From the IMG/VR virus record IMGVR_UViG_3300045988_110279: a DNA stretch of 64,000 nucleotides; one strand, given 5' to 3'. The DNA is from a virus. Below are positions 1-64,000 of this stretch, one piece after another. Below the pieces are notes generated by a model that was not told the DNA's origin, ran no database searches, and was given only the letters and a program-made list of their open reading frames with translations. Each line of letters begins with the position of its first letter. Positions within the stretch are counted from its first letter, which is position 1. Both the position numbers and the translations under genes were made by a program.

Positions 1-111
1 ATAGTCTCCACGAATCATACGGAATTTTATAATATCCTGTTTTGGAATTAACTTTTTCTGTATATTTGTCAAGAATTGGGTCAATATCTTTAGAGCTAAG
101 GCGATACATAA

Positions 112-648
112 TTATACCTTCAATCTCTTGTTAAGTTCAGCAATTAGCTCCTCATTAGTAAAGTCACTAAGAGACTTCTCATTTTTATCAAGAATGAAAG
201 CCGACGCGAGCCCGCCGCTGCCGCCGTAGTTGCCGTGGCCCGCAGACCCACCGATGCCGACAATGCAAACGCAGTTCGAGGCCCAATTATCTTTCTCAGG
301 AGATCCCCAAGGGGTAACAAGCCAGAACCAATTCTTGATATGAGGAGTTAGAATATGATTATACTTGCGATATTCGTCGAAGGTAAGGGGTGCAACAGCG
401 GTATTTAGCGAACCATATCCTTTATATCCATCCATTGCAGTCAGGTCGACATCGCGCGGAATAGCCTTAATGCCAGTTTTCTTAAGCCAAGCCTCAGCGC
501 CCTTCCGCAATGTACTCTCTTTATAGTTATTAGAATTTCCAAAGATAAAATCAATTCCTACTTCAAGTGCAATTACGAAGGGGTTACCATCAATTTCGTC
601 AAGAACAAGGCACTTTACTCCATTTACAGTAATAGTCTCACCAATCAT
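112..648 (-). CDS. C-type-lectin-fold protein; remote DGR target carrying VR2 near its C-terminus
   Basis: Track ORF 112..714; likely start MIGETITVNG with RBS AAAGGAAG. The C-terminus ...NCVCIVGIGGSAGHGNYGGSGGLASAF is encoded by a GC-rich segment homologous to the DGR TR. Confidence 0.6.
   Translation of the reverse strand: MIGETITVNGVKCLVLDEIDGNPFVIALEVGIDFIFGNSNNYKESTLRKGAEAWLKKTGIKAIPRDVDLTAMDGYKGYGSLNTAVAPLTFDEYRKYNHILTPHIKNWFWLVTPWGSPEKDNWASNCVCIVGIGGSAGHGNYGGSGGLASAFILDKNEKSLSDFTNEELIAELNKRLKV
201..280 (-). repeat. DGR variable repeat VR2 (remote copy)
   Basis: About 80 bp homologous to the TR at 59341-59440. Almost all mismatches fall at TR adenines on the coding (-) strand, and the GGGCTCGCG-type 3' end is shared. 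Confidence 0.7.
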
Positions 649-664
649 ATTTCTCTTCCTTTCT

Positions 665-856
665 TTAATTAGAATACTCTTCAACCATTTGAGAAAGCAT
701 ATCAATTTCATCATCTGTTATGTTATCAAAAAAGATACCGTATTTTGCGCAGATTTGAGCTTGCTGAGATGGATCGTTCATAGTCCATGGCTTTGAAGCC
801 AATTCTCGAGCAGCCAGTTCAAAAGCGCCAGTGTATGCGAAAAATGACATATCCAT
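665..856 (-). CDS. hypothetical protein
   Basis: Track ORF with GGAGG RBS and TAA stop. Confidence 0.5.
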   Translation of the reverse strand: MDMSFFAYTGAFELAARELASKPWTMNDPSQQAQICAKYGIFFDNITDDEIDMLSQMVEEYSN

Positions 857-859
857 ATT

Positions 860-1294
860 TTATACCTCCTCTACAGAATCAAACTCATGAATTAAGATTG
901 CTCCATTGCTGATTTTTTCTGCGCAAATGATGTGTTTAATTTCATATTTATTTTCATCGGGACAGTAAACAATATGTCCACTTTTTAGCAAGGAAAGAAA
1001 GTCACTTTGATAGTAAGTACGACCTCCGAACTCGTTGCAAATTTTAAGGCGAATTTTATATCCTTCATCAACAGAATAGAGATCTCTTACATTATTATCT
1101 ACTTCGCATAATCGCCAAGTTGGGTCTCCATTATTAATGCTGACTCCAAGAACCGGAATAGGACTATAAGTTTCTTGAATAGCGAAGAATTTAGCTCTTT
1201 TGAGTTGGTCTGTATCAGAAAAGCCGAGGAACTCGCAGATTCTTACAGTGGAGTTCTTATATCCTTCTGATTTAATCAGTTCACTAATCTTCAT
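860..1294 (-). CDS. hypothetical protein
   Basis: Track ORF with RBS AAAGGAAG and TAA stop. Confidence 0.55.
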   Translation of the reverse strand: MKISELIKSEGYKNSTVRICEFLGFSDTDQLKRAKFFAIQETYSPIPVLGVSINNGDPTWRLCEVDNNVRDLYSVDEGYKIRLKICNEFGGRTYYQSDFLSLLKSGHIVYCPDENKYEIKHIICAEKISNGAILIHEFDSVEEV

Positions 1295-1351
1295 AACTTT
1301 TACTTCCTTTCCTTAACTTTCTATATATATTATATAATAATTTTATAAAAA

Positions 1352-1381
1352 AATAAAGACGCTCTTTTAAGAGCGTCTTTA
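1352..1381. terminator. hairpin terminator
   Basis: aaagacgctctt-ttaa-gagcgtcttt perfect stem flanked by A/T runs. Confidence 0.6.
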
Positions 1382-1524
1382 TTTTACTCAAGGTCGATTA
1401 CATAATTCTCTTGGATAAATGAATCTTCTGGAATATAGATGGTGTATTCAACAGACCGAGGTCCAAGTAAGAAATTTAAAACTGGGTTTTTGAAACGGAT
1501 TTTATTTTCTTCTATGTATGGGTC

Positions 1525-1890
1525 ATCATTTGTGTTCTTGATATAAGACTAATTTGCTTCAATAGATTTAGCAGTTATACCTTTATCTGTTTGATATAAG
1601 AATGAATAATAAAGCCCATCCTCTGTATAGTAACGACCTACATAGGAACTAAAATTATCATTTAAAGCAGTAATAGAATATGTTTGAGTGGTTTTCGCAG
1701 AATAGGTTGCGGGTTCAACAAAAATAACAATACCACAAATTATAAACATAATTAAGAAAGCGACGAATGCTGAAAGCACAACTCCGACAATGGTAGAGAA
1801 TAGATATTCTACAAAAGAGTCACAGTCTTTATAGAATATTATAAGAGATGTAACCATGAATAATATAAAGAACCCAATAGCTAGTGGCAT
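1525..1890 (-). CDS. membrane protein
   Basis: Track ORF 1549..1890 is hydrophobic. Its stop is TAG, so under recoding it extends 8 codons to a TGA near 1525. Confidence 0.45.
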
Positions 1891-1991
1891 GAGTAAAACC
1901 TCTTTTCTTATTTATATAAATATATTACCATATTTTATTAAGATACGCAAGTAAATCTTATGGATTATAACGAACCGTCATAATTTCTCAC

Positions 1992-2030
1992 GGATGCGGG
2001 AATTTTTTAGGCAGAGAAATTGGCAATCCC
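1992..2030. promoter_or_regulatory. inverted repeat gcgggaatt...aatcccgc containing an AATTGGCAAT motif
   Basis: Stem of about 8 bp. It contains the reverse complement of the ATTGCCAATTT motif found upstream of the recombinase gene. Confidence 0.3.
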
Positions 2031-2150
2031 GCGTTTTAAAAACGATCGGAATATCCAAAAGAGGTAAAAAATTGAGGTAAAATTTCATATGTACGTAGAG
2101 GAAGTATATCATGATTTTGAGAAAATATTTAGTTATTGGGTAAAGTTAAT

Positions 2151-2179
2151 TTGTTTTTACCCTTTATTTTTTATATAAT
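2151..2179 (+). promoter_or_regulatory. candidate promoter for gene 2198
   Basis: TATAAT at 2174-2179 with a weak TTGTTT -35 element 17 bp upstream. Confidence 0.3.
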
Positions 2180-2197
2180 ATAAGGAGGTGATAGAAG

Positions 2198-2836
2198 ATG
2201 AAAGGAAATATATCAAAAAGATTTCCTGCTAATGTAACTCTTGATACCTAGACTTTTTTAAATGACAAAAAGATTGATGGAGAATTATATGCGTTATTTT
2301 AGGAATTATCGTATGTAGATAAAAATGGATAGACAGTGGTTTCAAAAGATGATGTTCCTTCGTAGAATAGTCTATGTGAGAAACTTGGTATAAAAACTCC
2401 AAAGACTTATCGAGCGCACAGAGATTATCTTATAGCTTAGGGTTATATAATTGATGATGAAGAAAATAGGTAGTATATTCTTCCTATGAAAGAAGATATT
2501 TTTTTTATGATTCCATTGTAGACTTTGAGATTTATAAATGATACTTTGAAGGAATAGGTAATCAAGGTTTACACATATTTAGGGCAAAGATGGAAATATA
2601 AAGAATCTTTAGGCACGGATGAAAAATATAGTTTTACTCTTAAGGAGATCGGTGAACATATAGGATTAAAAACAGAAGGAAGTTCAAGAAATTCTTAGAT
2701 TGTGACAAATGCGCTACTGTGTTTGTCAAAGCTTGGTCTTATTGAGTATGAAAATTATTATGATTAGAGTAATGGTAAACCCGTTCCTCGTATGAGATTA
2801 ATCTAGTTTAATTTGACTATTGAGCTGAATGGGTAA
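2198..2836 (+). CDS. helix-turn-helix protein, putative replication initiation/organizer; 11 in-frame TAG codons
   Basis: RBS AAGGAGGTG then ATG. A continuous 212-codon frame ends at TAA only if TAG is sense, and the translation is protein-like (KLGIKTPKTYRAHRDYLIA...). Confidence 0.5.
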
Positions 2837-2878
2837 TTTTATCTATCTACGAAAGGGTAATTTTATCTATTTACGAGA
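2831..2878. repeat. tandem 24-bp direct repeat (iteron-like)
   Basis: gggtaattttatctatctacgaaa / gggtaattttatctatttacgaga, two adjacent copies immediately after gene 2198. Confidence 0.6.
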
Positions 2879-2930
2879 GGTAAAAAATCATATTATATCT
2901 AAATAATATACTAAATAATTTATCTAAGGG

Positions 2931-2978
2931 ACTTCGATATTTCTTCGAGCTCCGCTCTCAGAATATCGAAGTCCCATG
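2931..2978. promoter_or_regulatory. long inverted repeat (14-bp stem)
   Basis: gggacttcgatatt...aatatcgaagtccc, upstream of gene 3008. Confidence 0.5.
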
Positions 2979-3007
2979 TGCCCGCAATTATAATGGAGGA
3001 TAAAAAT

Positions 3008-3430
3008 ATGGAAGTATTTAAACCAATTAAGGTAGAAAATTATCAATTCGTGAAAAATGGATTAAATTAGTATGAACCAGTATTAGTTTACTTTAAAGAT
3101 GATGATGAAGAAGAAGGCAAGGTATATTTTGTAAAGAATAAATTTGATGATAAGTTAGAAGAATGGATGGAAGAGAATTTAAAGGTAGAAGGAAGAAGTA
3201 GAGTTATAGTAGATAAATATCATAATAGGATAAGTATAGATGTTTTTACTCAAGATTTAGAGGACTCTATAACCGATTTAGAAAAACGAATTGAAAAGTT
3301 AGAAGAAGGTTTTAGAGAAATCGAATTGAAAAATCGAGATAAAAATGGAGAGATATATGATTTGGTTGGAAGGATAAGAGAGATAAATAGAACTGGATAG
3401 AGATATAGATTATCTTTATATGAAGATTGA
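3008..3430 (+). CDS. hypothetical coiled-coil protein (recoded)
   Basis: RBS GGAGGA then ATG. In frame with track ORF 3167..3400. TAGs at 3068 and 3398 are read through to a TGA. Confidence 0.4.
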
Positions 3431-3564
3431 AAGAAATTAAAGGAAATTAAAAGGAGTTTATAAAATGGTGGAGTTGGGTGCCGATCGGGTCTAGGTATGA
3501 ACCATCACAACACTCGTCACAACGATCGTAAACCTAGCCTTCCGCGATTATAATATATATAAAA

Positions 3565-3590
3565 AGGAGAGAAGCTATAATACTTCTCTC
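3565..3590. terminator. bidirectional hairpin terminator
   Basis: ggagagaag-ctataatac-ttctctcc between convergent genes. Confidence 0.55.
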
Positions 3591-3616
3591 CTTTAATCTT
3601 TTTCCTCTTGTTTATC

Positions 3617-4060
3617 TTACTTCAAATGTCTCAAAAACTCCATGATATTGTCCTCATCAGTCTTAGCCTTATTCATACTACCTGCGAGAGCATCAGAAAT
3701 AGAGTCAACAGCAATGTCAATTACTTCATCAAGACTCTTTGCATTGACTACTCGAGCGGAAGTCTTAGCAGTTACAGTCATAGCTTGCATAAACTGCTTA
3801 ATATCATTTGCTGTCCACTTAGGATTGCTCTTGCTATAAACCAGCGCAGCTACACGACCAACGTCATCCTCAGTGAGAGACAAATCATCAACATTGCCAT
3901 AAAAAGTAGACTCAATCTCATCCAGAAGAATATCGCGTTCACGGTCTGCGGCGTTAGCCTCGGAGATTCTATTCATAGCATCGGTAAATGCCTTTGCAAT
4001 CTCCTCCTGAGTAGAACCATTCTGCATTGCATCACGAATCATAATCTCATAACTATTCAT
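3617..4060 (-). CDS. hypothetical protein
   Basis: Track ORF with protein-like composition and TAA stop. The overlapping plus-strand ORF is low-complexity and rejected. Confidence 0.55.
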   Translation of the reverse strand: MNSYEIMIRDAMQNGSTQEEIAKAFTDAMNRISEANAADRERDILLDEIESTFYGNVDDLSLTEDDVGRVAALVYSKSNPKWTANDIKQFMQAMTVTAKTSARVVNAKSLDEVIDIAVDSISDALAGSMNKAKTDEDNIMEFLRHLK

Positions 4061-4127
4061 AATAAGTTCTTTTAGTTAGAAAAAGCGTTATGATGCTTCT
4101 TAAACTAAAATCCTCCTTTTCTTTATC

Positions 4128-4160
4128 TTATGTATATATTATATTATATTTTTTATATAT
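4128..4160 (-). promoter_or_regulatory. candidate promoter for 3617..4060
   Basis: Minus strand reads TCGACA-17-TATAAT. Confidence 0.4.
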
Positions 4161-4239
4161 TGTCGAACCGATCGGGTCTAGATAAAAAGATCGCTTTAAC
4201 GGAATCCCGCGGAAAAGATTTTTACTTTTTAAATTGTTA

Positions 4240-4605
4240 GCAACATTTTTGCTATTGTTTGCTGTATCTTTAATAGTTTTAATTCTGTGAATATCAAGAA
4301 ATTTTGAGAAAAACGAGGCATTTTTTGCTTATTTTTAAGTAAATTTGTTAGAAAAATGCGCATTTTTGCAAGATTTTAGAGGTTTTTCGTTATATTTTGC
4401 GATAACAAGAGGTAAAGTCATGCGGGCCGATCAGTTTATCTAGCTAAAATCTCTATTTTTGAGCTATTTTTATCATAAAATCGTGTTAAACCGATCGGTT
4501 CCGCGAAAGAAATCTCTGGTCGTATTTGTTTTTCATAGGTATATCTTTGCTATTGCTAGTTGTATTTTAGAAAATTTTGGTACTGTGAATACTTGACAAT
4601 TTTAA
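4240..4605. repeat. pair of degenerate ~60-bp direct repeats
   Basis: tgctattgtttgctgtatctttaatagttttaattctgtgaatatcaag (about 4240) versus tgctattgctagttgtattttagaaaattttggtactgtgaatacttgac (about 4545). Confidence 0.5.
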
Positions 4606-4707
4606 GATTTTTATTATAAAAAATTGGACGAGAGAGCCAATATTGCTGGACCGATCGGAACTAGATAAAGGAAGAAGTAAAGTAGGGCCGATCGGTGTTT
4701 GGAAGAG

Positions 4708-4782
4708 GGCGTTATGAATTTTGGGAAAATCGCTATGAAGTTGCGTTATGGCCAAGTTGCTATGAAAATTTTGCGCTATGGT
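4708..4782. repeat. phased GC(G)TTATG / GCTATG(A/G) short repeats (5 copies, ~11-14 bp phasing)
   Basis: gcgttatgaa, cgctatgaag, gcgttatggc, gctatgaaaa, gcgctatggt. Confidence 0.5.
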
Positions 4783-4847
4783 CCGATCGGGGAAATTCGG
4801 GCCGAGTCGCCCGCGATCGGCCCGTCGAGTTTAGGAAATATAAAATA

Positions 4848-4871
4848 AAAAGAGAGGCCGAAGCCTCTCTT
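4848..4871 (-). terminator. intrinsic terminator
   Basis: agagaggc-cgaa-gcctctct followed by a T-run on the minus strand. Confidence 0.6.
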
Positions 4872-4874
4872 TTC

Positions 4875-5126
4875 TTAATCCTCGTTTTCTAAATTGATTT
4901 CTCCTATACAGTTACACCGTATCGGAGATTCAAAAACAAATTCATCTCCATATCCAACGATAGTTATTTCTCCATACTTTTTACAATACTCGTCTATCTT
5001 TTCGATTAGACTATTCCAATCTTTCTCTTGCGCTTTTTGTTTTCTAAGTGCCACTTCTTTATAGGCGGTAGCACTCAACCATTGCAACTCCTCATCATTC
5101 AGTTTGTTGAAATCAATATCAACCAT
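4875..5126 (-). CDS. hypothetical protein
   Basis: Track ORF, TAA stop. Confidence 0.55.
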   Translation of the reverse strand: MVDIDFNKLNDEELQWLSATAYKEVALRKQKAQEKDWNSLIEKIDEYCKKYGEITIVGYGDEFVFESPIRCNCIGEINLENED

Positions 5127-5143
5127 CTAAAAATCTCCTTTCT

Positions 5144-5596
5144 TTAATGAAAAATCTCAGCCGGAATTTCACTAAAAACTTGCTTAAATTGCTCCATAGT
5201 CAGTTCTCTTGCCGCTCTCTCAACCCTTTCTTTTGCCCAGTCGCAAACCATTTCGCAGGAAATAAATTTAATTTCATACCCAGTAATGGCGTAGATTTTA
5301 GGCGACCACTCAAATCTTTTTGTATCAGCCATATTTCCAGTTAAAATCATATATTCGCCGGTGGCTTGATTTTCTTCTGACTGTTCAACCCAACATTGAA
5401 CTATATTTTCAACATAGTTTTTTCCAGTTTTAACCGCTTCTTTTTCGGTTCGAGCATTGATTAAAAAGGTAGAAAGCATAATATCATCACGAAATGATAC
5501 CGTAAATTTATAAGGCTTCTTAGAGAAGATACCCTTGCGACCTTCACACCAAAAGGTAACTTGAAAATTAACACGAAATTGTTTTAAGCTTTCCAT
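5144..5596 (-). CDS. hypothetical protein
   Basis: Track ORF, TAA stop. Confidence 0.55.
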   Translation of the reverse strand: MESLKQFRVNFQVTFWCEGRKGIFSKKPYKFTVSFRDDIMLSTFLINARTEKEAVKTGKNYVENIVQCWVEQSEENQATGEYMILTGNMADTKRFEWSPKIYAITGYEIKFISCEMVCDWAKERVERAARELTMEQFKQVFSEIPAEIFH

Positions 5597-5768
5597 TTCT
5601 TTTATCTCCTGTAATAATCTTCAATATAAAATTTCATTTCTTTTTCTGTACTTTGTCTTAATACCGAATAAATAGTGGAAATGTCAAGGCAAGTTCTTTT
5701 AATTAAGAAACGAATGATAGAGTTTTTAAGTTTATTCATCATTTCTTTTACCTCCCTTCCATGGTTAA

Positions 5769-5797
5769 ATGATACCACATTTTCGGGAGAAAGTCAA
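5769..5797 (-). promoter_or_regulatory. sigma-A-type promoter TTGACT-17-TGgTATCAT
   Basis: Minus-strand -35/-10 with exact 17-bp spacer upstream of gene 5144..5596. Confidence 0.6.
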
Positions 5798-5806
5798 GCT
5801 GTCAAG

Positions 5807-5840
5807 TTGCACAAATTTTCAATTCAAAATTGTTGAAAAT
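5807..5840. promoter_or_regulatory. inverted-repeat operator TTGCACAA...TTGTTGAA
   Basis: One member of the repeated TTGCACAA-N-TTGTGCAA family, located just upstream of a -35 element. Confidence 0.5.
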
Positions 5841-5859
5841 GACAATAGAAGAAAAATTC

Positions 5860-5928
5860 GGACCGCGGCGCACGCAAGCGGTCCGCTCAAAATTTTGCAT
5901 AAAAAAATCTCCCCATAAGGGGAGATTT
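5860..5928 (-). terminator. tandem intrinsic terminators (GC hairpin 5860-5884; hairpin 5905-5928)
   Basis: Both stems are followed by T-runs on the minus strand. They lie downstream of gene 5933..6283. Confidence 0.6.
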
Positions 5929-5932
5929 TTCT

Positions 5933-6283
5933 TTAGTTGAGAATTATTGGATATGCCTTGCGAATAACCACCGTAACCATGGCCGGGGGAGTGTCGCACA
6001 AGAAACGATCATTTCTGATAAAACGACCAATTCCCATATTCTGCCACAAAGTCCGGTTTACATCCTCGTATCGTAGGGTATTATACTTGGAAAGTTTGAT
6101 ATGCCAATCATAGATAAAGGAACCATCTTCCGGCATGGTGTAATCTGGCGCCCGCTTATAATTTCTCGTATGCTCTGCGGCTCTGCGTTCAAGGTCATTT
6201 GTCGTACCAATCTTGAGAATATAGCGCCCCTTTTTGTCGATATAATGTCCGACATATAGGAACTCTTTTCCCCTTGTCTGCAA
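5933..6283 (-). CDS. GIY-YIG family nuclease
   Basis: FLYVGHY...YILKIGTTNDLERRAAEH matches the GIY...YIG...R...H(E) motif order. Confidence 0.55.
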   Translation of the reverse strand: MQTRGKEFLYVGHYIDKKGRYILKIGTTNDLERRAAEHTRNYKRAPDYTMPEDGSFIYDWHIKLSKYNTLRYEDVNRTLWQNMGIGRFIRNDRFLCDTPPAMVTVVIRKAYPIILN

Positions 6284-6339
6284 ACTAACTATAACTTGCC
6301 TCTTTTCTGGTAGGGCCGGGGTAGGCCGACCCTACCCCG

Positions 6340-6657
6340 TTATTTCTTCGGCTTACGCTTTTGCACAAGCGTCAACTCGAAACTATCCCCACCAATAGAA
6401 AACGCAATCTGTCTTTCCTTGTTAGTAATAGACAAGTCAGCGATAGAGAATTGACTGTTTTTTTCCAAAAACTCTGCCAATTCCGCAATTATACCGCCTT
6501 TCGTGGCGTTTGGCTTGCGTTGCCGTGTAGTGAACTTATATGCGGTTGGCTGTTTGCGCGTTCCAGCATGGGCAAACTTTTGAGCGATTTTCGCCTTTTC
6601 TGGCGGTAAATCGTATTCAGTCTTTTTATCAGCCTCTACCGCCTTATCATAGGCCAA
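6340..6657 (-). CDS. hypothetical protein
   Basis: Track ORF, TAA stop. GC hairpins flank it at 6302-6338 and 6762-6795. Confidence 0.5.
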   Translation of the reverse strand: MAYDKAVEADKKTEYDLPPEKAKIAQKFAHAGTRKQPTAYKFTTRQRKPNATKGGIIAELAEFLEKNSQFSIADLSITNKERQIAFSIGGDSFELTLVQKRKPKK

Positions 6658-6795
6658 TAAATCTGCCTCCTCTTCCGGCGTTAATTGCAGGGCTTTATAC
6701 CTTGCAATCCGTTCAGCGTCACTAATGCGACTGGATATAATATCACCCCCATATTATAAGTTAGGGCGGGGATTTTCACCCCGCCCTATACGGGG

Positions 6796-7206
6796 TTACG
6801 CCATCTTAAAGAGGGACTTGCCCTTCTTCTCCGTGCAGACTACTCGACCATCGAGTTTCAACTGCCGCACAAGAGCGGCGACCTTCTGGTTAGAATAGGC
6901 CGTCAGATCAGGAATAGCCTTAAAAATTTCCGTGCAGGTCACGCCATCGGTATCGGCGTCCAGACCAGCCAGATACTCCATAATCTGCTCCTTAAAGTTT
7001 TCGTTCTCCTGCTGGGTGGGAGTCAGCTTCTTGTCACCGCTGGAGCTATTCTTCTTACGCAGAAGCTCCAGCTCATGGTCAATGACAGTAATGGCCACCT
7101 CGATGGTAGTGCCATACTTTACCTCGCCGTCAGTCAAGAGGGCCTTAATGTCCTCAAAGCGCTGGGCCTTGGTAATGCGGATTTTCTTCTCGTCCATAAT
7201 ATACAT
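6796..7206 (-). CDS. hypothetical protein (possible C-terminal winged-helix)
   Basis: Track ORF. C-terminus reads KVAALVRQLKLDGRV. Confidence 0.5.
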   Translation of the reverse strand: MYIMDEKKIRITKAQRFEDIKALLTDGEVKYGTTIEVAITVIDHELELLRKKNSSSGDKKLTPTQQENENFKEQIMEYLAGLDADTDGVTCTEIFKAIPDLTAYSNQKVAALVRQLKLDGRVVCTEKKGKSLFKMA

Positions 7207-7245
7207 CCTTTCTGGTTTTTAGGACTGTCCTTGTCCTTTGATTAT

Positions 7246-7446
7246 ATTGTACCACACTATTTGGTACTTGTCAAGAGGTTTTTCAAACTTTTTTCAAGAA
7301 CTTTTGCTCTTTACTTGTTTGCCCTCTCAACCTCCCTTATAGTGTAACACACTTTGGAAAGTTTGTCAAGCCCTTTTTATTTAATTTTCAAGGTGCATTG
7401 CCTTGTTTTCTGTACTTATTATAGCACATCTTCAAAGGCTTGTCAA
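7246..7446 (-). promoter_or_regulatory. three tandem leftward promoters (P1 7246-7274, P2 7341-7369, P3 7418-7446)
   Basis: P1 is TTGACA-17-TACAAT, P2 is TTGACA-17-TACACT, P3 is TTGACA-17-TATAAT. All are on the minus strand. A 15-codon leader ORF with an AGGGAGG RBS lies between P2 and P1. Confidence 0.55.
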
Positions 7447-7553
7447 GAGATTCTTGAAAGATTTTTGAGAAATTCGCTGTCGCTGTCTGCCGTTCGTCTC
7501 TCTCACTTTCTGAATGTATTTTACCACAAGCAAAAGCAGATTGCAAGCGTCAA

Positions 7554-7632
7554 ATTGCACAAAAAATCTGAATTTTGGGAGAAAGTTTTTGTGCAGAATT
7601 TTACACAAAACGGAGCTGAAATTTTTGTGCAA
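7554..7632. promoter_or_regulatory. operator-like inverted repeats TTGCACAA / TTGTGCAG / TTGTGCAA
   Basis: Three half-sites of the same family. Confidence 0.5.
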
Positions 7633-7651
7633 CATTTACAAAGAAAAACTC

Positions 7652-7718
7652 GGGTCGCGCCGTTCCTGCGCGACCCGCTCAAATTTTGTATAAAAAAAGA
7701 AGGGCCGAAGCCCTTCTT
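7652..7718 (-). terminator. tandem intrinsic terminators
   Basis: gggtcgcgc...gcgcgaccc and aagaagggc-cgaa-gcccttctt, each followed by a T-run on the minus strand. Confidence 0.6.
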
Positions 7719-7900
7719 AACAGAAAATACAGTTATCCAGAAAATCAAACAGGTGTTCATCCTCAATGGGAACATTTACCAGCATATTTCCATCTTCGTC
7801 AATATCATCATGACACCATCCCATACGCTCAATAATTTGAATTGCCATATAAACGGCATCTGCGCACAGAGAAGAGGTATATACAGTTTTTGTTACCATT
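7717..7900 (-). CDS. small hypothetical protein (60 aa)
   Basis: Internal start MVTKT with a GAGGAGG RBS, inside track ORF 7717..8052. Confidence 0.4.
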
Positions 7901-8092
7901 TTATTCCTCCTCGAAATCATCAACTCCATATTGTCTCTGATATTCGTCACAGTCGAACCATGGCTCACCCAAAGAGCAACAAAGTGATTCCGTGTCAAAA
8001 TCTGGGCAGATAGTATCATAGATTTGTTCTGGGTCCATGCCTTCCTCGGCATAATGCGGGCAACTCCACCGCATACAATGAACTTGAGACAT
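7901..8092 (-). CDS. small acidic Cys-rich protein
   Basis: Track ORF of 63 aa. Confidence 0.4.
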   Translation of the reverse strand: MSQVHCMRWSCPHYAEEGMDPEQIYDTICPDFDTESLCCSLGEPWFDCDEYQRQYGVDDFEEE

Positions 8093-8119
8093 ATTATTTC
8101 CTTTCTGTCGGGCGGGGCT

Positions 8120-8911
8120 TTAAGCCCCTACCCGGATAGTTGGAATTGAACGCATACTTGCGGAAAGTTGACGCTGAAAATCTGTCATAGGTGGAAACTC
8201 TCTCTTATTCTCATACAGGGCCTTTCTCATGGGCTTATGCTGACGCATACAATACCACATGATTTCCGCCTCAATGAGAACATCCTCAAGCCCCGTATGA
8301 CTTTCTTCAAAATCGGTATTGCCAGAAATAAACCGCCACACGATTTCCGCAGTCTTACGAGGAACGCCATTGGCCTGGACATATCCGTTTTCCTGACAGA
8401 ATTTCTTATAAGTGGGCATATTGCAGATAACATCCTGTGTCATCTTCATAATGTCCCAGATTTCCACACTATCAAACGGGAACCAGTAGCGGAACTTGGA
8501 GCAAGTGACCCATCGTTGAGTGACCCGCAGAGCGTTATCGTCAAACCGGGCATTATAAGCAGCTACCTCTTTAATCCCGTATCGCTCGATGGTATCAAGC
8601 ATAGCCTGCCGGATTTCATAAGTTGTAGCCATCTTACGAGTGCCGGCCCGCAATTCTTCGACATAGCGGGGGATTTTCCAATTATAATAGGCCGTCCGCA
8701 TGAGATCCCGCTCATCGTTGAAAATGTCCCTATTTACAAAACTGGCAGTTTCATAAATATTGCCCTTGGTATCCACTACCGCCCATCCGCAATCATAGAC
8801 AAGAACGCAACTCATATCCATGCGGGCTTTGCCGTTTTCGTCAGTTTCAGTCAGTGTGTTAGCAGTTTCAGTATCAACCACCAAAACATAGTGTCTACGC
8901 TTATCAATCAT
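8120..8911 (-). CDS. DEDDh 3'-5' exonuclease (DnaQ/RNase T-like)
   Basis: Exo I motif VVDTETAN, Exo II motif AYNARFDDNAL and Exo III motif HTGLEDVLIEAEI. Confidence 0.75.
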   Translation of the reverse strand: MIDKRRHYVLVVDTETANTLTETDENGKARMDMSCVLVYDCGWAVVDTKGNIYETASFVNRDIFNDERDLMRTAYYNWKIPRYVEELRAGTRKMATTYEIRQAMLDTIERYGIKEVAAYNARFDDNALRVTQRWVTCSKFRYWFPFDSVEIWDIMKMTQDVICNMPTYKKFCQENGYVQANGVPRKTAEIVWRFISGNTDFEESHTGLEDVLIEAEIMWYCMRQHKPMRKALYENKREFPPMTDFQRQLSASMRSIPTIRVGA

Positions 8912-8943
8912 AATCTTTGACTTCCTTTCCTCTTGTTGAGTTT

Positions 8944-8972
8944 ATTATAGCACATATCATGCTTGATGTCAA
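8944..8972 (-). promoter_or_regulatory. promoter TTGACA-17-TATAAT
   Basis: Exact consensus on the minus strand upstream of the exonuclease gene. Confidence 0.65.
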
Positions 8973-9137
8973 GAGGAAAAGGAAATTTTTATTGCGATTT
9001 ACTGCAAGCTACTGGGCATTAGAACGGCCTATTCTAACGGCGTTCACTCGACTTACGACACAATATAAATTTACTTCCTTTACTTTCTAAGAGTTCGCGA
9101 CCTCTTGATTTCTTGGCCTTCCCCTCTTGACAAATAT

Positions 9138-9166
9138 ATAATACCATACTTTCGGGATAATTACAA
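9138..9166 (-). promoter_or_regulatory. promoter TTGTAA-17-TATTAT
   Basis: Cassette promoter. A short leader ORF with an AAAGGAAG RBS follows it. Confidence 0.4.
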
Positions 9167-9175
9167 GATGGCAAA

Positions 9176-9207
9176 TTGCACAAAATTTGCAAGCCAAAAT
9201 TGTGCAA
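9176..9207. promoter_or_regulatory. inverted repeat TTGCACAA-N16-TTGTGCAA
   Basis: Best-formed copy of the operator family. Confidence 0.55.
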
Positions 9208-9228
9208 CATCGACAAAAACAAAAACTC

Positions 9229-9300
9229 GGCTCGCCGCGTGCGCCAGCGAGCCGCCCAAACGATATTAAAGAGTAAAAATAAGAGGGCCGAAGCCCTCTT
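9229..9300 (-). terminator. tandem intrinsic terminators
   Basis: ggctcgc...gcgagcc and aagagggc-cgaa-gccctctt with T-runs on the minus strand. Confidence 0.6.
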
Positions 9301-9487
9301 AATATCCAAGATATTCTTTATTAATAATCTCGTCAAGCCAATAGCTCAAATCTTCAAGCGAAATATCGTCATCAATTTCATTGTCGGCCATAACCTGATC
9401 AATTTGACCAATGAGAATGGACGCATTTTTCAATACTTGTCGCTCTTCCTCGCTGAGGATAAGCCTATTAACCTTTCTAATCTTCAT
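9299..9487 (-). CDS. small acidic hypothetical protein
   Basis: Track ORF of 62 aa ending at the terminator. Confidence 0.5.
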   Translation of the reverse strand: MKIRKVNRLILSEEERQVLKNASILIGQIDQVMADNEIDDDISLEDLSYWLDEIINKEYLGY

Positions 9488-9527
9488 TTACAAAACTTCC
9501 TTTCTTATTTTAAGATTGACTGGTGGA

Positions 9528-9992
9528 TTACTCTACCAGTCGCCATAAGGCCGTAGGTAAATCTTCATGCGGTTCGATTGTTTCTCCTAAATGCCAACCA
9601 TCCCGCACACTTTTATTATCGTCAATCAAAATAAAATTGCTAACCCCCGGCTCGAAGTATTTTCGCACACAGTTTGCTTTTGTTGTGCCATATTCCACAA
9701 GGTGGACTTTATGTGCGGGGAAGTTGTATTTTGCAAGCCAAGTGCGCTTTGCATCACGGACAGCGGTTTTATATGAGTTAGAACTGTCTTTTGCAAGCCA
9801 ACTGATAACCCGAATTTCCCAGCCCTGCTCAATAAGTTTATTGAGAACGGTATTCAATTCTTCCATATCGCAAAGAGGTTTAGCGACTGTATATGGATAG
9901 GGGTTTTCATTCATTAAATCTTTCAGCCATCCATCTACGCCGTACAGGTCAGCGATTGTTCCATCCATATCAAAGCAGAGCATCTTTTTCAT
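9528..9992 (-). CDS. HAD-superfamily 5'-nucleotidase-like phosphatase
   Basis: N-terminal CFDMDGTIADL (the DxDGT motif I). Confidence 0.55.
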   Translation of the reverse strand: MKKMLCFDMDGTIADLYGVDGWLKDLMNENPYPYTVAKPLCDMEELNTVLNKLIEQGWEIRVISWLAKDSSNSYKTAVRDAKRTWLAKYNFPAHKVHLVEYGTTKANCVRKYFEPGVSNFILIDDNKSVRDGWHLGETIEPHEDLPTALWRLVE

Positions 9993-10024
9993 TTTGATTT
10001 ACTTCCTTTCTTTAGGTTGATTAA

Positions 10025-10053
10025 AGTATATCAGATTTCGGGATAGAAAACAA
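10025..10053 (-). promoter_or_regulatory. promoter TTGTTT-17-TATACT
   Basis: Cassette promoter upstream of gene 9528..9992. Confidence 0.4.
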
Positions 10054-10061
10054 GAGGCAAA

Positions 10062-10093
10062 CTGCACAAAATTTCGGCTGGAAAATTGTGCAA
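10062..10093. promoter_or_regulatory. inverted repeat CTGCACAA...TTGTGCAA
   Basis: Operator family copy. Confidence 0.5.
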
Positions 10094-10114
10094 CTTCTAC
10101 AAAAGAGAAAATTC

Positions 10115-10193
10115 GGCGCGCCACGCACGTTAGCGCGCCGCCGAGAAGCCTATTCAAAAAATGGGATAAAAAAGAGGGCCGAAGCCCTCTTTT
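10115..10193 (-). terminator. tandem intrinsic terminators
   Basis: ggcgcgc...gcgcgcc and aagagggc-cgaa-gccctctt. Confidence 0.6.
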
Positions 10194-10653
10194 ATCTTTC
10201 ACATATATTTGCAAGAAATCTTGCAGAAAGTTTAACCATGTCATGGACAGATTCTTCGTTATTGCTATTTTTATAGCAAATAAAACCAACCTGGTCGCCA
10301 TTCACAAGAATTGGTGTAATAAACATACTTTCCCATTTTGTCGCCGAACTGCGAATATCAATCCAGTCATCGGGAACTCTTGTAATTCCAAAGGAACGCG
10401 GCCCGCATAAAATTCCATCATTGTCAAAAATAGCCGCGGCGATTCCGTTAGATGAAAGGGCATTTTGCATTTGTTTAGCGTAAGAGGAAAATTCTCCCAT
10501 TATAGAATATTTCTTAAAAACTACGCCGCCATCTTCTTCAAGAAAAATCTCTAATGGGTCGCCTTCTCTAATATGAAGGCTTCTACGGATTTCCTTTGGA
10601 ATTACTATCCGGCCCAAATCATCAATACGGCGCACAATTCCAGTAGCTTTCAT
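10192..10653 (-). CDS. AbrB/SpoVT-family transcriptional regulator (N-terminal swapped-hairpin domain plus C-terminal GAF-like domain)
   Basis: MKATGIVRRIDDLGRIVIPKEIRRSLHIREGDPLEIF matches the AbrB/SpoVT N-domain. Confidence 0.75.
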   Translation of the reverse strand: MKATGIVRRIDDLGRIVIPKEIRRSLHIREGDPLEIFLEEDGGVVFKKYSIMGEFSSYAKQMQNALSSNGIAAAIFDNDGILCGPRSFGITRVPDDWIDIRSSATKWESMFITPILVNGDQVGFICYKNSNNEESVHDMVKLSARFLANICER

Positions 10654-10705
10654 TTTTATCTGCGGGAGTGCAAGATTTATAGTCTTGCACTCCCTTCCTC
10701 CATTC

Positions 10706-11098
10706 TTAATCCAGTTCTTTCAACATCCGTTCGAGGTCAGCTTTAGTACCACCCAACTCAAGCGTAAGAATAATTTCCGTTACGGCATTTTTCTCCCAGT
10801 CGCTAACTTCCCGCATGGCCTTTTTCTTCTCGTTCTCCATAGCGGGGTAAATACAATCCTGGCAAGCCTCTACCAGCCGGTCATTATATCTGCGGAAACT
10901 CATCCCCTTGTTTTTAACCTCCGAAAGAAGTTCGTCGTTAAGGGCTTTTACCGCCTGCTTAACTTTCTCCTGCATGATTTTACACTCTGTCTCATAAGCG
11001 GAAAAGGTTTCATGGACAGCCTGCCTCTTGATTTCAGCCTTTACTCCAACTTCCTTTTCAATATACTCCCGAACAACCTTACTAACACGCATTTCCAA
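10706..11098 (-). CDS. hypothetical protein
   Basis: Track ORF. Confidence 0.5.
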   Translation of the reverse strand: MEMRVSKVVREYIEKEVGVKAEIKRQAVHETFSAYETECKIMQEKVKQAVKALNDELLSEVKNKGMSFRRYNDRLVEACQDCIYPAMENEKKKAMREVSDWEKNAVTEIILTLELGGTKADLERMLKELD

Positions 11099-11144
11099 AA
11101 CTTCCTTTCTTAATTTTAATTTTTATTTATCGGGGTCGCCCCTT

Positions 11145-11180
11145 CCATGGTCTTATTGTACCATAGTTGGGGCGATTTGT
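11145..11180 (-). promoter_or_regulatory. promoter TTGACA-17-TACAAT
   Basis: Minus strand reads ggggTTGACAaatcgccccaactatggTACAAT. Confidence 0.6.
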
Positions 11181-11187
11181 CAACCCC

Positions 11188-11340
11188 TTACATCAAAGTT
11201 TTTGCAAGATACGCAAACATTAAAATCTCCGCCGCAAACATGATTTCAAGTCCTATGCAATCTCTTTCAATAGCGGCTACAAATTGCCATACCAGACATA
11301 GAACAAAAGCAATCAGAATTATCATGGTAAAAGTTGTCAT
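11188..11340 (-). CDS. small membrane protein (~50 aa)
   Basis: Internal start MTTFTMIILIAF with a GGGGTGAG RBS. Confidence 0.4.
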   Translation of the reverse strand: MTTFTMIILIAFVLCLVWQFVAAIERDCIGLEIMFAAEILMFAYLAKTLM

Positions 11341-11344
11341 ATAC

Positions 11345-11602
11345 TCACCCCGCAAAGGAAACTTCCGCAAAGTTGATATTGAAACGCTCCCATTCACTTT
11401 CCATACCTAACATCATATCATGGAAAAGGTCATCACGATTTTCATATCCATCTTCTTCCAGAATAGCCTCCCATTCTCCATCGTCATATTGATTTTCCAG
11501 ATAATCCAAAGCAGACTTGCGGGCGGCGATGGTATTAGACGCTACGCAGATAGGTTTATCGTCGTATCCGTCCGTGACCAAAATCATTTTCTTTTCTTCC
11601 AT
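11345..11602 (-). CDS. acidic hypothetical protein
   Basis: Start MEEKKM with RBS AAAGGAAAG, TGA stop. Confidence 0.45.
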   Translation of the reverse strand: MEEKKMILVTDGYDDKPICVASNTIAARKSALDYLENQYDDGEWEAILEEDGYENRDDLFHDMMLGMESEWERFNINFAEVSFAG

Positions 11603-11655
11603 GATTTTTTCTTTCCTTTCTTTCGAGGTGTTTCTGTCTCCCTCTTTCTGATAAT

Positions 11656-11684
11656 AATATACCACAGGCAAAGCAGAAAGTCAA
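11656..11684 (-). promoter_or_regulatory. promoter TTGACT-17-TATATT
   Basis: Cassette promoter. Confidence 0.45.
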
Positions 11685-11713
11685 GCGATTTTAGGAAAAA
11701 ATCTTTCGTCAGA

Positions 11714-11745
11714 TTGCACAACAATTCGAGCCTAAAATTGTGCAA
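11714..11745. promoter_or_regulatory. inverted repeat ATTGCACAA...TTGTGCAA
   Basis: Operator family copy. Confidence 0.5.
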
Positions 11746-11767
11746 ATTGCCTCTTGATAAAAAATTC

Positions 11768-11835
11768 CGGCCGCGCCTGTGGTGCACGGCCGGGCGAACA
11801 AATAAAAAAAAAGAACCTCCTGAATTTCAGGAGGT
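11768..11835 (-). terminator. tandem intrinsic terminators
   Basis: cggccg...cggccg and acctcctg-aattt-caggaggt. Confidence 0.55.
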
Positions 11836-11875
11836 CATTAATTTCTGCATACCAACAACTCCCTTTCTTTTGAGA

Positions 11876-12106
11876 AGTCAATCGGCATTTTCAACAATCT
11901 TTAATCCGTTTGCTTGGATAATTTTCATAGATTCTTCAAGCGAGGAATCAACCGATCCGCAGTCAATACAGATATATTTTCTACCATCTTTTACCATAGT
12001 AGTGAAATAGTATTCCTAACCGGAAGTAAGTCCCATTTGTTCACGCAAACGAATCGGAATCATAATTCTACCACTTGAATCTAATTTGCGAGAGAAAGTA
12101 GTTTCT
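11876..12106 (-). CDS. AbrB/MazE-like swapped-hairpin DNA-binding protein with one in-frame TAG
   Basis: MQETTFSRKLDSSGRIMIPIRLREQMGLTSG(TAG)EYYF... The frame is complete only if TAG is sense. No obvious SD. Confidence 0.4.
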
Positions 12107-12175
12107 TGCATTTTGATAAATAAATTCTAGTGACCTAGGCTCGTGCGAAAAACGACTCCATCACGGGAATCGCCG

Positions 12176-12313
12176 ATTTAGAACAATCGGAAGGAACATT
12201 TACCACTCGCAAGGCATTTTCTGGCAGAACTGAGACATAGGACAATTTTACAAGAATCCTAGTTCAAACAGAACTCCAAAATAACCGCAAGCGCTTTCAG
12301 CACTTCTAAGGTC
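12176..12313 (-). CDS. small Cys-rich protein (45 aa, one TAG)
   Basis: RBS AAAGGAG 8 nt before the ATG. Confidence 0.3.
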
Positions 12314-12516
12314 ATTAGAAAAACTCCTTTCTTTATTTTTCTATAATTATTATAATATATTTTTTTGAAAAAATCAATAGGGCCGGCATTACGCCAGCCC
12401 TAATCTCTGCAACCAAACCAGATGGTATTTACCAATGTGAAGTAGAACTGTGCCATATCCCTTATCCGTCCAGACAGTGGAGCCGATAGGATATGTGTGC
12501 GGTAAACGCTCAATAC

Positions 12517-12732
12517 TCACTTTAGTTCCACCTCCTCGAAAGCTCCAATTTTTAGCAGATAATTATATAAGGCTCTATCTTGCTTGTCACCGGTATTAAA
12601 ATCAAGTGTACGAACACAGCCGGTAACATTGGAATTGAGAGGATGACCCAAACACCAACCAGCCATATTACAAATTGTGTTTCCAAACTCCGCAGATTTT
12701 TCTACACTTTCAAATTTAATAACAGCAATCAT
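12517..12732 (-). CDS. hypothetical protein
   Basis: Track ORF of 71 aa. Confidence 0.45.
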   Translation of the reverse strand: MIAVIKFESVEKSAEFGNTICNMAGWCLGHPLNSNVTGCVRTLDFNTGDKQDRALYNYLLKIGAFEEVELK

Positions 12733-12755
12733 ATTTATTCCTCCTTTTTATCATG

Positions 12756-12786
12756 GGGAGTGGAGATTTATGGCCTCCACTCCCGC
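12756..12786. promoter_or_regulatory. intergenic hairpin gggagtggag...ctccactccc
   Basis: Perfect 10-bp stem between two minus-strand genes, immediately 5' of an RBS. Confidence 0.5.
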
Positions 12787-12794
12787 AAGTTTTC

Positions 12795-13034
12795 TTAACC
12801 ATCTACATAAATGATTAAATTGTTATCTCTTGCCTCAATGCCGGTTACCTGAAGTCCCAGAACCCATTCCTTAGATACCTCGATTACGTCTCCTCCCAGA
12901 GTTATTCTACCATCAGGTAATTCGTGGTAATGAGCTTGGGTATTCTTATTGATAATTTCGAATCCCTCCCCGTCAAAGAACATAGTATCTTCTGCAAGCG
13001 GAGAAAGTAACCAAGCAACCATATCTAAAGTCAT
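12795..13034 (-). CDS. hypothetical protein (79 aa)
   Basis: Start MTLDMVAW with RBS AAAGGAAG. Confidence 0.45.
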   Translation of the reverse strand: MTLDMVAWLLSPLAEDTMFFDGEGFEIINKNTQAHYHELPDGRITLGGDVIEVSKEWVLGLQVTGIEARDNNLIIYVDG

Positions 13035-13086
13035 TTTTTTACTTCCTTTCAAATTCTTTTTGTGGCCTGTCCCTTTGGACAAGTAT

Positions 13087-13115
13087 ATAATAACACATGG
13101 CAAAAGGAATGTCAA
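13087..13115 (-). promoter_or_regulatory. promoter TTGACA-17-TATTAT
   Basis: Cassette promoter. Confidence 0.55.
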
Positions 13116-13143
13116 GTAATTTCGGGAGAAAAACTTTCGTCGA

Positions 13144-13180
13144 ATTGCACAGACTTTCGGTCATATAATTGTTGAAATTG
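13144..13180. promoter_or_regulatory. degenerate operator inverted repeat ATTGCACAG...ATTGTTGAAATTG
   Basis: Family member. Confidence 0.4.
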
Positions 13181-13198
13181 CCGAATAAATAAAAATTC

Positions 13199-13287
13199 GG
13201 GCCGCGGCGCACGCTGGCGGCCCGGCGAAAAGTCAATATGGAAAAGTGCATAAAAATGACTGGCAATCTTTGTGTAGATTGCCAGTC
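13199..13287 (-). terminator. tandem intrinsic terminators
   Basis: gggccgc...gcggccc and gactggcaatc-tttgtgtag-attgccagtc, both with T-runs on the minus strand. Confidence 0.6.
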
Positions 13288-13300
13288 AAGTATTATTCCT

Positions 13301-13534
13301 TTACAGCTCCATGGTTTCCATGAGATAGCCCGTGCCCATCGGCACCTCCCGCAGATTGCTGGGACTTATACGCAACTTATATTTCCTATTGATTTTATTC
13401 GCCGCACTTGTCTTATCTCTTGCTTGGACAATTACTGGTATATGGAGTTTATTCAGAGTGGGCTTATTAAGACTGAAATATCCCATCTCTCTGCGCTTGC
13501 GGCCCATGGCGTCGATATAAGTCCCTCTATACAT
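13301..13534 (-). CDS. small basic protein
   Basis: Track ORF with AGGAGG RBS. Confidence 0.5.
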   Translation of the reverse strand: MYRGTYIDAMGRKRREMGYFSLNKPTLNKLHIPVIVQARDKTSAANKINRKYKLRISPSNLREVPMGTGYLMETMEL

Positions 13535-13547
13535 TTTTTTCCTCCTA

Positions 13548-13700
13548 TTATTTAGTCATGAGAACGAACATATTATATTCGCTGTGCTGTGGGTTTGGCT
13601 CACAGTTATCCGCCACTATATCAGCCCAACTAAGAACTGCCCAGAGTAGGAGAGCGGCACAAATGCCGCCTCCTATCCGCTTAATAATTCTCATTTCCAT
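13548..13700 (-). CDS. small membrane protein (50 aa)
   Basis: MEMRIIKRIGGGICAALLLWAVL with a GGAGG RBS. Confidence 0.35.
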   Translation of the reverse strand: MEMRIIKRIGGGICAALLLWAVLSWADIVADNCEPNPQHSEYNMFVLMTK

Positions 13701-13993
13701 TTCTTTGCCTCCTGTTCTTTAACCCATTCAGTACCGATTGTATCTCCGACCATAGCAATCTTATATTCGTCTTCGCTTGCAATTCTGGTATGCAGATTGC
13801 TATTGATAAACTTTCTATTGATATAAGCCCAGTGTGGCATATAGGCCACTCGCATGGCATTAAAAGCATCCAGGTCTAAGATGATGCCGTCCTCTACCTC
13901 TGCGGAACACACATTCATCTTATACCGCAAAAGTTTAATAAATTCACGCTTTCTAAAAGTAGGCCCAACGAACCACTTAATATAATTGTTCAT
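13691..13993 (-). CDS. hypothetical protein
   Basis: Track ORF with RBS GGGGAGAAAGG. Confidence 0.5.
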   Translation of the reverse strand: MNNYIKWFVGPTFRKREFIKLLRYKMNVCSAEVEDGIILDLDAFNAMRVAYMPHWAYINRKFINSNLHTRIASEDEYKIAMVGDTIGTEWVKEQEAKKWK

Positions 13994-14038
13994 AGTCTTT
14001 TATCCTTTCTCCCCGTATAGCCGTTAGGTCAGCTTCTT

Positions 14039-14185
14039 TTTAATCTACGATTTCTCCACTGGATAAATCTACAATCCAATGATTGGGATTGACTATCTCG
14101 TGACTGGCTTTCCATCTTGCCATTGAAAGGGTGGATGGTTCATAATAGCGCATTTTCTCATTGGCTAAAACCTGTAATTGATACA
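14039..14185 (-). CDS. small hypothetical protein (48 aa)
   Basis: RBS GAAAGGGG 7 nt before the ATG. Confidence 0.3.
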
Positions 14186-14260
14186 TATAGTATACCCCTT
14201 TCTTTTAATTATTATAACCCTGCCTTGCCTTGTGTTTTGCAAGGCAGGGTTTATAAACTG

Positions 14261-14634
14261 TTATCCTCTAATTTCTTCTTCTTGGGTCTTTGTCGCCCAA
14301 TCAAAAGAGGTACGAATATCGGAAGGTCTGCGGAATTGCTCTGCTTCGGCCTCTGTCCCGCCTAATGCCATAGCATAGGCTTTCCAGTCAACCGTTCCTT
14401 TTGCGGTAGTTTCTTTATATACCACCGCTTTCGCCTTACCCTGCATTTGTACCGTGCCATATAGATAACTTGTTTTGTCCGTAGCCTTAAAAGCCTTACC
14501 TAATCTGGAAAATAGCTCTTTAGCCTTAGCCTTAGCTGCTTTCTCCGCCGCCTCCGCCGCAGACTTAGCCATCTTAGCGGCCATATACTCCATAATAATG
14601 GCTCGATCTTCATTGGTAAAATCAATCTTTTTCA
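14261..14634 (-). CDS. hypothetical protein with Ala/Lys-rich coiled coil (possibly Gam-like)
   Basis: Internal start MKKIDFTNEDR within track ORF 14261..14698. The family assignment is speculative. Confidence 0.4.
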
Positions 14635-14688
14635 TACTCTTTTGACTCCCTTTCTTTTTGTGGTGTGGTTCTCTTTTGTTCTGTCTGT

Positions 14689-14717
14689 ATTGTATCAAAC
14701 CTTTAGCAGTTTGTCAA
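14689..14717 (-). promoter_or_regulatory. promoter TTGACA-17-TACAAT
   Basis: Exact consensus on the minus strand. Confidence 0.65.
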
Positions 14718-14842
14718 TACCTTTTTTGAAATTTTTTAATTTTCAAAGTGCCGTGCTTTTGTCTCTGTCCTACTGGACAAGTCCAGTTTACCACCAAAAT
14801 GTTCACTTGTCAATAGTTTTTTTGAAATTTCTTTCTCTCTCT

Positions 14843-14873
14843 TTTGCACAAAATAAATAACATCTTGTTGTGC
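14843..14873. promoter_or_regulatory. inverted repeat TTGCACAA...TTGTGCAG
   Basis: Operator family copy. Confidence 0.5.
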
Positions 14874-15085
14874 AGTTTGCATAAACCCTTTACGCGCGCG
14901 TATTCCTTTAGGGGTGTGCTTTCTTGCTTTCGTACTTTAACGAGTGAAAGAGGCCAACTACACTTCAATACTTTACCATGTGAAAGAGGGGCGTGTATTT
15001 TGGGAAAAACTGGAAATTTTTTTGTAAAATCGTTCTGCCACGCCATTTCAAAATCTAAATCGACTTTTCAATCTCAATAACGAAA

Positions 15086-15113
15086 AAGAGAGAAGAACTC
15101 ACTTCTTCTCTCC
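15086..15113 (-). terminator. intrinsic terminator
   Basis: gagagaag-aactcac-ttcttctc plus a T-run on the minus strand. Confidence 0.55.
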
Positions 15114-15130
15114 GCATTTACAATATAATC

Positions 15131-15370
15131 TTATCCATCGTCGGTTGCTTCAAAATTAAAAATCAAATTATATCCATCCTCAGTTTCTATCATTTCATAT
15201 CCTTTTAAGATATATCCATCCTCTAGTTTAATATTAGTCGCATCAGATCTCCACATTGTAGGAATATACTCTAGCCTTGGATAACGATCGTTCTCCTTTC
15301 CGCAAGCAGTTAACAACAATACGATTAATATTATGTTAATTATAAAGCTGATACTTCTTCCCAATTTTAT
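15131..15370 (-). CDS. lipoprotein (signal peptide with LTAC lipobox)
   Basis: TTG start after a GGAGG RBS gives LIKLGRSISFIINIILIVLLLTACG... It overlaps the 3' end of the PTH2 gene. Confidence 0.45.
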   Translation of the reverse strand: MKLGRSISFIINIILIVLLLTACGKENDRYPRLEYIPTMWRSDATNIKLEDGYILKGYEMIETEDGYNLIFNFEATDDG

Positions 15371-15773
15371 CAATTTCTTCCGCCTCCATTGGCCTAAATC
15401 CAATACACGTCAAAGTCCCTTCCGGGCCTTCACGCTCTAACTCCGTCCTACAAGCATCATAAATAAGCCAGTAGTCTTTATTCTCTTCCCATCCTAATTC
15501 TTTAGCCATTGCAACAGCTTTTAGCAAATCATTCTTATTCTTCGCTCTACAAACTACTTTGGTCTCCGCTTCCGCTATCCAATTATGGAATAAGTCTCTA
15601 TCGAGGCTTATTCCTATATGATACATAAGACCGTCTCTTTCTTTAACAACTTCTTTACTTCCCCAATATAACTTTTCCAAAAGAAAAGCAATAGAAGCAT
15701 GGGAAACTTGTGCGGCAAGTTTCCCTGGAGACATATTTAAGTCTCGCCTCGCAATAATTAATTGCTTGAACAT
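15336..15773 (-). CDS. peptidyl-tRNA hydrolase, PTH2 family
   Basis: LIIARRDLNMSPGKLAAQVSHAS... with C-terminal ...TLTCIGFRP...KKYQLYN, resembling PTH2 (KMVLVVRxDLKMGKGKxAAQCSHA). Confidence 0.65.
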   Translation of the reverse strand: MFKQLIIARRDLNMSPGKLAAQVSHASIAFLLEKLYWGSKEVVKERDGLMYHIGISLDRDLFHNWIAEAETKVVCRAKNKNDLLKAVAMAKELGWEENKDYWLIYDACRTELEREGPEGTLTCIGFRPMEAEEIDKIGKKYQLYN

Positions 15774-16525
15774 TTTTCCAAAACCTCCAAGAAAATTCTA
15801 AAATTGCGGGAATTGCGGTTTGGAATCGCAAAATAGATATTTGGAATATTATAATTGCGGGCTGCGCTTACGAGCAAGGTGGCGACCGTTGATGGATCTT
15901 GCATAAAAACACCACAGCCCCAGGCTCCCGCGATTAAATTTTCCACTCCCTTAGCCTCGGCAATCCGATACATAAAATTAATTCTCTCTTCCATTATCCT
16001 ATTGTTTAGAGAAAGAGGAACTTGCTGATAAGTATGTGCTGTTCTATAATTAGGAGAAGCACAAGTAATTACATCAGCTAATTTTCTACCATTGTCTTTT
16101 TCAAAGACTACATCAGGAGTATAGATAGCTCTATCAAGATATAGGGCTCGATTTAGTCTCTGTCTATTCCATGCGTAATAAGTATCATCAAAAGCAAGAA
16201 GAATAGGATAAAGGTTGCTTTCGTGACACAATGCCTCTTCTTGTGCAGAGCTGCCTCCAAGGAAGTAACCACCTGGATGTTTATAGCTTGCATAATTTAA
16301 GATTGCGGTCTTGCTCCGATCGGTTAAACCAAATAGACAGGATACGCTATCTTGGTCTTTAAGATAAAAGGTATTATGGTAGGTTTCTTGCGGTTTTAGC
16401 GGAAAAGGAAGATTGGGGCCAAAAATTTCAGAGTTTATAATTGCGCGATCTGTATCTTCCTTGAGTCTCACTTTAATGTCTGCGTAATGCGATTGCGCGT
16501 GTTGTTTGAGCTCTTCTCGTTTCAT
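15758..16525 (-). CDS. macrodomain protein, bacterial PARG-like (DUF2263/TIGR02452-like)
   Basis: HPGGYFLGGSSAQEEALC resembles the PARG GGG-x6-8-QEE signature. Confidence 0.5.
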   Translation of the reverse strand: MKREELKQHAQSHYADIKVRLKEDTDRAIINSEIFGPNLPFPLKPQETYHNTFYLKDQDSVSCLFGLTDRSKTAILNYASYKHPGGYFLGGSSAQEEALCHESNLYPILLAFDDTYYAWNRQRLNRALYLDRAIYTPDVVFEKDNGRKLADVITCASPNYRTAHTYQQVPLSLNNRIMEERINFMYRIAEAKGVENLIAGAWGCGVFMQDPSTVATLLVSAARNYNIPNIYFAIPNRNSRNFRIFLEVLEKCSSN

Positions 16526-16559
16526 TTGCAGTTTCCTTTCTTCCGTGCGGTTGGGCAGA

Positions 16560-16748
16560 AGTGGATAATTTAATTATCCCAATCTTCAAATAAAGTGTGT
16601 AAACTATTTGTTTCCGCCGCTAATCTCTTTAAATATTCTTTAAGCATTTTATTTTCTTTAACTTTAATTGCATAATCGCAAGTATTGTCGCAGTCTGGTG
16701 TGTACTACCGACCGAATCTATTATAACAATAATCAATGCAAGGACACA
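16560..16748 (-). CDS. small Cys-rich protein (one TAG)
   Basis: MSKMCPCIDYCYNRFGR(TAG)YTPDCDNTCDY... Confidence 0.25.
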
Positions 16749-16750
16749 TT

Positions 16751-17098
16751 TTACTCATATTTACATCCATTCATTCTACAGTCTATTGTACATTGCCCTG
16801 AAGCCCCTTCACAAGGAATAGCATCAGGATAGTATTCGAAATAAGACGAGGTTAATAGAACTTCATACCCAAGTTCCCGCAGTATTCTCTCTGCGACATA
16901 CCTATCTCTTAACTTAATCCATTCTTCTCTGTTTACTTTTGTTTCTCTATCTATTTGATTTGAGGTGTCTACATCCACAGTTATAGTTCCATCACTAATA
17001 GAGATGGCCTCATCCAACCTTCTAAACCATTTTTTAAAGGGATTTTGAATATGCAATATATCTTCAGCATATTTGTCAAAATCTTCCGAAAATTTCAT
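16751..17098 (-). CDS. hypothetical protein
   Basis: Internal start MKFSEDFDKY of track ORF 16751..17191, placed so as not to overlap FolD. Confidence 0.4.
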   Translation of the reverse strand: MKFSEDFDKYAEDILHIQNPFKKWFRRLDEAISISDGTITVDVDTSNQIDRETKVNREEWIKLRDRYVAERILRELGYEVLLTSSYFEYYPDAIPCEGASGQCTIDCRMNGCKYE

Positions 17099-17121
17099 TA
17101 TCTTTGTGCCTGTTTCGCTAA

Positions 17122-17885
17122 CTATAAACAATTTTTCATCAACCCCAATCTTGTTAATAGACCTACTCCTCCGGGGACAGGAGTTGACCATACCTTATTT
17201 TTACTTGCAATTTCATCAATTTCTACAAAGTCTCCAAGAATAATTCCTGCTTCATTTCTACGAATACCAACATCTATAACAATAGCATTAGGACAGGCTT
17301 CTCTTGTTAAGCTAAATTTTCCTACCGCAGAGATAATTAAATCCGCTTGTCTTGTTAAATAGAGTTTTGTGTTTATATCTGTTTTACTGTGACACATTGA
17401 TACGGTCATATTTCTATCTAGAAGAGCTTTAGCCATTGGCTTTCCTACAATATCGCTTCTTCCCAAAACAACAGCAGATTTACCTTCGTAGTTAAAGCCA
17501 CATTTATCCAAATAATCTATAATTCCTCTTACTGTTGCTGGAGTAATATTACTCATTGGATTTAATCCATCTGCATCTTTAGAAACAGGTATTTGATTAT
17601 AATTGAAATCAATCCCGTCTGCTATTGGCATTTGGACTATTACAGCATCCCAATCTTTCGCATGGTCTAAAAATAACTTTAATTCTACTGAACTATTAGC
17701 TCTAAATACTTCTGCTTTCCAACCAAGAGCATTAAAGTCTTTTATTTTATTACGAATATAAATTTGATTTGCGGGATCCTAGGCCGTCGCGTCGATAATC
17801 ATGAGAGAAGGAATTGCAGATCTATCAACCAGCAATTTCTCTATCTCTTGTTTAAAATACTCTTTTATATTAATCTATTTCGTCA
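17122..17885 (-). CDS. folD: bifunctional methylenetetrahydrofolate dehydrogenase/cyclohydrolase FolD; two in-frame TAG codons
   Basis: The C-terminal 169 aa (track ORF) match FolD: VVLGRSDIVGKPMA...VIDVGI...TPVPGGVG. The N-terminus DATA(TAG)DPANQIYIRNK and VIVQMPIADGID is recovered only by reading TAG as sense. Confidence 0.7.
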
Positions 17886-18280
17886 TTCTCTGGTTCTAGC
17901 CTCCATGGATCATCAGTATAATAATCTATCATATCATAAAAAGATATACCCTACTCGCTGTCTACTTCTAACACCTAATGAGGTAAGCACTATAATTCGT
18001 ACTAAAAATCTTTATTTATATGATGTGTTGTATAAATATGGACAGCATAAGGTCTCCCGTCTGTAATTCCCTATATATCCCACATATTAATAATGTTCTA
18101 TTGAAATGTCTCTTGGGCATACTATGGAGATACAGCGATACATACAATTAAAATATTAAAATAATACTATGCGTTTTTTGGTAGTGCATTGTAAGGTTCA
18201 TCGAAGAACATTTCTTTATATTCCTCCTACTATTTTCTATTTATATTATAGCATTATAATTTTAATTAATCAAATAAGAT

Positions 18281-18309
18281 TTGACAATCTAGTATTTTTT
18301 TGTTATTAT
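18281..18309 (+). promoter_or_regulatory. rightward promoter TTGACA-17-TATTAT
   Basis: Upstream of the first plus-strand late-module gene. Confidence 0.55.
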
Positions 18310-18333
18310 ATGAGTATAAAAGGAGATGACAGT

Positions 18334-19380
18334 ATGATAAAATTAGATTATACTATTGAGTCTCCAGAAGAGCGAAAAGCGCTTGTCGAAAAAATAATCG
18401 AAGAAAATCCGGATCTTACTCCGAGTTATTTAGAAATATTAGCAGATTATTTAGTTCTATGTATGGAAAAGCAAGAGAAGAAAGAAAAGAATATATTAAC
18501 AGATAATAGAATGGCTACTGTTAATAAAAGAGAATGTTCTTTCGAAGGGCTTGCGTCATAGATGGAAAATGGCGAGGATGGCATTTATGGTTTAATGTCA
18601 GAAAATAAAAATGTTATATTTTAGCCAAAGATTTCTATTACACAGAAAGATTTAGATACTATACCATGTTTAAAATAGTTGAGAGAAACCATTAATGTCT
18701 GGGAGGGCGCTTTAAAACGCGCTGCTGGGACAAAATAGGCATATATGATGAAAAAAGCATTAATAGAGATGCGAAAAGATTAGTATATCATTAAGCAAGC
18801 ATATTAGAAACCTATTATACCATGTAAATTAACGAGATCCGTAAGAACTCATATTCCTCTTGATGATTAGAGTTATCTTAATGGACAGGAGGTAGTGGTA
18901 AAGGGTATTTCGCTAATGGACGCCAATGTTGTTTCTGCTATTTTATGCAATTATTCAAAATTAAAAGAGGATAGTTATGATTAGTTTGAGGGAGATACAT
19001 GGTATTTAATTCAATCATTTGAAGAAATATGTGATAAAGCTCTCAAAGACTTTCCAATCTATTTACGAATTGTTGAACTCAAAATTGATAAAAAGTAGAA
19101 TAACGAAATATAGGAAATATTAAAAAATGAGTTTGGTAAAACATATAGCGTTGAATATATTTCTAGCCTATGGAGAAATAAGATTCCTAAACTCATTGCG
19201 GAAGAGGCTTTAGAAGATTTTTTACGTTGGTAGTATAAACAAAAAGGATACCCAATGAAAAAATGTTCTAAGTGTGGGCAATTAAAGCCAGCCCATAATC
19301 AATTCTTTTCAAAGAATAAGACAAGTAAGGATAATTTGTATAGTATCTGTAAGCGCTGTCGCAATAAGAAAAGAGGTTGA
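18334..19380 (+). CDS. hypothetical protein with C-terminal CxxC...CxxC zinc ribbon; ~13 TAG codons
   Basis: RBS AAAGGAGA then ATG. In frame with track ORF 18169..18561, ending at TGA 19378. Confidence 0.5.
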
Positions 19381-19386
19381 TTATAA

Positions 19387-20556
19387 ATGAGCCATTATTG
19401 TAAAAAATGTGGTAAAACTATGGATGATACATAGTTTTATACATCAAAAAATTTAGAGAAGTATCCTCCAGATGGAAAGATGGATATTTGTAAAAAGTGT
19501 CTTACTATGCACGTAGATAACTGGGATCCAGAAACTTATAAATGGATTTTATAGGAGATTGACGTTCCATATATTAAAGAAGAATGGAATGGTTTATTGG
19601 AAAAATATGGAAAAGATCCAAAGAAAGTTACTGGATTAACTATTATTGGACGCTATTTATCTAAAATGAAATTAAAGCAATGGAATAAATACACTTGGGC
19701 AGATACAGAAACGCTAGAGAAAGATTCCATTGATAAAAAAGTTCTTAATATGAAGGCTCAAGGATTTACAGAAGATGAAATTCAAGAGCAGTTGTCTATT
19801 GATAGAACTCCTCCAAAACCAAAAGAATTAGAGGATGTTTAGGCCCCTGTAGGAACTCCAGAATATGAAGATCCAGAGGAAGATGATGATTTTGGTGATT
19901 AGCTAACCGAAGAAGATAAATTAGTATTACGTCTTAAATGGGGCCGCGGATATTCTTGGGAAGAAAGAGTAAGAATGGAGCAGCTTTACAATGATATGAT
20001 GAGTTCTTATGATATTCAAGGAGCAGGTCATAAAGATACTCTTATTATGGTATGTAAAGCTAGTTTAAAAGCAAATTAGTTAATTGATGCTGGAGATATT
20101 GATGGCTTTTAGAAGATGCAAAAAGCCTATGATAGTTTAATGAAAAGCGGCAAATTTACGGCTGCTTAGAACAAAGGCGAATCCGGTGAATTTGTAGATT
20201 CAATAGGTGAATTGGTAGCCCTTTGCGAAAGAGAGGGTTTTATTCCTAGATATTATACGGAAGGGCCCCAAGATAAAGTAGATAGAACTCTTTAGGATTT
20301 ACAGCAATATACTCATACTCTAGTTACAGAGGAAATGAATCTTGGTAATATGATCGAAGCTTCGTTAAGAGAAATAGTTAAAGACAGAGAACGCGAGGCA
20401 AATATTGATGTTGAAGATAGCGATGAGGATGAAGATTTATTTAATTACGAGCATCCAGAATTAACAGAAGAAGATTATCAAGAGTATGAAGATATGAAAG
20501 AGTCGGAAAGAGACAAAGATGAGGAAATGTTAAATAATATATTAAAGGAGGTTTAA
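19387..20556 (+). CDS. hypothetical protein with N-terminal zinc ribbon and acidic C-terminus (terminase small subunit by position?)
   Basis: MSHYCKKCGKT...CKKC. Frames 19597..19842 and 20335..20556 are joined by TAG readthrough. Confidence 0.45.
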
Positions 20557-20559
20557 TAT

Positions 20560-22305
20560 ATGGCATTAAAAGATTTATTAAACCTTTCAAATAATAATAA
20601 GAAAATTGGCCTTTCCGAAGAAAGAGTTCGTGCGATAATTCCAGCAGCAAGATAGTATATAGCTTTTTGGAGAGAATATCCAGATATGTTTATTGACTTT
20701 TTGTAGACCGGCGGAGACGATACAAGAAAAAAAGAAATTAATTTTTATTTTTATTAGAGAGTTTTCTTGCGGGCGGCTATGAGATATAAGTATGTATACA
20801 TGGTATTTCCTCGTGCCTATTCTAAGTCATTCTTATCAGTAACGGTGCTTATGTGTAGATGTATATTATATCCTGGATGTAAGCTATTCATTACTTCTGG
20901 TGGAAAAGAACAGGCAGCAGGTATAGCAAAAGAAAAAGTCTAGGAAATTTGTAATGCGATTCCCGCGCTTTAGAGAGAGATTGATTGGCGAAGAGGTAAG
21001 ACTTAGGAAGGAAAAGATTATTGTAAGTATATCTTCAAAAATGGATCTTATTTTGACAACGTTGCTGCTAGAGAATCTTCTCGTGGTAAGCGTAGACATG
21101 GAGGATTAATTGAGGAGTGCGTTGGTGTAGATGGGGATATTTTAAATGAAGTTTTAATCCCTCTAATGAACGTTGATAGAAGATGTTTAGATGGATCTGT
21201 TCATGAAGAAGAAACACTCAATAAATCCTAGATTTATGTTACTACTGCGGGGTGGAAAAACACATTCCCATATAATAAGTTGATTACTTTGCTAGTGCGC
21301 ATGATACTAGAACCCGAAAAGAGTATTGTAATGGGCGGAACATGGAGAATTCCTGTGCTAGTGGGATTGCAATCCCGCAACTTTGTATAGGAGTTAAAAC
21401 AAGATGGTACATTTAATGAAGCATCATTTGATAGAGAGTATGAATCTAAATGGAGTGGCACCGTAGAAGATGCCTTCTTTAATGGTGATGCTTTTGATAG
21501 AAGTAGAAAATTGCTTTAGCCTGAATATGAATCTTCCGGGCGCTCTTCTGCTCAAGCATATTATGTTCTTTCTGTTGATGTAGGAAGAAAGAAATGTCAA
21601 TCTGTTGTATGTGTATTTAAAGTAACCCCTCAGTCTCAAGGACCAGCGATTAAGTCTCTTGTTAATATATATACTATGGATGATGAACATTTTGAAGATT
21701 AGGCAATTAAGCTAAAAAGATTATATTATGATTATAAAGCTAAAATTATTGTTATTGACGGTAATGGACTTGGTGCTGGATTGATGGATTATATGGTTAA
21801 ACCACAAATAGTGCCAGATACCAATGAAGTTTTTCCTGATTTTGGTGTAGCTAATGACGAAGATGGAGAATACAAACGATTTAGAACAGATAATACAGAA
21901 TATGATGCTATTTATGAAATTAAGGCAAATGCGCCAATTAATACCGAAGCCCATAGCAATGTTTAGACATAGTTGCGGGCTGGAAAGTTAAGATTTTTAA
22001 TCGACGAAAAAGTTGCTAGAAATAAATTACTTGGTACCAAGAAAGGTCAAGCCATGAAACCAGAAGAGCGGGCAGAATATTTAAAACCATTCACTTTAAC
22101 TTCTATATTAAGAGAAGAAATGCTAAATTTGCGAGAAGAAAATGAGGGTGTAAATATTATTTTAAAACAGGCAAATAAGTCTGTGCCCAAAGATAAATTC
22201 TCTGCGCTTGAATATGGATTATATTATATTAAATAGGAAGAAGATAGTAAACGCAAGCGTAAAAGTAGAAGATTTTCAGATTTTATGTTTATGAGTGAGG
22301 TGTAA
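20560..22305 (+). CDS. terminase large subunit
   Basis: 581-aa frame (track fragments 21781.., 21973..) with ATPase-like and nuclease-like regions (...VIDGNGLGAGLMDYMV...). Many TAG codons. Confidence 0.6.
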
Positions 22306-22308
22306 GAT

Positions 22309-22665
22309 ATGAAGGCCAGTCGTGGAGAAATTAAAATTCATGAGATATTAGAGCAAAATGGCATGAACTTTAAAGAAGAGTATGAGTTTCCTGGGCTGAA
22401 AGCACCAAGTGGCAGGCCACTTCGTTTTGATTTTGCTGTTTTTGATGATGATGGAAATCTTGATTTTTTAATTGAGTATCAGGGTAAATAGCATTATTAG
22501 GCTGTTAGTAAATTTGGTGGAAATAGAGGATTATACCAATAGAAATATAATGATAATCAAAAGCGTAGATTTTGTGCATTAAAAGGTATTACCCTTATTG
22601 AAGTTCCCTATACGGAGGAAAATATCATCTCTTATGATTATTTAATGAGTAAAGCTGGATATTAA
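22309..22665 (+). CDS. small endonuclease-like protein (Vsr/PD-(D/E)xK-like) inserted between terminase and portal
   Basis: LRFDFAVFDDDGNLDFLIEYQGK(TAG)HY... Confidence 0.35.
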
Positions 22666-22682
22666 CACCTGGAGGTGATATT

Positions 22683-24308
22683 TTGTTAAAACGTCGATAG
22701 GAAGAAATAAGAGCTAAAGGTTTTGATCTACTGGATCGAGGTATTATTACTCGTTATCAATAGGAAGAAGATTTTTTGAACTATGATACTGTTGATTATG
22801 CAAAAATGCGAGTTGGATTACGGTCTGTTGATGATGCGCTTATTAATCTAGGCACATATAAAAAGATAAATAGAAATTATGGAGATAAAAAGTTTGTATT
22901 AAATGCTATTTATAAGCATGATTACAAGACTTTAAGAGAGATTTCTAATTACTTTTATGAAAGTAGCGGTATTTATTATAGATTATGTAAATATTTAGCC
23001 TTCTTATATAGATTTGATTGGTATATTACTCCATACACAGTAGATGCGTAGAAAGATAAAGATAAGCTATTGAAAGATTTTTCAAAGGTCTTGCTTTACC
23101 TTGATAAATCTAGTGTGAAGAGAATGCTTGGAAATATATCATTAGATATTATTAAAGAAGGAGCTTATTATGGTGTAATTGTTGATTTTGGAGATAGATT
23201 TGCAATTTAGAAATTACCAGCTTCATATTGCAGAAGTAGATATTTCTAGGGCCCTAATCCAATAGTAGAATTAAATCTTTAGTTTTTTGACACTTATTTT
23301 GCCAATCCGCAATATAAAATCTAGATATTAAAGATTTTTCCACAGGATATTCAAAAGGCATATATTCTTTATAAACAGGGAAAATTAAAAGGGGATTATC
23401 CAGGTGATACTACTGTATGGTATCCACTAGATCCTAGTATTTCTGTAAAGTTTAGTCTAAATGATAATGAATTTCCTTTTCTAGCTGGGGTTATTCCTTC
23501 TATTATTGATTTGGATCAAGCACAAGAATTAGATCGTCAAAAGACAATGCAACAATTATTAAAAATTATTATTTAGAAGTTGCCTCTTGATAAAAATGGA
23601 GATTTGATTTTTGATGTTGATGAAGCAAGGGATATTCATAATAATGCTGTAACTATGTTAAAACGAGCTATTGGTGTAGATGTATTAACAACTTTTGCAG
23701 ATATTGAAAAAATTGATACAAAAGATAATAATTCTAATACAACGACAGACGATTTGGAAAAAGTTGAACGTACAGTTTATAATAACTCAGGTGTAACTCA
23801 TAATTTGTTTAATGCAGATGGCAATATTGCAGTTACAAATTCTATTTTGACAGATGAATCTAGCGTAAGAGATATTCCTCTCATGTTTACAGATTTATTA
23901 AATCGAGTAGTAGAGAAATTTAATCGCAAAAATCATTATGAGTTTAGAGCGGAAATGTTAGAAACTACCTAGTTTAATTATAAAGAGTTATCTAAATTAT
24001 ATAAAGAGCACGCTCAACTGGGTTATTCTAAGATGTTGCCGCAGATTGCTTTAGGTCACTCTCAATCAAGTATATTAGCTACATTAACATTTGAGAACGA
24101 AGTATTGAATTTAGCAGAAATTATGATTCCGCCTATGAGTTCTAATACCAGAAGCGGAAAAGATTTGGGTAATAATAATTAGTCATCTAAAACTAATTCT
24201 TAGAATAAGTAGACAAGTTCAACTAATACTGATGGAGCCGGCAGGCCCAAAAAAGAAGATGGCGAAAAGTCAGATAAGACAATAGCTAATCAAGAAAGTT
24301 CGTCATAA
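22683..24308 (+). CDS. portal protein
   Basis: TTG start 7 nt after GGAGGTGA. The 541-aa frame joins track ORFs 22776.. and 23580.. Typical position after terminase. Confidence 0.6.
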
Positions 24309-24322
24309 AGGAGGGATTAAAC

Positions 24323-25582
24323 TTGCATATTAGTGTTCCCATTTTAAATACGATGGAATATATTTAGAACACTTAGATTTCTCCTCTAGTTAGTAAAGGT
24401 GTCTGCAAAGTTTGCTACGTTGGGTAGCAACCTAACCGCAACCATACTGTAATTACCAAAGAAGTGGCCGCGGAAATGGGACGTAAACTACCAGGAAGTC
24501 CTATTGTTGGATATTTTAATCATGAAATAAATGATTTTGAAGGCCACAACAGAGAAATTATTGTTCGAGATGGTAAGTTTGCTATTGTTGATACTACAAG
24601 ACCATATGGATTTGTTCCTACAAATGCAAATGTATGGTTTTAGAAGTTCAATGATGAAGGCGTAGAAAGAGAATATCTTGTGACAGATGTATACATTTGG
24701 ACTAGCGTTTATCCAGAATCTAAAAGAATCCTGGAGAATGGCAATAACCATTCTATGGAATTGAATGAAGAAAATCAATCAGGATTTTGGACAAAAGATG
24801 ATAAAACAAATGAAAGAATCTTTATCTACAATGAGGCATTGATTGAGAAATTATGTGTTCTCGGAGAAAATGTTGAGCCTTGTTTCGAGGGAGCTCAATT
24901 TAGTTCTCAATTTTCTTTGGAGAATAATCAAGAGTTTTAGAAACTTAAAACTATGATGTATTCTATGATGGATCAATTAAAAGAAACTTTAAATAAAGGA
25001 GGCTCTCAAGAACCTATGGAGAATGAGAAGAAAGTACCTACTGATTTCGAGAAAAATACTCCAAATCCAGAGGAGGATAAGAAGAAAAAGACTTCTGAAA
25101 ATCCTGCTCCAGCCCCAGAGGGAGAAAAAGAAAAGAAAAAGGATGCTCCTCAAGGTAAGAAGTACAATCTTGAAGAAGTAACAGAATATACAGAGTTACT
25201 TACAAAGTTTACCGATTTAGAGACTAAATATTCTGCTCTTGAGCAAGAAAAAACTAATCTAGATAATGAAGTTACAGCACTAAGAGAATTTAAACTTAAT
25301 GCTGAACGTCAAAGTAAACAACAAATGATTGATAGTTTCTATATGTTAAGTGATGAGGATAAGAAAGATGTCGCTGAGCATATTGATACTTATTCTTTAG
25401 ATGATATTGAAGCTAAATTATCTATTCTTTGTGTTAGAAATAAAGTAAATTTCAATCTTGAAGAAAAGCATAAAGAAGAAGATAATACCCCAAAGGGACT
25501 TTTTAATTTAAATAATCCAGAAACTGACAACGTTCCTGATTGGGTAAAAGCAATTCGTGAAACTGCTAAAAGCAGTATTTAA
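24323..25582 (+). CDS. scaffolding protein (K/E-rich coiled-coil C-terminus; N-terminal domain possibly protease-like)
   Basis: TTG start after AAAGGAGGG. In frame with track ORFs 24680.. and 24953.. Confidence 0.45.
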
Positions 25583-25595
25583 GGAGGATTAAAGA

Positions 25596-26285
25596 ATGGC
25601 TAAGAGTTCTAAAAGATTAGGTAATGCCACTTTTGTCCAGTATGGATATGGTCAAGTGGAGCCAAACCATCTTTCCGCTCCAAGAAATGGTCAAGTATAT
25701 GCTCAGCTTCCCGCAGCTAGCACTATTGAGATTCTTGAGAACGGTCAATTTGTAAAGTATAATTATGCAAAAGGCGTATGCGATTTTAGTACAGAAGCTA
25801 CTTCTGGCGCTTGGATGATGGTGTTTAATGAAGTAAAGATTTATAGAGATCGCGAAACTGACGCTGATTTTGCTATGATTAAGGATAATTATAATGCTCG
25901 TGTATATAGTCCAATTGGACAAACAGTTTCTACACTTGCTACAATAAGTGATTATACCGGAGAAGCTGTACGCGAAGGTAGTGATGTAGCATATAAGAAA
26001 AATATGGAGACATTTACTTATCCTGCATTGATGCCAGAAGGAACTAAAATGGTACCTCGCGTAATTAAGATTAGTATTGGTGATATTTGGACTACTAATA
26101 CCATTAAGGCTAATGCTGGAGAACTTGCAGTAGGCGATCGTCTAAAGATTGATACTGATGGATATTTAACTAAAGATACTGAAACTTCTGCTAAAGGTGG
26201 AGATTTAGATCCTATCTTTGCAGTAGTAAAAGTGTATACTATGCCAGATCTTCAACCTGGTGTAAAAGTACAGCGTGTAGGTTAA
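25596..26285 (+). CDS. TAG-free capsid-associated protein (decoration/auxiliary?)
   Basis: Track ORF of 229 aa with a strong RBS and no TAG codons. Confidence 0.4.
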   Translation: MAKSSKRLGNATFVQYGYGQVEPNHLSAPRNGQVYAQLPAASTIEILENGQFVKYNYAKGVCDFSTEATSGAWMMVFNEVKIYRDRETDADFAMIKDNYNARVYSPIGQTVSTLATISDYTGEAVREGSDVAYKKNMETFTYPALMPEGTKMVPRVIKISIGDIWTTNTIKANAGELAVGDRLKIDTDGYLTKDTETSAKGGDLDPIFAVVKVYTMPDLQPGVKVQRVG

Positions 26286-26304
26286 TTGGAAGGAGTGAAG
26301 AAGA

Positions 26305-27357
26305 ATGTTAGATAAAGCTAATTTACTTAGTTTAATGAAAACTGTCGCTAATGCAAATCCTTCTGGTACCTATAGCTATCAAGGAGAGTCTTTTAGCTAT
26401 GACGCTTTAAATACCACTTTGCGTAATGAGCTAAATGAATTTGTTGGCACAGATGAACTTTATAGAGAAAATAAAAATACTCTATTCTCTTTAATTGAGC
26501 AGACTATGGATGAAGTTGTTCCTAATCGTTTACTCAATTCTTATGGCAATTTTGCTGAGATTAGAACTTTCGCACAAGGCGACAAGCCTGTATTTACTCG
26601 TAGAACTGGACTTACTCGCGCTAAGCAATTCATTACTCGTGTGGGGCTTGCTGGTGTGTATGAGACCTTTAAGCTTGGTTCTGAGAGCTTCGAAGTTGGA
26701 ACAAGCGCCATTGGTGGAGCTGCTCGTATCGGATTTGAGGAGTTCCTTGATGGAAGAGTAAACTTTGCAGAACTTACTCAAATTGTAACAGAGGGTATGC
26801 AAGAGCTTATTTATAGAGAGATTGCTCAAGCTCTTATGGGTTCTATCAATCAGCTTCCCGCGGCAAACCGTTGTGCTGTTGCTGGTTTTGACGAACCAAC
26901 TATGGATTATCTTGTAAATACTGCTACTGCTTATGGTCAACCAACTATTTATTGCACTCGTGAGTTTGCAGTAAAAATGATTCCAGATAATGATGCTTGG
27001 ATTTCTGACAATATGAGAGATTAGTATTGGGGAACTGGTTATCTTGCAAATTACAAGGGAACTAGAGTGGTAATTCTACCTCAAACTCTTGAAGATGAGA
27101 CTAACTCCAAAAAGATGATTGATCCAGGTTATGCTTGGATTATTCCTGGTGGAGCTGAGAGCCGTCCTGTAAAAGTTGCTTTTGAGGGTACTACCCACGT
27201 GCGCGAACGCGATGATAATGACGACTGGTCTCGTGATATTCAGGTTTACCGTAAGGTTGGTGTCGGTGTAATGATGGCGAATAACATCTTCTCTTATGTT
27301 GATACTGAACTTCAAGGCGAGCTTGATAATACTAACCCAAATCCAAATAATGGTTAA
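26305..27357 (+). CDS. major capsid protein (HK97-fold sized, 350 aa; single TAG at 27022)
   Basis: Track ORFs 26305..27024 and 27067..27357 are the same frame joined by one TAG. Position is between scaffold and a terminator. Confidence 0.6.
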
Positions 27358-27363
27358 TTGACA

Positions 27364-27400
27364 GGGGATAGGGAAATATCCCTATCCCCTTTTATTTATT
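27364..27400 (+). terminator. intrinsic terminator after the capsid gene
   Basis: ggggataggg-aaata-tccctatcccc followed by TTTTATTT. Confidence 0.7.
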
Positions 27401-27421
27401 GAGAAAAAGGAGATAAAAATT

Positions 27422-27955
27422 ATGAAAAATAGTTGCACTGTTTATAATAAGAGCGCAGGTCGTGTTGTATATAGATTGCCTGAATTGGGCGTGCGCCGTA
27501 TGTTTTACCCTGGAGAACACAAGGAACTTGAAGTATCTGAACTAGAAAAGCTAGTACAAACGCCTGGAGGCCGCAAATTAATTTATAATTACTTACTTGT
27601 AGATGATAGAGAGATTGTTAAATATCTTATTAATGGTAGGGTTGAACCAGAGTATTGGATGAAAGAAGAAGAGATTGATTCTTGGATGAATACGTGTTCT
27701 TTAGATGAATTTAAGGATGCTCTTGATTTTGCTCCAGAAGGCACTAAAGATCTGATTAAATCCCATGCTATTTCTCTTCCTTTAAATGATATGTCTAAAA
27801 GAGATGCTTTGGAAAAACAATTAGGATTTAATGTTACTAAAGCATTAGAATTAACAGCAGATGATAAAAAGAATCCTAAGGAAGAGAAACCTGTAAGAAG
27901 AGTGTCAACTACAAGTGAGGATGCTCCAAAACGCAGAGTAGCTATTTCTGATTGA
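27422..27955 (+). CDS. hypothetical structural protein (TAG-free)
   Basis: Track ORF. Confidence 0.5.
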   Translation: MKNSCTVYNKSAGRVVYRLPELGVRRMFYPGEHKELEVSELEKLVQTPGGRKLIYNYLLVDDREIVKYLINGRVEPEYWMKEEEIDSWMNTCSLDEFKDALDFAPEGTKDLIKSHAISLPLNDMSKRDALEKQLGFNVTKALELTADDKKNPKEEKPVRRVSTTSEDAPKRRVAISD

Positions 27956-27974
27956 TATAAGGGAGGTTATAGCC

Positions 27975-28517
27975 ATGGATAATAAGAAATATCCAATTTA
28001 GGGCGATCCGACCCCCTTTGAAGAAATTTATGATAGATTTTTTGGCAAAATTACTGATGATATGTATATGGAATGGACATAGGAAGATACTGAAAAAGAT
28101 TTGTATAACATCCTAATGGATGCACTTCCTGGTTTTGAGTTCCCTCGTTTTCCATTATACAGTTTTACCAATATAGAAAATAATGATGAAGAGACTGGAA
28201 TAGCAACTATTATTCCAGCCTTTTCTGCACATTTAACGATAGAAGAAATAAATATTCTTGCTATTCTAATGTATAATACTTGGTTACAACGCCAGGTGGC
28301 TTCAATAGAATAGACGAGAATGAAATATTCTGGAACAGATTTTAAAATGACTTCCTAGGCCAATCATTTAGCCAAATTAATAGAGTTGAAAAAGGAAGCA
28401 GAACGTCAAAGTCATCATATGCAGCGTCTCTATAAAAGAAGAAAACTAATTGATAATCAAGGCTCTTATAAATCAAACTGGTCAACATTAAGAGAGATGA
28501 GTGTTTTTGATGGATAA
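27975..28517 (+). CDS. head-tail connector/completion protein (putative)
   Basis: ATG after GGGAGG. Includes track ORF 28101..28313. Confidence 0.4.
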
Positions 28518-28818
28518 ATATGATATTAATTTCCCATTAGAAACAAAAGAGTAGGATTTAAAGAGATTGATTAATTAGTTATGGAAGTTAATTCCAATGA
28601 GAGAGAATAATGAAGACTGGGTAAATCATTTGAATGTAATAACAGAAGAAATTAGTGGATTAGTTAAAATGTATAAAGATAGAGTTGAGGGACTTATTTT
28701 ATTGTCTAAACTGGAAGGGTTATCTTCAAATGTCTGTAATGATTTTATGATTTATCGAAAAACAGTCTTTAGATGTATTGATTTGTTGGCGTAGGTGATT
28801 AGAGATGACGAATCTTGA
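28510..28818 (+). CDS. hypothetical protein
   Basis: Overlaps the previous gene by 8 nt (ATGGATAA). Includes track ORF 28597..28794. Confidence 0.35.
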
Positions 28819-29797
28819 ATTAATGCGAAAAAGATTTGAATGGTAGGGTGGTATTCACTAGGAAGATAGAATGATCAAAGATAAATGGAGAACTCTTTAG
28901 AAAGCATTATTATATTCTTATCAAGCCTGTACTGTTCAATTAGTCTAGAAGTCAACCTAGGTTTTAGATGCAACGTTAGATGCTGTTGATCCAGATATGA
29001 ATATTTATCCTATGTGTCGTGCGCTTATTAATCCAGATAAAGTGAAACAGGACTATGATGATAAGATAATCTCCATAGATCATATTAATCAATATGAGCC
29101 TGGAGATGTCTTTGAGTGGAAAAAAACTGGCACTCATTGGATAATTTATCTTGAAGAAATAACTGAGGACGCTTATTTTAGAGGGGAAATAAGACGTTGT
29201 AGATATAGAATTAAGTTTAAAGATTAGAAAGGGAATTGGTGTTAGACTTGGGCTGCGATTCGAGGTCCAGTTGAAACCCAAATCGAGTCTATTTAGAAGA
29301 ATCAAGAAAGATTGGATAAACCTAATCTTAGCTTAAACATACTTATGCCAAGAAATGAAAAAACTATTCATGCTTTTGATAGATATAGTGAATTTTTGTT
29401 CGCTGGAAGATGTTGGAAAGTTTAGGCTCCAGATGATATAAGTATGAAGAATGTAATTGAAGTGAGTGCAGAAGAAGATTATATAAATAGAGATACTGAT
29501 GATATAGAAAATAGTATGAAAGATGGTTTAATATTCGAACCAGAAGATCCTACTCCAAATAGCGGGATTATGGGAGAGACTTTTATTAAACCAATGATAG
29601 AAGAATCTTATTCTGTAGAAGAAGCTAATGGAGCTTGGTCAATATTAGAAAAGAATGTTCCTGTAACTTTATGTCCAAATGGAAATAAATCTGTTTAGTT
29701 GGTGTGGAATAAAACTACTCATGGTCAATTCACTCTAGTATGGAAGAAGGATAATACTGTACTGGAAAAAGTTATTGTAGTAGAATCTTTATTTTAA
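28805..29797 (+). CDS. hypothetical structural protein (330 aa)
   Basis: Joins track ORFs 28997.. and 29444.. through TAGs. Confidence 0.45.
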
Positions 29798-29812
29798 GGA
29801 GAGTGAATTGAA

Positions 29813-30349
29813 ATGAAAAAAAATACTTATGAGTATCCTAAATCTAGTTTGTTAGGTATGTAGAAAGATGCTTCTCTGATTATGGAAAGAATACTTTCTA
29901 ATTAGAATGTTTTGAAATTATTAACTTATAATACTAGAGATTGGAAAAGTAAACCGACCGTTACAGGAGATATGATAAAGGAAATGATTGATACTAAGTA
30001 GATTTCTGCTGTTCCTAAGATAAAGGTTGATAGACCAGAAAAATCTTATTTAAGATTGATTTATGGCACTATGGTTAGAAATTCTACAAATCCTGAATAT
30101 AGAGATAATACATTTGGTATTGATATTATTTGTCATTATGATAATTGGGATTTGGGAGATTATGATTTACGACCTTATCGAATTGCGGGAGAGATAGATT
30201 CAATGCTTGATGGAACTCATTTAACGGGTATAGGAGAGCTAGAATTTGTATCAGCTACGCCATATATATATGATGAAGAATTTGCTGGTTTGTCTCTAAC
30301 ATATCTTGCTATTCGCGGAAATGAAGATAAGGTAAATCCGCTTGCTTGA
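29813..30349 (+). CDS. hypothetical structural protein
   Basis: RBS AAGGAGAG. Includes track ORF 30056..30349. Confidence 0.45.
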
Positions 30350-30365
30350 TTATAGATTAGCTTTA

Positions 30366-31091
30366 ATGGCCGGAATTGATATTCCCATTCCTGAATTACA
30401 ACTTACTATTCACGTTCCCGTCATTAAAGAGATAGCTCTTATGGGAGAGACAAAATTTTTTATGGCAGTTCAATATTTATGTTTAGATAAAGAATCATTA
30501 ATATAGGACGAAACTCTTTTATCATCATTAACTAATTTTCAAGTATTGATGAAGGTGTTAGAATAGTCACAGGATAAAGATAAAAAAAATGCTGTTATTA
30601 TGCTACTTACATTATTATTTCCTGATTATATACCAGTAATAACTAGAAATTCAATAATTTTAACTAAGCAAGGAGAAAATTAGCCTTTGTTAATAGATGA
30701 TAATAACTTTGATATTTTTCAAAGCGTACTAAAAGAGATTTTGTGTGTAAACAGTCTATTTTAGGGAAATAATGTTATCTATAATCCAGCTAATGACCGA
30801 GCTAAAGAAATTGCTGAAAAGTTAATGCGCGGTAGACGAAAAGTAGCAGAAATCAAAAGCAAAGGAAATAATGAGAGTGTTCTAACACGCTATATATCTA
30901 TCTTGACAATCGGATCTAATACGATGAGTTTAGAGGATTGCTTAAATCTAAATATGTTTTAGATATTTGATTTGATGGAAAGATATAATGCGTTTATTGA
31001 ATGGGATGTTGACTTGCGGGTTCGTCTTGCGGGCGGCAAACCAGATAAACCAGTTGAATCATGGATGCGAGATATACATCCTAAAAATTAA
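30366..31091 (+). CDS. hypothetical structural protein (241 aa)
   Basis: Continuous frame with 5 TAGs, ending at TAA before the AAGGAGG of the next gene. Confidence 0.4.
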
Positions 31092-31105
31092 GGAGGAATT
31101 AGCTC

Positions 31106-32497
31106 ATGCGTTTTGGTATTCGTGAGATTTGCGATGTAGTACTTCGTGCCAAAAGCTATCAGACTTTAGGTAATCGTAAGTTCTATAAAAATGAACCAGT
31201 TTTGTACTTTGACACTTTAAGAACCTCTACTCTTGAAGGTGCTGCAACAACTGTATACGCACAGGGCGGACGTGGATATACTAGATTGATTGCTTGGGAA
31301 GGTGAGCGTACTCTAACATTTACAATGGAAGATGCTTTACTTTCTCCAGAGAGCTTCTCTATTCTTTCTGGTGCAGGTCTGCTTGATGCAACAAAAGAAG
31401 CTCCAATTTACGTTCATCAAACTTCTCAGGTAGAAGTTGAAACAGCTAACACTATCGTAATTCCTGATAAAGCCTGTTGGAATGGATTTGCAGATCATGA
31501 AAATGAAATGTATCATCGTTCTGCTGACATTTTTGTAATGGTATTAGGAGATGATGGTCAAGTTAATGCTGAACCATGCATTCCTGTTTCTGTTTCTTAT
31601 ACAGAGGACGGAAAATCAACTTTAACTTGCTATTCTCATGCGGGAGTGCTCCCATCTGGTACTATCGTTTTAGTTGACTATTATGTAAAGCGCACTGGTG
31701 GTGCCCAGATGATTGAGATTACCGCTGATAAGTTTGGCGGAAACTATTATCTTGAAGCTTCTACTCTATTCCGCCGTGAGAGCGATGGCGTAGATATGCC
31801 TGCTGAATTTATTATTCCTAACTGTAAGGTTCAGAGTAACTTCACATTCAGCATGGCTGCTAACGGTGATCCATCTACCTTTACATTCACAATGGACGCT
31901 TTCCCAGACTACACTAAGTTTGATCAAACTCATAAAGTTCTTGCCGCTATTCAGGTAATTACTGATGAAACTGGAGAAACCGAAGGTTCTCGTGAGCCAT
32001 GCTCTGAGAATGTTGGTACTTATGAGAGTGAAGCCGCTGATGTAACTGTAAATTTTGTTTCTAACAGTGCCACAGAGGCGGAACTTGATGTAACTGGTAC
32101 TGTAACAGGAAAGGCTTATGATACTGAGGCTTATGGAGATACAATTCCAGAAGCCGCACAAATTAGCCTCCAAATTCCAGTAGAGAGCGATAGTACCAAG
32201 TATACTGTAGTAACAACTAACCCAGCATATGAGAAATACTTCTCTACTGATGACCGTATTGAGGGCAATACAAAGACTCAAACCGTAGATGGCGCAGAAT
32301 TGGCAGATGGCCTATTAGTAATTCTTACTAAGGAGAGTAATACAACTCCTATTACAGCTAAGATTACTAAGATTAACGGAGACTTTGAGAAGAGTTATAC
32401 TATTAATAACAAGCTCAGTTTTGCAGAAAGCACAAGCACTTATTCTGGCGCAAAAATGCGCAATAAGTTAGTCTCTGTTAGCGACGACACCATTTAA
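31106..32497 (+). CDS. major tail protein (tube or sheath-like, with Ig-like insert); TAG-free
   Basis: Track ORF of 463 aa with a strong RBS and its own terminator. Confidence 0.45.
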   Translation: MRFGIREICDVVLRAKSYQTLGNRKFYKNEPVLYFDTLRTSTLEGAATTVYAQGGRGYTRLIAWEGERTLTFTMEDALLSPESFSILSGAGLLDATKEAPIYVHQTSQVEVETANTIVIPDKACWNGFADHENEMYHRSADIFVMVLGDDGQVNAEPCIPVSVSYTEDGKSTLTCYSHAGVLPSGTIVLVDYYVKRTGGAQMIEITADKFGGNYYLEASTLFRRESDGVDMPAEFIIPNCKVQSNFTFSMAANGDPSTFTFTMDAFPDYTKFDQTHKVLAAIQVITDETGETEGSREPCSENVGTYESEAADVTVNFVSNSATEAELDVTGTVTGKAYDTEAYGDTIPEAAQISLQIPVESDSTKYTVVTTNPAYEKYFSTDDRIEGNTKTQTVDGAELADGLLVILTKESNTTPITAKITKINGDFEKSYTINNKLSFAESTSTYSGAKMRNKLVSVSDDTI

Positions 32498-32503
32498 TTT
32501 TAA

Positions 32504-32538
32504 GGGAGGACTTAATAAAGTCCTCCCTTTTTCTTTTT
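32504..32538 (+). terminator. intrinsic terminator
   Basis: gggaggac-ttaataaa-gtcctccc plus a T-run. Confidence 0.7.
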
Positions 32539-32556
32539 ATAAGGAGATATAGGAGT

Positions 32557-33999
32557 ATGGATGTTAATATTTATGATTATGTATAGCGTTGGTCTTTAAA
32601 TTATATTGTTTATCATAGTAGTCATTTAAGAGAATACGGAGATGTAGAGTCCGCAAATATTCTCTTTAGTGGATAGTATCAAGAGGCAATGAGTAAAATG
32701 AAGACTGCGGGAATTGAGACTTAGATTGTATCAATTCAAGAATAGATGCGGTCTAAAGGTCCAGTTGCCGCGAGTGGGTTAAGAGTTTTGAGTGATTTAT
32801 AGATTGGTACCTTATTGGATTCTACTCTTGATTAGATCGCGGCAGGTATCAATGAAGGAATTGAATTAGCCGGTGGATAGGTAAATTTTGAGAATTATAA
32901 TACTATATTACAATAGGCTGGCAATTTTAATAATTTGTTGGCTAATGGGGCACCTGATATAAAAAGAGTTAATGATTTTTTTAGATTATTGATATAGGCT
33001 CTTATGAAAGCCAATATGATAAATGTCAATGTTCTTGATGCTTTAGCCTAGATAGGAAGATCGCTAATTGGTACTAGTTTTTAGATAGATAATTCTTAGC
33101 AGCACTATGTTATGTCCATTGAAGATGGGGATATCAATGTAGCGAAAGAAGTAATAGATTCGTTGAGTAGAGCGGTTTCAAGATTAAATGAAGGTGGAAG
33201 TGTAAACTCTAGATCTTTTGCTAATACAATATCATATATTTTTAGAAAAGTTATTGGAAATTAGATTAGTCAAGCTATAGTCGCAGAAGGTATATCTATT
33301 GGAATTAATACTGCGGATAGTATATTAGATACTGCTATTAAGTAGTCTGGTGGGAAATTAAAGTGGGTTGATAGAGGATAGAATACTACTTCTGACAATG
33401 GAAGTAGAGGTGCTGTTAAAGTTTTTAATAATGATGTTTTTAATTTGTCAGTAACTAAGGGTAATCAAGTATTTAATATAGAAATTAGTGCTAATGTTAA
33501 TGCAAAGTGGTAGAATAAAAAGAAATCTGCAAATAGAATTTAGGTTTTTTCAAATATGAATGTAGGGGATTATTTTTCTGGTTAGCCAGAAAAATATCTT
33601 GCTTATAATATGATTGCTCATAGATTCACTGGATCAGATTTTGAAGAATCTTTTAATAATATTCGTGCATCGGTAGCCGCCTCATTTTTTAATGAATGGG
33701 TTTCTTCTGGCGGTCTAGCTTCTTCTAAAGGACATCTTGGTCAGTTACTTATTGTTAATGGTAAAGTTTTTTCTATTTAGCGTATTATAAATAATATTTG
33801 TGATGACATAGTTCGCAATAGCGGTCATGAAATAGTTTCTATTGGGGGAGAAAATTCTACTGGTAATAAGTGGTATGGAAATACTGGTCCAAATGTATTA
33901 GACGCTTTAACTCGTAGTAATATAGTTAATGAAGTTATAAGTAAATTAACAATTTCTGCTACATTAAACAATAATATATTGTCTAAATACGCATATTAA
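32557..33999 (+). CDS. hypothetical tail-associated protein (480 aa, ~24 TAG codons)
   Basis: RBS AAGGAGA. Continuous only with TAG as sense; reads naturally with Gln at the TAG positions. Confidence 0.45.
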
Positions 34000-34003
34000 A
34001 AAC

Positions 34004-34032
34004 TTGACAATAGTTAATTTTTCTAGTATAAT
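34004..34032 (+). promoter_or_regulatory. promoter TTGACA-17-TATAAT (perfect consensus)
   Basis: Minus 35 at 34004-34009 and minus 10 at 34027-34032, upstream of the chaperone and tape-measure genes. Confidence 0.6.
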
Positions 34033-34064
34033 AAAAATATAAATGAGATAAAGGAGTTTTTACA

Positions 34065-34604
34065 ATGAGTGAAATTACTTTTAAAGATTTGGGTTTGGAG
34101 CCTAAAATTAAATATACAGAAGTAAAAATTGGAGAAGATAAGATTTTATCTGTGGTTAATTATCTTCCGATTGCAGATAAAACAAATCTTATTACTTTTG
34201 TCGCAGATTTAGCGATAGATGAGATGACTGGGTGTTTTAGTCCGGTAAGAGTAGAAACTTATTTTGCTATTGCTATTTGCAGATGGTATGGTGGAATTGT
34301 TTTTGAGCAAGAAGATGTGCATGAAAATATTGCCAAAACTTATGATACACTAGAGACTAATGGTGTTATTGATGCAGTTAGAAGTGCTATTCCAGTAGAT
34401 GAATTGTCTTTTATTGAAGACTTAGTTAGAGATACTTTAAGCGATATAGCAAGATATAATAACTCTGCCGCAGGCATTATCCAAATGATGAATAAAAATG
34501 CTTCTGGATTAGATACATATATTACTGATATAATGGAAAAAATTAAAAATGGTGAGAATCTTGAAACTTTATCAGTAATTAAAGATGTGGTTGGAAAAGA
34601 TTAA
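34065..34604 (+). CDS. tail assembly chaperone (putative); TAG-free
   Basis: Track ORF of 179 aa immediately upstream of the tape-measure gene. Confidence 0.4.
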   Translation: MSEITFKDLGLEPKIKYTEVKIGEDKILSVVNYLPIADKTNLITFVADLAIDEMTGCFSPVRVETYFAIAICRWYGGIVFEQEDVHENIAKTYDTLETNGVIDAVRSAIPVDELSFIEDLVRDTLSDIARYNNSAAGIIQMMNKNASGLDTYITDIMEKIKNGENLETLSVIKDVVGKD

Positions 34605-34642
34605 TAAATCTAATATAATTTACAAATTAGATAGAGAATTAA

Positions 34643-34684
34643 AAGGCTCTTGAGATATAATTCTCAAGAGCCTTATTTGTTTTA
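34643..34684 (+). terminator. hairpin terminator/attenuator before the tape-measure gene
   Basis: aaggctcttgaga...tctcaagagcctt plus a T-run. Confidence 0.55.
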
Positions 34685-34709
34685 TGGGTGATAAAGGAGG
34701 AAAAGGATT

Positions 34710-37700
34710 GTGGCTAATAATAGAAGATTAAATTATTAGATTGGGTTTGATGTTGATACTGCTGAACTTTACAGAGCAGTAAACGAGGCAGTTCAATCTT
34801 TAAATAAAATCAGTGCCGGTTCTAAAGTTACAGCAGAATTGCGACAAGCTTCTTAGTCTGCGCTAGAGTTATCTACTTATATGCATTAGGCATTTAATCA
34901 AGGGACTGGAAAGTTAGATTTAGTAGCTTTTGAAAATAGTTTAAAATCTAGCGGAAGAACTCTTAAAGATTATGCCAACTCGTTAATTTCGATTGGTACC
35001 GAGGGGCAAAAGGCTTTTTTAAATGTAGCAACAGCGATTCAAAAAGCGGAGCTTCCAGCATTGCGCACTGGCAAAATATTTGATTAGTTATGGATTACTA
35101 TGAAAAATACTATGAGATGGCAGATTACCTCCACCGCGTTAAATAGTTTTGTGGGAACCATAGAATCAGCTTATGGGTATGCACAAGATCTAAATGAATC
35201 ATTAACAAATATTCGTATAGTTACTGAAAATTCTGCGGAAGACATGGCTAAATTTGCTCAATAGGCAAATGAAGCAGCAAAAGCATTAAGTACAACTACT
35301 GTTGAATATAGTGATGCTGCTTTGATTTATTATCAATAGGGTCTTACTGAATAGGAAGTTTTAGATAGAACTGAAACTACTATTAAAATGGCTAATGCCG
35401 CAGGAATTAGTGCATAGACCGCTTCGGATCAGCTGACCGCAGTTTGGAACAACTTCTATGATGGAAGTAAGAGTCTTGAATATTATGCTGATGTAATGGT
35501 GCGTTTAGGCGCCGATACAGCGTCTAGCTCTGATGAAATTTCAGAAGGTATCCAACAATTTGCCTCTGTAGCAGATACAGTTGGATTAAGTTACGAATAT
35601 GCTGCTTCTGCTCTTGCTACTGTCACTGCTACGACACGTGAGTCTGCTAATACAGTAGGTACAGCATTTAGAACTTTATTTGCTCGTATCCAAGGCTTAA
35701 ATCTTGGAGAAACTCTCGATGATGGCACTACATTAAATAAATATTCTAAAGCTCTTGAAAAAGTGGGTATTGATATTTTTGATGTTAATGGTGAGATTAA
35801 AACTATGGATACCTTACTTGATGAAATGGGTTCAAAATGGGAGACCTTATCTAATGACTAGTAGATTGCTTTGGCTTAGACCGTAGCCGGAGCTCGCCAA
35901 TATACTCGTCTTATTGCACTTATGGATAATTGGGATTTCTTTTAGGAGAATTTAGCTAGTGCTTATGGAGCAGAGGGATCTCTTTAGGAACAGGCAGATA
36001 TTTATGCTGAATCTTGGGAAGCTGCTAGAGATAGAGTAAAAGCATCTGCTGAGGATATTTATGATAGTGTCATAAATCCAGATTTGTATATAAATGCAGA
36101 TAATGTCTTAACTCCATTTTTATCTGGTATTGCAGACGCCATTGATGCAATGGGAGGGTTAAATGGTATTTTAGCTAGTACCGCTTTGTTGATTAATGGG
36201 ATTTATGGAAATAAGATTGCTGAATCAATGCGTTCTATGGTGGCTAATATAAAAGTTCTATCTGGATTAGAGTAGAATAGAGCGAGAAATTTGTAGGCAT
36301 CAGCGGCTGAGATAGCAACTCAATTAGGCTTAACAAACTCTATGTCTTAGGCTGAAAAAAATCTTTTTAATATTATGGTTGACTAGGCTAATATATAGGG
36401 CCAAATAAATAGTAACTACGACGCGATGGATGCTAATGGTCGTAGATTAATTTAGACAGAACAGTTAAAATTAAGTATTTTGCAAGATTAGTTAAAGACA
36501 TATTCTTAGTAGTAGATTTAGTCTAGGGAAAATGTATTAAATCTTAGAGATACTATTTATTTTAATATAGGAATAAAAGATGGCTGGCAAGAAGAAGTTA
36601 AAGCAGAAATAAATAAATTTAATAGTAGAAATAAAAGTAATCAAATTTAGTTAAATATAAGAGCTAATAGTAACCTTGATAAAATTTATAATGATGTTAC
36701 TACTTAGTTAACTAGTTTAATTTAGCAATCTACAAAACTTGATACAGTGTATCAAGAATTTAAAAAACTTGAAAGCGCTGGAACTGCGACTAGAGACAGC
36801 CTTCGTAATTTATTATCTAGTGTTACGGGCAAAGAACATAATTATGCTTAGATTGAATGGCTGACTTAGCAATTAGAGGGGTTAAAAAATTAGTCTCAAA
36901 ATGCAAAATTGCAAATTCGTGAACTTGGGACTATTTTATAGACTATGGGAGCCGATCCAAGAGTAGTTACTTCTTATATTAATGAATTAACAAAATTGGA
37001 GTCTGTTACTGCAAGAACAACTGAACAAGAGGCTCGATATTAGGAATTGTTAGCGAAGTTCCCTAGTGTAATTACAAAAGCATTAATACCAACGAGAGAT
37101 TGGGCTACAATATTGGTTTAGGTTGGAAGTTCTCTTTCTAGTTTAACTATGATTATGAATGCTTTTTAGAGCATTGGAAGAATTTTTTCTGATGAAGATA
37201 TGACTTCAACTGAAAGAATTGTAGCTTTGTTTACTTCTCTTGGTATGTTACTACCCTCTATTATTTCTGTTTATAAAACTTTAAATATGTTAACTACTGC
37301 TCATGCTGTTGCAGCAGCGGCGGACGCCGCGGCAACATCAGTAGAGGCTTTAGCGACAGAATAGCTTGCTATGGCGAAGCAGAAAGCCGCTATGGCTTCC
37401 GGCATCTTAACTGCTGCAATTATGGTAGCAATAATAGCGATTACTGCAATAACAAGTGCTATAAAAGCATAGCATGAAGCAACCTTGGCTGCTGCTTAGG
37501 CCTCTATTGATGCGGCAAATGCAAAAAAAGAAGAAGCACAAGCGAATAGAGAGTTAATTCAATCTACTCAAAATGCCTTATCTACTTATCAAGAAACTGG
37601 GGATGGAAAAGAAGAGTTAGATGATTTAACTCGTTAGTTGGCTGAAGCGTATGATTTAGAAGGCAGTGCATTAGCTAGACTAAGTGGATAGTATGAAGAT

Positions 37701-40700
37701 TATAATAGTGTTTTAAAAGCTGCTCAAGAAGCTCAAAGAAGAGAACTTTAGGAAACTTTGTAGTCCCAAGAAGAAGCGTTACGTGCGAATGAAACTCTCA
37801 TTCTTGAAACCGCGAGAGAGGGCGTGGGCCACGTATATTTTGGTGGAAATTATGAGGGGTCTTTTACTGGTTTTAATGATTTTTGGAATGGCACCGAAGA
37901 AGATACTGCATCTAATATTCTTCTCAATAATGTGGACGCTTTATATAGTAGTTGGAATGACAATGTAATTGGCGGAAGAAGAAACTTAGCTTTTTCTATA
38001 GACCCAAATAATACAGAAGAATTAATTAATTTTTATGATCAATTAAATAATGCTATTAATTTGATGAATAATAGCATGACTGTTTCGGAAAGAGGAGTAT
38101 CTGGACTTTACAATGCTGCTGTTGAGTGGCGAGATAAAATGGAAGAGGTTGTCACTCAATATAAAGAAACTAAAGAGAGTATAAATGTTATTCGGGTATA
38201 GCTTGGAGAGTTTAATAATTAGACTATTACCGATGATCAAGTATCAAGTTTAGCGTAGTATAAAATTTGGGTTAACGAAGTTACAGAGGCGCTCACTTCT
38301 GCTGGATATGAAGGCGAAGAATTAAACGATATAATCAATGATTTAGTATCTACTTCTCTGAATCCTGATATTAGTGGCTTTAAAGATATTTATGACGCAA
38401 TTTTAGAGGTTGAAGAATTAGTCAATGATGAAGAATTAAAAAGTAATCTTGAATCTATTTTTACAGATGAAAATTATGATACTTCTGTATTAAATTTATT
38501 AAATTGGGGTGCTTTAACATAGGAGACTTTTTAGGATGCCTATGACAGTGCTAAAAAATATACTGATGCTATTTCCGAAGTTGAAAACGCAACAGAATCT
38601 TTAACTACTGCACAATCTGCCTTAGAAACTCTTGGAGATAGAGATTTAGATCGAGAAGGATTAGAATCACTTTCTAAAACTGTTGATTGGGGAAATCAAG
38701 AAAAAGGAATTATTGATTTTAATTAGTTCCTTGCTATGACTTTAGTTGAACAATAGAGTTATTTATAGAGGATTATAAATGAGTCCTATTAGGCTGTCAA
38801 TAATGGATTAATAGATTAGATTAGTGAAGCAAAAAAGAGAATAACTGAGCAATAGGATATTTTAAATCAATATAGCGATTCTGAATTAGAACGTGCAGAA
38901 AAAGTTGTTTATGCTTGGGAACAAGTTCGAGAAGCGTATAATGATTATCAAGGTAGCTTAAATGGCGGAGAAGAATTTAATCTTGATAATTATACGATTG
39001 ATTGGGATTTGTTAGGTGAAAATTTTGATTGGGAATCTTTTAAAACCGAAACTGCGGATAACGTAGCTAGTGCATTTGAGTATGGGACAAAAGAAGCTCA
39101 AGATAAAATTGATACTGTAACTTTAGCAGAGTAGCTAATTAGTAGTTTATAGGATGATATAGATTCTAGCACAGCTTAGTTACAAATAAATGCAGAATTA
39201 AATTTTTAGAATCAATTAGATTAGATTGAAAATTCCGTTGATGGAATTGTAAGTGTATTCGATGCTATTTCTGATGGAGTAAGCTAGACTACCAATGAAG
39301 CTGGAGAACAAGTTTGGAGTTTTAGTAGAGAAGCAGCTAAGGCTATTGAATCTATCTATCCAGGTTTTATAGCTAACGCGGAATTATTAAGGGATGGTAC
39401 ATTTGCTTTAACAGATGAGATGTATCAAGCATTTTATAATAGTTCTTAGGGGCAATTAGCTGTTGATGCTGATACCAAATCTAATATGCTTCAAAATCTT
39501 ATTTCTCTTTTAGAGGCTAAACGAGGAGAGGCTGAAGCTTCGCTTAAGATCGCTGATCAGCTAGCTTCTGGAGAATTAACTATAAACGAATTATCAGATG
39601 AGCAGAAGAGAACTTTATTAGCGGGATATGTAAATGCTTAGAATCTTGCTAATGGAGAAATGTTAGATGATTAGGTCAATAGTTTAACCGCACAAGATAC
39701 AAATTAGTAGACTTTATGGACTAATGTTAGCGAGTATTCTGCTTAGGGCGCGCAGAACATGAGTACTAATGTATAGTTAAATACTCAAAATGTTCTTGCT
39801 AATCTTGAAAAAATTAGAGATGCGGCATATGCTACTGGAATTCAAGTATCTCAAATAGGAACTGATAATGTTACTAAGCAAGATTTTGATACTTCTGCTG
39901 TTTCTTTTGATAGTTCGGCTGCAACAACAATAGATACGAGTAACGCTGATGATTTCTTAAATTCTTTAGCTGCAAATTTAGATGTAGAACCTGTAACCGC
40001 AGACGATTTAAATATTTATGGTGATGCTAGTGAGGCACTTGAAGCTAAGCAATCTTAGGCAGTTGGAGAAGCGCTAAGGGCCATTTATTAGGGGAGTATT
40101 GATGGGTATAATGAGGCTATAGCAGCAGCAAAAATAGCCTAGAGCAAATTATTAGATTCTATTGATGGAGCTATAGAAGGAGTAAAGGGAAGTTCAAGTG
40201 GCGGAGATAATGAAGGCACTAAGTATGACGAAGAAGATGAAAAGACTCTAAAGGATATTGAAGATAGATACCATGAAATAACTCGCGAAATTGAGAATTA
40301 GAACGATTTATTAGATGATATTGGAAATAATATAGATAGAGCCTATGGCGCCAATAAACTTCAAGCATACTAGAGAGAACTTCAAGAATTAGAGAAATAG
40401 CAAGCTAATTATAACAAACTACTTAATGAAGCTGAAACTTATCTTACAAAAGACTAGGCAGATCTTCAAGGGTTGTTTAATAATTCTCTTATTTTTGATG
40501 AAAATGGAGAAATTGAAGGTTATCAAGCTGTTCTTCAATCTATAATAGATGATTATAATAACAACTTCTTGGCAGATTATAATGCTTTCTTGGCTACTTT
40601 CAGTAATCTTACCAAAGATGAATAGGAAGCTAGATAGGCAGAATATGATAGTTGGCAGTTACAAAAGGAAGCTGCTGATGAATTATTCCAAGCTCGTTAG

Positions 40701-43436
40701 GATGCTCTCGCCCAATACGAAGAAACTCTTGACAAAATTCAAGAAGTAAAGGACGAATAGGAAGAGTTAGAAAGAAATATTGCAGATAATAGATTGAACT
40801 AGATTGAATATAAACTTGAAGTTGTAATAGAAATAAAAGATGCTAAAGATGCTGTTCGTGAATTAACTAAAAAGATCGCAGAATCATTTGGTGACGAATT
40901 AACTCATGGTATTGAAGTCGCTCGTATTGATGAAAATAGTATGAACGAAAATATGAAAATAATCAAGGATTATGAAGAAACACTTAAGAGTTATCAAGAA
41001 GAATTGGCTAACGCAACGGATGCGACTGATATTGATGGAATTATAAGTAAAATATCTGATTTATAGGGTAAAATAATTTCTACCGCAGAAGCTCTACTTG
41101 ATTGGGTAGAGGGTCTTGAAGAAATGTTGCCAGATGCATTAGACGCTGCATCTGAAAGATTCGCTGAATTTACTGATCAACTTGATCATAATGAATCAAT
41201 TCTTGGACTTATAAAAGAATTGTATACACTTTAGGGAGTTACATATAAAACCGAAGAAGGATTTGAATAGCTCCAAAAAGTAAGCGAAGAGACAATGAAA
41301 GCTCAAATAGCAAATGCGCAGTTAAATAAATAGTGGTATGACGGTATTAAATAGGAACTTTTAGAAGCTTAGAGTGCGTTAGATGCATTAGATGGCGATG
41401 AAACAGATCCAGCATATGATGGTTTAAAAGCTAATCGAGATGCATTATTAGAAGAATATAATGAAGCTCAATAGGCGATGTTAAGTTCCGCGCAAGCCGC
41501 TATGGAAACTGCACAAGAAATGTATACTTAGGCTATTGAAAGAGCCGTATATGAATTTGGATAGGCGGTTTCTGGTGGAGTTGGCTTAGATTTGCTACAA
41601 GACAAGTTCGATCATTATATTGAGCAAGAAGATAGATATTTAGATAAAGTAAATGAGGCATATGAAGTATCTTCTTGGTATAATAAACTTCAATAGGATA
41701 TTGATAAAGCTACTAATTCTAAAATGAAAGATTAGTTGAAATAGTTACAAGAAGAAATTGATATTCGTAGAGAGAATAATACTTTATCTGAATATGATCT
41801 AGAAATTCTTGAAGCCAAGTATAATGTTCTTTAGGCCCAGATGGCTCTTGAAGATGCTCAAAACGCAAAAAATCAGCTTAGATTAGTGAGAGATAGCCAA
41901 GGTAACTGGAATTATCAATACACCGCAGATGCGAGCTAGATAGCGGATGCGGAATAGAATTTACTTGATGCAGAGAATGAATGGTATAACATAGCTAAAC
42001 AATAGGTTGAAGATGTTACTGGAGAAATTATTTCTACTTGGCAGGAATGTCAGGATAAAATAAAAGAGATTTATTCTGATATGACCTTGACTGACGAGGA
42101 AAGATCTGCCCGCGCGCAAGAAATCTATTCTTATTATACGCAGAAGGTTAAGGATCTAGAGAACGAAAAACAGATTGCTATTTAGGATATGACCGAAGCC
42201 GGCAATAAAGCCTTAATTGATATGGCTATTGTTGCGGGAGACGAGGTAAGTGACCTAACTGGAATTACAAGTCAAGAAATTTAGGATATTATAGCTAATT
42301 CTGGCTCTAGTATTATTGATTTGTTATTATCTGATAATGAATAGATTCAAGATATAGTTGGAAGTAATACAAAACTTATTGATTTATTTGATAATGTTTT
42401 CGCAAAAGATCTTGCTAATATGACTTCTAATGCTGGAAATTTTGAAGATTTTCTATCTAAGGCCATGGACGAAGCAAGTGGAGCGATGGAAGATTATCAA
42501 ACTACTGTCTCTGGAGTTGCAGATTAGACTGGAACAAGTCTTGATGATTTAGAAGGTTATCTTGATGATGTTACAACTTCTACAGAGTTATGTTCTGATG
42601 CAGGATCGGAAGCTGTCACTTAGATGTTAGAATAGATAAGCACTATTCAAGATTTAAGTCAAGAATATTTAGACATGGCTAAATCAGTTAGAGAATATAT
42701 AAGGGCTCTTGAGGAGGCTGCTAGAGCAGCTGGAAATACAATAGAAAGCGCTGGAGGAATAGATAAAGATGATTTACCTCCCGCTAATTCAGATCAATCT
42801 TCTGATAATAACTCTAGCAATAGTAATAGCGGATCTTCCAGTGGAGGAGCTGGAAGTGGCAATGGAATCCCAGAAGTAGGAGACGAAGTCATTTATACTG
42901 GTGGAACTTATTATCATGATTCTTATGGCACAGATCCAGCAGGTAGACGTGGGCCCGGCAAGAAAGTTAAAATAACTAATATAGCTAAAGGCAGACCATA
43001 TCCGATTCATGTATAGTCTAATAATTCTGCATATGGCTGGTTAAAAGAAAGTCAAATAAGCGGATTTGATACAGGAGGTTATACTGGAGAATTTGATAAT
43101 GCTAAATTAGCTTTCTTGCACGAAAAAGAGTTAGTTTTAAATCAAGAAGATACGAAAAATATTCTCGCGGCGGTTTCTGCTATAAGAGCTTTTGAACCTA
43201 GTTTTATAGCTTCTATAGAGAAAGCGCTTGATGGAAATGCACTATCTATTTCTAATCTTATGGCATCAAGATTAGGATCTAATACTTAGATTACTCCAGC
43301 AGATAACACAGTTGAACCGTATATAAATATTGAGCGAGTTGAGTTCCCAAATGCGACATCTTCTGATGAAATTCAAGATGCTATTCGTAGTTTGGCTGAT
43401 GATGCTACTCAATGGGCAAATAGAAGAAAGGGATAA
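34710..43436 (+). CDS. tail tape-measure protein (~2908 aa)
   Basis: GTG start after AAAGGAGG. Track ORFs 35496.., 36084.., 37824.. and 42675.. are all in this frame, and I saw no TAA/TGA between them. A TM segment (AIMVAIIAITAITSAI) and Q/E/A-rich coiled coils are present. Confidence 0.6.
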
Positions 43437-43487
43437 TAGGGGAGATTTCCTCCCCTATTATCCCTATGAGAAAAAGGAGGATAAATA

Positions 43488-46400
43488 ATGAATACTGCTT
43501 CTGAATCTATCTTTTAGACGATAGATATTCTAGTTGATAAAGCACTATCAAAATTAACTTATGATAAGACTATTTCAGCAGAGATTAGTAGTATTGTTAA
43601 TCTTGATAGCGGAGAGTATAAAGTTAAATATTCTGGAAATATAGTTTCTGCTTTTGCGGATGATGTAAAAAAGCAGTATAAAGTAGGGGATACTGTATAT
43701 GTTACTATTCCCCAGGATGATTTATCTGCAAGAAAAAGAATTGTTTGTAAGACAAATGAACAATCATTATCATATGGAGAGATGCTGTCGCTTTCTAATT
43801 CAATAATAGAAAAAAGCCCAACATTTGATACAATGTATGATTATGACAAAGATGCGGAAAGGGGCGTCGTAGCAGGCGCACCAGCAGATAGTGATTTAAG
43901 TTAGTAGATTATTTATAGTGGTAATGAAGAAGGATATCATGGACTATTCCAATAGTATGCAAATAACAATGAGCTTATTAGAATAAAAGCCTCTTTCTTA
44001 ACTACTTTCCATTGTGAACACACCAAAGGAAATTATGGTTTAGATATATAGTTCTTTACAAAAAGTGGAGATATAGTTTCTTATAAGCTTGATTTAAGTT
44101 CTTTTAATGGAGACCCCTATCGCTTTTAGGTCTACAGCCCGCAATCTGTGGTTATTAAGGCTCAAAAAAATTATTTAACTGGACTTAAATAGATTAAGTT
44201 ATTTGAAGAAAATTTTGTCTATGATCGTTATGTGGAATCTGGTGTAGTTACAGATAAAGAGAATAGAACTGTATCTAACATTTTTGTAAAGGATATAGAA
44301 ATTTAGTTTGTTGAACAGAAAGATTTAACAGATAATTTATATTATTTAGATATTTCGACCCCGCAAGGAAATTCATTTACCAATGAGATCTCTTCTCTTG
44401 ATTTAGTTGGTCGATTAATTTATTAGGGCGACAATATAATGGATGAACAAACTTGTAAATGTAAGTGGTTTGAACGAGATGTAAGTGTTTTGTTAGGTAG
44501 CGATTCTTACGATAAAAATGGTGGTGTAGGATGGGCTCCCGTCACAGCGTCTGAGAGCAATACGATGACACTTAAGGCTGAGCAAGTGAAACATTAGAAG
44601 TAGTATAAATTAGTGGTTATATATAATGATAGCGTAACATTGAGTGCGGAAGTAATGATATATAATTTAACAAGTAACTATGATTTTTAGCTTAAACAAA
44701 CAACAGTAGGAGAAGATATCATCATTCAAATTTAGAACAATGTGGATAACACCGTTCTTATTGGAGATTGGTATATGCTTTATCCAGATGGAAGCTATAC
44801 AGCAGTTGGATTATAGCAAAATTCCATCACAGTTACTAATTTGTTATTGTACTCTTCTGTTACTTTTATTTGTGGAGTTTATAATAAAGAACATACCGAG
44901 ATTATCTCTGTATTAGAACATCTTGTCACAAATAGCTCTTCTGAAGAAGATGTAACAATCACCTATAATGGAGAAGATACATTCAGATATGATGCAAATG
45001 GAGATATAGCTATTGAAGACGCTGAAAAAGAACGCACTCTTCAAGTTGTTTTAACTTGGAAAGATGGTGTAGGAACTTCTTATAAAGTAGAATGGATTGG
45101 TCCAGATGGAAAAGATATTACTAATTCAAGATATAATCCTAGCGAGTCTATGATTGAAAACCTCTGGGTTGACAATAGTAATATTTTACATTATACTATT
45201 AAGTAGAAGTATAAAGTTAATTTTAATAATAATACTATTTTGGTTCGTATTGTCACTATGGATGAGCAAGAATATTCTTTCCGAAAAGAAATTCTATTCT
45301 TAAAAGATGGTGATTAGGGTACAAATGGTACTACGTATGTAAGTGCTATTAGACCATTTGATCCTGACACTGGATTGAAACTATCTGGATTAACTCCATT
45401 AGTTTATAGAGATGAATCTTGGGTAAATGAATTACCTATAAGATGCTATGTATATAAAGATGGAGAATTAATCAATAATAATGGTAATTACACTCTATCT
45501 TATAAATGGACTGGTGTTAATATTGAATTGCGGGAAGGCGAGAATGATGACCGCAAAATAGCAAGTGGTACAACACGATTAATTTCAAATTCCGCAGGTG
45601 GATATGTAAAAGTTTAGGTAACTATTAATGACAATAAGAATAATAGAGCCTATGAAATTTATTGTAATTATCCTATTGATGTTGCTGTTAATTTTAGTGA
45701 TGATGAATTAAATAATATTGATATTAGTTCTATTCCTTCTTATATTAAATATACTGCGTCTGGTGTTAATCCATCCTTTTATAGCAATAACATTGAGTTT
45801 ATTGTTAATAATTAGGATTATAGTCGTAATATTTCTTCTCTTGTAAAAGAAATTTTAACAGTTGAAGAAAAAGATAATCTTTACTATCTTGAACCTGCAT
45901 CTAGTTTTATTTTTGAAGATAATAGTATTGCTTTATTAAAATGTGAATACGAAGGAAAATATATCTACCATCCCGTTATTTTATATCTTGATACATATGG
46001 CAATGAGCTAATAAATGGATGGGATGGCACATAGCTACAAATTGATGAAGAAAATGGTTAGTATATCTTAGCTCCATAGATTGGAGCAGGAGAGAAAGAT
46101 AGTTTTAATCGTTTTACTGGTGTAGTTATGGGAAAAGATAGTGTTCAAGATAAAATAGGTTTATATGGTTATAAAGCTGGAGTTAATACTTTTGGTTTAA
46201 TGGAAAATGGAACAGCGTTTTTTGGAGCTAAAAGTGGTGGAGGATAGATTATTATTGATGGAACTTCAGCGAAGATTTATGGTGGAGGGAATTCTTCAGA
46301 AGAAGGTGGAGATGCCTCTAATGGAATGACTATTACTCTTGCTGATCTTAAAGCAGATGGATCTACTGAAGCTATAAAGATTGGCGGAGGAGCTTTTACA

Positions 46401-47402
46401 GTAAAATATAATGGAACTGTAAAAGCAACCAATGCAGAAGTTTCAGGGACTATTTACGCCTCTTCTGGTAAAATTGGAGGAACGAAAACAGGATCTAATG
46501 GTTGGACTATTGAAACCAATAGACTATATAGCGGCTCTGGCTCAACGAGAGTTGAATTAAATAGCCAATCTCCAACCAATACTTCTACTCCTACTAATAA
46601 TAATGATTTTGCTATTTGGGCAGGAAGTGCTACAGCATCAAGTGCTAAATTTTCTGTTTCTAAAGGCGGATTAATTACTGCTAAATAGGGAAATATTGGA
46701 GGTTGGATTCTTTCTTCTAATAAGTTAACTAGTGATAATTATAGAACTGGAATAGCGAGCTCTGGTACTTATCGTTTTTGGGCAGGAGCTAGTTCTAGCA
46801 GTACGGCAGATAGACCAGTTTTCTCTGGATCTTCTTACTTTTATGTTACTAGCTCTGGAGAAATGTAGTGTAAAAATGCAACGATTAATGGTTCAATTTA
46901 TGCAGATAATGGTGAGATTGGTGGCTGGATCATCAGTTCAAATAGAATTTCTGGAGGAAGAACTACACTATATTCAAATGGTAGAATTGTGTGTGATGAT
47001 TTTGAATCAGACAATGTAGATATTAGCGGAGATATTAATGCAACTACTTTGACTTGTGATAATGGTGAGATTGGTGGCTGGATCATCAGTGAAAGCGGAT
47101 TGGAAAATGGTGCCACAAGACTATATAATGGTTTAGTTTAGACGAATCAAGTAGATATATTTTTAGATAATCGTTGGAGAAATAAGCTGGGAACTTTAGG
47201 ATATGTTGAAGGAGAAGATGATTATGGTCCTACTGAGAATATTGGTATTCTTACTGAAAGAGGAGATCATAGTATTATTTTAAAATCTTCTAGAAACATA
47301 GCTCTACGAACAGAAGGTGGCGGAATATGGATAACTGGAGGAAGTCTAAATGTAAATGTTTCTAAAGAAAATTAGCACGGTATCTATGCCCAATTTGCGT
47401 AA
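43488..47402 (+). CDS. large tail tip/baseplate protein (1304 aa) with repeated GEIGGWIIS motifs
   Basis: In frame with track ORFs 44841.., 45375.. and 46326... Contains an exact 34-bp internal repeat at about 46905 and 47066. Confidence 0.5.
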
Positions 47403-47416
47403 GGAGTTGATAGTAT

Positions 47417-48157
47417 ATGGGTTCTGTAACTTTACATTCTCCTTCTTACTCTAGTGTTGGATAGAGATATGCTTCAATAAGTTGTACTGCGGTAGGATGG
47501 GTATATCCAAGTGATTCTGGAACGACTACTACGGGAGATAGTAAAAACGGTTCTAGAACTACTATTTCTTATAGCAATACAGTATGGAGTTGGAGCTTTA
47601 GCGATGGAGGCAGCTCTAGTTCAAAAGAACCAACTCATAATTTTACTGGTTTAACCGCGGGAAGGGCAAACACAGTTAGAGGTACATTAAGTGCTAGATG
47701 TACGAAAACCACTACTGTAACTCGATGGTCTACTCATAGAGAAGAAGTAGGAAAAGATGAAAATGGAAATCCAATCTATGAAGATGTAACAACAACTACT
47801 GGGCCAACTACGTCTAGGACAACAGTTAGTTTAGGATCTGCATCTGATAGTGTAACTGTATATACACAACCAACTAGCTTTTCTTTTGGGTGCAGTCCTG
47901 GAGATTATATGGCAGACTATGCTACAGCCAGCAAATGGAATTAGTTAGCCGACTAGGTTGGCAAATATAAAAGTTGGAGAAACTAGTCAAATCAGTATTC
48001 TTCATACAATAATTTAAAAGTTTCTCGTGGTGATTGGATAACTGCGAGTGTTTATAATTCTATGGCATCTGCTTGCGGGACTTCAAGAGTTACCGCAGAT
48101 AAAACTTTGATTAGTGCAGCTTTATTTGAAGCTTTAGCAGATGCGGTTTCACCATAA
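47417..48157 (+). CDS. hypothetical tail protein (246 aa, Ser/Thr-rich)
   Basis: RBS AAGGAG, 4 TAGs. Confidence 0.4.
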
Positions 48158-48177
48158 GAGAAAAAGGAGTCTTAATT

Positions 48178-48549
48178 ATGAAAATGTTAAACAAGGATAT
48201 TTTGGAAGCAGTTGAGAATTTAAATTCTACAATACAAGATTGCTCGCTTCTTCCCGCGAGTGTATCATATGCAGTAATAAGAAATTTTAAAATTCTTTCT
48301 CCTATTGCTGAGGATATTTATAACGAACGAAAAAAGATTATTGAAAGATATGGAGAAAAAGTTGATGATATAACCTATTAGATTTCAGAGGAGAAAAGGG
48401 AAGCGGCTAATCAAGAATTAAATGCTTTATTGGCGGTTAATACTAGCGTTCCATTAGCGACTTTTTCTATTGATATTTTATAGGGGTATGATATTCCTTT
48501 AAAAGTTATGAATACTCTATATTTTATGGTGGAGGCTGACGAGGAGTAA
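48178..48549 (+). CDS. hypothetical protein
   Basis: Track ORF 48178..48381 extended through TAG to a TAA inside the hairpin at 48529-48563. Confidence 0.4.
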
Positions 48550-48634
48550 AACTCGTCAGCCTCTTGGCCAATTATATTTATAAAAAATATAAGATTTTTT
48601 AAATATTTTAGATGAGAAAAAGGAGGCGTTAATT

Positions 48635-51424
48635 ATGCCAATTAGTATTTATCCGCCTACTTTGTAGAGTACATAGCCAGCATTTCTTTCTAGCGTGAAC
48701 GTATATTAGATAAATTTTACGCTATAGTCAATTACGTCTTTTAATGACATAGGTCATGTACAAGTGCGGCTAGTTCGTTAGTCTAATAATAAAAGTATTG
48801 TAAATACAGACCAATATCCAGATGGAACTATTTATAAAGCTCCTTCTGCGATAGGGTCTTTAGGAAATCAATATTTTGTATCAATTAATAGAAGCGAATT
48901 AGCCGAATCTTGGTAGCCAGGCTATTTATACAAAGTACAAATGCGTTTTGGTATAAATCCAATGTATACTTCGTTATCAGAATTTGCCACTTGGAAACAA
49001 TAGCAGATAGATGCGGGAGCCTTTTCTGAATGGTCTACTGTAATGATAATCAAGGCTATAGATACACCAATTATTAAAATAGAAAACGATGAAGCTAAAC
49101 GAGAAGATGTTATATCTACTGAAAGAATAGAGGCAACTCTTACTCCTTTGTTTATAGGAAGCTTTAATATTAGCTCTGCTAGTAATGAATTATTGGATAG
49201 ATATAAATTTGATTTGTATGAAGGAGCCTCTAAAGATCCCAATTATTTACTTGAAACATCTGGATGGTTATAGCACAATGGTTCTATTAATAATACCGAT
49301 ACTTATAGATTTAAAACCGTGTTAACTAATAATAAAAGCTATACAGTAGTCTATTCTATTATTACTATCAATGAATATGAAGGAGAATCAGAGCCTTATA
49401 ATTTTTCAGTTAATAGGACCTATTTGGGAGATTTAGAGGGAGTATCTATTAGAGTTGAGGATAATGATGTATATTGTCGAGAAAATGGTTGTATAAAGAT
49501 ATTTTGTACCGCTAAAAATGGACTTAGTGGTAGTTATGTAATAACAAGAAGTTCTGAAAAAAGTAATTATTAGATATGGGAAGATTTAAAATATCTTAAA
49601 TTTTCTAATCAAGTATTAAATGATTCAGTTATTCATGTTGATTTTGCTATTGAAAGTGGTATAAGATATAAATATGCCATACAATAGGAAAATTCAGCAG
49701 GGTTGCGGACTTCTTAGGTATATGATACAAGTAACCAAGGTAGAAGTGTTGATTTCCAATATAGCTATATTTATAGGGATAATATATAGTTAAAGTTATC
49801 TCTTAATTAGACATTATCCAGCTTTAAACATACTACTTTAAGAAGTAAACAAGATACCTTAGGAAGTAAATATCCTCATTTGGTTTAGAATGGTAAGGCT
49901 TATTATGCAGAGTTTCCAATTTCTGGATTAATAAGTTTTTAGATGGATGAAGATTAGACATTTTTCTCTTTAAAAGATGATGGACTTTATTACAATAATG
50001 AATTAGTAATTCCCAAAGACAAATTTATTAAAAACAATGTAACCAGAGGAAAATGTCAAGAGAAGTAGGAAACTTATTCTGAAGTTTCTACAGATGAAAA
50101 TAAATTATCTATCTCAACTAGTTTAACAAATGATAATATTTTTATTGAAAGAATATTTAGAGAAAAAGTGGAAGAATTTTTAAACGATTTTAATTATAAG
50201 CTCTTTAAATCTTCTACCGAAGGAAATATAATTATAGGCTTGCTGAATGTATCTTTGACTCCGAATAATACGGTCGGCCGCATGATTTACTCTTTTTCTG
50301 CTACTGCGTATGAAGTTTTAGAGAATACCATAGAAAATTTAAATGAAGTTAATATAATAAATATTGGTAAATTTGAAAGTTTGGCTAGCGAAGATAGAAT
50401 AAATTCTTTCGGATAGTTAAGTGGAATTTATGGTAGAAATATAGATTTATATGCGAAGATAAGAGAGCAGGAAGAAGTTAGTATAGGCGGAGGATATAAA
50501 CTTAATTTAATTCAAGTTACAGATATTTAGATTGAGCAATATCCAAAAATAGATTTGACTGCACGATTACTAGAATTAGAAGCTCTTAAATCTGAAGCCG
50601 CGGGAGATGACGAGGATACTTCTGAATATGATAGACAGATTTAGGAATGTAAAGATTTGATTCTCGCTCTTAATGGCCCTGAATCCGCGACTATCGAAAT
50701 TAATGTTAATGGTTCAAGAATTTTAGTTGCTCCAAATAGAGTTTATCATTTAAATGAAAATGTAAATTCTTTATCTTTGTCCGCATCTAGCGTTCCTATT
50801 ATTGTAAATTATGTTTGCTAGTTGAATTAGGTTGAGGACGTTTCTGTTGGAGTCGTTTCTGCTATTGATGCTTCTCGCATTTGGGGATAGATTTCTGGAA
50901 TTTTTACTGGTACAGATGGAGTTTTAAAATTCTATAATTACGATTATAGAAACAGTGAAACTTATCGTATATTTAGTAATGTTCCACCAAATATGGAAAA
51001 GTTTTTAGTTAAGGATAAATAGGGAGATACTATTGTTGATAATATAACCTTTAATCTATATAAAACCATTAATATTTACGAGATAATAAAAGAAGAGACA
51101 TAGAAACAAGTTGAGCTTATATACAATACTCATTTTGAATTAAATGATGATGGATAGTTGACAGATGGCGAGATTTATTATACTTTTAGTGATATTGTTT
51201 TACTTGACATTGAGGCAGATGAAGGAACTACCCTTTTAATTAGTTCTAGTCCAGATGGAAGTAATCCGTCTATTATAAAGATTGGCTCAACTGGAAGGTA
51301 TACTCTTAATCCATTAGATAATATGGTTAAATATATAGCTTTAGAAAGTGCTTAGTTTTGTGTAATAAATTATAAATGTTTAACAAATCAAATGCGCATG
51401 AAGGTGGAATAGTATTATGTTTGA
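48635..51424 (+). CDS. large baseplate/minor structural protein (929 aa)
   Basis: RBS AAAAGGAGG. In frame with track ORFs 49043.., 49319.., 50168.. and 51158.. Confidence 0.5.
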
Positions 51425-53321
51425 TTATTTAAATGATATGGATTTCCTTATAGCTCTTGATAAATTAAATATTAAAACTCATTACGCAAAAATTATTTTA
51501 CTTTCTTTTGATGAAAAACCTATTAGAGAAATATAGGGCAACATAACTGCTGGTAGTTTAAGTGTTAATGGATCGTCCTCTGTTCGTAGAACAATTAACC
51601 TAACTATGTTGGCTAATGAGAATAATAGCGATATTGAAAATATAGATAATGAGATTTCAATAAACAAGAAGGTTAAAGTTTTTGTTGGATATAATAATCC
51701 GTTAAAGTCTTATGCAAGATATGGAGATATAATTTGGTTTCCTTGTGGATTATTTGTTTTATCTAACGCATCGGCAGCAAGATCCACTTCTGGATGGACA
51801 ATCTCTATAAGTGGAAAAGATAAAATGTGTTTACTCGATGGAACCGCAGGAGGGACGTTTCCAGGCTCCATAACCTTTCATGAAAGTTATATATAGAAAA
51901 AAGATGGAGATATAGAAATTGTATATCCAACTATCTTTCAAATTATATATGAAGCAGTCAACCATTGGGGCGGAGAGGCTATAACAAATATTATTATTAC
52001 TGACATAGAAGAAACTTGTAAGATGTTGGTTAAATATATAGGAGATAAACCCATATATTTTAGCAATAATTATGAAAGTATGGACTTTTCTCCAAGCACT
52101 GATTTTCCTTATATGATAAGTTATGGATAGGATGCTGGATATAGAGAAACTGAATTTACTTATCCGGGAGAATTAATTTTAGATGCTGGAGATACTGTAA
52201 CTACTCTATTAGATAAAATAGTTGAAGTTCTTGGAAATTTTGAGTATTTTTATGATATAGATGGTCGCTTTATCTTTTAGGAGATAAAGAATTATCTTAA
52301 TACTGGAAGTCCTTTAACAGAGTTATCTCCAGAAAATTATGTAAAGAGCTATAATAATGCTAAGTTTTTATACTCTTTAACCGATCTTGATACTACTACA
52401 GCCATAACCCGCAGTCCAAAGTTTGATAATATAAAAAATGATTTTTATGTTTGGGGAAAGAGAACCACTACATCTGGAGTAGAAGTTGATATTAGGTATC
52501 ATCTTGCTATTGATACCAAACCAATAATTGACTTAGCAGGATATTATATGTGGGCTGTGAGTGATAAAGAGACGGGATTAATTATAAGATATGATTTTAA
52601 TAATATATCTTCTGATTATTCAATATCAGGATATGAAGTAGAATTAGTTGGATCTCCGTGCGATGAGTGGAGAGAGGAATTATATCGTAGAGCATTAAAC
52701 GCACAAGTAACAAATAGTGTATATGATAATTACTATGACTCTGAATTAATCGCCGAATGGCGCAATTTATATAATCCACTAAATGAGAAATGGGATGAAT
52801 ATAATCATTGGAATCCAGATGTATTTAATAATCCAGGAAATTTAAACTATTGGCTAGATTTTATAGATACCGGTTCAGAAATTGGAAAATATTCAATAAA
52901 TGAGATAGGTAGAAGGACTAAAGTAATTAATAGTTCTGATATAACTTCCGTATATAATATAGAAGCTCCTGATATTATATTTATTGAAGGATTAGACCAG
53001 GATTTGATAGCAGAATATAGAGGAATTGGTTAGAGATTTTTTGTTCTTACTTCTGAGTATTATAATTTATTTTCAATAAGCTCCACAAATGCAAGTTGTT
53101 TTGATAAAATTAGAGAAATGTTGTATTAGAATTTAAATTATAATACAACTATATCCATTACTTGTTTACCAAAATATTATATGGAACCAAATAATATTCT
53201 TTATGTTGAAGATAAAGACAGTGGACTTAGTGGAAATTATTAGATAACCCAATTCACTTTACCTCTTTCATATAATGGAACTATGAGTATTACAGCCACG
53301 GAAGTATTAACAAGAGTATAA
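51417..53321 (+). CDS. baseplate protein (634 aa)
   Basis: RBS GAAGGTGG. In frame with track ORFs 51606.. and 52548... Confidence 0.5.
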
Positions 53322-53337
53322 GGAGGAGTAGGAGATA

Positions 53338-53928
53338 ATGCCAACTGTTGGTCAAATATATTATAATGTAATAGATAACAACAGTGGTAGTTATGTTTCT
53401 AGTGGGTAGAATATATTCAGTGATATTGTTGTCCAAGTGGGGGCCTCTCAATTTAATAAAGTTGGAGTATAGGCTCCTGCTGGGACTAAGATAGTTATGA
53501 ATGAATCAAAAACTATTATGGTTGGTAGAACTGGAATATATGAACTAGATGATGACATAGCTATTACTAATATGTATTTTATTAGACCTAGAAAGTATGA
53601 GAAAGACGAAGAAGCATCTCAGTAGGCTATTGAACAAGGAACTGCGGGAATGCAAGCCGCAGATAAAAAAAGGAGTGAAGATTTGGAGAGATTTTATAAA
53701 GAAAATCCAGATATGCCAGATCAAGATACCGATCCAGAAGGGTATAAGGCTTATTGGGACGCATATAATAATATTCAGACTGCTTATATAGAGGCTTATT
53801 AGACAGCATTAAGCTTATATAATCAGGGGGTAAATGGCATTTATGTACTACCAAATCCTGATAATGTTGATGCTCCAGAAAATTATTAGGATTTATATAA
53901 TGTCATTATTGACTTTATTTATGTATAA
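53338..53928 (+). CDS. hypothetical structural protein (196 aa)
   Basis: RBS AGGAGGAG. Confidence 0.4.
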
Positions 53929-53942
53929 GGAGGTGTCAAACT

Positions 53943-55853
53943 ATGGAGAGTTTCTATGGAGGACCTAAAGGTATAGATTTTGAAATTAAGCAAATCTTTA
54001 CTAGTAAATATTAGATGGATAGAGATTTAACAAAGGGTTGGACATCTTCTATTTTCCCTGGAGATTTCGTTATTGTATCGTATGGTTTGCCAAGTGATGC
54101 AAATTATGATATTTATAAGAATGAAGATTTATAGAATTATGGTAAAAGTTATAACTCTACCCTTTGGAAAAAAGTTTTTAATGATAAAGATGGAAGTGGG
54201 TCTGCGGGCGGCCTAAGCTATGAGATGCAGGCTTCCATGACAGGAAATACACCAAGAATTAGCCTACATGATACAGAAGTTCTTGATGCCGATAAAGATC
54301 CAAATGTAGTTTGGGATAATACAGATTTAGATAGATTGTGGCTAACTTTTTAGTTACCTTAGAGTCAAAATATTCAATTAGGTGAAACAACCGTTCTAGA
54401 TTGCAATAAAAATCCTAGTGTGAAATTAGATACAACAGATATAAATAATCCAAGTTTAAAATTATCTTTGCCACAATCACAAGTTATTGAAACGGCGCTA
54501 GTTGAATTATTAAATGTTGGAGAGGAACCTACAGTATCCTTAGAAACGTCTGGTTCTTATTCTATAAATAGACCGGCAATTAAATTCCAATTACCTGTAT
54601 CTCAATCATTATAGGAAGGAACTACAACAGTTCTTGATTCTAATGAAACACCATATTTTGAGATAAATTTTGATGATATAAATAAGCCAGTTATTAATTT
54701 CTTTTTACCTCAAAGCTAGGTAATGGGAAATCCAGAGACTATTATTGTAGGTCCAGAGGAAAACCCATCAGTTTAGATAGATAATACTAATATTAATTCT
54801 CCGGTATTAAAATTTAGTTTACCAGAATCTATTAAGTTTTATTATGGTGAACTATTAGGGGAAAGAACTGCTGGGACTTATGAAGAAACGAATGAAGCTT
54901 TTGCAGATTATAATATTGGTGATTATTATATTAATGCACCGACCGGTTTTATTTACAAGGTAACAAAGAAGTCGGGTACAACTTGCACTTTCCAATATGT
55001 TGCTTGTATTTAGTCTCCATTACCTGAAATAGAAGTAACAAAATTAGATCCTTATACAAATGGTGGTAGCGAGTATGAACCAACTGCACCTACTGTAGTA
55101 AGAGAATTTACTAATACGGAAGAAACCGCTTGGAAACTTATCTTTGGGCTGCCATCCGCGGTTAAATACGGAGTTTCTTTTGATTTTATAGGAATTGATG
55201 AAGAGGGATCTGTCTCTAGTAAGATTATTTCTTCTGATACAGTAAATCTTGATTTCTAGATTCCAAGAGGATCTAAATTATTTGCTGGATTAGCTGTTTC
55301 TGATACATCTTTAAATGTTACTGTTGATGGAGCTAAAACAGGAGATTTGTATTTAAATACTGATACAGGAGATATTTATTCATTAAGCTCTAATGGAACA
55401 TGGGTTAAGAATAAAGGAAACTTAAAAGGTCCTGTTGGAGAAGCTCTTAAAATAGTTAAAAGTTACACTATTAACGAAACTGAAACAATTAAGGATTCTT
55501 TATAGAATGGCGTAAATTACATCGAAGAAAATTACGATGGAGAAATCAGCGCAGAGGATATTTTCTCTATTACTTGGGTTGAATATGAGACTAATTAGGA
55601 AACTTCTTATTGGTATTATAAAGCAGCCGATGGAGTATGGGGAAGAGTTCAACTAACCGGAGGTATTGCTAACCTTATTGATAATGATTATAATAATGAA
55701 GATGGCGGAGAGGTAACAAATAAAACTTATAGCGTTCATTATATCAACACTTTAATCGGTGGAGCTATTACAAATAAAGATAGATAGACATATTCTGCCG
55801 AATAGATAGAAGAGTTGTTATCTTGGGGAAGTTTTAGTGATTTAATACCTTAA
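53943..55853 (+). CDS. tail fibre/receptor-binding protein with three tandem ~40-aa repeats
   Basis: Repeats PSVKLDTTDINNPSLKLSLPQSQV / PYFEINFDDINKPVINFFLPQSQV / PSVQIDNTNINSPVLKFSLPES. In frame with track ORF 54420.. Confidence 0.5.
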
Positions 55854-55886
55854 TTTATATTTAGAGAGTATAAAGGAGGGCCTAAA

Positions 55887-56669
55887 ATGGCTTTATTTAA
55901 GATTTTTCGAGGACCAGAAGATAATTTGAATAGTGTACCTCTTCATGAAGGATACGCTTATTTCACAGAAGATAAAGGAAATCTCTTTATTGATATTAGT
56001 AATGAAGAAGGTGGGCGTTTGCAGGTAAATGCCTATGCTGCTCAAGTTCTAAAGAATGATATTACTGAGATTGATATTGATGATATTTTTCTTAAAAATA
56101 TGACTGCCACTGTAGCTCAGGGCGGAACTGGACATAATAGTCTAACTGTAAATGCTTTATTAATTGGTAATGGAACTAATGCGGTAAAGATGGTTGAAAT
56201 TGCGGCTGGTTAGATTGTTATCGGAAATAGCGAGAATGGTGTAACAGGATTGCAAGGAACTGGCGCTTTATTTGCCGCTACAGCTGGCGCTCCGCAATTT
56301 GGAACGCTTCCAATTTCAGTTGGTGGAACCGGGGCAATTAATGCAGCAGGGGCGAGAACTAATTTAGATGTGTATAGCAAATTGGAAACAGATAACTAGA
56401 TTAGTGGAAGTACTACGGCAGCTTATCCAGCAACTCTTTCTGCATCAGGTTGGGTATTAAATGAAGATATGTATACATATACTTATTCCAATACTTCTTT
56501 AACTTGCGGAAAAGCAGGTAATGTGCCACCTATTATTAGTTATACTTCTAATCTTGAAGAGTATAGTAAAATTGATCACGCTGATGCATCAGTTGGGGTT
56601 GGAATTACCTTTTATACAAAAGAAAAACCAACAAATGATATTGCTATTATTATCATTGATGTAAAATAA
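55887..56669 (+). CDS. tail fibre protein (conserved N-terminal MALFKIFRG...QGGTG module)
   Basis: Track ORFs 55887.. and 56469.. are joined by TAG readthrough. Confidence 0.55.
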
Positions 56670-56720
56670 AAAAAATGGGGAGAACCTTTGAAATTAAGGT
56701 TCTCCCCATTTTTTTTATTT
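56669..56720. terminator. strong bidirectional terminator between convergent blocks
   Basis: aaaaaaaatggggagaacc-tttgaaattaa-ggttctccccattttttttat. Confidence 0.75.
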
Positions 56721-57173
56721 CTCGCAAGGAGGTTTACTATATAAATGATAATGCGGTTTTTCTTCTCCAAACCATTTCCATCTTAGGTAGTCGTCTAATA
56801 CTATTGCCAAAAGGCTTAAAAAGAACCAGGCGATAGAGAATGGTAAACAAATCTACCCCATAAAATTCAATGGAACGTGAGAATAATCCCAAATACCTAA
56901 GCCTAGTTTTACATTTAATACTAGACCAAAGATTAATTCTAAAGCAGTTATGATTAAAGAGCCTTTTACTCCTTGAGTAAGAATAGATTCTTCCCAAAGA
57001 ACGTTCTCATTCATTAGTCCTATTAATAAAAAGCATAAGCCGCCCAATAAGAACATAGACCAATGACAAGTTCCAAAGCTGATAAAAGTTTTATAGAGGA
57101 ACTCTATACCGTAATATAGAGTTCCTCCAACTGCAAATAGAATTATATTTTTACTCACTGTCGGTATCTTCAT
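56715..57173 (-). CDS. multi-pass membrane protein (holin-like?); one TAG
   Basis: Track ORF 56853..57173 extended through TAG: ...LNFMG(Q)ICLPFSIAWFFLSLLAIVLDDY... Confidence 0.4.
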
Positions 57174-57813
57174 AGTTTAATTCAATAGCTTTTAATTTAT
57201 CTATTGAATCAGCTTCGAATATCTAAGTTTTATATTCTTGCATTAAATGATATTTGGGATATACCACATTTAAAATAGCTAAACTTAGAGCGGATAATTG
57301 CTCTAAACTCCATGGCACACATTCTTCGTGTCGAGCGTGCCACTCAAGCGTAGGATTTTCTACTTCAGCCGCGAGAGCGACTTGATATTGATTGAGATTT
57401 AAGCTAATCTCAGACTGGTCCTCCTACGTAATTCCATATTCTTTTCCATCAACCCAAGTTAGTGGGTGGGTAGCAAGATACTCTGCGAATAGTTTCTTGT
57501 TTTCCTCTTGTTTGTCATACTTTGCCTAATCTAAATCAGAAGTGAATGTTCCATCTTCTTGATTATATATTGAATAATTAGGAGTAACATCTGATGGAAT
57601 TGTTTCTATCTCTAATACTTTTACAGCATTAGATTGATTTAATACATCGGCTTTAATTAGAGTATAATGTGTATCTCCATTTGAGCCGATAACCCCAGTT
57701 CCCTCTTCTTCCTCGCAGGCAACGACAATACCATTTGAGGATTGCAGTTTAATGTAACGTGCTTCTGAAAGAATATCAACTACTACATTCTCTCTATTTA
57801 ATAGAATATACAT
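57151..57813 (-). CDS. hypothetical protein (220 aa)
   Basis: Track ORF 57526..57813 extended through TAGs. Its stop overlaps the start of the membrane-protein gene. Confidence 0.4.
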
Positions 57814-57989
57814 TACTTTATTTCAACTCCTTTAAATAATGAACGAAAATAATTGTCCATATCTTGAATTATATAAAAACAAGTTCCTTTAGAAATATGT
57901 GCCCTCCAACCTTGATAGGATTTCTAAATTTCATCTGTTGAAATTTTACCCTCTAACCATAGCGCTTGCATTTTCTTTAACTTTCTGCG

Positions 57990-59031
57990 CTAATGAGCCA
58001 CTTTCTTTTTAAAAGGAATTTGTATTATATGATTAGTGTCTGTGAGATAAAAGTTCCACTTTAAGTATTTTAATGGAGCGTGACGTTTGCCGTCCGCATG
58101 AATAGGAGAGATTCTAGTAATAGTAGTCTTTTTCTTATTCATCTTTAATCCTTGCTTATTTAAGCGAACTTCTATTCTCTTTTCACATTCGGCTAAGTAT
58201 TGACTGTCATTGTGGAATAAATATAAATCATCCATATAACGACCATAATACTTAATATGTAACTCTTCTTTGATGAAGTGGTCAATTTCGTTCAATGCTA
58301 GCAATGCGAATAATTGTGATGTTTGACTTCCTAATCCAAGACTTTTATTATCATATTCATAGTATTTGCGGCCAGGCTTAAAATTAGTGGTACTAATTCT
58401 CGTGTATTTGTGCCGTTTACTAATATAATAATCTTTTCCTGGTATGGGAGAGGAATCTTTTGTTAGCTTAAAAGAAAATGTATCTATTAAATAACAGCAT
58501 AGTTGATAAATTCTTTTATCTTTTATCAAACGTTTAGCCGCTTTCTTTAAAGATTTATGGTCAATAGAATCAAAATATTTTTGAATATCAATTCTTAACC
58601 CATAAAAATCTTTTCCTAATCCATATTCTCTATGAGCTTGTTGAAGATGTTTCTTTACTCTTTTTAAAGCAAAGTCTATTCCTTTTTCCTCTTAAAGTAG
58701 CACAATTATCGTAGATAAATCTAGGAGTTAATTCTGGTAATAAAACTTGTTCACATAACGCATTTTGTACCAGTCTGTCGTTGATATGACACGCTCTTAT
58801 ATCTCTTGGTTTGCCTCGTTCGATTATCGAAAAACAACTAAACACAAGCTATTCGTATTCACACGCTCGCAGATCAGCTTCTGTTTTTAAAATTGTTTCT
58901 ATCCTATTCTCTTCAAAATTAATTGTACTATCTTTCCATCGAACGTTTCGGCATACCTTATAAGACGCATCATACATAGTGTCAAAACTACAAAAACGCT
59001 CGAAAGTAGTATCTTGATTTATTTCAGACAT
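57990..59031 (-). CDS. DGR reverse transcriptase (contains one sense TAG and an apparent +1 frameshift in an A5 run near 58683-58687)
   Basis: RT motifs 1-2 (RDIRACHINDRLVQNALCEQVLLPEL), A (DFYGLRIDIQKYFDSIDH), a DGR-type motif 4 (LGLGSQTSQLFALLALNEID) and YMDD. Three track ORFs (58849.., 58630.., 57990..) cover it. Confidence 0.75.
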
Positions 59032-59340
59032 ACTTTCTCCTTATCATGTAGCTATAGTGGTAGCTACTCGAGCTCCACGTCTACAGTCTTACTTTATCCA
59101 CTTTTTCAGTGAAATGGTTAAGTTCTCCTTAGATGAAAAGGCAGATCTACCTATAGTATATTATTCGATAGTTGTAGAGCAAAGCTCTTTAATGGTCTCT
59201 CAATCTCTTCCCCACATAGTGAGTGCAATCCAGAGTAAACCTTAATTAGATGGATAATAATATACTCCGGGGTACTATTTAGGCGTTGCTCGTTTGCGCT
59301 GCTCCGCAGCTTAACTCGCAACATGATAGCTCCATCTAAT

Positions 59341-59440
59341 CCGGCGCGAGCCCGTTGCTGTTGTTGTAGTTGTTGTTGTTCGCAGATCCATCGTTGTTGA
59401 CATTGCAAACGTTGTTCGAGTTGTTGTAGTTACGGGACCG
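59341..59440 (-). repeat. DGR template repeat (TR)
   Basis: Adenine-rich on the minus strand. It is homologous to 60064-60163 and 201-280, with mismatches confined almost entirely to TR adenines. Confidence 0.8.
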
Positions 59441-59626
59441 AAAGATACAGAACTTAACCGCAGAAAAATATTATCGACCTCTCCTATGGGTTTTAGGAGC
59501 CGAATATCTATGCTCGACTATAAGTTTATCTCTATTTTTTCTATCTTGGATTGATTCTTTTACTTTCTTAGTCAATCTAGCTAGATGTTCAAAAGATCTT
59601 CTTTTCTTTTTGCTGTTCTGAGCATA

Positions 59627-59965
59627 CTAATAAATACATAGGTCGATTTGTCGAAATATACTATCACAATATTCAATCGCTCTATTGTGATATTCATTTC
59701 TTTTTGTAAGGGTTTCTTTATCTTTTAAGTTTATCCTACACGCCTCATAACAGCAAGCGTGTATACCCTTTCCGCATTTAATTATATCGTACCCGAACGC
59801 TTGAAGAGGTTGACCCTCTCCAAGCAGTCCAGGTTTGCAGATTTGTTTTCCATCCTTATCAAATTCTCTAGGACGAGTTAAGACTAAAATGTAGCCAACC
59901 AATTCACGGGCTTTATAAAGACAGTCTTGTTTTGATAGGTGTCTATCCTTTACTTTTACAGACAT
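59627..59965 (-). CDS. avd: Avd-like accessory variability determinant (basic, 112 aa)
   Basis: Track ORF. Assigned from its position between the target gene and the TR, and from size and charge typical of Avd. Confidence 0.45.
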   Translation of the reverse strand: MSVKVKDRHLSKQDCLYKARELVGYILVLTRPREFDKDGKQICKPGLLGEGQPLQAFGYDIIKCGKGIHACCYEACRINLKDKETLTKRNEYHNRAIEYCDSIFRQIDLCIY

Positions 59966-60000
59966 TTAAAATTTCCCTCACTTGAATATATAATTTTTTT

Positions 60001-60055
60001 ATTGGACAATTTAACCTTAACTGTCCCGAATTGTTATTTTGCTGTATTATCCAAT
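60001..60055. promoter_or_regulatory. inverted repeat immediately downstream of VR1 (attggacaat...attatccaat)
   Basis: 10-bp stem with 1 mismatch and no U-tract on the gene strand. It sits where DGR hairpin/cruciform elements are found. Confidence 0.4.
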
Positions 60056-61804
60056 GACGAAAGCCGGCGCGAGCCCGCCGCTGCTGTAGTCGGTGTAGCC
60101 GCCCGCAGACCCATCGGTGTAGACAATGCAAACGCTGCCCGAGTTGCCGTAGTAACGGGACCGTTCCCAATACCACATCGTTGAATTCGTCAACGAACCA
60201 TTGGCGTTCATCTGGTATTTAACTCTAGTAGAGTTGCTTGTATAGTAACTATAGGCCGTCTAACTTCCTCCAACAGTCCACTCCTAATAAGAACTAGCAT
60301 AGCCGCTAGAGCTAGTAAATCCCATCTCACATTCAGAAGGTAGCCAACATTTTGCAGTTGTTTGAACATCCGCAGTATTATTCTAATTACCATTACTAGC
60401 AGAACTTGTCTTCTTAGTAACAGATTTAATAGAAGCGGTTGCGCTACATCTATTACCAAAATCATTGCACAAGGATTGAGCGGTTGAACCATTCCATAAC
60501 GCGTTACTACCAAATGATGTACTGTTAGGTAAAGTTCCCGCAGTCTGGAAAGTTAATGTTCCAGTTCCATCCTAATCAGCACCAATACAAATCATTGTAG
60601 CAGCGTTGGCACCAAGTACCGCACTAGAAAGACTTACAAGTTTCTTTTTACCTACACATTTCTTTCTTTCACTGGAAGAAGCCTTAGCTGCCCAGGTCTT
60701 TAATCCAGCCCACCACTTAGCATCACCAGTAGCAGTTTCAGAACCCCACTCCCAATAGCTTGCTGTTACTGTAACAGTCTTGTTACCTGGAGCAGTATGG
60801 TTAGTTCCGGCCGCAACTTTAATAGTAATCGTGGTAGAAGAAATAGCTGTACTGCCATCACCTTTAATAGTAAGAATATTACCACTTAAAGAGAGGGTAA
60901 GACCAGTAACACTAGTTGGAGTATAGCTAATAGCTCCATCTCCCGCGCGAGTAATAGTAACTTTAACGCCAGCACTATAATTATCTCCATCAAGAGCAAC
61001 AGAAGTTGGATTTACGGTTAAACTACCCGCGGCTTTATTAATAACCCAGTTTACATCAAGATTATCGGTTGTCTTATCAGCCCATCTATAGTTGCTCTTT
61101 AGAGTAAATGTAGCTGTATAAGTTCCTGCGTTAGTAGCGGAAGTAGTTCCACCAATCGTCATATAAGTGGTATTGAAATTATTCCAATAAGAAGTTCCAC
61201 TTACTGATTGACTATTACCTGTATAGGTAAGATTACTTTTCCAGGTTGGTTTAGCGACAGATTTACGCTCAACAGTTACCGTAAATTTCGCAGATTGAGT
61301 TACTTCATTCTCTGTATAAGAAACAGTAATTTGCTAGCTGCCAACTGTAGTTAAGGATGTTGGTGAGCACGTATAACCTGTGACAGCCGCGCTTTTACTA
61401 TCAGAGTAACTCGCTGTAACTACCATTCCTGTTGTTTGAAGGGTGTCGCCATATTCATAGGTCATCTTAGTTGGATTAGTAATAATCTAAATACTAAGAA
61501 GTTTATGAATAACAGTTACCTTCTAGGTAGTTTGACAAGTTTCACCGAGTTCTGAATAAGTAATAGTTACTTCAGTAACTCCATCTGTTAAAGGACTGGG
61601 AGTAACTTGATATCCAGTTACTTCTGCTGTTGTTACAATAACGCCATCCATGCCGTAAGATGCGGTAACTACCATTCCAGCAGGATTAAATGTGTCACCA
61701 GCAAGATAGCTTGTTTTATTAGGGGGAGTGGTTACTTCAATTTTTACAAGAGAAAGAGAGCCTCCACCTTTTCCACCCTACTCAGCTAAAATACATTTAG
61801 GCAA
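60047..61804 (-). CDS. DGR target protein: Ig-like repeats plus C-terminal C-type-lectin-fold variable domain (585 aa, 5 TAGs)
   Basis: TTG start 7 nt after a GAAGGAGGT RBS. Track ORF 60572..61162 is one in-frame segment. C-terminus reads CWLPSECEMGF...VCIVYTDG... Confidence 0.6.
60064..60163 (-). repeat. DGR variable repeat VR1
   Basis: Encodes ...WYWERSRYYGNSGSVCIVYTDGSAGGYTDYSSGGLAPAF at the 3' end of the target gene. A to N differences relative to the TR. Confidence 0.8.
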
Positions 61805-61978
61805 ATTGTTTACCTCCTTCTATCTAGCTATTGCTATAAACAAATCTAAATTACTAGATAGAAGGTCGAGGATGGAAGCGATCTTCGCTCCAGTCTTTTA
61901 GAAAGTCATTAACAATTTCCGAGAAAAAGTACACTTTTTAACAGGAAAAATACTTCTTCTGTCTAGATAATAAAAAAT

Positions 61979-62009
61979 TGGGAAAAGGGTAAGAAACCCT
62001 TTTCCCAAA
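61979..62009. terminator. hairpin ttgggaaaaggg-taagaaa-cccttttcccaa
   Basis: Perfect 12-bp stem in the divergent intergenic region, with a T-run on the minus strand. Confidence 0.5.
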
Positions 62010-62129
62010 AGTGAGTATCTTACTCTTTTCAAATATATATGAAAGAAAGAGTAGATAAATTATATATAGTTGACCAAGTTCAGTAAAGTGTACTTTTTTA
62101 AAGATTTTAGATGAAAGGAGAAAATATCT

Positions 62130-62768
62130 ATGGAATGTATTTTAACTGGATAGGTTAAAAATCAAAATGCTATTACCGTACCAGGCGGCGGTAGCGCAGA
62201 AATGGGAGAAACATTAGGGTTAGGGCCTTATACTATTGAATTTGATGAAGAAGATAATGAAAATCTTACTGCATCATCAATAGAATATAATAATGAAGCT
62301 TCAAGTATGAAAGCCACTAATGTTCAATCAGCTATTGATGAGCTTTTTACCGATGTCAGTGAGGGCAAAACCCTAATAGCGACCGCAGTCACTGACAAGG
62401 GAGTAGAAACTGCGGCAACCGATAGTTTTTCAACTATGGCAGATAAGATAGGATAGATTACAACAGAAACCCCTATAGAAACAGTAGATGTTATATTCGA
62501 GTCATTGAGAGGTATAAGTGGAGGTACAGTGATAATAGAATATGAAAATGCACCAATGTCAGTATGGGTAATGCAGAAAAATAATTATAAAGTAATAAAA
62601 AATAGCATTTTAACTATAAATGCCGGTTCTTCTTCAGGGCTCAAAATTACTCCCCAGTCTGCATATGAAAGTTTGGGGGCTATATTAATAAATAATAATT
62701 ATCAAGTTATAGCATATAAAATTATTGGTCCCGCTACAATTACTTCTACTGGAGGTAATATTGATTAA
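62130..62768 (+). CDS. tail fibre-like protein (212 aa)
   Basis: RBS AAAGGAGA. Track ORFs 62202.. and 62505.. are joined by TAG. Confidence 0.45.
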
Positions 62769-62790
62769 ATTTAGGAGGTAGTATTATACT

Positions 62791-63189
62791 ATGATAAAAG
62801 TAAATGGGAAAAAGGTTGCTGGAATAGGGTAGCCTGGATTAAACGGCAAATCTGCTTATGAAACAGCTAAAGAAGGAGGGTTTACTGGAACTGAAAAGGA
62901 GTTCAATACTATATTAGCAAATTCTGCACTTAAACCTATTATTAAATTGATAACTCTATATTCATCAGCTTGGTCTAATAATACTCAAACAGTAAATATA
63001 ATTGGAGTATTGAGCGATGAGGGCAAATAGATAATTTGTCCAACTCCAACAATAAAAGATATAGATATATATAATAATTCAGGCATTTAGTGTATAAATC
63101 AACAAGAAAATAGTTTAACTTTTAAAGCCCAAAAAATTCCAGAAAATGATATATAGATATATATAATTTTGTAGGAGGTGCGAACATGA
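62791..63189 (+). CDS. tail fibre-associated protein with GQPGLNGKSAYETAKEGGFTGTEKEF motif
   Basis: RBS AGGAGGTA, TAGs as sense, TGA stop overlapping the next ATG. Confidence 0.45.
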
Positions 63190-63434
63190 TTATTAACCAA
63201 ACTTTTCAGACGGAAAAGTATTCAATAATAGATAAAACAAGCCTTCAATATGGCTATCCAGTAAGAGCAACCCCTGGGGAAATTGTTTACAGCAGTCCTA
63301 TGAGTGCAGGAATATCAGATAATGTATATTTAATAAAAGATGGAAGCTCTATTGATAATGTTTATTCAGATGGTAGATATAAATTTATAATGCCAGAAGG
63401 TGATGTTTTGATTGCTAGAGATTATCCTTGGTAA
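63186..63434 (+). CDS. hypothetical protein (TAG-free)
   Basis: Track ORF. Confidence 0.45.
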   Translation: MIINQTFQTEKYSIIDKTSLQYGYPVRATPGEIVYSSPMSAGISDNVYLIKDGSSIDNVYSDGRYKFIMPEGDVLIARDYPW

Positions 63435-63468
63435 TCTTATATATATTATATAATAAAATTTTATATAA

Positions 63469-64000
<532 letters not shown>

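Follow-up and report, generated by a model that had tools for sequence, protein, structure and literature searches.

Evidence for a distant second target of a single diversity-generating retroelement in a large gut phage predicted to read TAG as glutamine

The arrangement in which one DGR has two targets, a large adjacent one and a small non-adjacent one that both carry DUF6273, is already described in gut phages. Large and small DUF6273 targets were reported for Lelie and CP11 (PMC11792537), and in Toutatisvirus a DUF6273 gene that lies 17,480 nt away from the template repeat, or TR, carries a second VR (bioRxiv 10.1101/2024.10.15.618418). The gut phages nd4 and nd12 also have two DUF6273/C-lec targets, a large one that contains Ig domains and is named 'tentaclin', and a small protein whose single domain has helices on either side (Baykov et al. 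2023, PMC10743442). For Brigit, the only target named in the main text of Cornuault et al. 2018 (PMC5883640) is a Hoc-like one. More broadly, many phage-associated DGRs have non-adjacent targets, nearly all of them within 50 kb, and 'remote' targets, defined as lying more than 100 kb away, are cellular cases (Wu et al. 2018, PMC5758913). In the DGRs found in Zeta crAss-like phages, the targets have C-lec domains, some of them accompanied by Ig-like domains (PMC12386605).

Here, we analysed a 64,000-nt stretch of viral DNA (hereafter the window; IMG/VR record IMGVR_UViG_3300045988_110279), in which a TR has one related repeat next to it (VR1) and another, VR2, in a small gene 59 kb away. We consider it very probable that VR2 is a genuine non-adjacent second target of a single DGR, in a gut phage of about 147 kb that would read TAG as Gln in its late genes. 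What is new with respect to the systems described above is a large TAG-as-Gln phage lineage that has no close deposited relative, the 59-kb spacing, and a target gene that lies in an early block free of TAG.

VR2, its template and its natural variation

A repeat search of the window revealed a direct-repeat family of three copies, all on the minus strand (198-300, 59338-59440 and 60061-60163). The middle copy is the TR (59334-59440), which is rich in AAC codons; the copy beside it is VR1 (60057-60163), at the 3' end of the adjacent target gene; the third is VR2 (194-280), which is homologous to TR positions 59334-59420 and differs from them mostly at TR adenines. A scan of both strands of the window, scoring non-A positions only, recovered TR, VR1 and VR2 and no fourth TR-like copy. 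An earlier note, made by inspection of the letters, had proposed that the substitutions at 201-280 are confined to TR adenines. We found that the homology runs from 280 down to about 194 and that, in an ungapped comparison of the 67 nt that precede the IMH, 19 of the 19 mismatches fall on TR adenines. Since 28 of those 67 TR positions are A, such an all-adenine distribution is not random (hypergeometric p = 2.9e-10); the 39 non-A positions of this variable part are all identical between TR and VR2 (39/39, 100%). Over 85 nt, 21 of the 23 mismatches are at A and 52 of the 54 non-A sites match, and the TR-to-VR2 spectrum over the 87-nt span comprises 15 A>G, 4 A>T and 2 A>C. VR1 behaves alike, with 23 of its 25 mismatches at TR adenines, and the two VRs differ from one another at 18 positions. 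The GC content of VR2 is 66.7%, an island in a genome of 35% GC.

The GC-rich 3' end GGGCTCGCG(C/T)CGG that the earlier note had recognised in both VRs is common to TR, VR1 and VR2. It is followed by CTTTC in VR1 and VR2 and by ATTAG in the TR, a divergence that is the IMH / IMH* relationship typical of DGRs. VR1 and VR2 thus have in common an IMH-like element, GGGCTCGCGCCGG then CTTTC, in which the VR2 of the window carries one private C>T: its boundary (196-213) reads GGGCTCGCGTCGG then CTTTC, and at window position 204 GCGCCGG of the TR is replaced by GCGTCGG, so that the single C/T difference described at the 3' edge is real. DNA folds of the 96 nt at and after the IMH gave no structure that is shared by VR1 and VR2 or significant in either (z = -1.0 and -1.25).

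The gene that holds VR2 (112-648, minus strand) encodes a protein of 178 aa, made of a standalone DUF6273/C-type-lectin-like domain together with a C-terminal helix, and contains no in-frame TAG. The AlphaFold model of this protein has a pLDDT of 95.9 and displays that domain followed by the helix; its fold resembles a solved DUF6273 domain, and the BFVD matches are DUF6273 proteins. The protein itself has no Pfam match at E <= 0.1 and does not reach the gathering score of PF19789 (DUF6273), a family that is matched by 22 of 60 representatives of its relatives and by some close homologues. It matches phrog_9958 at 1e-27 and is 29% identical to the DUF6273 domain of the VR1 target (E = 9e-6). 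The small lectin-fold protein announced from the letters is therefore well supported by a confident structure model and by C-type-lectin/DUF6273 matches, and its peptide ...NCVCIVGIGGSAGHGNYGGSGGLASAF was read correctly; it does not form the extreme C-terminus, as 27 more residues follow. These include the conserved helix (residues 165-177, LSDFTNEELIAELNKRL in the window protein). The small DUF6273 family displays the helix motif L-S-D-F-T-x-E-E-L-x-x-E-L-x-x-R after the lectin domain (window 112-195, residues 152-178), and oligomerisation and docking are possible roles for it. Among 1.84 billion representative proteins we found 569 relatives, many of which are 170-200 aa long and match over the full length.

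Firstly, the homologues show that VR2 is hypervariable in nature. The homologous-protein search gave 348 matches, the best 120 of which are 87-94% identical. Across 109 homologues of equal length, the mean column entropy is 0.085 bits for residues 1-124, 1.38 bits for residues 125-152 and 0.04 bits for residues 153-178, and the variable columns (125, 126, 129, 131-133 and 137-145) are exactly the A-containing TR codons, the entropy being lower at the single-A codons 141 and 144 than at the other variable columns (109-123 homologues). Once cluster members are added, the VR peptides of the near-identical homologues are all distinct (123/123), and the amino acids at the AAC-templated positions are precisely the 15 that an NNC codon can specify (123 sequences). 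The 90%-identity cluster that holds the VR2 protein of the window has 573 distinct members. The variation described here is variation between samples. In the structure model, the diversified block (residues 125-145, window 214-276) corresponds to a beta-hairpin (strands 126-130 and 136-140) plus a strand at 144-146; the hypervariable residues are predicted to form a surface beta-hairpin in the C-terminal part of the domain, which by analogy may bind a ligand.

Secondly, the repeats of related genomes change together at non-A sites and apart at A sites. Outside VR2, the gene of one relative (L037) has 2 differences from that of the window in 452 positions; in VR2 it has 23 at the 31 A sites and 1 at the 54 non-A sites, the latter being the window's own C>T. 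In IMG/VR contig 080502, the GGGCTCGCGCCGG of the window is replaced by GGACTGGCGCCGG in TR, VR1 and VR2 alike. The adenines of the TR are kept in all close relatives (31/31 scored) and at 29-30 positions in a clade of about 77% RT identity, while the VRs of relatives retain only 8-18 of the 31 scored adenines. Among related genomes it is the VRs that vary and the TR that is conserved, the pattern that one-way transfer from TR to VR would leave. A scan of IMG/VR for VR2-type 3' ends gave five contigs only, all of them already known. Together, the adenine-specific mismatches, the hypervariability of the TR-adenine codons and the non-A co-variation of TR, VR1 and VR2 in a relative bear out the suggestion that one DGR serves two proteins.

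The DGR cassette, the phage map and rival explanations

The cassette lies on the minus strand in the order VR1 target gene, 164-aa ORF, TR and RT. The VR1 target gene (60047-61804, minus strand) encodes about 585 aa from a putative TTG start and contains in-frame TAG; the product matches Big_3, an Ig-like domain, and a C-terminal DUF6273 (1e-10). The 164-aa ORF (59471-59965, minus strand) is small and basic, with one in-frame TAG, and sits where Avd is usually found; no homology to Avd was detected for it in Pfam, PHROGs, NCBIfam or PDB sequences, or by BLASTP against the annotated Avd of FP_Brigit. The reverse transcriptase gene (57813-59031, minus strand; 405 aa after repair of a 1-nt insertion) matches RVT_1, displays the motifs GSQTSQ and YMDD and contains in-frame TAG. 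Its nearest relatives are DGR RTs, the closest being those of nd12 (35%), Roseburia phage Shimadzu, FP_Toutatis and Lelie. No match to the DGR region was returned by megablast against INPHARED, implying that no close relative of the phage has been deposited.

By analogy with characterised DGRs, the TR would be transcribed and then copied by the RT into a cDNA that carries misincorporations opposite template adenines, and in a homing step the cDNA would replace the homologous stretch of a VR. The GC-rich IMH-like element and the CTTTC that follows it would anchor the replacement on the 3' side. The 5' side would be resolved by short homology; the homology of VR2 begins at CTCG, 20-22 nt further into the TR than that of VR1. 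The outcome would be a rewritten beta-hairpin on the surface of the 178-aa protein, together with a rewritten Ig-like + DUF6273 neighbour of the cassette.

The RT ORF of the window is split by its 1-nt insertion, which makes A5 of an A4 run at 58683-58687 and is private to the window's contig. At this site seven close relatives have A4, and the RT of an eighth, which is more divergent, is in frame and unbroken. The extra A is the only indel in 4.5 kb aligned to the relatives L005 and L006; an exact look-up of the frameshifted product retrieved no other contig on record, and a metagenome scan that allowed either A4 or A5 found A4 copies only. Similarly, position 149 of the VR2 protein is Pro in 122 of 123 homologues and nearly invariantly so across the wider family, and is Ser in the window sequence only, the consequence of the C>T in the IMH (P149S). 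These two private changes may indicate that the element is decaying in the window genome, or they may be assembly errors at low coverage (8x). It is accordingly possible, if doubtful, that VR2 is a true target of the lineage that is now frozen in the window genome, the RT having been inactivated by the A5 frameshift and the IMH of VR2 having mutated. Besides the privacy of both changes, the occurrence of the exact VR2 protein on three to four long contigs points in this direction; however, a homopolymer error is possible at a coverage of only about 8x, and the contigs with the identical protein may have arisen by assembling the same data again. The DGR may also be active in this genome at present. 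Freezing in the window genome is in any case compatible, at the level of the lineage, with VR2 being a genuine second target of the DGR.

The other explanations fare much worse. That VR2 is served by a different TR and RT elsewhere in the genome is highly improbable: about 73 kb of the source contig is covered by neither the window nor L001, but our RT and TR searches gave a single RT/TR locus per related contig, including contigs of 144-148 kb, and VR2 matches the window TR perfectly at the non-A sites of the variable part and co-varies with the TR in a relative. Still less credible is the idea of VR2 as a relic left by an ancient lectin-domain duplication, which would resemble the TR by common descent and would not be rewritten by the DGR. 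The two target domains are indeed distant paralogues, yet with proteins only 29% identical, VR2 equals the TR at 52 of 54 non-A sites over 85 nt, and the non-A changes of the TR are mirrored in VR2. In addition, homologues with almost identical flanks differ from one another at most A sites. The relic is thus contradicted both by the variation at adenine sites between near-identical homologues and by the co-variation of TR and VR2.

The position of VR2 on the phage map bears on the last alternative. We located the exact VR2 protein on ENA contig ERZ826732 NODE_89 (147,132 bp, coverage about 8x), and the window is the reverse complement of 64001-128000 of this record, internal to the contig. 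Homologues of the VR2 gene are present on many contigs, the longest of which top out at 141-149 kb, and we infer from this a genome size of about 147-149 kb. A distance of 56-59 kb separates the RT from the VR2 gene in IMG/VR contigs 080502, 084596 and 091188. Contig 093451 covers the complementary arc from VR2 to VR1, about 89.7 kb: on one and the same strand it carries the VR2 gene at 24.4 kb and the VR1 target at 113-114 kb. As the 59-kb and 89.7-kb arcs add up to about 149 kb, the map would most simply be circular or circularly permuted. In contig 084596, which starts just upstream of the RT, the other end was found to contain neither TR nor Avd-position ORF nor VR1 target. The earlier note had suggested that the true distance may be much shorter if the genome is circular. 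This does not hold, since 59 kb is already the short arc and the other one measures about 88-90 kb; VR2 is a distant target, 59 kb from the TR in a different region of the genome, as first described.

DGR repeats do break assemblies, as the contig ends illustrate (093451 ends in VR1, 091188 starts 136 nt before the Avd-position ORF and 084596 just upstream of the RT), but an assembly chimera or a misplaced copy of VR1 is refuted for practical purposes by independent contigs: the VR-bearing gene is found on many contigs of more than 140 kb, from different samples and at a conserved distance from the RT, VR2 is in frame in a different gene, which is well conserved and shows no homology to the TR in its 5' flank, and VR2 is no copy of VR1, given their 18 differences. 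Taken together, the adenine pattern, the hypervariability, the co-variation of TR, VR1 and VR2 and the presence of one cassette per contig exclude chance, chimera and relic paralogue and, within the available sequence, a second cassette.

TAG recoding, the early block and a possible non-virion role

We found 271 in-frame TAG in 10,505 codons (2.6%) of the late block, from about 18.2 kb to 62 kb (17 late ORFs checked), and none in 2,361 codons of the early block, at 112-17,191 (16 minus-strand ORFs checked). In RT alignments, the TAG positions face mostly Gln in relatives, suggesting that the phage reads TAG as Gln in its late genes, a recoding of the code-15 type. Within 18169-62000, the late genes are on the plus strand, and the TAG-bearing DGR cassette, at the late end of the window, is on the minus strand. 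TAG is present in the RT, in the Avd-position ORF and in the VR1 target, and absent from the VR2 gene; at the rate of the late genes, the probability of finding no TAG in 178 codons is 0.0095. The tRNA and Rfam scans of the window gave nothing, and a suppressor tRNA, if present, is therefore encoded outside the window. An ORF with in-frame TAG that runs off the end of the window (63555-64000) looks like a serine recombinase or resolvase by motif.

No structural genes were recognised in the early block, and the portal and virion proteins are located in the block that contains TAG. The early block, in which the VR2 gene lies, encodes an AbrB/SpoVT-like protein and, at 15336-16525, a PTH2 peptidyl-tRNA hydrolase (1e-22) and a microbial-type poly(ADP-ribose) glycohydrolase, or PARG (7e-26), the latter two of which may have counter-defence or translation-related functions.

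Some further repeats were observed in the window. Between the early genes, at 4793-13231, a composite intergenic element occurs six to seven times at intervals of 0.9-1.8 kb. Each copy consists of a palindromic TTGCACAA...TTGTGCAA motif and, after it, a GC-rich hairpin whose T-run is on the minus strand (families D1, D3, D4, D8 and D9); they look like repeated cassettes of operator/promoter and terminator, and have no Rfam match. An AT-rich motif, TATATATTATATAATAA..., is found at intergenic module boundaries (1318-1357, 12338-12377, 18234-18273 and 63434-63473), with one copy directly upstream of the operon that contains the VR2 gene, and may be a phage promoter consensus. In the late block, a gene of 1304 aa, probably a tail gene, contains a perfect 33-nt direct repeat (46905-46937 and 47058-47090, 153 nt apart), which suggests an internal domain repeat.

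The location of the VR2 gene raises the question of what its product does. We put forward, with rather low confidence, that the small DUF6273 target is not a receptor-binding protein of the virion and is instead a hypervariable binder expressed early and probably cytoplasmic, whose target may be, for example, a variable factor of the host or of a competitor. Three observations favour this reading. Firstly, the VR2 gene shares the TAG-free block with the genes for PARG, PTH2 and the AbrB/SpoVT-like protein, whereas TAG read-through is needed for the RT, the Avd-position ORF and the first target. Secondly, the VR-bearing homologues gp06 of FP_Brigit and gp24 of FP_Toutatis, both from cultured Faecalibacterium phages, also lie in an early/regulatory/replication module. 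Thirdly, these two proteins carry the C-terminal helix motif of the VR2 protein (..T-E-E-L-x-x-E-L-x-x-R..), and no obvious N-terminal signal peptide is seen in the window protein. If this is true, the DGR would diversify a non-structural phage function, and its two targets would differ in the stage of infection at which they are expressed. The repeated location of the small target among early genes thus suggests, without going further, that the default assumption of every phage DGR target being a virion adhesin may be questioned. For annotation, the consequence is that surveys restricted to the vicinity of the RT, or run under the standard code, will miss such targets.

Comparison with known DGRs

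Like Bordetella phage BPP-1 and its variable protein Mtd, the window phage combines adenine-specific transfer from TR to VR, a VR with a GC-rich IMH at its 3' end and a variable protein of C-type-lectin fold. In contrast, the only target in BPP-1 is an adjacent one, and BPP-1 also possesses a recognisable Avd and, downstream of the VR, a defined hairpin. The DGRs found in Zeta crAss-like phages also belong to large gut phages and have in-frame TAG in the RT ORF, but they comprise several TR-VR pairs with decayed patterns, unlike the one clean TR and distant early-module gene described here. We obtained no evidence for a crAss-like placement of the window phage. As in the systems surveyed by Wu et al. 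2018, such as that of Treponema denticola, one TR has targets away from the cassette, although VR2, which is inside a phage genome, lies at 59 kb, slightly beyond the 50 kb within which nearly all phage cases fall. In the nomenclature of that survey VR2 is 'non-adjacent' and not 'remote', since both arcs are shorter than 100 kb.

The DGR of nd4 and nd12 is similar in having a large Ig-containing target and a small DUF6273 target, and the RT of nd12 is the closest deposited relative of the window RT (35% identity). However, both of their targets, tentaclin and tgt2, are inside the cassette, and the VR of tentaclin is near the 5' end of its gene, whereas the small target of the window phage is 59 kb away in a different gene module.

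The closest arrangement is that of Toutatisvirus and Lelie, where one TR serves two VRs, one in a large adjacent Hoc-like target with Ig and DUF6273 domains and the other in a small, non-adjacent standalone DUF6273 protein, the VR being at the C-terminal end of DUF6273 in both. These phages differ from the window phage in being temperate, about 54 kb long and of standard code, as opposed to about 147 kb with TAG predicted to be read as Gln and a distance of 59 kb; the identity of their RT to that of the window is only about 30%, and the window phage has no close relative in INPHARED. In FP_Toutatis (NC_047915.1), the repeat loci are at 6933-7036 and 44,077-44,180; the VR of gp24 is 37 kb from the TR, and 13 of its 14 mismatches are at A. 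The TR itself is annotated in that record as a 'DUF6273 domain-containing protein' CDS (gp80). In FP_Brigit (NC_047909.1), with repeat loci at 4373-4452 and 45,412-45,490, gp06 is a protein of 203 aa that is 40% identical to the VR2 protein over residues 3-121, and its VR, 41 kb from the TR, differs at A only in the shared part. The present locus adds a well-supported case of one DGR with two targets in a large TAG-as-Gln phage lineage, and two targets, a large Ig + lectin one that is adjacent and a small lectin one that is distant, appear to form a pair conserved across unrelated gut phages: the window lineage, Brigit, Toutatis/Lelie and nd4/nd12.

Follow-up and report, generated by a model that had tools for sequence, protein, structure and literature searches.

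A conserved cluster of palindromic octamers beside the early genes of a TAG-recoded gut phage as a candidate operator array

The window, i.e., the whole stretch of 64,000 nucleotides of viral DNA that was analyzed, was mapped for open reading frames under genetic code 15, and its largest non-coding gap was found to span 814 bp (4061-4874). The interval 3481-4830 had been described as a non-coding hub, which is true of this gap but not of the entire interval, where a minus-strand gene occupies positions 3617-4060. The hub is located directly upstream of this gene, which encodes an acidic protein of 147 amino acids. None of the 122 homologues of this protein has a family assignment, no Pfam, PHROG or NCBIfam family was found for the protein itself, and its AF2 model (pLDDT 79) matched no fold in the PDB. 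The positional counterpart in the related lineage L294 gave a marginal profile match over 29 residues only, so that homology of the acidic protein across the wider clade is tentative. The AT-richness ascribed to the hub applies to its left part (4061-4640, 28.8% GC) but not to its right part (4641-4874, 47% GC), nor to the gap as a whole (34% GC versus 35% in the window). The predicted pair of direct repeats of about 60 bp was recovered, with 74% identity over 66 nt and an offset of 298. The features of the locus are compiled in Table 1.

Table 1. Features of the hub and its surroundings (positions refer to the window; P-box, octamer CCGATCGG).
Feature	Position	Strand	Remarks
Block A	3476-3545		GGTG-CCGATCGG-GTCTAGG...CTTCCGCG; between convergent genes; mosaic boundary
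Bidirectional intrinsic terminator	3563-3594		End of acidic-protein gene; 12-13-bp stem, T runs on both strands
Acidic-protein gene	3617-4060	-	147 aa, pI 4.5, all-helical; no in-frame TAG; conserved in relatives
Promoter P3 (gene-proximal)	4138-4166	-	TCGACA-17-TATAAT, 11/12 matches; predicted driver of acidic-protein gene
P-box	4168-4175		Ends 1 nt upstream of P3 -35; centre about -40
Direct repeat copy 1	4245-4309	+	Partner 4543-4607
Block D	4320-4395		Ultra-conserved, AT-rich, TTTTGCTTATTTTTAAGTAAATTTGTTAGAAAAATGCGCATTTTTGC...; without P-box or convincing promoter
Inverted pair of extended P-box sites	4421-4505		GCGGRCCGATCGGTTTA ... TAAACCGATCGGTTCCGC; boxes 4427-4434 and 4491-4498
Direct repeat copy 2	4543-4607	+	Includes TTGACA of plus-strand promoter
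P2-type promoter cassette	4594-4621	+	TTGACA-16-TATAAA; predicted; directed away from acidic-protein gene; P-box ~30 nt past -10
P-box with CTAGATAAA extension	4651-4658		Deleted in L010, mutated in L171
P-box	4688-4695		Absent in L178
Short direct repeats TTGC(N)NTATGR, three to five copies	4711-4783		Minus-strand reading CCATAGCGCAA
P-box	4783-4790		Adjoins GC hairpin
GC-rich hairpin	4799-4826	-	CGGGCCGA-N11-TCGGCCCG; family of four in window, others at 5855, 11763, 13194
Intrinsic terminator T1	4847-4874	-	Ends leftward early gene array; compensatory stem substitutions between lineages
Early winged-helix protein gene	6796-7206	-	136 aa; C-terminal winged helix-turn-helix; 2 kb from hub

The element that recurs throughout the hub is a perfect 8-bp palindrome, CCGATCGG, termed the P-box. 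Seven exact copies were found in the window, starting at positions 3481, 4168, 4491, 4651, 4688, 4783 and 16316; the first six fall within 1.3 kb (3481-4790), and the last lies apart from the hub inside a PARG-like gene. Shuffling gave an expectation of 0.20 copies per 64 kb, seven copies were reached in none of 100 shuffles, and no other 8-bp palindrome of the window comes close to the octamer in over-representation. The original prediction of seven or more palindromes was therefore right about the strong enrichment, but the interval holds six exact copies, with one more, at 4427, in a degenerate form (CCGATCAG). Since other aligned relatives have an intact CCGATCGG at this position, the ancestral number of P-boxes was probably seven. 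Three copies (3481, 4168 and 4651) carry the longer form CCGATCGG-NN-CTAG(A/G)TA, in agreement with the extended palindromes reported before, and the spacings between copies are irregular (37-687 bp). The motif does not occur at a similar density elsewhere: no copy is present in a further ~30 kb from the genome of this lineage, and DNA of related phages contains only five in 1.6 Mb. A literature search on CCGATCGG returned nothing relevant to phages. By eye, none of the Spo0A box, LexA, CodY, Rex, CcpA, CIRCE, Noc and parS sites fits the P-box; a TGTCGAA overlapping the -35 element at 4161, considered in the same comparison with known host regulators, is not kept in L156 or L178.

Each P-box contains GATC. 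The density of this tetranucleotide is 7.4 per kb in the hub versus 1.7 per kb elsewhere, and over the whole window it is two-fold depleted (115 observed versus 229 expected). The argument for methylation sensitivity from GATC kept in the hub of a GATC-depleted genome is sound, and the hub may be sensitive to methylation.

The right edge of the hub is a double terminator, which keeps the leftward early operon from reading into it. The GC-rich hairpin at this edge belongs to a family in which three compensatory base pairs were found among the four paralogues, with 96.9% of cells paired versus 22-50% with slid partners. The paralogues at 5855, 11763 and 13194 are followed on the minus strand by AATTTTT and thus constitute intrinsic terminators; in the hub copy, AATTTCCCC comes next instead, hence a weak U tract. 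Relatives that lack window positions 4825-5853 lack exactly the interval between two GC hairpins. On the left, Block A comprises a lone P-box (3481-3488), a tandem 12-nt repeat TCACAAC(A/G)(C/A)TCG (3505-3528) and a palindrome ACGATCGT (3522-3529), and to its left another cassette is substituted in close relatives. The ends of seven short contigs from different samples fall at window positions 3433-3489, probably because the break coincides with this cassette swap and the tandem repeats. A genome terminus at the hub was rejected, as contigs of 144-147 kb cross it at arbitrary internal positions. A tRNA or suppressor tRNA within the hub was likewise dismissed: ARAGORN found none in the window, and the tRNA array of relatives is located ~8-15 kb to the left of it.

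We compared 17 distinct hub sequences and six divergent lineages and found that the P-box cores are kept while their immediate flanks vary. Purifying selection probably acts on the octamer itself, and the isolated losses of single copies (at 4427 in the window, and in L026, L171 and L010) suggest redundancy. The DNA identity of the hub is about 67-78%, versus 35-46% amino-acid identity for the adjacent protein gene, and Block A is nearly identical where this gene is only 35-46% identical. Moreover, the layout of a P-box cluster, a small acidic gene and a lone box 670-740 bp further on recurs in phages with no more than 40-57% identity in the marker protein. In GenBank phages, no DNA match was found for positions 3300-5000. 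The nearest annotated relative is phAss-1 (portal protein 37% identical), whose first 30 kb contain neither a P-box nor a comparable palindrome cluster.

A type II restriction site would typically be such an exact 8-bp palindrome without conserved flanks, and the octamer includes GATC and CGATCG, although GATC is avoided in the genome. The P-boxes could accordingly be a cluster of restriction-modification or methylation targets, retained because they are methylated, or cut for a programmed purpose. However, restriction pressure should purge such sites rather than keep seven of them at homologous positions down to 40% protein identity, and no methyltransferase family was matched among roughly 40 window proteins scanned. 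As the explanation would also leave the positions of the boxes relative to promoters (see below) unaccounted for, we consider it highly improbable.

Among the non-coding elements found in the window, the hub shows the highest conservation. Its conservation is nearly continuous over about 800 bp and includes blocks D and I, which contain neither a promoter nor a P-box. Block D is near-invariant over the six lineages, and a consensus RNA structure was not found in it. A 45-aa ORF in block I was discarded, since both its start and its stop are altered in L024 and a 1-nt insertion breaks the frame in L178. The block of TTGC(N)NTATGR repeats is invariant over about 100 nt; its minus-strand form CCATAGCGCAA is the 'CCATATGCRA' motif of distant relatives and is interleaved with P-boxes in L294, L295 and L298. 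Conservation of this continuity and extent exceeds the needs of simple operators.

A replication origin would be consistent with such continuous conservation, also in the blocks without promoter or P-box. The AT-rich left part of the hub would then unwind, the TTGCNNTATGR repeats and P-boxes would bind an initiator, and a hub promoter would activate or prime replication; transcription-linked origins of this kind are those of T7, T4 (oriF/oriG) and the lactococcal phage c2. The position in the window's largest non-coding stretch, the low GC content of the left 580 bp, the diverse short repeats in direct and inverted orientation, the insulation from read-through by the double terminator and a predicted promoter firing into the repeat block fit this picture, as does the clustering of GATC in a GATC-poor genome, which would play the same role as in oriC and P1 oriR. 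However, tandem iterons of 17-22 bp were not found, only the 10-11-nt TTGCNNTATGR repeats in three to five copies, and near-matches to the DnaA box, TGTGAATA(T/C), are not kept in L024, L156 or L178. Nor is there a conserved initiator next to the hub. The plus-strand flank (2198-3430), originally regarded as replication-like, gave only winged-helix/RepA-like hints (E 0.0006-0.03) below family cut-offs. Its heavily TAG-recoded gene at 2198-2836 for a 212-aa winged-helix protein, with sub-threshold hints of HTH_36, ScpB and RepA, belongs to a cassette that is replaced by an RHH-containing one in close relatives. The sign of the GC skew tracks gene orientation, with no separate signal seen at the hub. 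The tight geometry between P-boxes and promoters is not expected of origin sites. The origin that had been proposed for this region is therefore rather unlikely.

This geometry was analyzed for the two or three sigma-A-type promoters predicted in the hub and for their counterparts in related lineages. The distances of P-boxes past the -10 element cluster at 19-20, 27-30 and 46-51 nt, and those upstream of the -35 element at 0-1 and 18-22 nt. A box lies 15-32 nt past the -10 element in ~17% of predicted promoters versus 5% by random placement, and at most 25 nt upstream of the -35 element in 37% versus 7%, where the promoters are consensus predictions and the homologous loci are non-independent, so that these spacing statistics overstate the sample size. 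The TTGACA of the P2-type promoter is invariant in five lineages. In L178, a perfect TTGACA-17-TATAAT is found 130 nt upstream instead, with a P-box 27 nt past its -10 element. The homologous cassettes of L294, L295, L298, L286 and L289 have the P-box 19-20 nt past the -10 element and the opposite orientation, and the internal spacing of promoter and P-box is kept even if the cassette is inverted (window and L178 versus L295 and L298). The P3-position promoter is kept in L024, L156 and L178, each time with an imperfect -35 element, and the box equivalent to 4168 is located 18-22 nt upstream of the -35 element in L178, L280, L295, L286 and L289. All proximal promoters with an upstream box have imperfect -35 elements (TCGACA, TTGCAA, TAGACA, TTGATT, TTGATA), unlike P1 and P2, which match the consensus. 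Among the boxes themselves, the 64-bp spacing of the pair at 4427 and 4491 is retained in most lineages, and the pair at 4651 and 4688 is 37 bp apart in the window versus 22 in L024 and L156. With regard to helical phasing, some spacing shifts are near multiples of 10.5 bp (259 versus 238, 95 versus 84) but others are not (37 versus 22, 259 versus 263).

Taken together, a repeated symmetric site under selection, with seven ancestral copies, was found at defined positions relative to predicted promoters. We propose, with a probability of about one half, that the hub is an operator array through which a dimeric DNA-binding protein switches the immediate-early promoters. The CCGATCGG octamers would serve as operators on double-stranded DNA for a sequence-specific dimer that is either made early or supplied by the host. 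A box past the -10 element of a P2-type promoter of consensus strength would be in a roadblock or repressor position, while boxes upstream of a weak -35 element, with centres near -40 and -60, would be in the classical position of an activator or occluder. The positions thus suggest that one protein lowers the strong hub promoters and raises the promoter of the acidic-protein gene, or the reverse. Several P-boxes may cooperate through looping, and as each site has a GATC in an otherwise GATC-avoiding genome, binding could be sensitive to adenine methylation. A protein-binding array, as suggested in the original prediction, is hence still the best-supported reading of conserved cores with variable flanks, but the evidence favors promoter control over the functions proposed at the time.

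The leading candidate for the protein that binds the P-box is the early 136-aa winged-helix protein, the alternative being a host factor; a SpoVT/AbrB-type regulator encoded at 10192-10653 in the early operon is a further candidate. The AF2 model of the 136-aa protein (pLDDT 86) matched winged-helix domains of PerR/Fur, MarR (MepR), ArsR and TubR in Foldseek with a probability of 1.00 and weak E-values (4e-3 to 3e-2). The protein is 78-82% identical in distant hub-bearing lineages, although these distant loci were found via this very protein, which introduces an ascertainment bias. The link between the P-box and the 136-aa protein is weak: no P-box cluster is present at 14 loci that encode a homologue and extend for 5 kb or more downstream, and the recognition-helix association (10/13 versus 2/14) is confounded by phylogeny. 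Over 40-100% identity, no phage protein varies together with the motif. A phage-encoded repressor would not usually behave in this way; a host factor would agree with it, and so would a role that involves no protein.

The host factor can be taken one step further, in that CCGATCGG might be a shared regulatory word of phages of gut Clostridia, recognized by a factor that the host encodes and that may respond to GATC methylation. Phages unrelated to one another, comprising both the ~145-kb TAG-recoded siphoviruses and phages of ~40-60 kb, would place the octamer at their strongest immediate-early promoters, so that the events of the first minutes after infection, or the decision for a carrier state, would depend on the physiology or epigenetics of the host. 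The invariance of the motif at 40% protein identity and its retention in GATC-purging genomes would be best explained in this manner; nevertheless, we regard so broad a scheme as unlikely.

A non-protein role is suggested by the smaller phages. In about 20 unrelated gut phage contigs of 40-60 kb (Class 2), the octamer looks like an RNA element, with two P-boxes as the arms of a terminator-like hairpin. The 20 distinct Class 2 elements consist of a TGnTATAAT promoter, 25-35 nt, a P-box, exactly 18 nt, CCG(A/G)TCGG, C and a T run, which corresponds to a terminated transcript of 65-75 nt. The second arm is often the G.U-compatible CCGGTCGG, and the sole variant seen keeps G.U pairing. No protein common to Class 2 phages and the window phage was found at E <= 1e-4 in the available loci, and PHROG scans of the genes neighboring the Class 2 elements were uninformative. 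By analogy, the hub might be transcribed into one or more non-coding RNAs or leaders, where the self-complementary CCGAUCGG octamers would provide the arms of hairpins or terminators, work as attenuators, or allow kissing contacts between transcripts. In L294, L295 and L298, a consensus promoter indeed reads through the GC hairpin and U tract directly into a P-box, and in the window, positions 4622-4880 fold better than shuffled sequences on the plus strand (z = -2.9) and on the minus strand (z = -4.5). However, palindromes pair trivially in any fold prediction, and the P-box partners are not conserved, as seen from the altered 4651/4688 spacing in L024 and the loss of the 4688 copy in L178. 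In the window lineage, the P-box pairs are not followed by a T run, and several boxes are located upstream of a -35 element and hence outside the transcript of that promoter. RNAalifold detected covariation in the terminators only, and no Rfam family was matched at the gathering threshold in the window (3300-6000 gave only sub-threshold, terminator-like matches). We consequently find it doubtful that the hub acts mainly at the RNA level.

A partition centromere, or a pac site of GATC-containing repeats as in P1, would also be made up of several palindromic sites scattered over non-coding DNA. P1 pac has seven hexamers, of which the seven GATC-bearing repeats of the hub are reminiscent; the circularly permuted assemblies are compatible with headful packaging, and one of the folds matched by the 136-aa candidate is that of TubR, a winged-helix centromere-binding protein. 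However, the repeated site is an 8-mer and not a parS-like 16-mer, and no ParA, ParB or TubZ family match was found in the 20 flanking and early proteins scanned, so that the centromere of the original prediction found no support. As for pac, the terminase genes (19.4-22.3 kb; large subunit 20560-22305, followed by the portal gene at 22806-24308) are located 15 kb away, unlike the placement in P1, and the contig ends near 3444 are explained by the mosaic boundary and the tandem repeats, with complete contigs running through. Either function is clearly improbable.

An operator array at this locus is of interest since large TAG-recoded siphoviruses of human-gut Clostridia, the clade of this phage, are abundant but have barely been studied, and the genes neighboring the hub are present in hundreds of metagenomic contigs. 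The hub seems to govern transcription at its outset, ahead of the code switch through which the late genes become translatable. A known P-box binder would provide a handle on the timing of early and late expression and a portable set of promoters and operators for Clostridia; if it is a host factor or methylation-dependent, it would be an example of a phage sensing the state of its host. In addition, the combination of P-box cluster, small acidic gene and lone P-box can serve as a DNA signature for the early control region in uncultured relatives.

Several known systems resemble parts of the hub. Clusters of GATC-containing repeats that are methylation-sensitive occur in oriC, P1 oriR, P1 pac and the Mu mom region, and the hub likewise concentrates such repeats in a control region. 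However, Dam methylation together with binding of SeqA, OxyR or pacase has been demonstrated for these systems, whereas methylation sensitivity of the hub would be a prediction, and the host clade of the phage, the Clostridia, is not known to be Dam-positive. In the PeSL cassettes of T4-type phages, repeated terminator, hairpin and promoter modules flank small early genes and apparently mediate the gain and loss of modules, a likeness that concerns the GC-hairpin family at the hub edge rather than the P-box array. In the KorB/KorA network of plasmid RK2 (IncP), one dimeric protein acts on several promoters through many copies of a short palindromic operator, some just upstream of the -35 element (about -40) and the rest at distances of tens to hundreds of bp. 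The hub similarly repeats one short palindrome with some copies near -40. In contrast, KorB sites are 13-bp palindromes found all over the plasmid, and KorB itself, a homologue of ParB, serves partition as well, while the hub site has 8 bp, is confined to 1.3 kb and has no ParB-like gene nearby. As a compact intergenic control region beside early genes, the hub resembles OR/OL of phage lambda (CI, Cro) and the p4 sites at A2b/A2c/A3 of phi29, where operators are placed such that one protein may repress strong early promoters and activate a weak neighbor. The operators of lambda and phi29 are 17-21 bp long, are present in three or four copies per region and evolve together with the repressor, giving rise to different immunities, whereas the P-box is an invariant 8-mer over very divergent phages and is also present in unrelated ones.

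The octamer palindrome CCGATCGG (P-box) occurs seven times in the 64 kb, against 0.20 expected, and is the most over-represented 8-bp palindrome of the window. Six copies lie within 3481-4790, which bears out the predicted enrichment. A copy at 4427 is degenerate in the window (CCGATCAG) and intact in every other relative of the alignment. The extension NN-CTAG(A/G)TA accompanies three of the copies. The sole P-box outside the hub, the P-box-bearing region around the gap at 4061-4874, probably arose by chance or through coding constraint. Five P-boxes were found in 1.6 Mb of related phage DNA, and none in a further 30 kb or so of genome from the window's own lineage. The two direct repeats of about 60 bp exist (4245-4309 and 4543-4607, 74% identical). 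The interval originally given, 3481-4830, has a real 147-aa gene inside it (3617-4060, minus strand); the largest non-coding gap of the window is 4061-4874 (814 bp). Its left 580 bp are AT-rich as claimed (28.8% GC, window 35%), whereas the right 234 bp have 47% GC.

Elements of the hub and other features of the window, with hub elements in minus-strand order
Feature	Position	Strand	Remarks
Terminator T1	4874-4847	-	end of early array
GC hairpin	4826-4799	-	about 20 nt past T1
P-box	4783		after the hairpin; then 3-5 short CCATAGCGCAA-like repeats
P-boxes	4688, 4651		after the short repeats
Promoter cassette TTGACA-16 nt-TATAAA	4594 (TTGACA)	plus-facing	after P-box 4651
Repeat copy 2			next in order
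Extended P-box inverted pair	4491, 4427		then block D, then repeat copy 1
P-box	4168		1 nt from -35 of P3
Predicted promoter TCGACA-17-TATAAT	4166-4138	-	would drive acidic 147-aa gene
Bidirectional terminator	3594-3563		after acidic 147-aa gene
Block A	lone P-box at 3481		last element in order
P-box outside hub	16316-16323		inside PARG-like gene 15758-16525; also in relative L007
First gene of TAG-recoded late block	18169-19380	+	matches phage sigma-factor family phrog_5767; C-terminal zinc-finger/HNH-like tail
Tape-measure-like ORF, 2851 aa	34881-43436	+	99 in-frame TAGs
1304-aa ORF	43488-47402	+	TAG-recoded late gene
Reverse-transcriptase fragments, putative retroelement	57813-58235, 58588-59031	-	
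Avd-like gene, putative retroelement, 164 aa	59471-59965	-	
Target protein, putative retroelement, 542 aa	60047-61675	-	C-terminal motif resembles that of 200-aa protein at 112-714

The window has half as many GATC sites as expected (115 observed, 229 expected), with 7.4 sites per kb in the hub and 1.7 per kb elsewhere, and all hub sites read CGATC(G/A) or AGATCG. Distant relatives almost lack GATC outside the hub; in one of them, L178, 7 of the 10 GATCs in 8 kb belong to CGATCG sites of the hub. This scarcity suggests that a restriction system targeting GATC has long exerted pressure.

Close relatives drawn from IMG/VR, ENA and Logan assemblies share 93-98% identity in the hub. More distant lineages were also recovered (L024 with L026, L156, L164 with L171, and L178, a contig of 149 kb that binning had placed in an Oscillospiraceae MAG). 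There, identity of the acidic protein drops to 35-46%; the hub blocks are near-identical, the AT-rich block D (4320-4395) being ultra-conserved, and the P-boxes hold homologous positions, with changes limited to flanks, some spacings and the occasional loss of a single P-box. A profile built on a conserved 136-aa protein of the early genes (6796-7206) gathered 46 loci, and many phages with a 40-57% identical protein carry the same octamer in the same layout downstream: a cluster of about four P-boxes, a small acidic gene and a lone box 670-740 bp further. The cluster was absent from 14 loci that have the homologue. In a more distant phage with a 136-aa winged-helix homologue (L282/L283, IMGVR_UViG_3300033463_000022), no P-box was found, and 7-9 copies of the GC palindrome GCCCGGGC lie 300-1000 bp apart across the early region. 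We conclude that the feature exists, is under strong selection and is found widely within a clade of abundant gut phages. The description that fits it best is a promoter/operator hub lying upstream of the small acidic early gene.

The distant hubs form a one-direction series around three predicted sigma-A-type promoters. It opens with a terminator and consensus P1 (TTGACA-17-TGTGGTATAAT), followed by a GC hairpin with U tract, a P-box and CCATATGCRA motifs interleaved with P-boxes; then come consensus P2, with a P-box 19-20 nt past its -10, and P3 (imperfect -35; P-box 1 or about 18-22 nt upstream) before the acidic gene. In the window lineage P1 is missing and the P2-type cassette is inverted, with a box still about 30 nt past the -10; L178 carries a perfect version of the inverted cassette, its box at 27 nt. 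A palindromic site tolerates such an inversion. In a uniform scan of 13 hubs, P-boxes lay 19, 19, 19, 20, 20, 27, 29, 29, 30 and 46-51 nt past a -10, and 0, 1, 1 and 1 nt before a -35, plus nine values of 18-22 nt. Such placement is well above random, but the loci are related to one another and the promoters are predictions. Positions past the start site are classical for a roadblock repressor, and centres near -40 or -60 for an activator or occluder. Since the P-boxes occupy these positions, we favour a DNA operator array that would switch the immediate-early promoters.

A replication origin, as originally suggested, would fit the AT-rich segment, the abundance of short repeats, the terminator insulation and the extent of conservation. 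The hub has no iterons of the customary type, no conserved DnaA boxes and no conserved initiator next to it, and shows no GC-skew signal independent of gene orientation. For the suggested partition centromere, and for a pac site, partner genes were not found among the neighbouring proteins scanned, and the location is not the expected one.

A role as RNA, or a host factor in place of a phage protein as the binder, has to be taken seriously. The block A (3476-3545) 18-mer GGTGCCGATCGGGTYTAG recurs in some 20 distinct gut phage contigs of 40-60 kb, which, across the loci compared, have no proteins in common with the phage of the window. In these contigs a P-box lies 25-35 nt after a TGnTATAAT promoter and leads, through exactly 18 nt, to CCG(A/G)TCGG, C and a T run; the unit looks like a 65-75-nt terminated RNA with the two boxes as its putative stem, and the sole stem variant seen keeps G.U pairing. 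In IMG/VR contigs of 31-61 kb from an unrelated group of gut phages (L054, L066, L120, L147-L172) this conserved small-RNA-like unit (TGnTATAAT promoter, GGTG-CCGATCGG-GTTTAG, 18 nt, CCG(A/G)TCGG, C, T run) adjoins a divergent promoter region. For the hub we rank RNA below DNA, because box pairs of the window lineage are not kept as pairs and lack U tracts, an Rfam search found nothing, and RNAalifold gave only palindrome self-pairing and terminators. The invariant octamer common to unrelated phages is the most intriguing point.

If the operator array is bound by a phage protein, the 136-aa early protein is a lead. Its identity in distant hub-bearing lineages (78-82%) is far above that of the acidic protein, and in its model (pLDDT 86) the C-terminal part folds as a winged helix, which Foldseek matches to PerR/Fur, MarR, ArsR and TubR with probability 1.00 and weak E-values (4e-3 to 3e-2). 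The presumed recognition helix, NQKVAALVRQL, is conserved. Its 'VRQ' form occurs in 10 of 13 P-box-positive loci and 2 of 14 others, an association confounded by relatedness. The protein therefore counts as a candidate binder and no more.

Among described phages the closest relative is phAss-1, a gut siphovirus of 136 kb with recoded TAG (PMC10607447); assemblies of relatives are circularly permuted and about 144-147 kb. ORFs of the plus-strand block 18160-56669 (sigma-factor-like protein, terminase, portal, capsid-region proteins) are sensible only if TAG codes for an amino acid (code 15); late/structural genes there and at 2198-3430 (+) and 56715-61675 (-) need this reading. The first gene of this block likely encodes a late-transcription factor. 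In-frame TAG is absent from the leftward array 4875-17191 (products including a SpoVT/AbrB-type regulator, a PTH2 peptidyl-tRNA hydrolase and a PARG-like protein) and from gene 3617-4060, which are standard-code early genes. Motifs point to a probable diversity-generating retroelement at 57800-61700 (-). The window encodes no tRNA genes; an array of 18, interspersed with HNH-type endonuclease-like ORFs (L269, 13089-20128), lies some 8-15 kb to the left of the window start (IMGVR 084596 genome), and the portion retrieved showed no suppressor (CTA) tRNA. About 5-10 kb right of the window end (L186, 15553-20066), translated sequences indicate a cluster of nucleotide-metabolism genes, among them those for anaerobic ribonucleotide reductase NrdD (682 aa), the NrdD activase NrdG and a dUTPase; NrdD is common to hundreds of large gut phage contigs (70-100% identity).

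Block A is a mosaic boundary (window ~2000-3480 on its left). The window carries there a plus-strand cassette of a 212-aa winged-helix and a 145-aa coiled-coil protein, both TAG-recoded, and close relatives a different one with a 47-aa ribbon-helix-helix protein; variable tandem repeats of 11-19 nt lie directly left of P-box 3481. Many short-read contigs break at this boundary, and a genome end at 3433-3489, considered from clustered contig ends, was rejected in its favour. About 130 bp (5611-5739) missing from the closest relatives (L001, L003, L004 and others) appear to be a duplication or insertion local to the region of small genes.

The GC hairpin has four family members in the window (4794, 5855, 11763, 13194), and three compensatory pairs support the stem. 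In the other three, AATTTTT comes next and makes the hairpin a second terminator; in the hub copy AATTTCCCC takes that place. Window 4825-5853, with three small genes, is missing from several relatives (L002, L012, L013, L014 and L022), and this deletion spans exactly the interval from one family member to another, which suggests that repeated hairpin cassettes mediate early-gene gain and loss. Such module gain and loss resembles that at PeSL cassettes, and the hub itself is, in kind, like the multi-operator control regions of phages.

Follow-up and report, generated by a model that had tools for sequence, protein, structure and literature searches.

TAG, which is read as glutamine in the gut phage described here, is distributed very unevenly over its genes. 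In the window, by which we mean the whole 64-kb stretch of DNA that was analyzed, TAG makes up about half of the glutamine codons of most rightward genes and is nearly absent from a leftward array of short ORFs and from the capsid and tail-tube genes. We consider it probable (roughly 0.7) that TAG is counter-selected where translation precedes suppressor supply or where output must be maximal.

Reassignment of TAG and its suppressor tRNA

With TAG treated as a sense codon, ORFs of at least 100 codons covered 82.3 kb versus 35.6 kb under code 11, and full-length portal, terminase, and capsid genes and a 2,908-codon tail protein were recovered. Window TAGs were aligned in orthologues mainly with TAG, CAA, or CAG; in the alignment with lineage L005, they stood opposite TAG 64 times, CAA/CAG 24 times, and other residues 9 times. 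In distant lineages, the substitution spectrum at window TAG sites equaled that at CAA/CAG sites. These alignments indicate that TAG is glutamine in this phage, as the authors of phAss-1 also concluded (PMC10607447); peptide-level proof of Gln at TAG comes from crAss-like phages only. The source is a phAss-1-like, SPbeta/EF1-related siphovirus of ∼120 to 145 kb. A megablast search of GenBank phages with 25 kb returned zero matches, and no lysis cassette was identified within the window.

Called genes were delimited by TAA and TGA only, so that every stop is TAA or TGA (26 and 7, respectively, in the leftward array) and the absence of TAG stops follows from the ORF definition. One doubtful ORF of the array (9034-9336) has a TAG end under code 11 and a TAA 5 codons beyond.

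No tRNA gene was found within the window. A tRNA(CUA) with a U1.U72 mismatch is present in L130 (14929-15004) and also in L133, L135, and L136; the capsid proteins of these four are 100% or 97% identical to that of the window. The gene follows a 12/12 sigma-A promoter with an extended TG at a distance of ∼440 nt, and TAG is missing from the ORFs directly surrounding and following it. The amber suppressor thus appears to be phage-encoded, seen in near-identical relatives and not in the window, and must therefore be produced after infection. No suppressor tRNA was found in this lineage beside the gene for the anaerobic ribonucleotide reductase, a place where phAss-1 carries two. Two other tRNA candidates were set aside: a 117-nt tRNA-like gene beside a tRNA-Gln pair, with a large anticodon-arm insert and no CUA anticodon loop, and a tRNA(UUA) call in L137 with a noncanonical loop.

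We also looked at the surroundings of the in-frame TAGs. The base 3′ of TAG differed from that after CAA/CAG (P=6e-5) and did not differ from that after other NNG or NAG codons (P=0.13-0.28). A suppression-favoring 3′ context was therefore rejected in favor of a generic dinucleotide effect, and the context adds no separate evidence that read-through efficiency is under selection. Along genes, TAG showed a weak 5′ excess (KS P=0.16); the first 50 codons had 33 TAG versus 17 CAA/CAG (P=0.034). The first-pass annotation had suggested that suppression is absent or inefficient early in infection. A phage-encoded suppressor made postinfection agrees with this suggestion; the inefficiency is something that we infer, the 3′-context test having been null.

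Distribution of TAG among gene classes

We sorted the genes into class E, the leftward array at 4875-17098 on the minus strand (33 ORFs, 3,278 codons); class A, the five rightward genes starting at 25596, 26305, 27422, 31106, and 34065 (1,398 codons); and class L, the remaining 21 rightward genes (11,149 codons). The leftward features are as follows.

4875..17098, minus: leftward array of ∼33 short ORFs, essentially TAG-free, GC3 0.405
6080..14717, minus: eight sigma-A-type promoters (at least 11/12) and at least 11 intrinsic-terminator-like hairpins
6107-6080, 7274-7246, 7446-7418, 8972-8944, minus: sigma-A-type promoters
11183-11155, 12590-12562, 13115-13087, 14717-14689, minus: sigma-A-type promoters
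10192-10653, minus: AbrB/SpoVT-like regulator, in the array
15336-15773, minus: PTH2 peptidyl-tRNA hydrolase, in the array
15758-16525, minus: microbial PARG, in the array
17098..18211, minus: TAG-rich pair at the divergent junction, 11 TAG in 375 codons
17098-17886, minus: FolD-like gene, 3 TAG
17870-18211, minus: TAG-rich gene, 8 TAG in 113 codons

The rightward block carries the following genes and elements.

18281..18309, plus: sigma-A-type promoter TTGACA-17-TATTAT with TG (11/12), heading the TAG-laden block
18310..25582, plus: TAG-rich genes, including two zinc-finger proteins
20560-22305, plus: terminase large subunit, 13 TAG
22683-24308, plus: portal, 12 TAG
24353-25582, plus: scaffold-like gene, 5 TAG, intermediate
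25596..26285, plus: TAG-free gene, lying between scaffold and capsid genes, for a beta-rich protein; 0 TAG, 8 CAA/CAG
26305..27357, plus: major capsid protein gene (by homology), one TAG at 27022-27024
27363..27390, plus: strong terminator-like hairpin, 12 bp and T-run, 6 nt past the capsid stop
27422..27955, plus: gene for a 177-aa protein, TAG-free, only 2 Gln codons
27975..31091, plus: five TAG-containing genes at the head-tail connector position, 3 to 10 TAG each
31106..32497, plus: probable major tail tube protein, C-terminal domains Ig-like; 0 TAG, 12 CAA/CAG
32502..32529, plus: strong terminator-like hairpin, 5 nt past the tail-tube stop, position kept in relatives
32557..33999, plus: most TAG-dense late gene of at least 150 codons; 19 TAG in 480 codons, 73% of Gln codons
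34004..34674, plus: cassette of promoter 34004-34032 (12/12), gene 34065-34604 (0 TAG), and terminator 34643-34674
34710..56669, plus: TAG-saturated tail genes
34710-43436, plus: tape-measure-like protein, 2,908 codons, 101 TAG
43488-47402, plus: tail gene, 26 TAG
48635-51424, plus: tail gene, 28 TAG

The array contained at most 5 in-frame TAGs in 3,278 codons (1.5 per 1,000), several of them in doubtful ORFs; one such ORF (12178-12456) has a terminator inside it. Class A contained a single TAG in 1,398 codons, in the capsid gene, and class L contained 284 in 11,149 (25.5 per 1,000), so that TAG accounted for 0.52 of its glutamine codons (284/544). Normalized to glutamine codons, the depletion was strong in A (1/37, P=6e-11) and in E (5/96, P=2e-23). 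Off-frame TAG was common in all classes (12 to 15 per 1,000 in E, 18 to 24 in A, and 16 to 27 in L), which makes the depletion frame specific; in E, in-frame TAG was ∼10-fold rarer than off-frame TAG. The first-pass annotation had described a nearly TAG-free leftward array, four TAG-free rightward ORFs (25596..26285, 27422..27955, 31106..32497, and 34065..34604), and a capsid gene with a single TAG, and our counts agree throughout. Its figure of 5 to 25 TAGs for neighboring late genes had to be corrected to 3 to 19, and the nonuniform density that it proposed was recovered with TAG called as sense, E and A being depleted relative to L.

The TAG fraction was homogeneous among L genes (chi-square P=0.29) and became heterogeneous once A was included (P=3e-4), so that a two-class pattern describes the data better than a smooth dose-response would. 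Individually, 25596 (P=0.003), 26305 (P=0.001), and 31106 (P=1e-4) were depleted. For 27422 and 34065, with 2 Gln codons each, the test per Gln gave P=0.23 and the test per codon gave P=0.011, and significance comes only per codon or via TAG-free orthologues; TAG is present in the 27422 orthologues of the L011/L021 lineage. The minus-strand pair at 17098-18211, just beyond the range given in the first-pass annotation, is TAG-rich despite its orientation; the split therefore tracks genes or transcription units rather than strands. Together with a second TAG-rich exception, a plus-strand island at 2198-2836, this pair shows that class is not predictable from position alone.

Near-consensus promoters were far more frequent on the E strand than in shuffled sequences (8 versus 0.17 ± 0.37), and 6 of the 8 have an extended −10 TG. 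With these promoters and many terminators, the array looks like an early class. Its orthologues in L034 differ by 323 synonymous changes (∼40% of synonymous sites); among 20 glutamine sites, 7 had switched between CAA and CAG and none involved TAG. E genes thus appear to be kept TAG-free despite heavy synonymous turnover.

Capsid and tail-tube genes

The first-pass annotation had attributed the TAG-poor late genes to the most abundant virion proteins. Support for this is confined to the capsid, identified by homology, and, less firmly, to 31106, whose model (pLDDT 63.5, partly confident) matched tail-tube folds with low TM-scores. No useful hit came from searches of Pfam, NCBIfam, and PDB sequences with the five TAG-free late proteins, and the AlphaFold model of 25596 was unusable (pLDDT 48.7). 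Gene 34065 has nonbiased codon usage (PC1 +1.9), and its promoter scores 11 to 12/12 in seven lineages. It forms a conserved promoter-gene-terminator cassette that would suit an early, host-code class better than an abundant class.

The capsid and tail-tube genes are near TAG-free in every related lineage sampled, down to 41 to 55% identity. Pooled class A orthologues had 0 TAG in L001, L005, L006, L009, L012, L019, and L028, 3 in L011, and 2 in L021, all outside the capsid and tube genes, and the flanking genes carry TAG in all lineages (per-lineage P, 2e-13 to 9e-3). The site of the lone capsid TAG is CAG in L001 to L003, L005, and L023 and TAG in L004. We read it as a recent CAG-to-TAG polymorphism, evidence that mutation does supply new TAGs and that these are normally removed.

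The capsid and tail-tube genes are also set apart by their terminators. Only three strong plus-strand terminators occur in the 38-kb late block, directly after 26305, 31106, and 34065 (P=0.004); their positions are conserved and their sequences diverged. The postcapsid position is occupied in 5 of the 6 other lineages scanned, the distant ones differing in sequence. The capsid and tube roles and these dedicated terminators lend indirect support to high expression.

In classical codon-bias theory, translational selection shapes the codon choice of phage structural genes with high expression. In a principal-component analysis of RSCU values without Gln codons, 31106, 26305, and 25596 lay at the extreme of the first axis (31% of the variance), with "optimal codons" derived from within the phage itself. 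This axis correlated with the TAG fraction (Spearman rho 0.61, P=0.002; TAG-containing genes only, 0.61, P=0.007); a comparison with codon adaptation had been proposed in the first-pass annotation. The capsid and tube genes favor CGT, CTT, ATT, GGT, and GCT and avoid ATA, AGA, AGG, CGA, CGG, GGG, and TCG, which we take to be the textbook high-expression pattern of low-GC Firmicutes. The codon that best discriminated A from L was TAG (OR 0.03, P=2e-10), followed by ATA (OR 0.11). Thus, unlike in classical high-expression codon bias, the most avoided "synonymous" codon here is a reassigned stop.

Explanations of the pattern and comparison with known systems

In the explanation that we favor, AT-biased mutation from CAG to TAG would have raised TAG to about half of the glutamine codons wherever it is tolerated, and purifying selection would hold two kinds of genes TAG-free. 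The first kind, comprising the leftward array, the cassette of 34065, and, in relatives, the surroundings of the tRNA genes, would be read from consensus sigma-A promoters by the host polymerase in its unmodified form and translated in the standard code that the host uses, before or independently of suppressor supply. The second kind would be the capsid and tail-tube genes, needed at hundreds of copies per virion, in which TAG would be the worst of the disfavored codons (TAG, ATA, AGA, and TTA). A single phage tRNA would decode TAG, presumably competing against release factor 1 of the host, and yield would thus drop with each TAG. The timing, the competition with release factor 1, and the expression levels are what we infer from sequence.

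TAG might instead be a deliberate translational gate, positively selected to delay virion and tail genes until suppressor accumulates. The rightward block would then be transcribed early by host polymerase, TAG enrichment would be the adaptation and the TAG-free state the default, and the capsid and tube genes would be exempted so as to accumulate first or most. The promoter at 18281-18309, conserved in L005, L006, and L009 and with an equivalent 11/12 site with TG in L028, heads the TAG-laden block as this reading expects, the mild excess of TAG within the first 50 codons points the same way, and Borges et al. put forward the same logic for lysis and late genes. However, a uniform TAG fraction of ∼0.5 in 21 genes would be expected from AT pressure on CAG without positive selection, and L genes have nearly run out of CAG (9% of Gln codons, versus 32% in A). 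The positional excess is weak, and the correlation with a general codon-bias axis suggests avoidance in a few genes rather than enrichment in many. We consider such a gate unlikely, and it is compatible with counter-selection of TAG. It is doubtful, too, that the late switch is translational rather than transcriptional, with the 18281 promoter active from the start of infection, the single suppressor tRNA as timer, and the capsid and tube genes escaping the gate; TAG content and local terminators may then fix when virion proteins are made and in what stoichiometry, and the phage-borne PTH2 and tmRNA may rescue ribosomes stalled at unsuppressed TAGs.

A mosaic origin, in which TAG-free genes are recent gains from standard-code phages or hosts and too young to have acquired TAG, seems very improbable to us. 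The composition of the leftward array is distinct (GC3 0.405 versus 0.22), the TAG-rich genes of phAss-1 form a separate low-GC3 class, and PHROGs or Pfam homologues are detectable for few E genes. In contrast, the GC3 of A genes matches that of their neighbors (0.244 versus 0.217), A genes are syntenic and TAG-free in the lineages compared, the L034 orthologues of E have diverged at synonymous sites without gaining TAG, and the capsid polymorphism attests to removal of new TAGs. We give equally little credence to a compositional artifact, whereby the TAG-free genes would merely be Gln-poor or GC-richer and be expected to have fewer TAGs. Counting TAG as Gln, glutamine content is indeed 2.6 to 2.9% in A and E versus 4.9% in L, and 27422 and 34065 are individually nonsignificant per Gln, but the Gln-normalized depletion remains extreme and off-frame TAG is equally frequent in A and L. 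For 25596, 26305, 31106, and the E array, this reading is largely refuted.

Among gut phages that use code 15, a standard code in early genes together with recoding of late genes has been described (Ivanova 2014; Yutin 2021; Borges et al. 2021/2022, 10.1101/2021.08.26.457843), and the same theme appears in Peters 2022 (PMC9523058) and in the Mgcod preprint of Pfennig (10.1101/2022.06.29.495998). Our phage resembles them in the reading of TAG as Gln, in an apparently phage-encoded suppressor tRNA within standard-code-compatible DNA, and in TAG-free early genes alongside TAG-rich structural and tail genes, for which a mid-infection code switch was proposed. Those studies, unlike ours, focus on crAss-like, Lak, Agate, and similar phages. 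The model of Borges et al. has lysis genes recoded most strongly and expects standard-code compatibility of early genes and of the machinery that changes the code; we found such compatibility in the array (5/3,278) and in the TAG-free ORFs by the suppressor tRNA, and 12/12 sigma-A promoters (consensus matches only) precede both 34065 and that tRNA. Borges et al. tested gene families for enrichment in recoded codons (lysis genes and a tail tube); they reported no TAG-free class of capsid and tube genes, their preprint (10.1101/2021.08.26.457843) does not contain the word "capsid," and one tail-tube family of their crAss-like set prefers TAG, the opposite of what we see.

The closest described relative is phAss-1, of the proposed Phassvirus group (Babkin et al. 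2023, PMC10607447; OQ749652). Its capsid and tail tube are 52% and 59% identical to those of the window, the gene order from terminase to tape measure is the same, and both lineages read TAG as Gln with suppressor tRNAs and a large tRNA set. The lineage of the window is far more TAG-saturated (54% of late Gln codons) and has one suppressor tRNA in the regions scanned, versus three in phAss-1. The phAss-1 paper termed the recoded ORFs "mostly virion genes" (PMC10607447) and did not analyze per-gene TAG density; in our reanalysis, its scaffold, capsid, and tube set is likewise TAG-free.

A TAG-free major capsid gene, with the same idea, was noted in an amber-reassigned crAss-like phage of Segatella copri (10.64898/2026.08.21.746148), from a single genome of an unrelated phage order, for the capsid gene only, and without the comparative, codon-bias, or terminator evidence given here. 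The early/late partition was thus already known (Borges 2022), the TAG-free capsid gene had been noted once, in this 2026 preprint, and no new principle is claimed. In such phages, standard-code gene callers still detect the capsid and tail-tube genes while the neighbors fragment; TAG-poor capsid genes may partly explain why the major capsid protein is still obtained under table 11 in 57% of code-15 genomes. For uncultured recoded phages, the expression class of a gene could be predicted from its TAG density taken together with its promoter class. Beyond the earlier systems, our analysis widens the rule of standard-code early and recoded late genes to include an SPbeta/phAss-1-like siphovirus family of the Firmicutes type, provides comparative proof from orthologues that the TAG-free state is actively maintained through saturating synonymous change, and suggests that a reassigned stop codon acts as the least-favored synonymous codon in the highest-output genes.

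TAG as a glutamine codon and the genes that avoid it

Reading TAG as sense raised the coverage of the 64-kb window (G+C, 35%) by open reading frames (ORFs) of at least 100 codons from 35.6 kb under the standard code to 82.3 kb and restored the portal (phrog_2739, 1.6e-80), the large terminase, the capsid protein (phrog_4088, 7e-61) and a tail protein of 2908 codons, 101 of them in-frame TAG. TAG recoding was found in 30/30 related IMG/VR loci, whose capsid identity to the window ranged from 100% down to 55%. At window TAGs, orthologues carry chiefly TAG, CAA or CAG, with the replacement spectrum of CAA/CAG sites; judging from sequence, TAG is glutamine in this phage. The capsid protein shares 52% identity (tblastn) with that of phAss-1 (OQ749652), described as a TAG-to-Gln phage (three suppressor tRNAs, 36 tRNAs; PMC10607447). 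Capsid genes of Enterococcus EF1-like, SPbeta-like and Bacillus siphophages, some annotated as major capsid protein, are remoter kin.

We called genes with TAG as sense and a self-trained codon model, and made a separate minus-strand-only call for the leftward array (4875-17098), all of whose stops are by construction TAA or TGA. Against the 21 other rightward genes we compared the array and the five TAG-poor genes named in the first-pass annotation:

25596-26285, + strand, TAG-poor late gene
26305-27357, + strand, capsid
27422-27955, + strand, TAG-poor late gene
31106-32497, + strand, probable tail tube
34065-34604, + strand, TAG-poor gene

The array contained 5 TAGs in 3278 codons (33 ORFs), at least some of them in doubtful ORFs, one of which holds a terminator. 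The five genes had 1 in 1398 codons and the 21 others 284 in 11149, so that TAG made up 0.05 (P=2e-23), 0.03 (P=6e-11) and 0.52 of all Gln codons, respectively. The uneven use described in the first-pass annotation is thus real and TAG density is not uniform; the single capsid TAG lies at 27022-27024, and neighbouring late genes carry 3-19 TAGs rather than the 5-25 first counted. All three classes have plenty of off-frame TAG trinucleotides (12-27 per 1000), so it is in-frame TAG alone that is depleted. TAG fraction was homogeneous among the 21 genes (chi2 P=0.29) and heterogeneous once the five were included (P=3e-4). Depletion was significant individually for 25596, 26305 and 31106; 27422 and 34065, with just two Gln codons each, reach significance only on a per-codon basis or from the comparative data. 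The FolD-like gene 17098-17886 and 17870-18211, both on the minus strand just right of the array, are TAG-rich, showing that TAG is split by gene and not by strand.

Elsewhere, a plus-strand island (2198-2836 and 2993-3430), bounded by a bidirectional terminator (3563-3594), lies amid TAG-free minus-strand genes; TAG is 11/12 Gln codons of 2198-2836, which has a weak ScpB/winged-helix match.

The leftward array as a candidate early region

On its minus strand the array has eight sites that match a promoter at 11/12 or better (six of them with TG), where 0.17 would be expected, and at least 11 terminator-like hairpins that would divide it into many short cassettes. Recognisable products are an AbrB/SpoVT-like regulator and two enzymes:

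15336-15773, - strand, PTH2-type peptidyl-tRNA hydrolase (PF01981, 1.2e-22)
15758-16525, - strand, microbial-type poly(ADP-ribose) glycohydrolase (PARG; PF10021, 6.6e-26)

These fit a take-over role, and the array looks early by its sequence features. PARG is plausibly a counter-defence enzyme against ADP-ribosylating host systems. A tandem double-terminator module occurs in four minus-strand copies (7640-7730, 9217-9313, 10103-10208 and 11756-11848); its first hairpin is usually GGGCTTCGGCCC followed by a T-run, and its second is GC-rich, of 10 bp, with compensatory changes between copies.

GC3 is 0.405 in the array versus 0.22 in late genes; in phAss-1 it is ~0.4-0.8 in most TAG-poor genes, among them the small-gene arrays at the right end, and 0.13-0.26 in the TAG-rich tail genes. 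These values point to two codon regimes, perhaps one served by the host's tRNAs and one by a phage-supplemented pool. The distinct codon usage of the array also raised the possibility that it is of foreign origin. Against that, ten orthologous array genes shared with a more distant relative (L034) differ at 323 synonymous codons, and their conserved Gln sites interchange CAA and CAG (7/20) but never gain TAG (0/20), whereas late genes at lower divergence exchanged CAA/CAG and TAG dozens of times. Selection therefore acts against TAG in the array; it is not that the codon has had no time to arise.

Capsid, tail-tube and 34065 genes

Across nine loci (~six lineages), orthologues of 26305 and 31106 had 0 TAG down to 52-55% identity, those of 34065 none and those of 25596 one, in one lineage; flanking genes contained TAG everywhere (per-lineage P from 2e-13 to 9e-3). 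The pattern recurs in phAss-1. At the site of the window's capsid TAG, five close relatives have CAG and one has TAG, indicating a fresh C-to-T polymorphism.

With GC3 taken as the same (0.244 versus 0.217 in neighbours), the five genes favour CGT, CGC, CTT, ATT, GGT and GCT, disfavour AGA, TTA, AGG, CGA, CGG, GGG and TCG, and have ATA at 0.05 versus 0.31. In a principal-component analysis of RSCU without Gln codons, 31106, 26305 and 25596 were extreme on PC1 (31% of variance). TAG fraction correlated with PC1 (rho 0.61, P=0.002), and did so too when only TAG-containing genes were considered (rho 0.61, P=0.007). The most discriminated codon was TAG (OR 0.03), ATA less so (OR 0.11).

Independent support for the capsid and tube exemption comes from private terminators: the 38-kb late block has just three strong hairpin plus T-run sites on its plus strand, one each at 5-39 nt past the stops of 26305, 31106 and 34065 (P=0.004), and distant relatives have hairpins of different sequence at the same positions. 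A very strong 17-bp hairpin (dG -28.6) at 43429-43465, over the stop of the 2908-codon tail protein, has a T-run on the minus strand only. 31106 has >8000 homologues, and its partly confident model matches siphovirus tail-tube proteins, including those of SPR, Chi and YSD1; Pfam, NCBIfam and PDB sequence searches gave no identity for 25596 or 27422.

34065 follows a 12/12 sigma-A promoter (34004-34032; 11-12/12 in 7/7 lineages checked), precedes a terminator and has unbiased codon usage (PC1 +1.9). It resembles a cassette for the host polymerase set within the late region, and we place it with the early class. The proposal that early and abundant virion genes avoid TAG is partly supported, by the early-looking array and by the capsid and probable tube genes with their high-expression codon signature; 34065, though TAG-free, sits better with the early class than with abundant virion proteins.

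Suppressor supply, mechanism and known systems

No tRNA genes were found in the window. Walking outward through near-identical contigs, we found a leftward-strand array of 26-28 tRNAs beginning ~7 kb left of it, with a tmRNA in some contigs, and a second cluster containing a tRNA with anticodon CUA and a U1.U72 mismatch, clearly like a phAss-1 suppressor. A perfect sigma-A promoter with extended -10 stands ~440 nt upstream of this tRNA, and the ORFs that directly flank and follow the tRNA are free of TAG. The predicted suppressor is phage-borne, under a host-type promoter.

In close relatives the tmRNA is inside the tRNA array (L042 12385-12700, Rfam 114.6 bits, tag DNDYFENYLAA); with PTH2 it looks like a ribosome-rescue kit, sensible if translation stalls or aborts at unsuppressed TAGs. 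Directly after a tRNA-Gln(UUG)/tRNA-Gln(CUG) pair is a 117-nt tRNA-like gene (L042 15254-15370; L041 15880-15998; Rfam tRNA 49.8 bits) with normal acceptor, D and T arms and a ~55-nt anticodon-arm insert forming extra hairpins; ARAGORN detects it only with introns permitted, and the anticodons it then assigns are implausible. An ARAGORN tRNA with anticodon UUA (ochre suppressor) in a relative (L137 19916-19990), flanked by a 307-aa protein 79% identical, is doubtful because it has G, not U, at anticodon-loop position 33.

TAG absence is frame-specific and evolutionarily maintained in two gene sets, one with host-type promoters, the other with a high-expression codon signature and private terminators. 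Early translation would precede suppressor availability; in the highest-output genes release factor 1 would compete at each TAG and so lower yield; in the remaining genes, AT-biased mutation of CAG to TAG may have let TAG drift to about half of Gln codons. We looked for a read-through-favouring 3' context at in-frame TAGs and found none; TAG is only weakly enriched towards the 5' ends of genes. A minority possibility, following the regulatory model of Borges et al. (10.1101/2021.08.26.457843), is that the late gate is translation and not transcription. A sigma-A-type promoter (18281-18309, +) with extended -10, conserved in several related lineages, heads the TAG-laden rightward block; it keeps this idea alive, and a phage polymerase may not be needed to transcribe 'late' genes.

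In crAss-like, Lak, Agate and other phages, the split into standard-code early and recoded late genes is an established pattern, as is its explanation by a code switch. To this we add comparative, promoter, terminator and codon-bias evidence from an unusually clean example, within a phAss-1 group for which there is no published per-gene TAG analysis. A 2026 preprint on one amber-reassigned crAss-like phage (bioRxiv 10.64898/2026.08.21.746148) describes its major capsid protein (MCP) as lacking alternative codon usage and offers translational efficiency as a reason, and Cook et al. found that table 11 still identifies the MCP in 57% of code-15 genomes. Borges et al., who tested gene families for recoded-codon preference, found lysis genes enriched, and no TAG-free capsid class is among their reported results; a crAss-like tail-tube family in their set is enriched for the recoded codon, whereas the probable tail tube here, 31106, is TAG-free.

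Follow-up and report, generated by a model that had tools for sequence, protein, structure and literature searches.

In the 64,000-nucleotide stretch of viral DNA analysed here (the window), one type of intergenic block recurs between the minus-strand genes from 4.8 to 15.1 kb, which raises the question of what such a block does for the genes behind it and whether it belongs to this phage alone. On balance we favour one joint explanation, in which mobile regulatory cassettes for early genes form an array in this region, each with a gene-proximal terminator (T1), a second terminator hairpin (T2), a dyad and a sigma-A promoter, and the phage is TAG-recoded, has a gut Clostridia host and is related to phAss-1, which its own paper describes as siphovirus-like.

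Composition of the repeated blocks

Seven intergenic blocks of about 150 bases (M1-M7) were found, each with a predicted T1; the GC-rich hairpin T2 was present in six of them and in a promoterless copy at 4.8 kb (M0, Table 1). The sites listed by a previous sequence-only reading exist and are all located on the minus strand, but the order of elements given there had to be corrected, as the minus strand runs T1, T2, dyad, promoter. Two consecutive terminators per block, as claimed earlier, were recovered at M1-M6 and not at the 14.8 kb copy, where T2 is absent. The 4.8 kb copy, with T1 and T2 and without dyad or promoter, had been overlooked.

The blocks delimit units of two to five genes, giving about seven early units; insulation and an own promoter can thus be assigned to multi-gene units and not, as first proposed, to every single gene. 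In-frame TAG codons numbered 0 in the cassette-driven genes versus 22.7 per 1000 codons in the late genes. This avoidance fits early-gene status, and the data support the view that the units behind the cassettes are small early genes in standard code.

Table 1 Predicted terminators, dyads and promoters of the cassette region
Site	Feature	Position	Strand	Remarks
M0	T1 hairpin (GAAAAGAGAGGCTTCGGCCTCTCTTTTT)	4847..4874	-	
M0	T2 GC-rich hairpin	4799..4823	-	dyad and promoter absent; start of 4.1-4.8 kb non-coding stretch; repeat family D2
M1	T1 hairpin	5903..5930	-	
M1	T2 GC-rich hairpin	5859..5885	-	followed by AATTTTT
M1	dyad	5807..5838	-	proximal arm TTGTGCAA at 5807-5814; degenerate distal arm TTCAACAA/TTTCAACA
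M1	promoter TTGACT-17-TGgTATCAT	5769..5797	-	spacer box TCCCGAAA 5781-5788; dyad to -35 gap 9 bp
M2	T1 hairpin (AAGAAGGGCTTCGGCCCTTCTT)	7697..7718	-	
M2	T2 GC-rich hairpin	7651..7677	-	
M2	upstream dyad TTGCACAA-N16-TTGTGTAA	7601..7632	-	
M2	second octamer pair CTGCACAA-N26-TTGTGCAA	7555..7596	-	box TCCCAAAA inside, 7573-7580
M2	promoter TTGCAA-17-TGgTAAAAT	7518..7546	-	gap to proximal octamer 8 bp
	three tandem consensus promoters	7246..7446	-	7418-7446, 7341-7369, 7246-7274; no dyad; before winged-helix gene; repeat family D4
	consensus promoter	8944..8972	-	no dyad; immediately before gene 8120-8911
M3	T1 hairpin (AAGAGGGCTTCGGCCCTCTT)	9281..9300	-	
M3	T2 GC-rich hairpin	9228..9254	-	
M3	perfect dyad TTGCACAA-N16-TTGTGCAA	9176..9207	-	
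M3	promoter TTGTAA-17-TGgTATTAT	9138..9166	-	spacer box TCCCGAAA 9150-9157; gap 9 bp
M4	T1 hairpin	10171..10192	-	
M4	T2 GC-rich hairpin	10114..10140	-	
M4	dyad TTGCACAA-N16-TTGTGCAG	10062..10093	-	
M4	promoter TTGTTT-17-TGaTATACT	10025..10053	-	spacer box TCCCGAAA 10036-10043; gap 8 bp
	consensus promoter	11155..11183	-	no dyad; before 130-aa gene and SpoVT-like gene
M5	T1 hairpin	11814..11836	-	
M5	T2 GC-rich hairpin	11767..11793	-	
M5	perfect dyad	11714..11745	-	L120 unit-deletion crossover in distal arm + TTTT
M5	promoter TTGACT-17-TGgTATATT	11656..11684	-	gap 29 bp, box-like TTCCTAAAAT inside at 11688-11697
M6	T1 hairpin	13257..13288	-	
M6	T2 GC-rich hairpin	13198..13224	-	
M6	degenerate dyad TTCAACAA-N16-CTGTGCAA	13145..13176	-	
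M6	promoter TTGACA-17-TGtTATTAT	13087..13115	-	gap 29 bp, box TCCCGAAA inside at 13120-13127
M7	terminator hairpin	15087..15113	-	T2 absent at site
M7	dyad CTGCACAA-N16-TTGTGCAA	14844..14875	-	
M7	promoter TTGACA-17-TGgTAAACT	14785..14813	-	gap 30 bp
	consensus promoter TTGACA-17-TACAAT + TG	14689..14717	-	no dyad; tandem, downstream of M7; repeat family D4

Octamers, dyads, terminator-like and promoter-like sites all exceeded their shuffled or expected counts, so that the possibility of mere chance frequency, raised earlier, did not hold. Ten of the 11 exact octamers of the window fell within 5701-14900 (block shuffles: mean 0.35, maximum 3) and the exact dyad occurred twice (0 expected), while 31 terminator-like and 56 promoter-like sites were observed against 10.6 +/- 3.8 and 32 +/- 6 expected, respectively.

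Each T1+T2 stretch folds as two separate hairpins, with z-scores of -2.5 to -6.7. Among 36 distinct copies of the T2 stem, 98.3% of cells were paired and 51 double-sided changes affected six of the eight pairs; none of 500 shuffles reached the observed value, and slid controls were 27-45% paired. Changes in the stem sequence are free but compensated, and after the stem comes an invariant T-run, seen on the coding strand alone; the loop varies between copies. These data support selection on the T2 stem as a hairpin. T2 loops are also unusually GC-rich, and GCGTGCGC or GCGCACGC is frequent in the loop. The analysis supports the earlier proposal of composite terminator and promoter cassettes that would shield early transcription units from each other and give each unit its own promoter; terminator and promoter function is predicted from sequence, structure and covariation.

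The promoters were indeed of sigma-A type, and the extended TG described for them was confirmed (TGn before the -10 in six of six in M1-M6). Against the proposed TTGAC(A/T)-17-TA(T/C)AAT form, the dyad-linked -35 hexamers are mostly weak (TTGTAA, TTGTTT, TTGCAA, TTGACT); the perfect TTGACA-17-TAYAAT promoters in the listed intervals (7446, 7369, 7274, 8972, 14717) form a separate class without dyad. A conserved box in the -35/-10 spacer, TCCCGAAA, had escaped attention. Across the whole window it is not enriched when one mismatch is allowed (44 versus 43.8 expected); in the spacer it would be a better candidate than the dyad for a phage-specific operator.

The dyad within and beyond the window

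The dyad, TTGCACAA-N16-TTGTGCAA, covers 32 bp and lies wholly upstream of the -35. Its half-sites, described earlier as 16-20 bp apart, are spaced by exactly 16 bp, except in a single pair with N26 and where a degenerate arm can be read as N15 or N16. In about 45 related loci the cassette repeats four to eight times per 20-kb locus, with the octamers, TTTG(A/C)C, the -35 (cTTG), TCCCGAAA and TGnTAtAaT as conserved columns. The dyad was found in more than 100 viral contigs, nearly always with 16-bp spacing, and the composite motif in 55 genome contigs, mostly Clostridia-labelled.

In IMG/VR the real dyad had at least 124 unique sites, 99 of them with N16, a number that includes many orthologous copies and hence not fully independent sites. 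A promoter-like site lay within 60 nt in 67% and at a phased gap in 46%, compared with 3% and 0% for the 35 sites of a composition-matched control dyad, which showed flat spacing, and with 7% and 3% for the 73 sites of a swapped-orientation control. Counted by cluster, which lowers kinship but leaves some, the gap between dyad and -35 was quantised: 8-9 bp in 71, 18-19 bp in 28 and 28-30 bp in 13, and the same peaks were obtained with the extended -10 as sole anchor. Such distances amount to helical phasing. Off-phase peaks occurred at 24 bp, representing one distinct phage family, and at 33 bp, which fits arrays with a second octamer pair 33 bp away. A perfect TTGACA was present at 34% of the sites with gap 8-9 versus 71% with gap 18-19.

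Phage and mobile-element loci without detectable similarity to the window also carry the dyad, as does one chromosomal-looking Coprococcus catus locus, the sole locus type for a true host chromosome, where the promoter was unconvincing. In otherwise unrelated phages it is frequently placed between divergent promoters. Because it occurs in loci dissimilar to the window, the dyad is no operator exclusive to this phage; it is a widespread, previously undescribed promoter element in phages of gut Clostridia. Its position likewise speaks against the operator proposed by the sequence-only reading: no part of the dyad reaches the -35, the distances between the two are quantised, and the -35 is weaker at the closest gap. 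Position, phasing and weak -35 would mark an upstream element of activator type that is coupled to RNAP, rather than a classical operator, although phased upstream sites can also repress.

A model of the cassette and its alternatives

In the model that we favour, T1 would terminate the upstream unit and T2, a second intrinsic terminator travelling with the cassette, would stop read-through from any upstream neighbour. The dyad would be bound by a two-fold symmetric protein, which most likely comes from the host or is common to Clostridial phages. Its centre lies about 61 bp upstream of the predicted start in M1-M4 and about 81-82 bp in M5-M7; in every cassette the dyad would face the same side of the helix as RNA polymerase, and it most likely aids the polymerase at weak -35 promoters as a class-I-type upstream site. 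The host sigma-A promoter with its extended -10 would drive a unit of two to five small early genes, the TCCCGAAA spacer box may be a phage-specific operator for early-gene shut-off, and inter-cassette recombination would delete, insert and move units.

The role of the cassettes as recombination substrates had been overlooked. In L120, a 99% identical relative, one whole unit is missing; the crossover lies within the shared TTGCACAATTTT, and the cassette of L120 consists of the M5 upstream half joined to the M4 downstream half. This junction shows that direct-repeat cassettes recombine, which leads to deletion, insertion and movement of whole units. In gene-order maps of relatives, cassette borders are the places where units appear, disappear or change position.

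A rather doubtful but possible alternative is that the dyad is the operator of a single phage-encoded repressor shutting off all early units, with a SpoVT-like protein (gene 10192-10653), a 77-aa AbrB-like protein (11878-12111) and a winged-helix protein (6796-7197) as candidates. The conserved, protein-like dyad at every unit would suit such a repressor, yet it never overlaps the core promoter and, in the sequence examined, also occurs in loci without a homologue of the three proteins. The SpoVT-like gene is dispensable, as it is missing in L120 and in L124, L128, L133, L134 and L141, all of which retain cassettes; the earlier suggestion of an AbrB/SpoVT-like common regulator lost ground accordingly. 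All close relatives carry the AbrB-like gene; no AbrB-type ORFs were found in the unrelated dyad-carrying loci examined. Favourable to this alternative is the winged-helix family, which all 24 related loci and a further 31 dyad-carrying loci possess: the gene is placed under three tandem consensus promoters, M2 upstream of them holds a dyad plus second octamer pair, and the structure model has a C-terminal winged helix, although the protein gave weak fold matches, none better than E = 3e-3.

It seems improbable that T2 is mainly an RNA element (5' stabiliser, processing site or antitermination signal) or a protein-bound DNA cruciform. Consecutive terminators seem redundant, the GC-rich loops often carry GCGTGCGC or GCGCACGC, and the distant relatives L003, L016, L050 and L104 have a similar GC hairpin immediately downstream of a strong promoter's -10; the coding-strand T-run, the compensated stem and the unconserved loop argue for a terminator, and between T1 and the next promoter little RNA would be made if T1 works. 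Still less probable is a dyad without transcriptional role, i.e. a site kept for recombination or another process at the DNA level (target of a recombinase, replication or packaging protein) and carried along with duplicated cassettes. The cassettes plainly mediate rearrangements and the only crossover mapped falls within the distal octamer + TTTT, but ordinary homologous recombination in the longest shared stretch accounts for it, and neither the fixed, phased distance to promoters in unrelated phages nor the placement between divergent promoters is expected of a pure recombination site. We give hardly any credence to the octamers pairing as an RNA or DNA hairpin (attenuator or cruciform): they are mutually reverse complementary around an A/T-rich 16-nt centre, yet 162 arm deviations were uncompensated and one was compensated, and in the window cassettes the dyad lies upstream of the predicted transcription start. 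Since the arms decay independently, without compensation, the data support reading the dyad as a probable protein site, not a hairpin.

Comparison with known systems

Class I activator sites such as those of E. coli CRP (-61.5, -71.5, -82.5) and the p4 site of phage phi29 (inverted repeat, 15-bp spacer, centre near -82) resemble the dyad in being dyad-symmetric, upstream of the -35 at whole-helical-turn distances, with a weak -35 at dependent promoters, and a single site can serve divergent promoters. The distance between half-site centres is 24 bp here, versus about 11 bp in CRP and 21 bp in p4, activation by the present dyad is our proposal, and the dyad is repeated at every early unit and common to many phages. 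The Streptomyces phage phiC31, in work by Ingham, Smith and colleagues from 1993-94, reportedly combines repeated early promoters with conserved inverted repeats (CIRs), the CIRs being, it is said, 17-bp operators of its own repressor at promoters not of standard sigma-70 type. Here as there, many near-identical intergenic early copies combine a terminator, a conserved inverted repeat for one regulator and a very similar promoter, whereas the present dyad, a 32-bp site common to unrelated elements, is found upstream of standard promoters. Morons of lambdoid phages are promoter-gene-terminator units, single unrelated insertions expressed from the prophage; they too are autonomous units with own promoter and terminator that are gained and lost blockwise, whereas here an ordered array shares one common cassette in the early region of a seemingly lytic programme.

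The stoperators of cluster A mycobacteriophages likewise place tens of copies of one protein-binding site across intergenic regions, but they are asymmetric 13-14-bp sites oriented with transcription that lie in transcribed DNA and block elongation (PMC9283540), whereas the present sites are symmetric and upstream of promoters. In T4-type phages, PeSL (promoter-early stem-loop) cassettes repeat a strong host-type early promoter with a stem-loop terminator (Arbiol et al. 2010, PMC2839356; Comeau et al. 2014, PMC4122927). A sequence relation to the present cassettes was not found; the host inferred here is a member of the Clostridia instead of a Gram-negative bacterium, the phage resembles the siphovirus-like phAss-1, the terminator stands well upstream of the promoter instead of within or adjoining it, and PeSLs have neither a 32-bp dyad nor a conserved spacer box. 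PeSLs are concentrated among small genes of unknown function, and indels and replacements between close relatives end in them (PMC2839356, PMC4122927). In both systems, promoter/terminator composites are thus repeated among small genes, and changes between relatives, here the L120 junction and the gene-order maps, end in cassettes because one cassette copy recombines with another.

Layout of the repeated early-region cassettes

Seven intergenic stretches of the window (cassettes M1 to M7) have one common layout on the minus strand: a gene-proximal terminator hairpin (T1), a second hairpin (T2), a dyad of two octamers, and a promoter. Four of the T1 copies are near-identical (AAGAGGGC-TTCG-GCCCTCTT). 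T2 begins about 20-30 nt after T1 and consists of an 8-10-bp stem, a 7-11-nt GC-rich loop and then A(A/G)TTTTT; the dyad TTGCACAA-N16-TTGTGCAA starts about 12 nt past T2. The final part is a predicted sigma-A-type promoter, which consensus scans placed in every copy, with TGn ahead of the -10 in M1-M6; promoter and TGn were likewise found in 102 unique cassettes of relatives. The copy at 14.8 kb (M7) is without T2, and an eighth copy at 4.8 kb is made up of T1 and T2 only. Leaders following the -10 were alike among some copies (repeat families D10 and D20).

All seven copies lie within 10 kb, and none was found elsewhere in the 64 kb. Ten of the window's 11 exact octamers fall in 5701-14900 (block shuffles: mean 0.35, maximum 3), and the exact dyad occurs twice as compared with zero in 100 shuffles. 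Terminator-like sites numbered 31 (10.6 expected) and promoter-like sites 56 (32 expected). Chance is excluded for the array because octamers, dyads, terminators and promoters all exceed the shuffles. The sequence-only reading had proposed a shared module at these leftward sites, and this was borne out, as was its inverted repeat; the half-site spacing is 16 bp and not the range of 16-20 bp. A sigma-A-type promoter does follow the repeat, where that reading had put TTGAC(A/T), but most -35 hexamers next to a dyad are weak. Its view that each early gene is individually promoted did not hold, as the cassettes delimit units of 2-5 genes.

The cassette extends further than the sequence-only reading had it, and two subtypes can be told apart. 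In the first (M1, M3 and M4) the -35 starts 8-9 bp past the proximal octamer, and a TTTCNNGAAA-like near-palindrome, here called the TCCCGAAA box, lies inside the -35/-10 spacer, where the dyad does not. M5 and M6 carry some 20 additional bases between dyad and -35, for a gap of 29 bp; these bases contain a TCCCGAAA-like box upstream of the -35 (TCCCGAAA in M6, TTCCTAAAAT in M5), and the promoter spacers carry CTGCTTTGCC in M5 and the related CCTTTTGCC in M6. M7 has a gap of 30 bp. M2 shares the CTGCTTTTGC-type spacer; its box, TCCCAAAA, is also upstream of the -35, but within an additional pair of octamers with N26 spacing, the proximal one of which stops 8 bp short of the -35.

A profile built from three window cassettes was searched against loci of related phages and gave 184 matches and the 102 unique full-length cassettes at about 45 loci, with 4-8 per 20-kb locus. 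In 36 distinct copies, 98.3% of the cells of the 8-bp T2 stem were paired, with 51 double-sided changes over six of the eight pairs; none of 500 shuffles reached the observed pairing, controls slid along the sequence were 27-45% paired, and the three T's after the stem were invariant or almost so. This pattern argues that T2 is a selected hairpin. At all sites T1 and T2 show a GC-rich stem-loop with a direct U-tract on the transcribed strand, the T-run of T2 is present on the minus strand alone, and all T1+T2 stretches fold as two separate hairpins. We infer that T2 is the cassette's own intrinsic terminator, insulating it from whichever unit recombination puts upstream.

At loci of more distant relatives, a GC-rich hairpin, in some cases with a T-run, comes immediately after a strong promoter that is 19 bp away from a dyad; one of these loci (L050) reads dyad, promoter, T2, dyad, promoter, gene. 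Because the hairpin directly follows the promoter, transcripts would start at or in it; it could serve as a 5' stabiliser, as an attenuator or as a very short RNA.

The cassette intervals also contain perfect TTGACA promoters, all of them dyad-less, which form a second promoter class. Tandem consensus promoters 77-96 bp apart precede two genes, with three before the gene of a 133-aa winged-helix protein and two before a gene at the far end of the array, and have A-rich upstream stretches and similar short leaders in common. These tandem promoters appear to be of an immediate-early class, set apart from the promoters linked to a dyad.

Positions of features in the window and in other loci (L-numbers: relatives of the window or unrelated carriers of the dyad)
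Sequence	Feature	Position	Strand
Window	Non-coding stretch	4100-4830	
Window	Early region	4875-15403	-
Window	Gene of 105-aa basic protein	6340-6657	
Window	Open stretch upstream of its first TTG	6657-6760	-
Window	Gene of 133-aa protein	6796-7197	
Window	Tandem promoters before the 133-aa gene	7246-7446	-
Window	Perfect TTGACA promoters, dyad-less	7274, 7369, 7446, 8972, 14717; also 11183	
Window	Gene of 263-aa protein	8120-8911	
Window	Hairpin between 130-aa and SpoVT-like genes	10664-10700	-
Window	Gene of 77-aa AbrB-like protein	11878-12111	-
Window	Small ORF with TAG	12177-12314	-
Window	AT-rich promoter of this unit	12349-12377	
Window	Gene behind two tandem promoters	14261-14635	
Window	Tandem promoters before this gene	14689-14813	-
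Window	Genes contiguous with TAG as sense	18160-55853	+
L335 (phAss-1, OQ749652)	Dyad	5214-5245 (record about 126.7 kb)	
L335 (phAss-1, OQ749652)	Perfect dyad	7389-7420 (record about 128.9 kb)	
L189	Single dyad, divergent promoters	849-880	
L198	Single dyad, divergent promoters	6505-6536	
L155	Single dyad, divergent promoters	887-918	
L188	Single dyad, divergent promoters	6041-6072	
L050	Promoter, then hairpin	7191-7387	
L104	Promoter, then hairpin	3424-3540	
L003	Promoter, then hairpin	1280-1400, 1689-1800	
L016	Promoter, then hairpin	7736-7860, 9798-9900	
L109	Compact palindrome	4371-4440	
L003	Compact palindrome	about 290-336	
L016	Compact palindrome	about 5340-5370	
L027	Compact palindrome	about 1590-1610	

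Recoded stop codon and genes of the early region

The window has a G+C content of 35% and phage-like genes. With TAG as a sense codon, the number of ORFs of at least 200 aa increased from 13 under the standard code to 36, and a long series of plus-strand genes became contiguous. The late genes contain 22.7 TAG per 1000 codons (291 TAG vs 314 CAA+CAG), and in a small gene of the AbrB-like kind, relatives have Q where the window has TAG. Sense usage and alignment together indicate that TAG is read as glutamine and that the phage uses code 15. No tRNA genes were found in the 64-kb window, and Rfam gave zero matches over the whole window at gathering thresholds.

The cassette array sits in a leftward (minus-strand) cluster of small genes, most of which, between the cassettes, are without Pfam or PHROG match. 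None of the cassette-driven genes of the early region contains an in-frame TAG, which fits translation by an unmodified host early in infection. The gene of a 77-aa AbrB-like protein, located inside the early region, does have an in-frame TAG. Among relatives this TAG occupies three different codons, each aligned with Q elsewhere (one in L124 and L042, one in the window, L122 and L123, one in L137, L133, L136 and L027). A TAG is likewise present in the small ORF that immediately precedes this gene in its unit, and the unit has an AT-rich, dyad-less promoter of its own. As judged from these codons, the full-length AbrB-like protein could be makeable only once TAG means glutamine. The avoidance of TAG by cassette-driven genes, set against its presence in an embedded regulator-like gene, would tie transcriptional timing to the code switch.

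When the 11-kb region was compared by BLAST with 50,697 phage records, the sole match was 58 bp long, to phAss-1; the M3 cassette gave two short matches to unrelated records in the same collection (E 0.1 and 0.4). phAss-1 is a published TAG-recoded phage, described as siphovirus-like, with Clostridia as predicted host, and the words promoter, terminator and inverted repeat are all absent from its description (PMC10607447). Its genome has the same dyads, together with cassette-like matches among genes annotated as hypothetical; the perfect one of its dyads carries a TTTCTCCCGGAA box in the centre and promoters on either side. To our knowledge, TAG-recoded gut phages of the phAss-1 type have been recovered from metagenomes only.

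Further features were observed in or near the early region. The promoterless T1/T2 copy is followed by a 730-bp non-coding stretch that has five of the window's seven CCGATCGG palindromes (0.2 expected) as well as repeated ATAGCG/ATAACGC motifs; its start, T2 plus CCGATCGG, is conserved in three relatives (L123, L124, L142). Such a composition could mark a replication origin or a genome-end region. Between the gene of a 130-aa protein and the SpoVT-like gene, a hairpin with a 12-bp stem, GGGAGTGCAAGA...TCTTGCACTCCC, parts the Shine-Dalgarno-like run GGAGGAAGGGAG from the ATG at 10653, and no Shine-Dalgarno sequence adjoins this ATG. The hairpin may bring together a split ribosome-binding site or exert translational control. 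Ahead of the first TTG start of the gene of the 105-aa basic protein, the frame stays open over about 30 further codons, where GGGGGTGA shortly precedes an ATT/ATA, and homologues in relatives have about 130 aa; this gene may use a non-standard start codon.

Geometry of the dyad and its possible binders

Across the cassettes, the octamers are conserved at 70-100% per position in both arms. Deviations in one arm were uncompensated in 162 cases and compensated in one; because they are almost never mirrored, selection for a hairpin is ruled out, and the dyad as RNA hairpin was rejected. The conservation pattern points to a protein site of fixed geometry. The exact dyad was found in at least 119 stretches of IMG/VR; among those listed, at least 20 share genes with the window, and many others have no detectable similarity to it. 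The scan gave at least 124 unique sites, 99 of them (80%) with the N16 spacing, and among the matches listed 67% had a promoter-like sequence within 60 nt and 46% had it at a phased gap. A composition-matched control dyad gave 35 unique sites with a flat spacing distribution (13 with N16), 3% with a promoter-like sequence within 60 nt and 0% phased. The respective values for a control with swapped orientation were 73 sites, 35 with N16, 7% and 3%.

Over all loci, 242 unique dyad-plus-promoter contexts formed 152 clusters; many of the counted sites are orthologous copies. The gap between proximal octamer and -35 was quantised, with 71 clusters at 8-9 bp, 28 at 18-19 bp and 13 at 28-30 bp, and the distribution was nearly empty between peaks. 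Off-phase minor peaks were seen at 24 bp (seven clusters, one distinct family) and at 33 bp (12 clusters at 32-35 bp). Anchoring on the extended -10 alone produced identical peaks. The symmetric site hence lies upstream of the -35 at whole-helical-turn steps, a pattern that neither control dyad displayed. The operator role suggested by the sequence-only reading would call for a site overlapping the core promoter or the start, whereas the dyad stops 8-30 bp short of the -35, on its upstream side. Taking the -35 as -35 to -30, the dyad centre comes to lie near -61, -71 and -82, the known positions of class I activators. In many cases the dyad has divergent promoters on its two sides, one at 8-9 bp and the other at 19 bp, and partnerless single octamers occupy the same promoter distances. 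A perfect -35 was present at 34% of the sites with a gap of 8-9 bp vs 71% of those with 18-19 bp, and the window's four promoters with the closest gap have TTGACT, TTGCAA, TTGTAA and TTGTTT. The weaker -35 at the closest gap is suggestive of promoters dependent on an upstream activator.

In some loci compact palindromes TTGTGCAA-N1-TTGCACAA stand beside standard dyads and form arrays with a 33-bp period, and at some sites the octamer is the complete palindrome TTGTACAA. These arrangements hint at the octamer as the basic binding unit.

The composite motif (dyad, 8-9 bp, TTGAC) was detected in 55 genome contigs; as estimated from how many bases it specifies, chance would yield fewer than one. 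Phage contigs of the window's family make up about 20 of the 55. Most of the 55 carry Clostridia labels (Acutalibacteraceae, Oscillospiraceae, Lachnospiraceae, Coprococcus, Ruminococcus), such MAG labels being weak evidence on host identity. Isolates with the dyad include Acutalibacter sp. 1XD8-33, Coprococcus catus and bacterium D16-76. One Coprococcus dyad lies among chromosomal-looking genes, with an unconvincing promoter. Four mobile-element or chromosomal loci from Acutalibacter and Oscillospiraceae genomes (L189, L198, L155, L188; 52-54% G+C) have a single dyad between divergent promoters and no detectable similarity to the window except one short protein-level match (L198, L155). A family-specific palindrome (e.g. 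ATACTCGCGTGAGTAT) is found there in the centre of the dyad as well as in the spacers of both promoters. In L189, L198 and L155 at least, one promoter reads into a gene of the small-protein family that is commonest at such unrelated loci, taken as ribbon-helix-helix-like from its sequence pattern alone. The layout of the four loci looks like a genetic switch built on the same octamer scaffold.

The binder of the sites had been expected to be a phage AbrB/SpoVT-like regulator. For the SpoVT-like protein, the N-domain is of the AbrB/MazE type (E 1e-12) and the match to SpoVT_C stays below threshold; its gene lies behind a predicted dyad-less consensus promoter. Six relatives (L120, L124, L128, L133, L134, L141) keep the cassettes in pieces of 1-20 kb that have no copy of this gene, so the protein does not accompany the sites and, its gene being dispensable, was rejected as dyad binder. 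ORFs of the AbrB type were restricted to the phage family of the window and a few others, with none in the 1-20-kb pieces of the unrelated dyad loci; the 77-aa AbrB-like protein is unsupported in this role. The proteins most frequent near dyads (the 133-aa, 105-aa basic and 263-aa proteins, a HAD-like protein and the AbrB family) are all confined to the window's broad family. Among these, the 133-aa protein had no Pfam or PHROG match; its structural model (pLDDT 88) has a C-terminal winged helix weakly like ArsR, MarR, Fur, Z-alpha and TubR. It is a candidate regulator, and with zero members of its family profile in unrelated dyad loci, it cannot account for the dyad there.

Known sites were also considered. 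The Spx/alpha-CTD element of Bacillus subtilis trxB is TTGAGCAAAAAAA, with AGCA at -45 to -42, and comes from a paper containing both octamers; it was rejected, as the GC lies about 3 bp nearer the -35, the site is single and not a dyad, and an A is needed where the octamer has T. Full-text literature searches for the octamers, by themselves or together with terms on promoters, phages or Clostridia, brought up only primers and C/EBP sites of eukaryotes, and no paper linking the octamers to bacterial or phage promoters. Of the known motifs of LexA, Rex, CRP/FNR, CodY, Spo0A, SpoIIID, BirA and AraR, the DnaA boxes and the sigma-54 promoter, none fits the octamer in both sequence and spacing.

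The TCCCGAAA box belongs to the most conserved cassette columns, and all four exact copies in the window sit in cassettes, in a single orientation; with one mismatch, no enrichment was found over the whole window. Regular placement of the box in the dyad centre was rejected, since only 7% of dyads have it there (1.7% background), a minority feature. In analogy to the unrelated dyad loci, the spacer box would be the likelier phage-specific operator of the two.

The binder of the dyad is probably a generic, host-encoded factor, because early promoters have to be active at a time when no phage protein has yet been made. Tentatively, and with clearly less than even confidence, we propose that the dyad is the site of an undescribed, widely conserved transcription factor or RNA-polymerase accessory protein of gut Clostridia, and that shut-off is exerted by a phage protein on the TCCCGAAA box. 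Many unrelated phages and mobile elements would then have put the dyad upstream of their promoters with the helical phase kept constant. In the window phage the dyad would drive standard-code early units, to be shut off by a protein on the spacer box, for which the 77-aa AbrB-like protein is one candidate. A strictly spaced and phased dyad at promoters of hundreds of Clostridial phage and mobile-element sequences would imply an undescribed regulator or polymerase contact.

Cassette exchange and comparison with known systems

Gene-order maps of 14 relatives revealed that whole units were gained, lost or moved at cassette borders. The HAD-like gene is found in three different units depending on the relative, and the unit of a 46-aa gene also differs among relatives. 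L120, which has a 263-aa protein 99% identical to its counterpart in the window, is without the four-gene unit between M5 and M4. The cassette left in its place is a hybrid of the two: it matches M5 exactly as far as GGCAATTTGCACAATTTT and M4 exactly from CCAGCCGAAATTTTGTGCAG on, which places the crossover in the shared TTGCACAATTTT. These rearrangements argue that the cassettes are recombination substrates, and exchangeable promoter-terminator cassettes would explain the mosaic gene content of these phages. They may also offer ready, insulated promoter and terminator parts for Clostridia.

The geometry of the dyad resembles class I activator sites and that of phi29 p4. The CIRs of phiC31 are repeated intergenic regulator sites. 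They and the window's sites are alike as intergenic repeats and differ in symmetry and position. Mycobacteriophage stoperators are asymmetric sites, oriented with transcription, in transcribed intergenic DNA (PMC9283540), whereas the site described here is dyad-symmetric and located between a terminator and the next promoter.

The closest functional parallel is found in the PeSLs of T4-type phages, which combine strong host-type early promoters with terminator stem-loops among small genes of unknown function, and whose recombination with each other produces differences between close relatives (PMC2839356; PMC4122927). Like PeSLs, every cassette has a predicted early promoter of the host sigma-70/sigma-A type, and a stem-loop predicted to end upstream transcription (T2) is present except in the 14.8 kb copy. 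Likewise, the copies are clustered in a variable region of small unknown-function genes, and differences between relatives are bounded by cassettes, with a crossover within a cassette in L120. Unlike PeSLs, they belong to a TAG-recoded phage with phAss-1 as nearest published relative and no sequence relation to T4-type phages in the phage record collection, and host, layout and two extra conserved elements differ. From this comparison, the cassettes appear PeSL-like in function and not members of the PeSL family by descent. The PeSL principle would thereby reach beyond the T4-type phages of Gram-negative hosts and take in a Clostridial phage.
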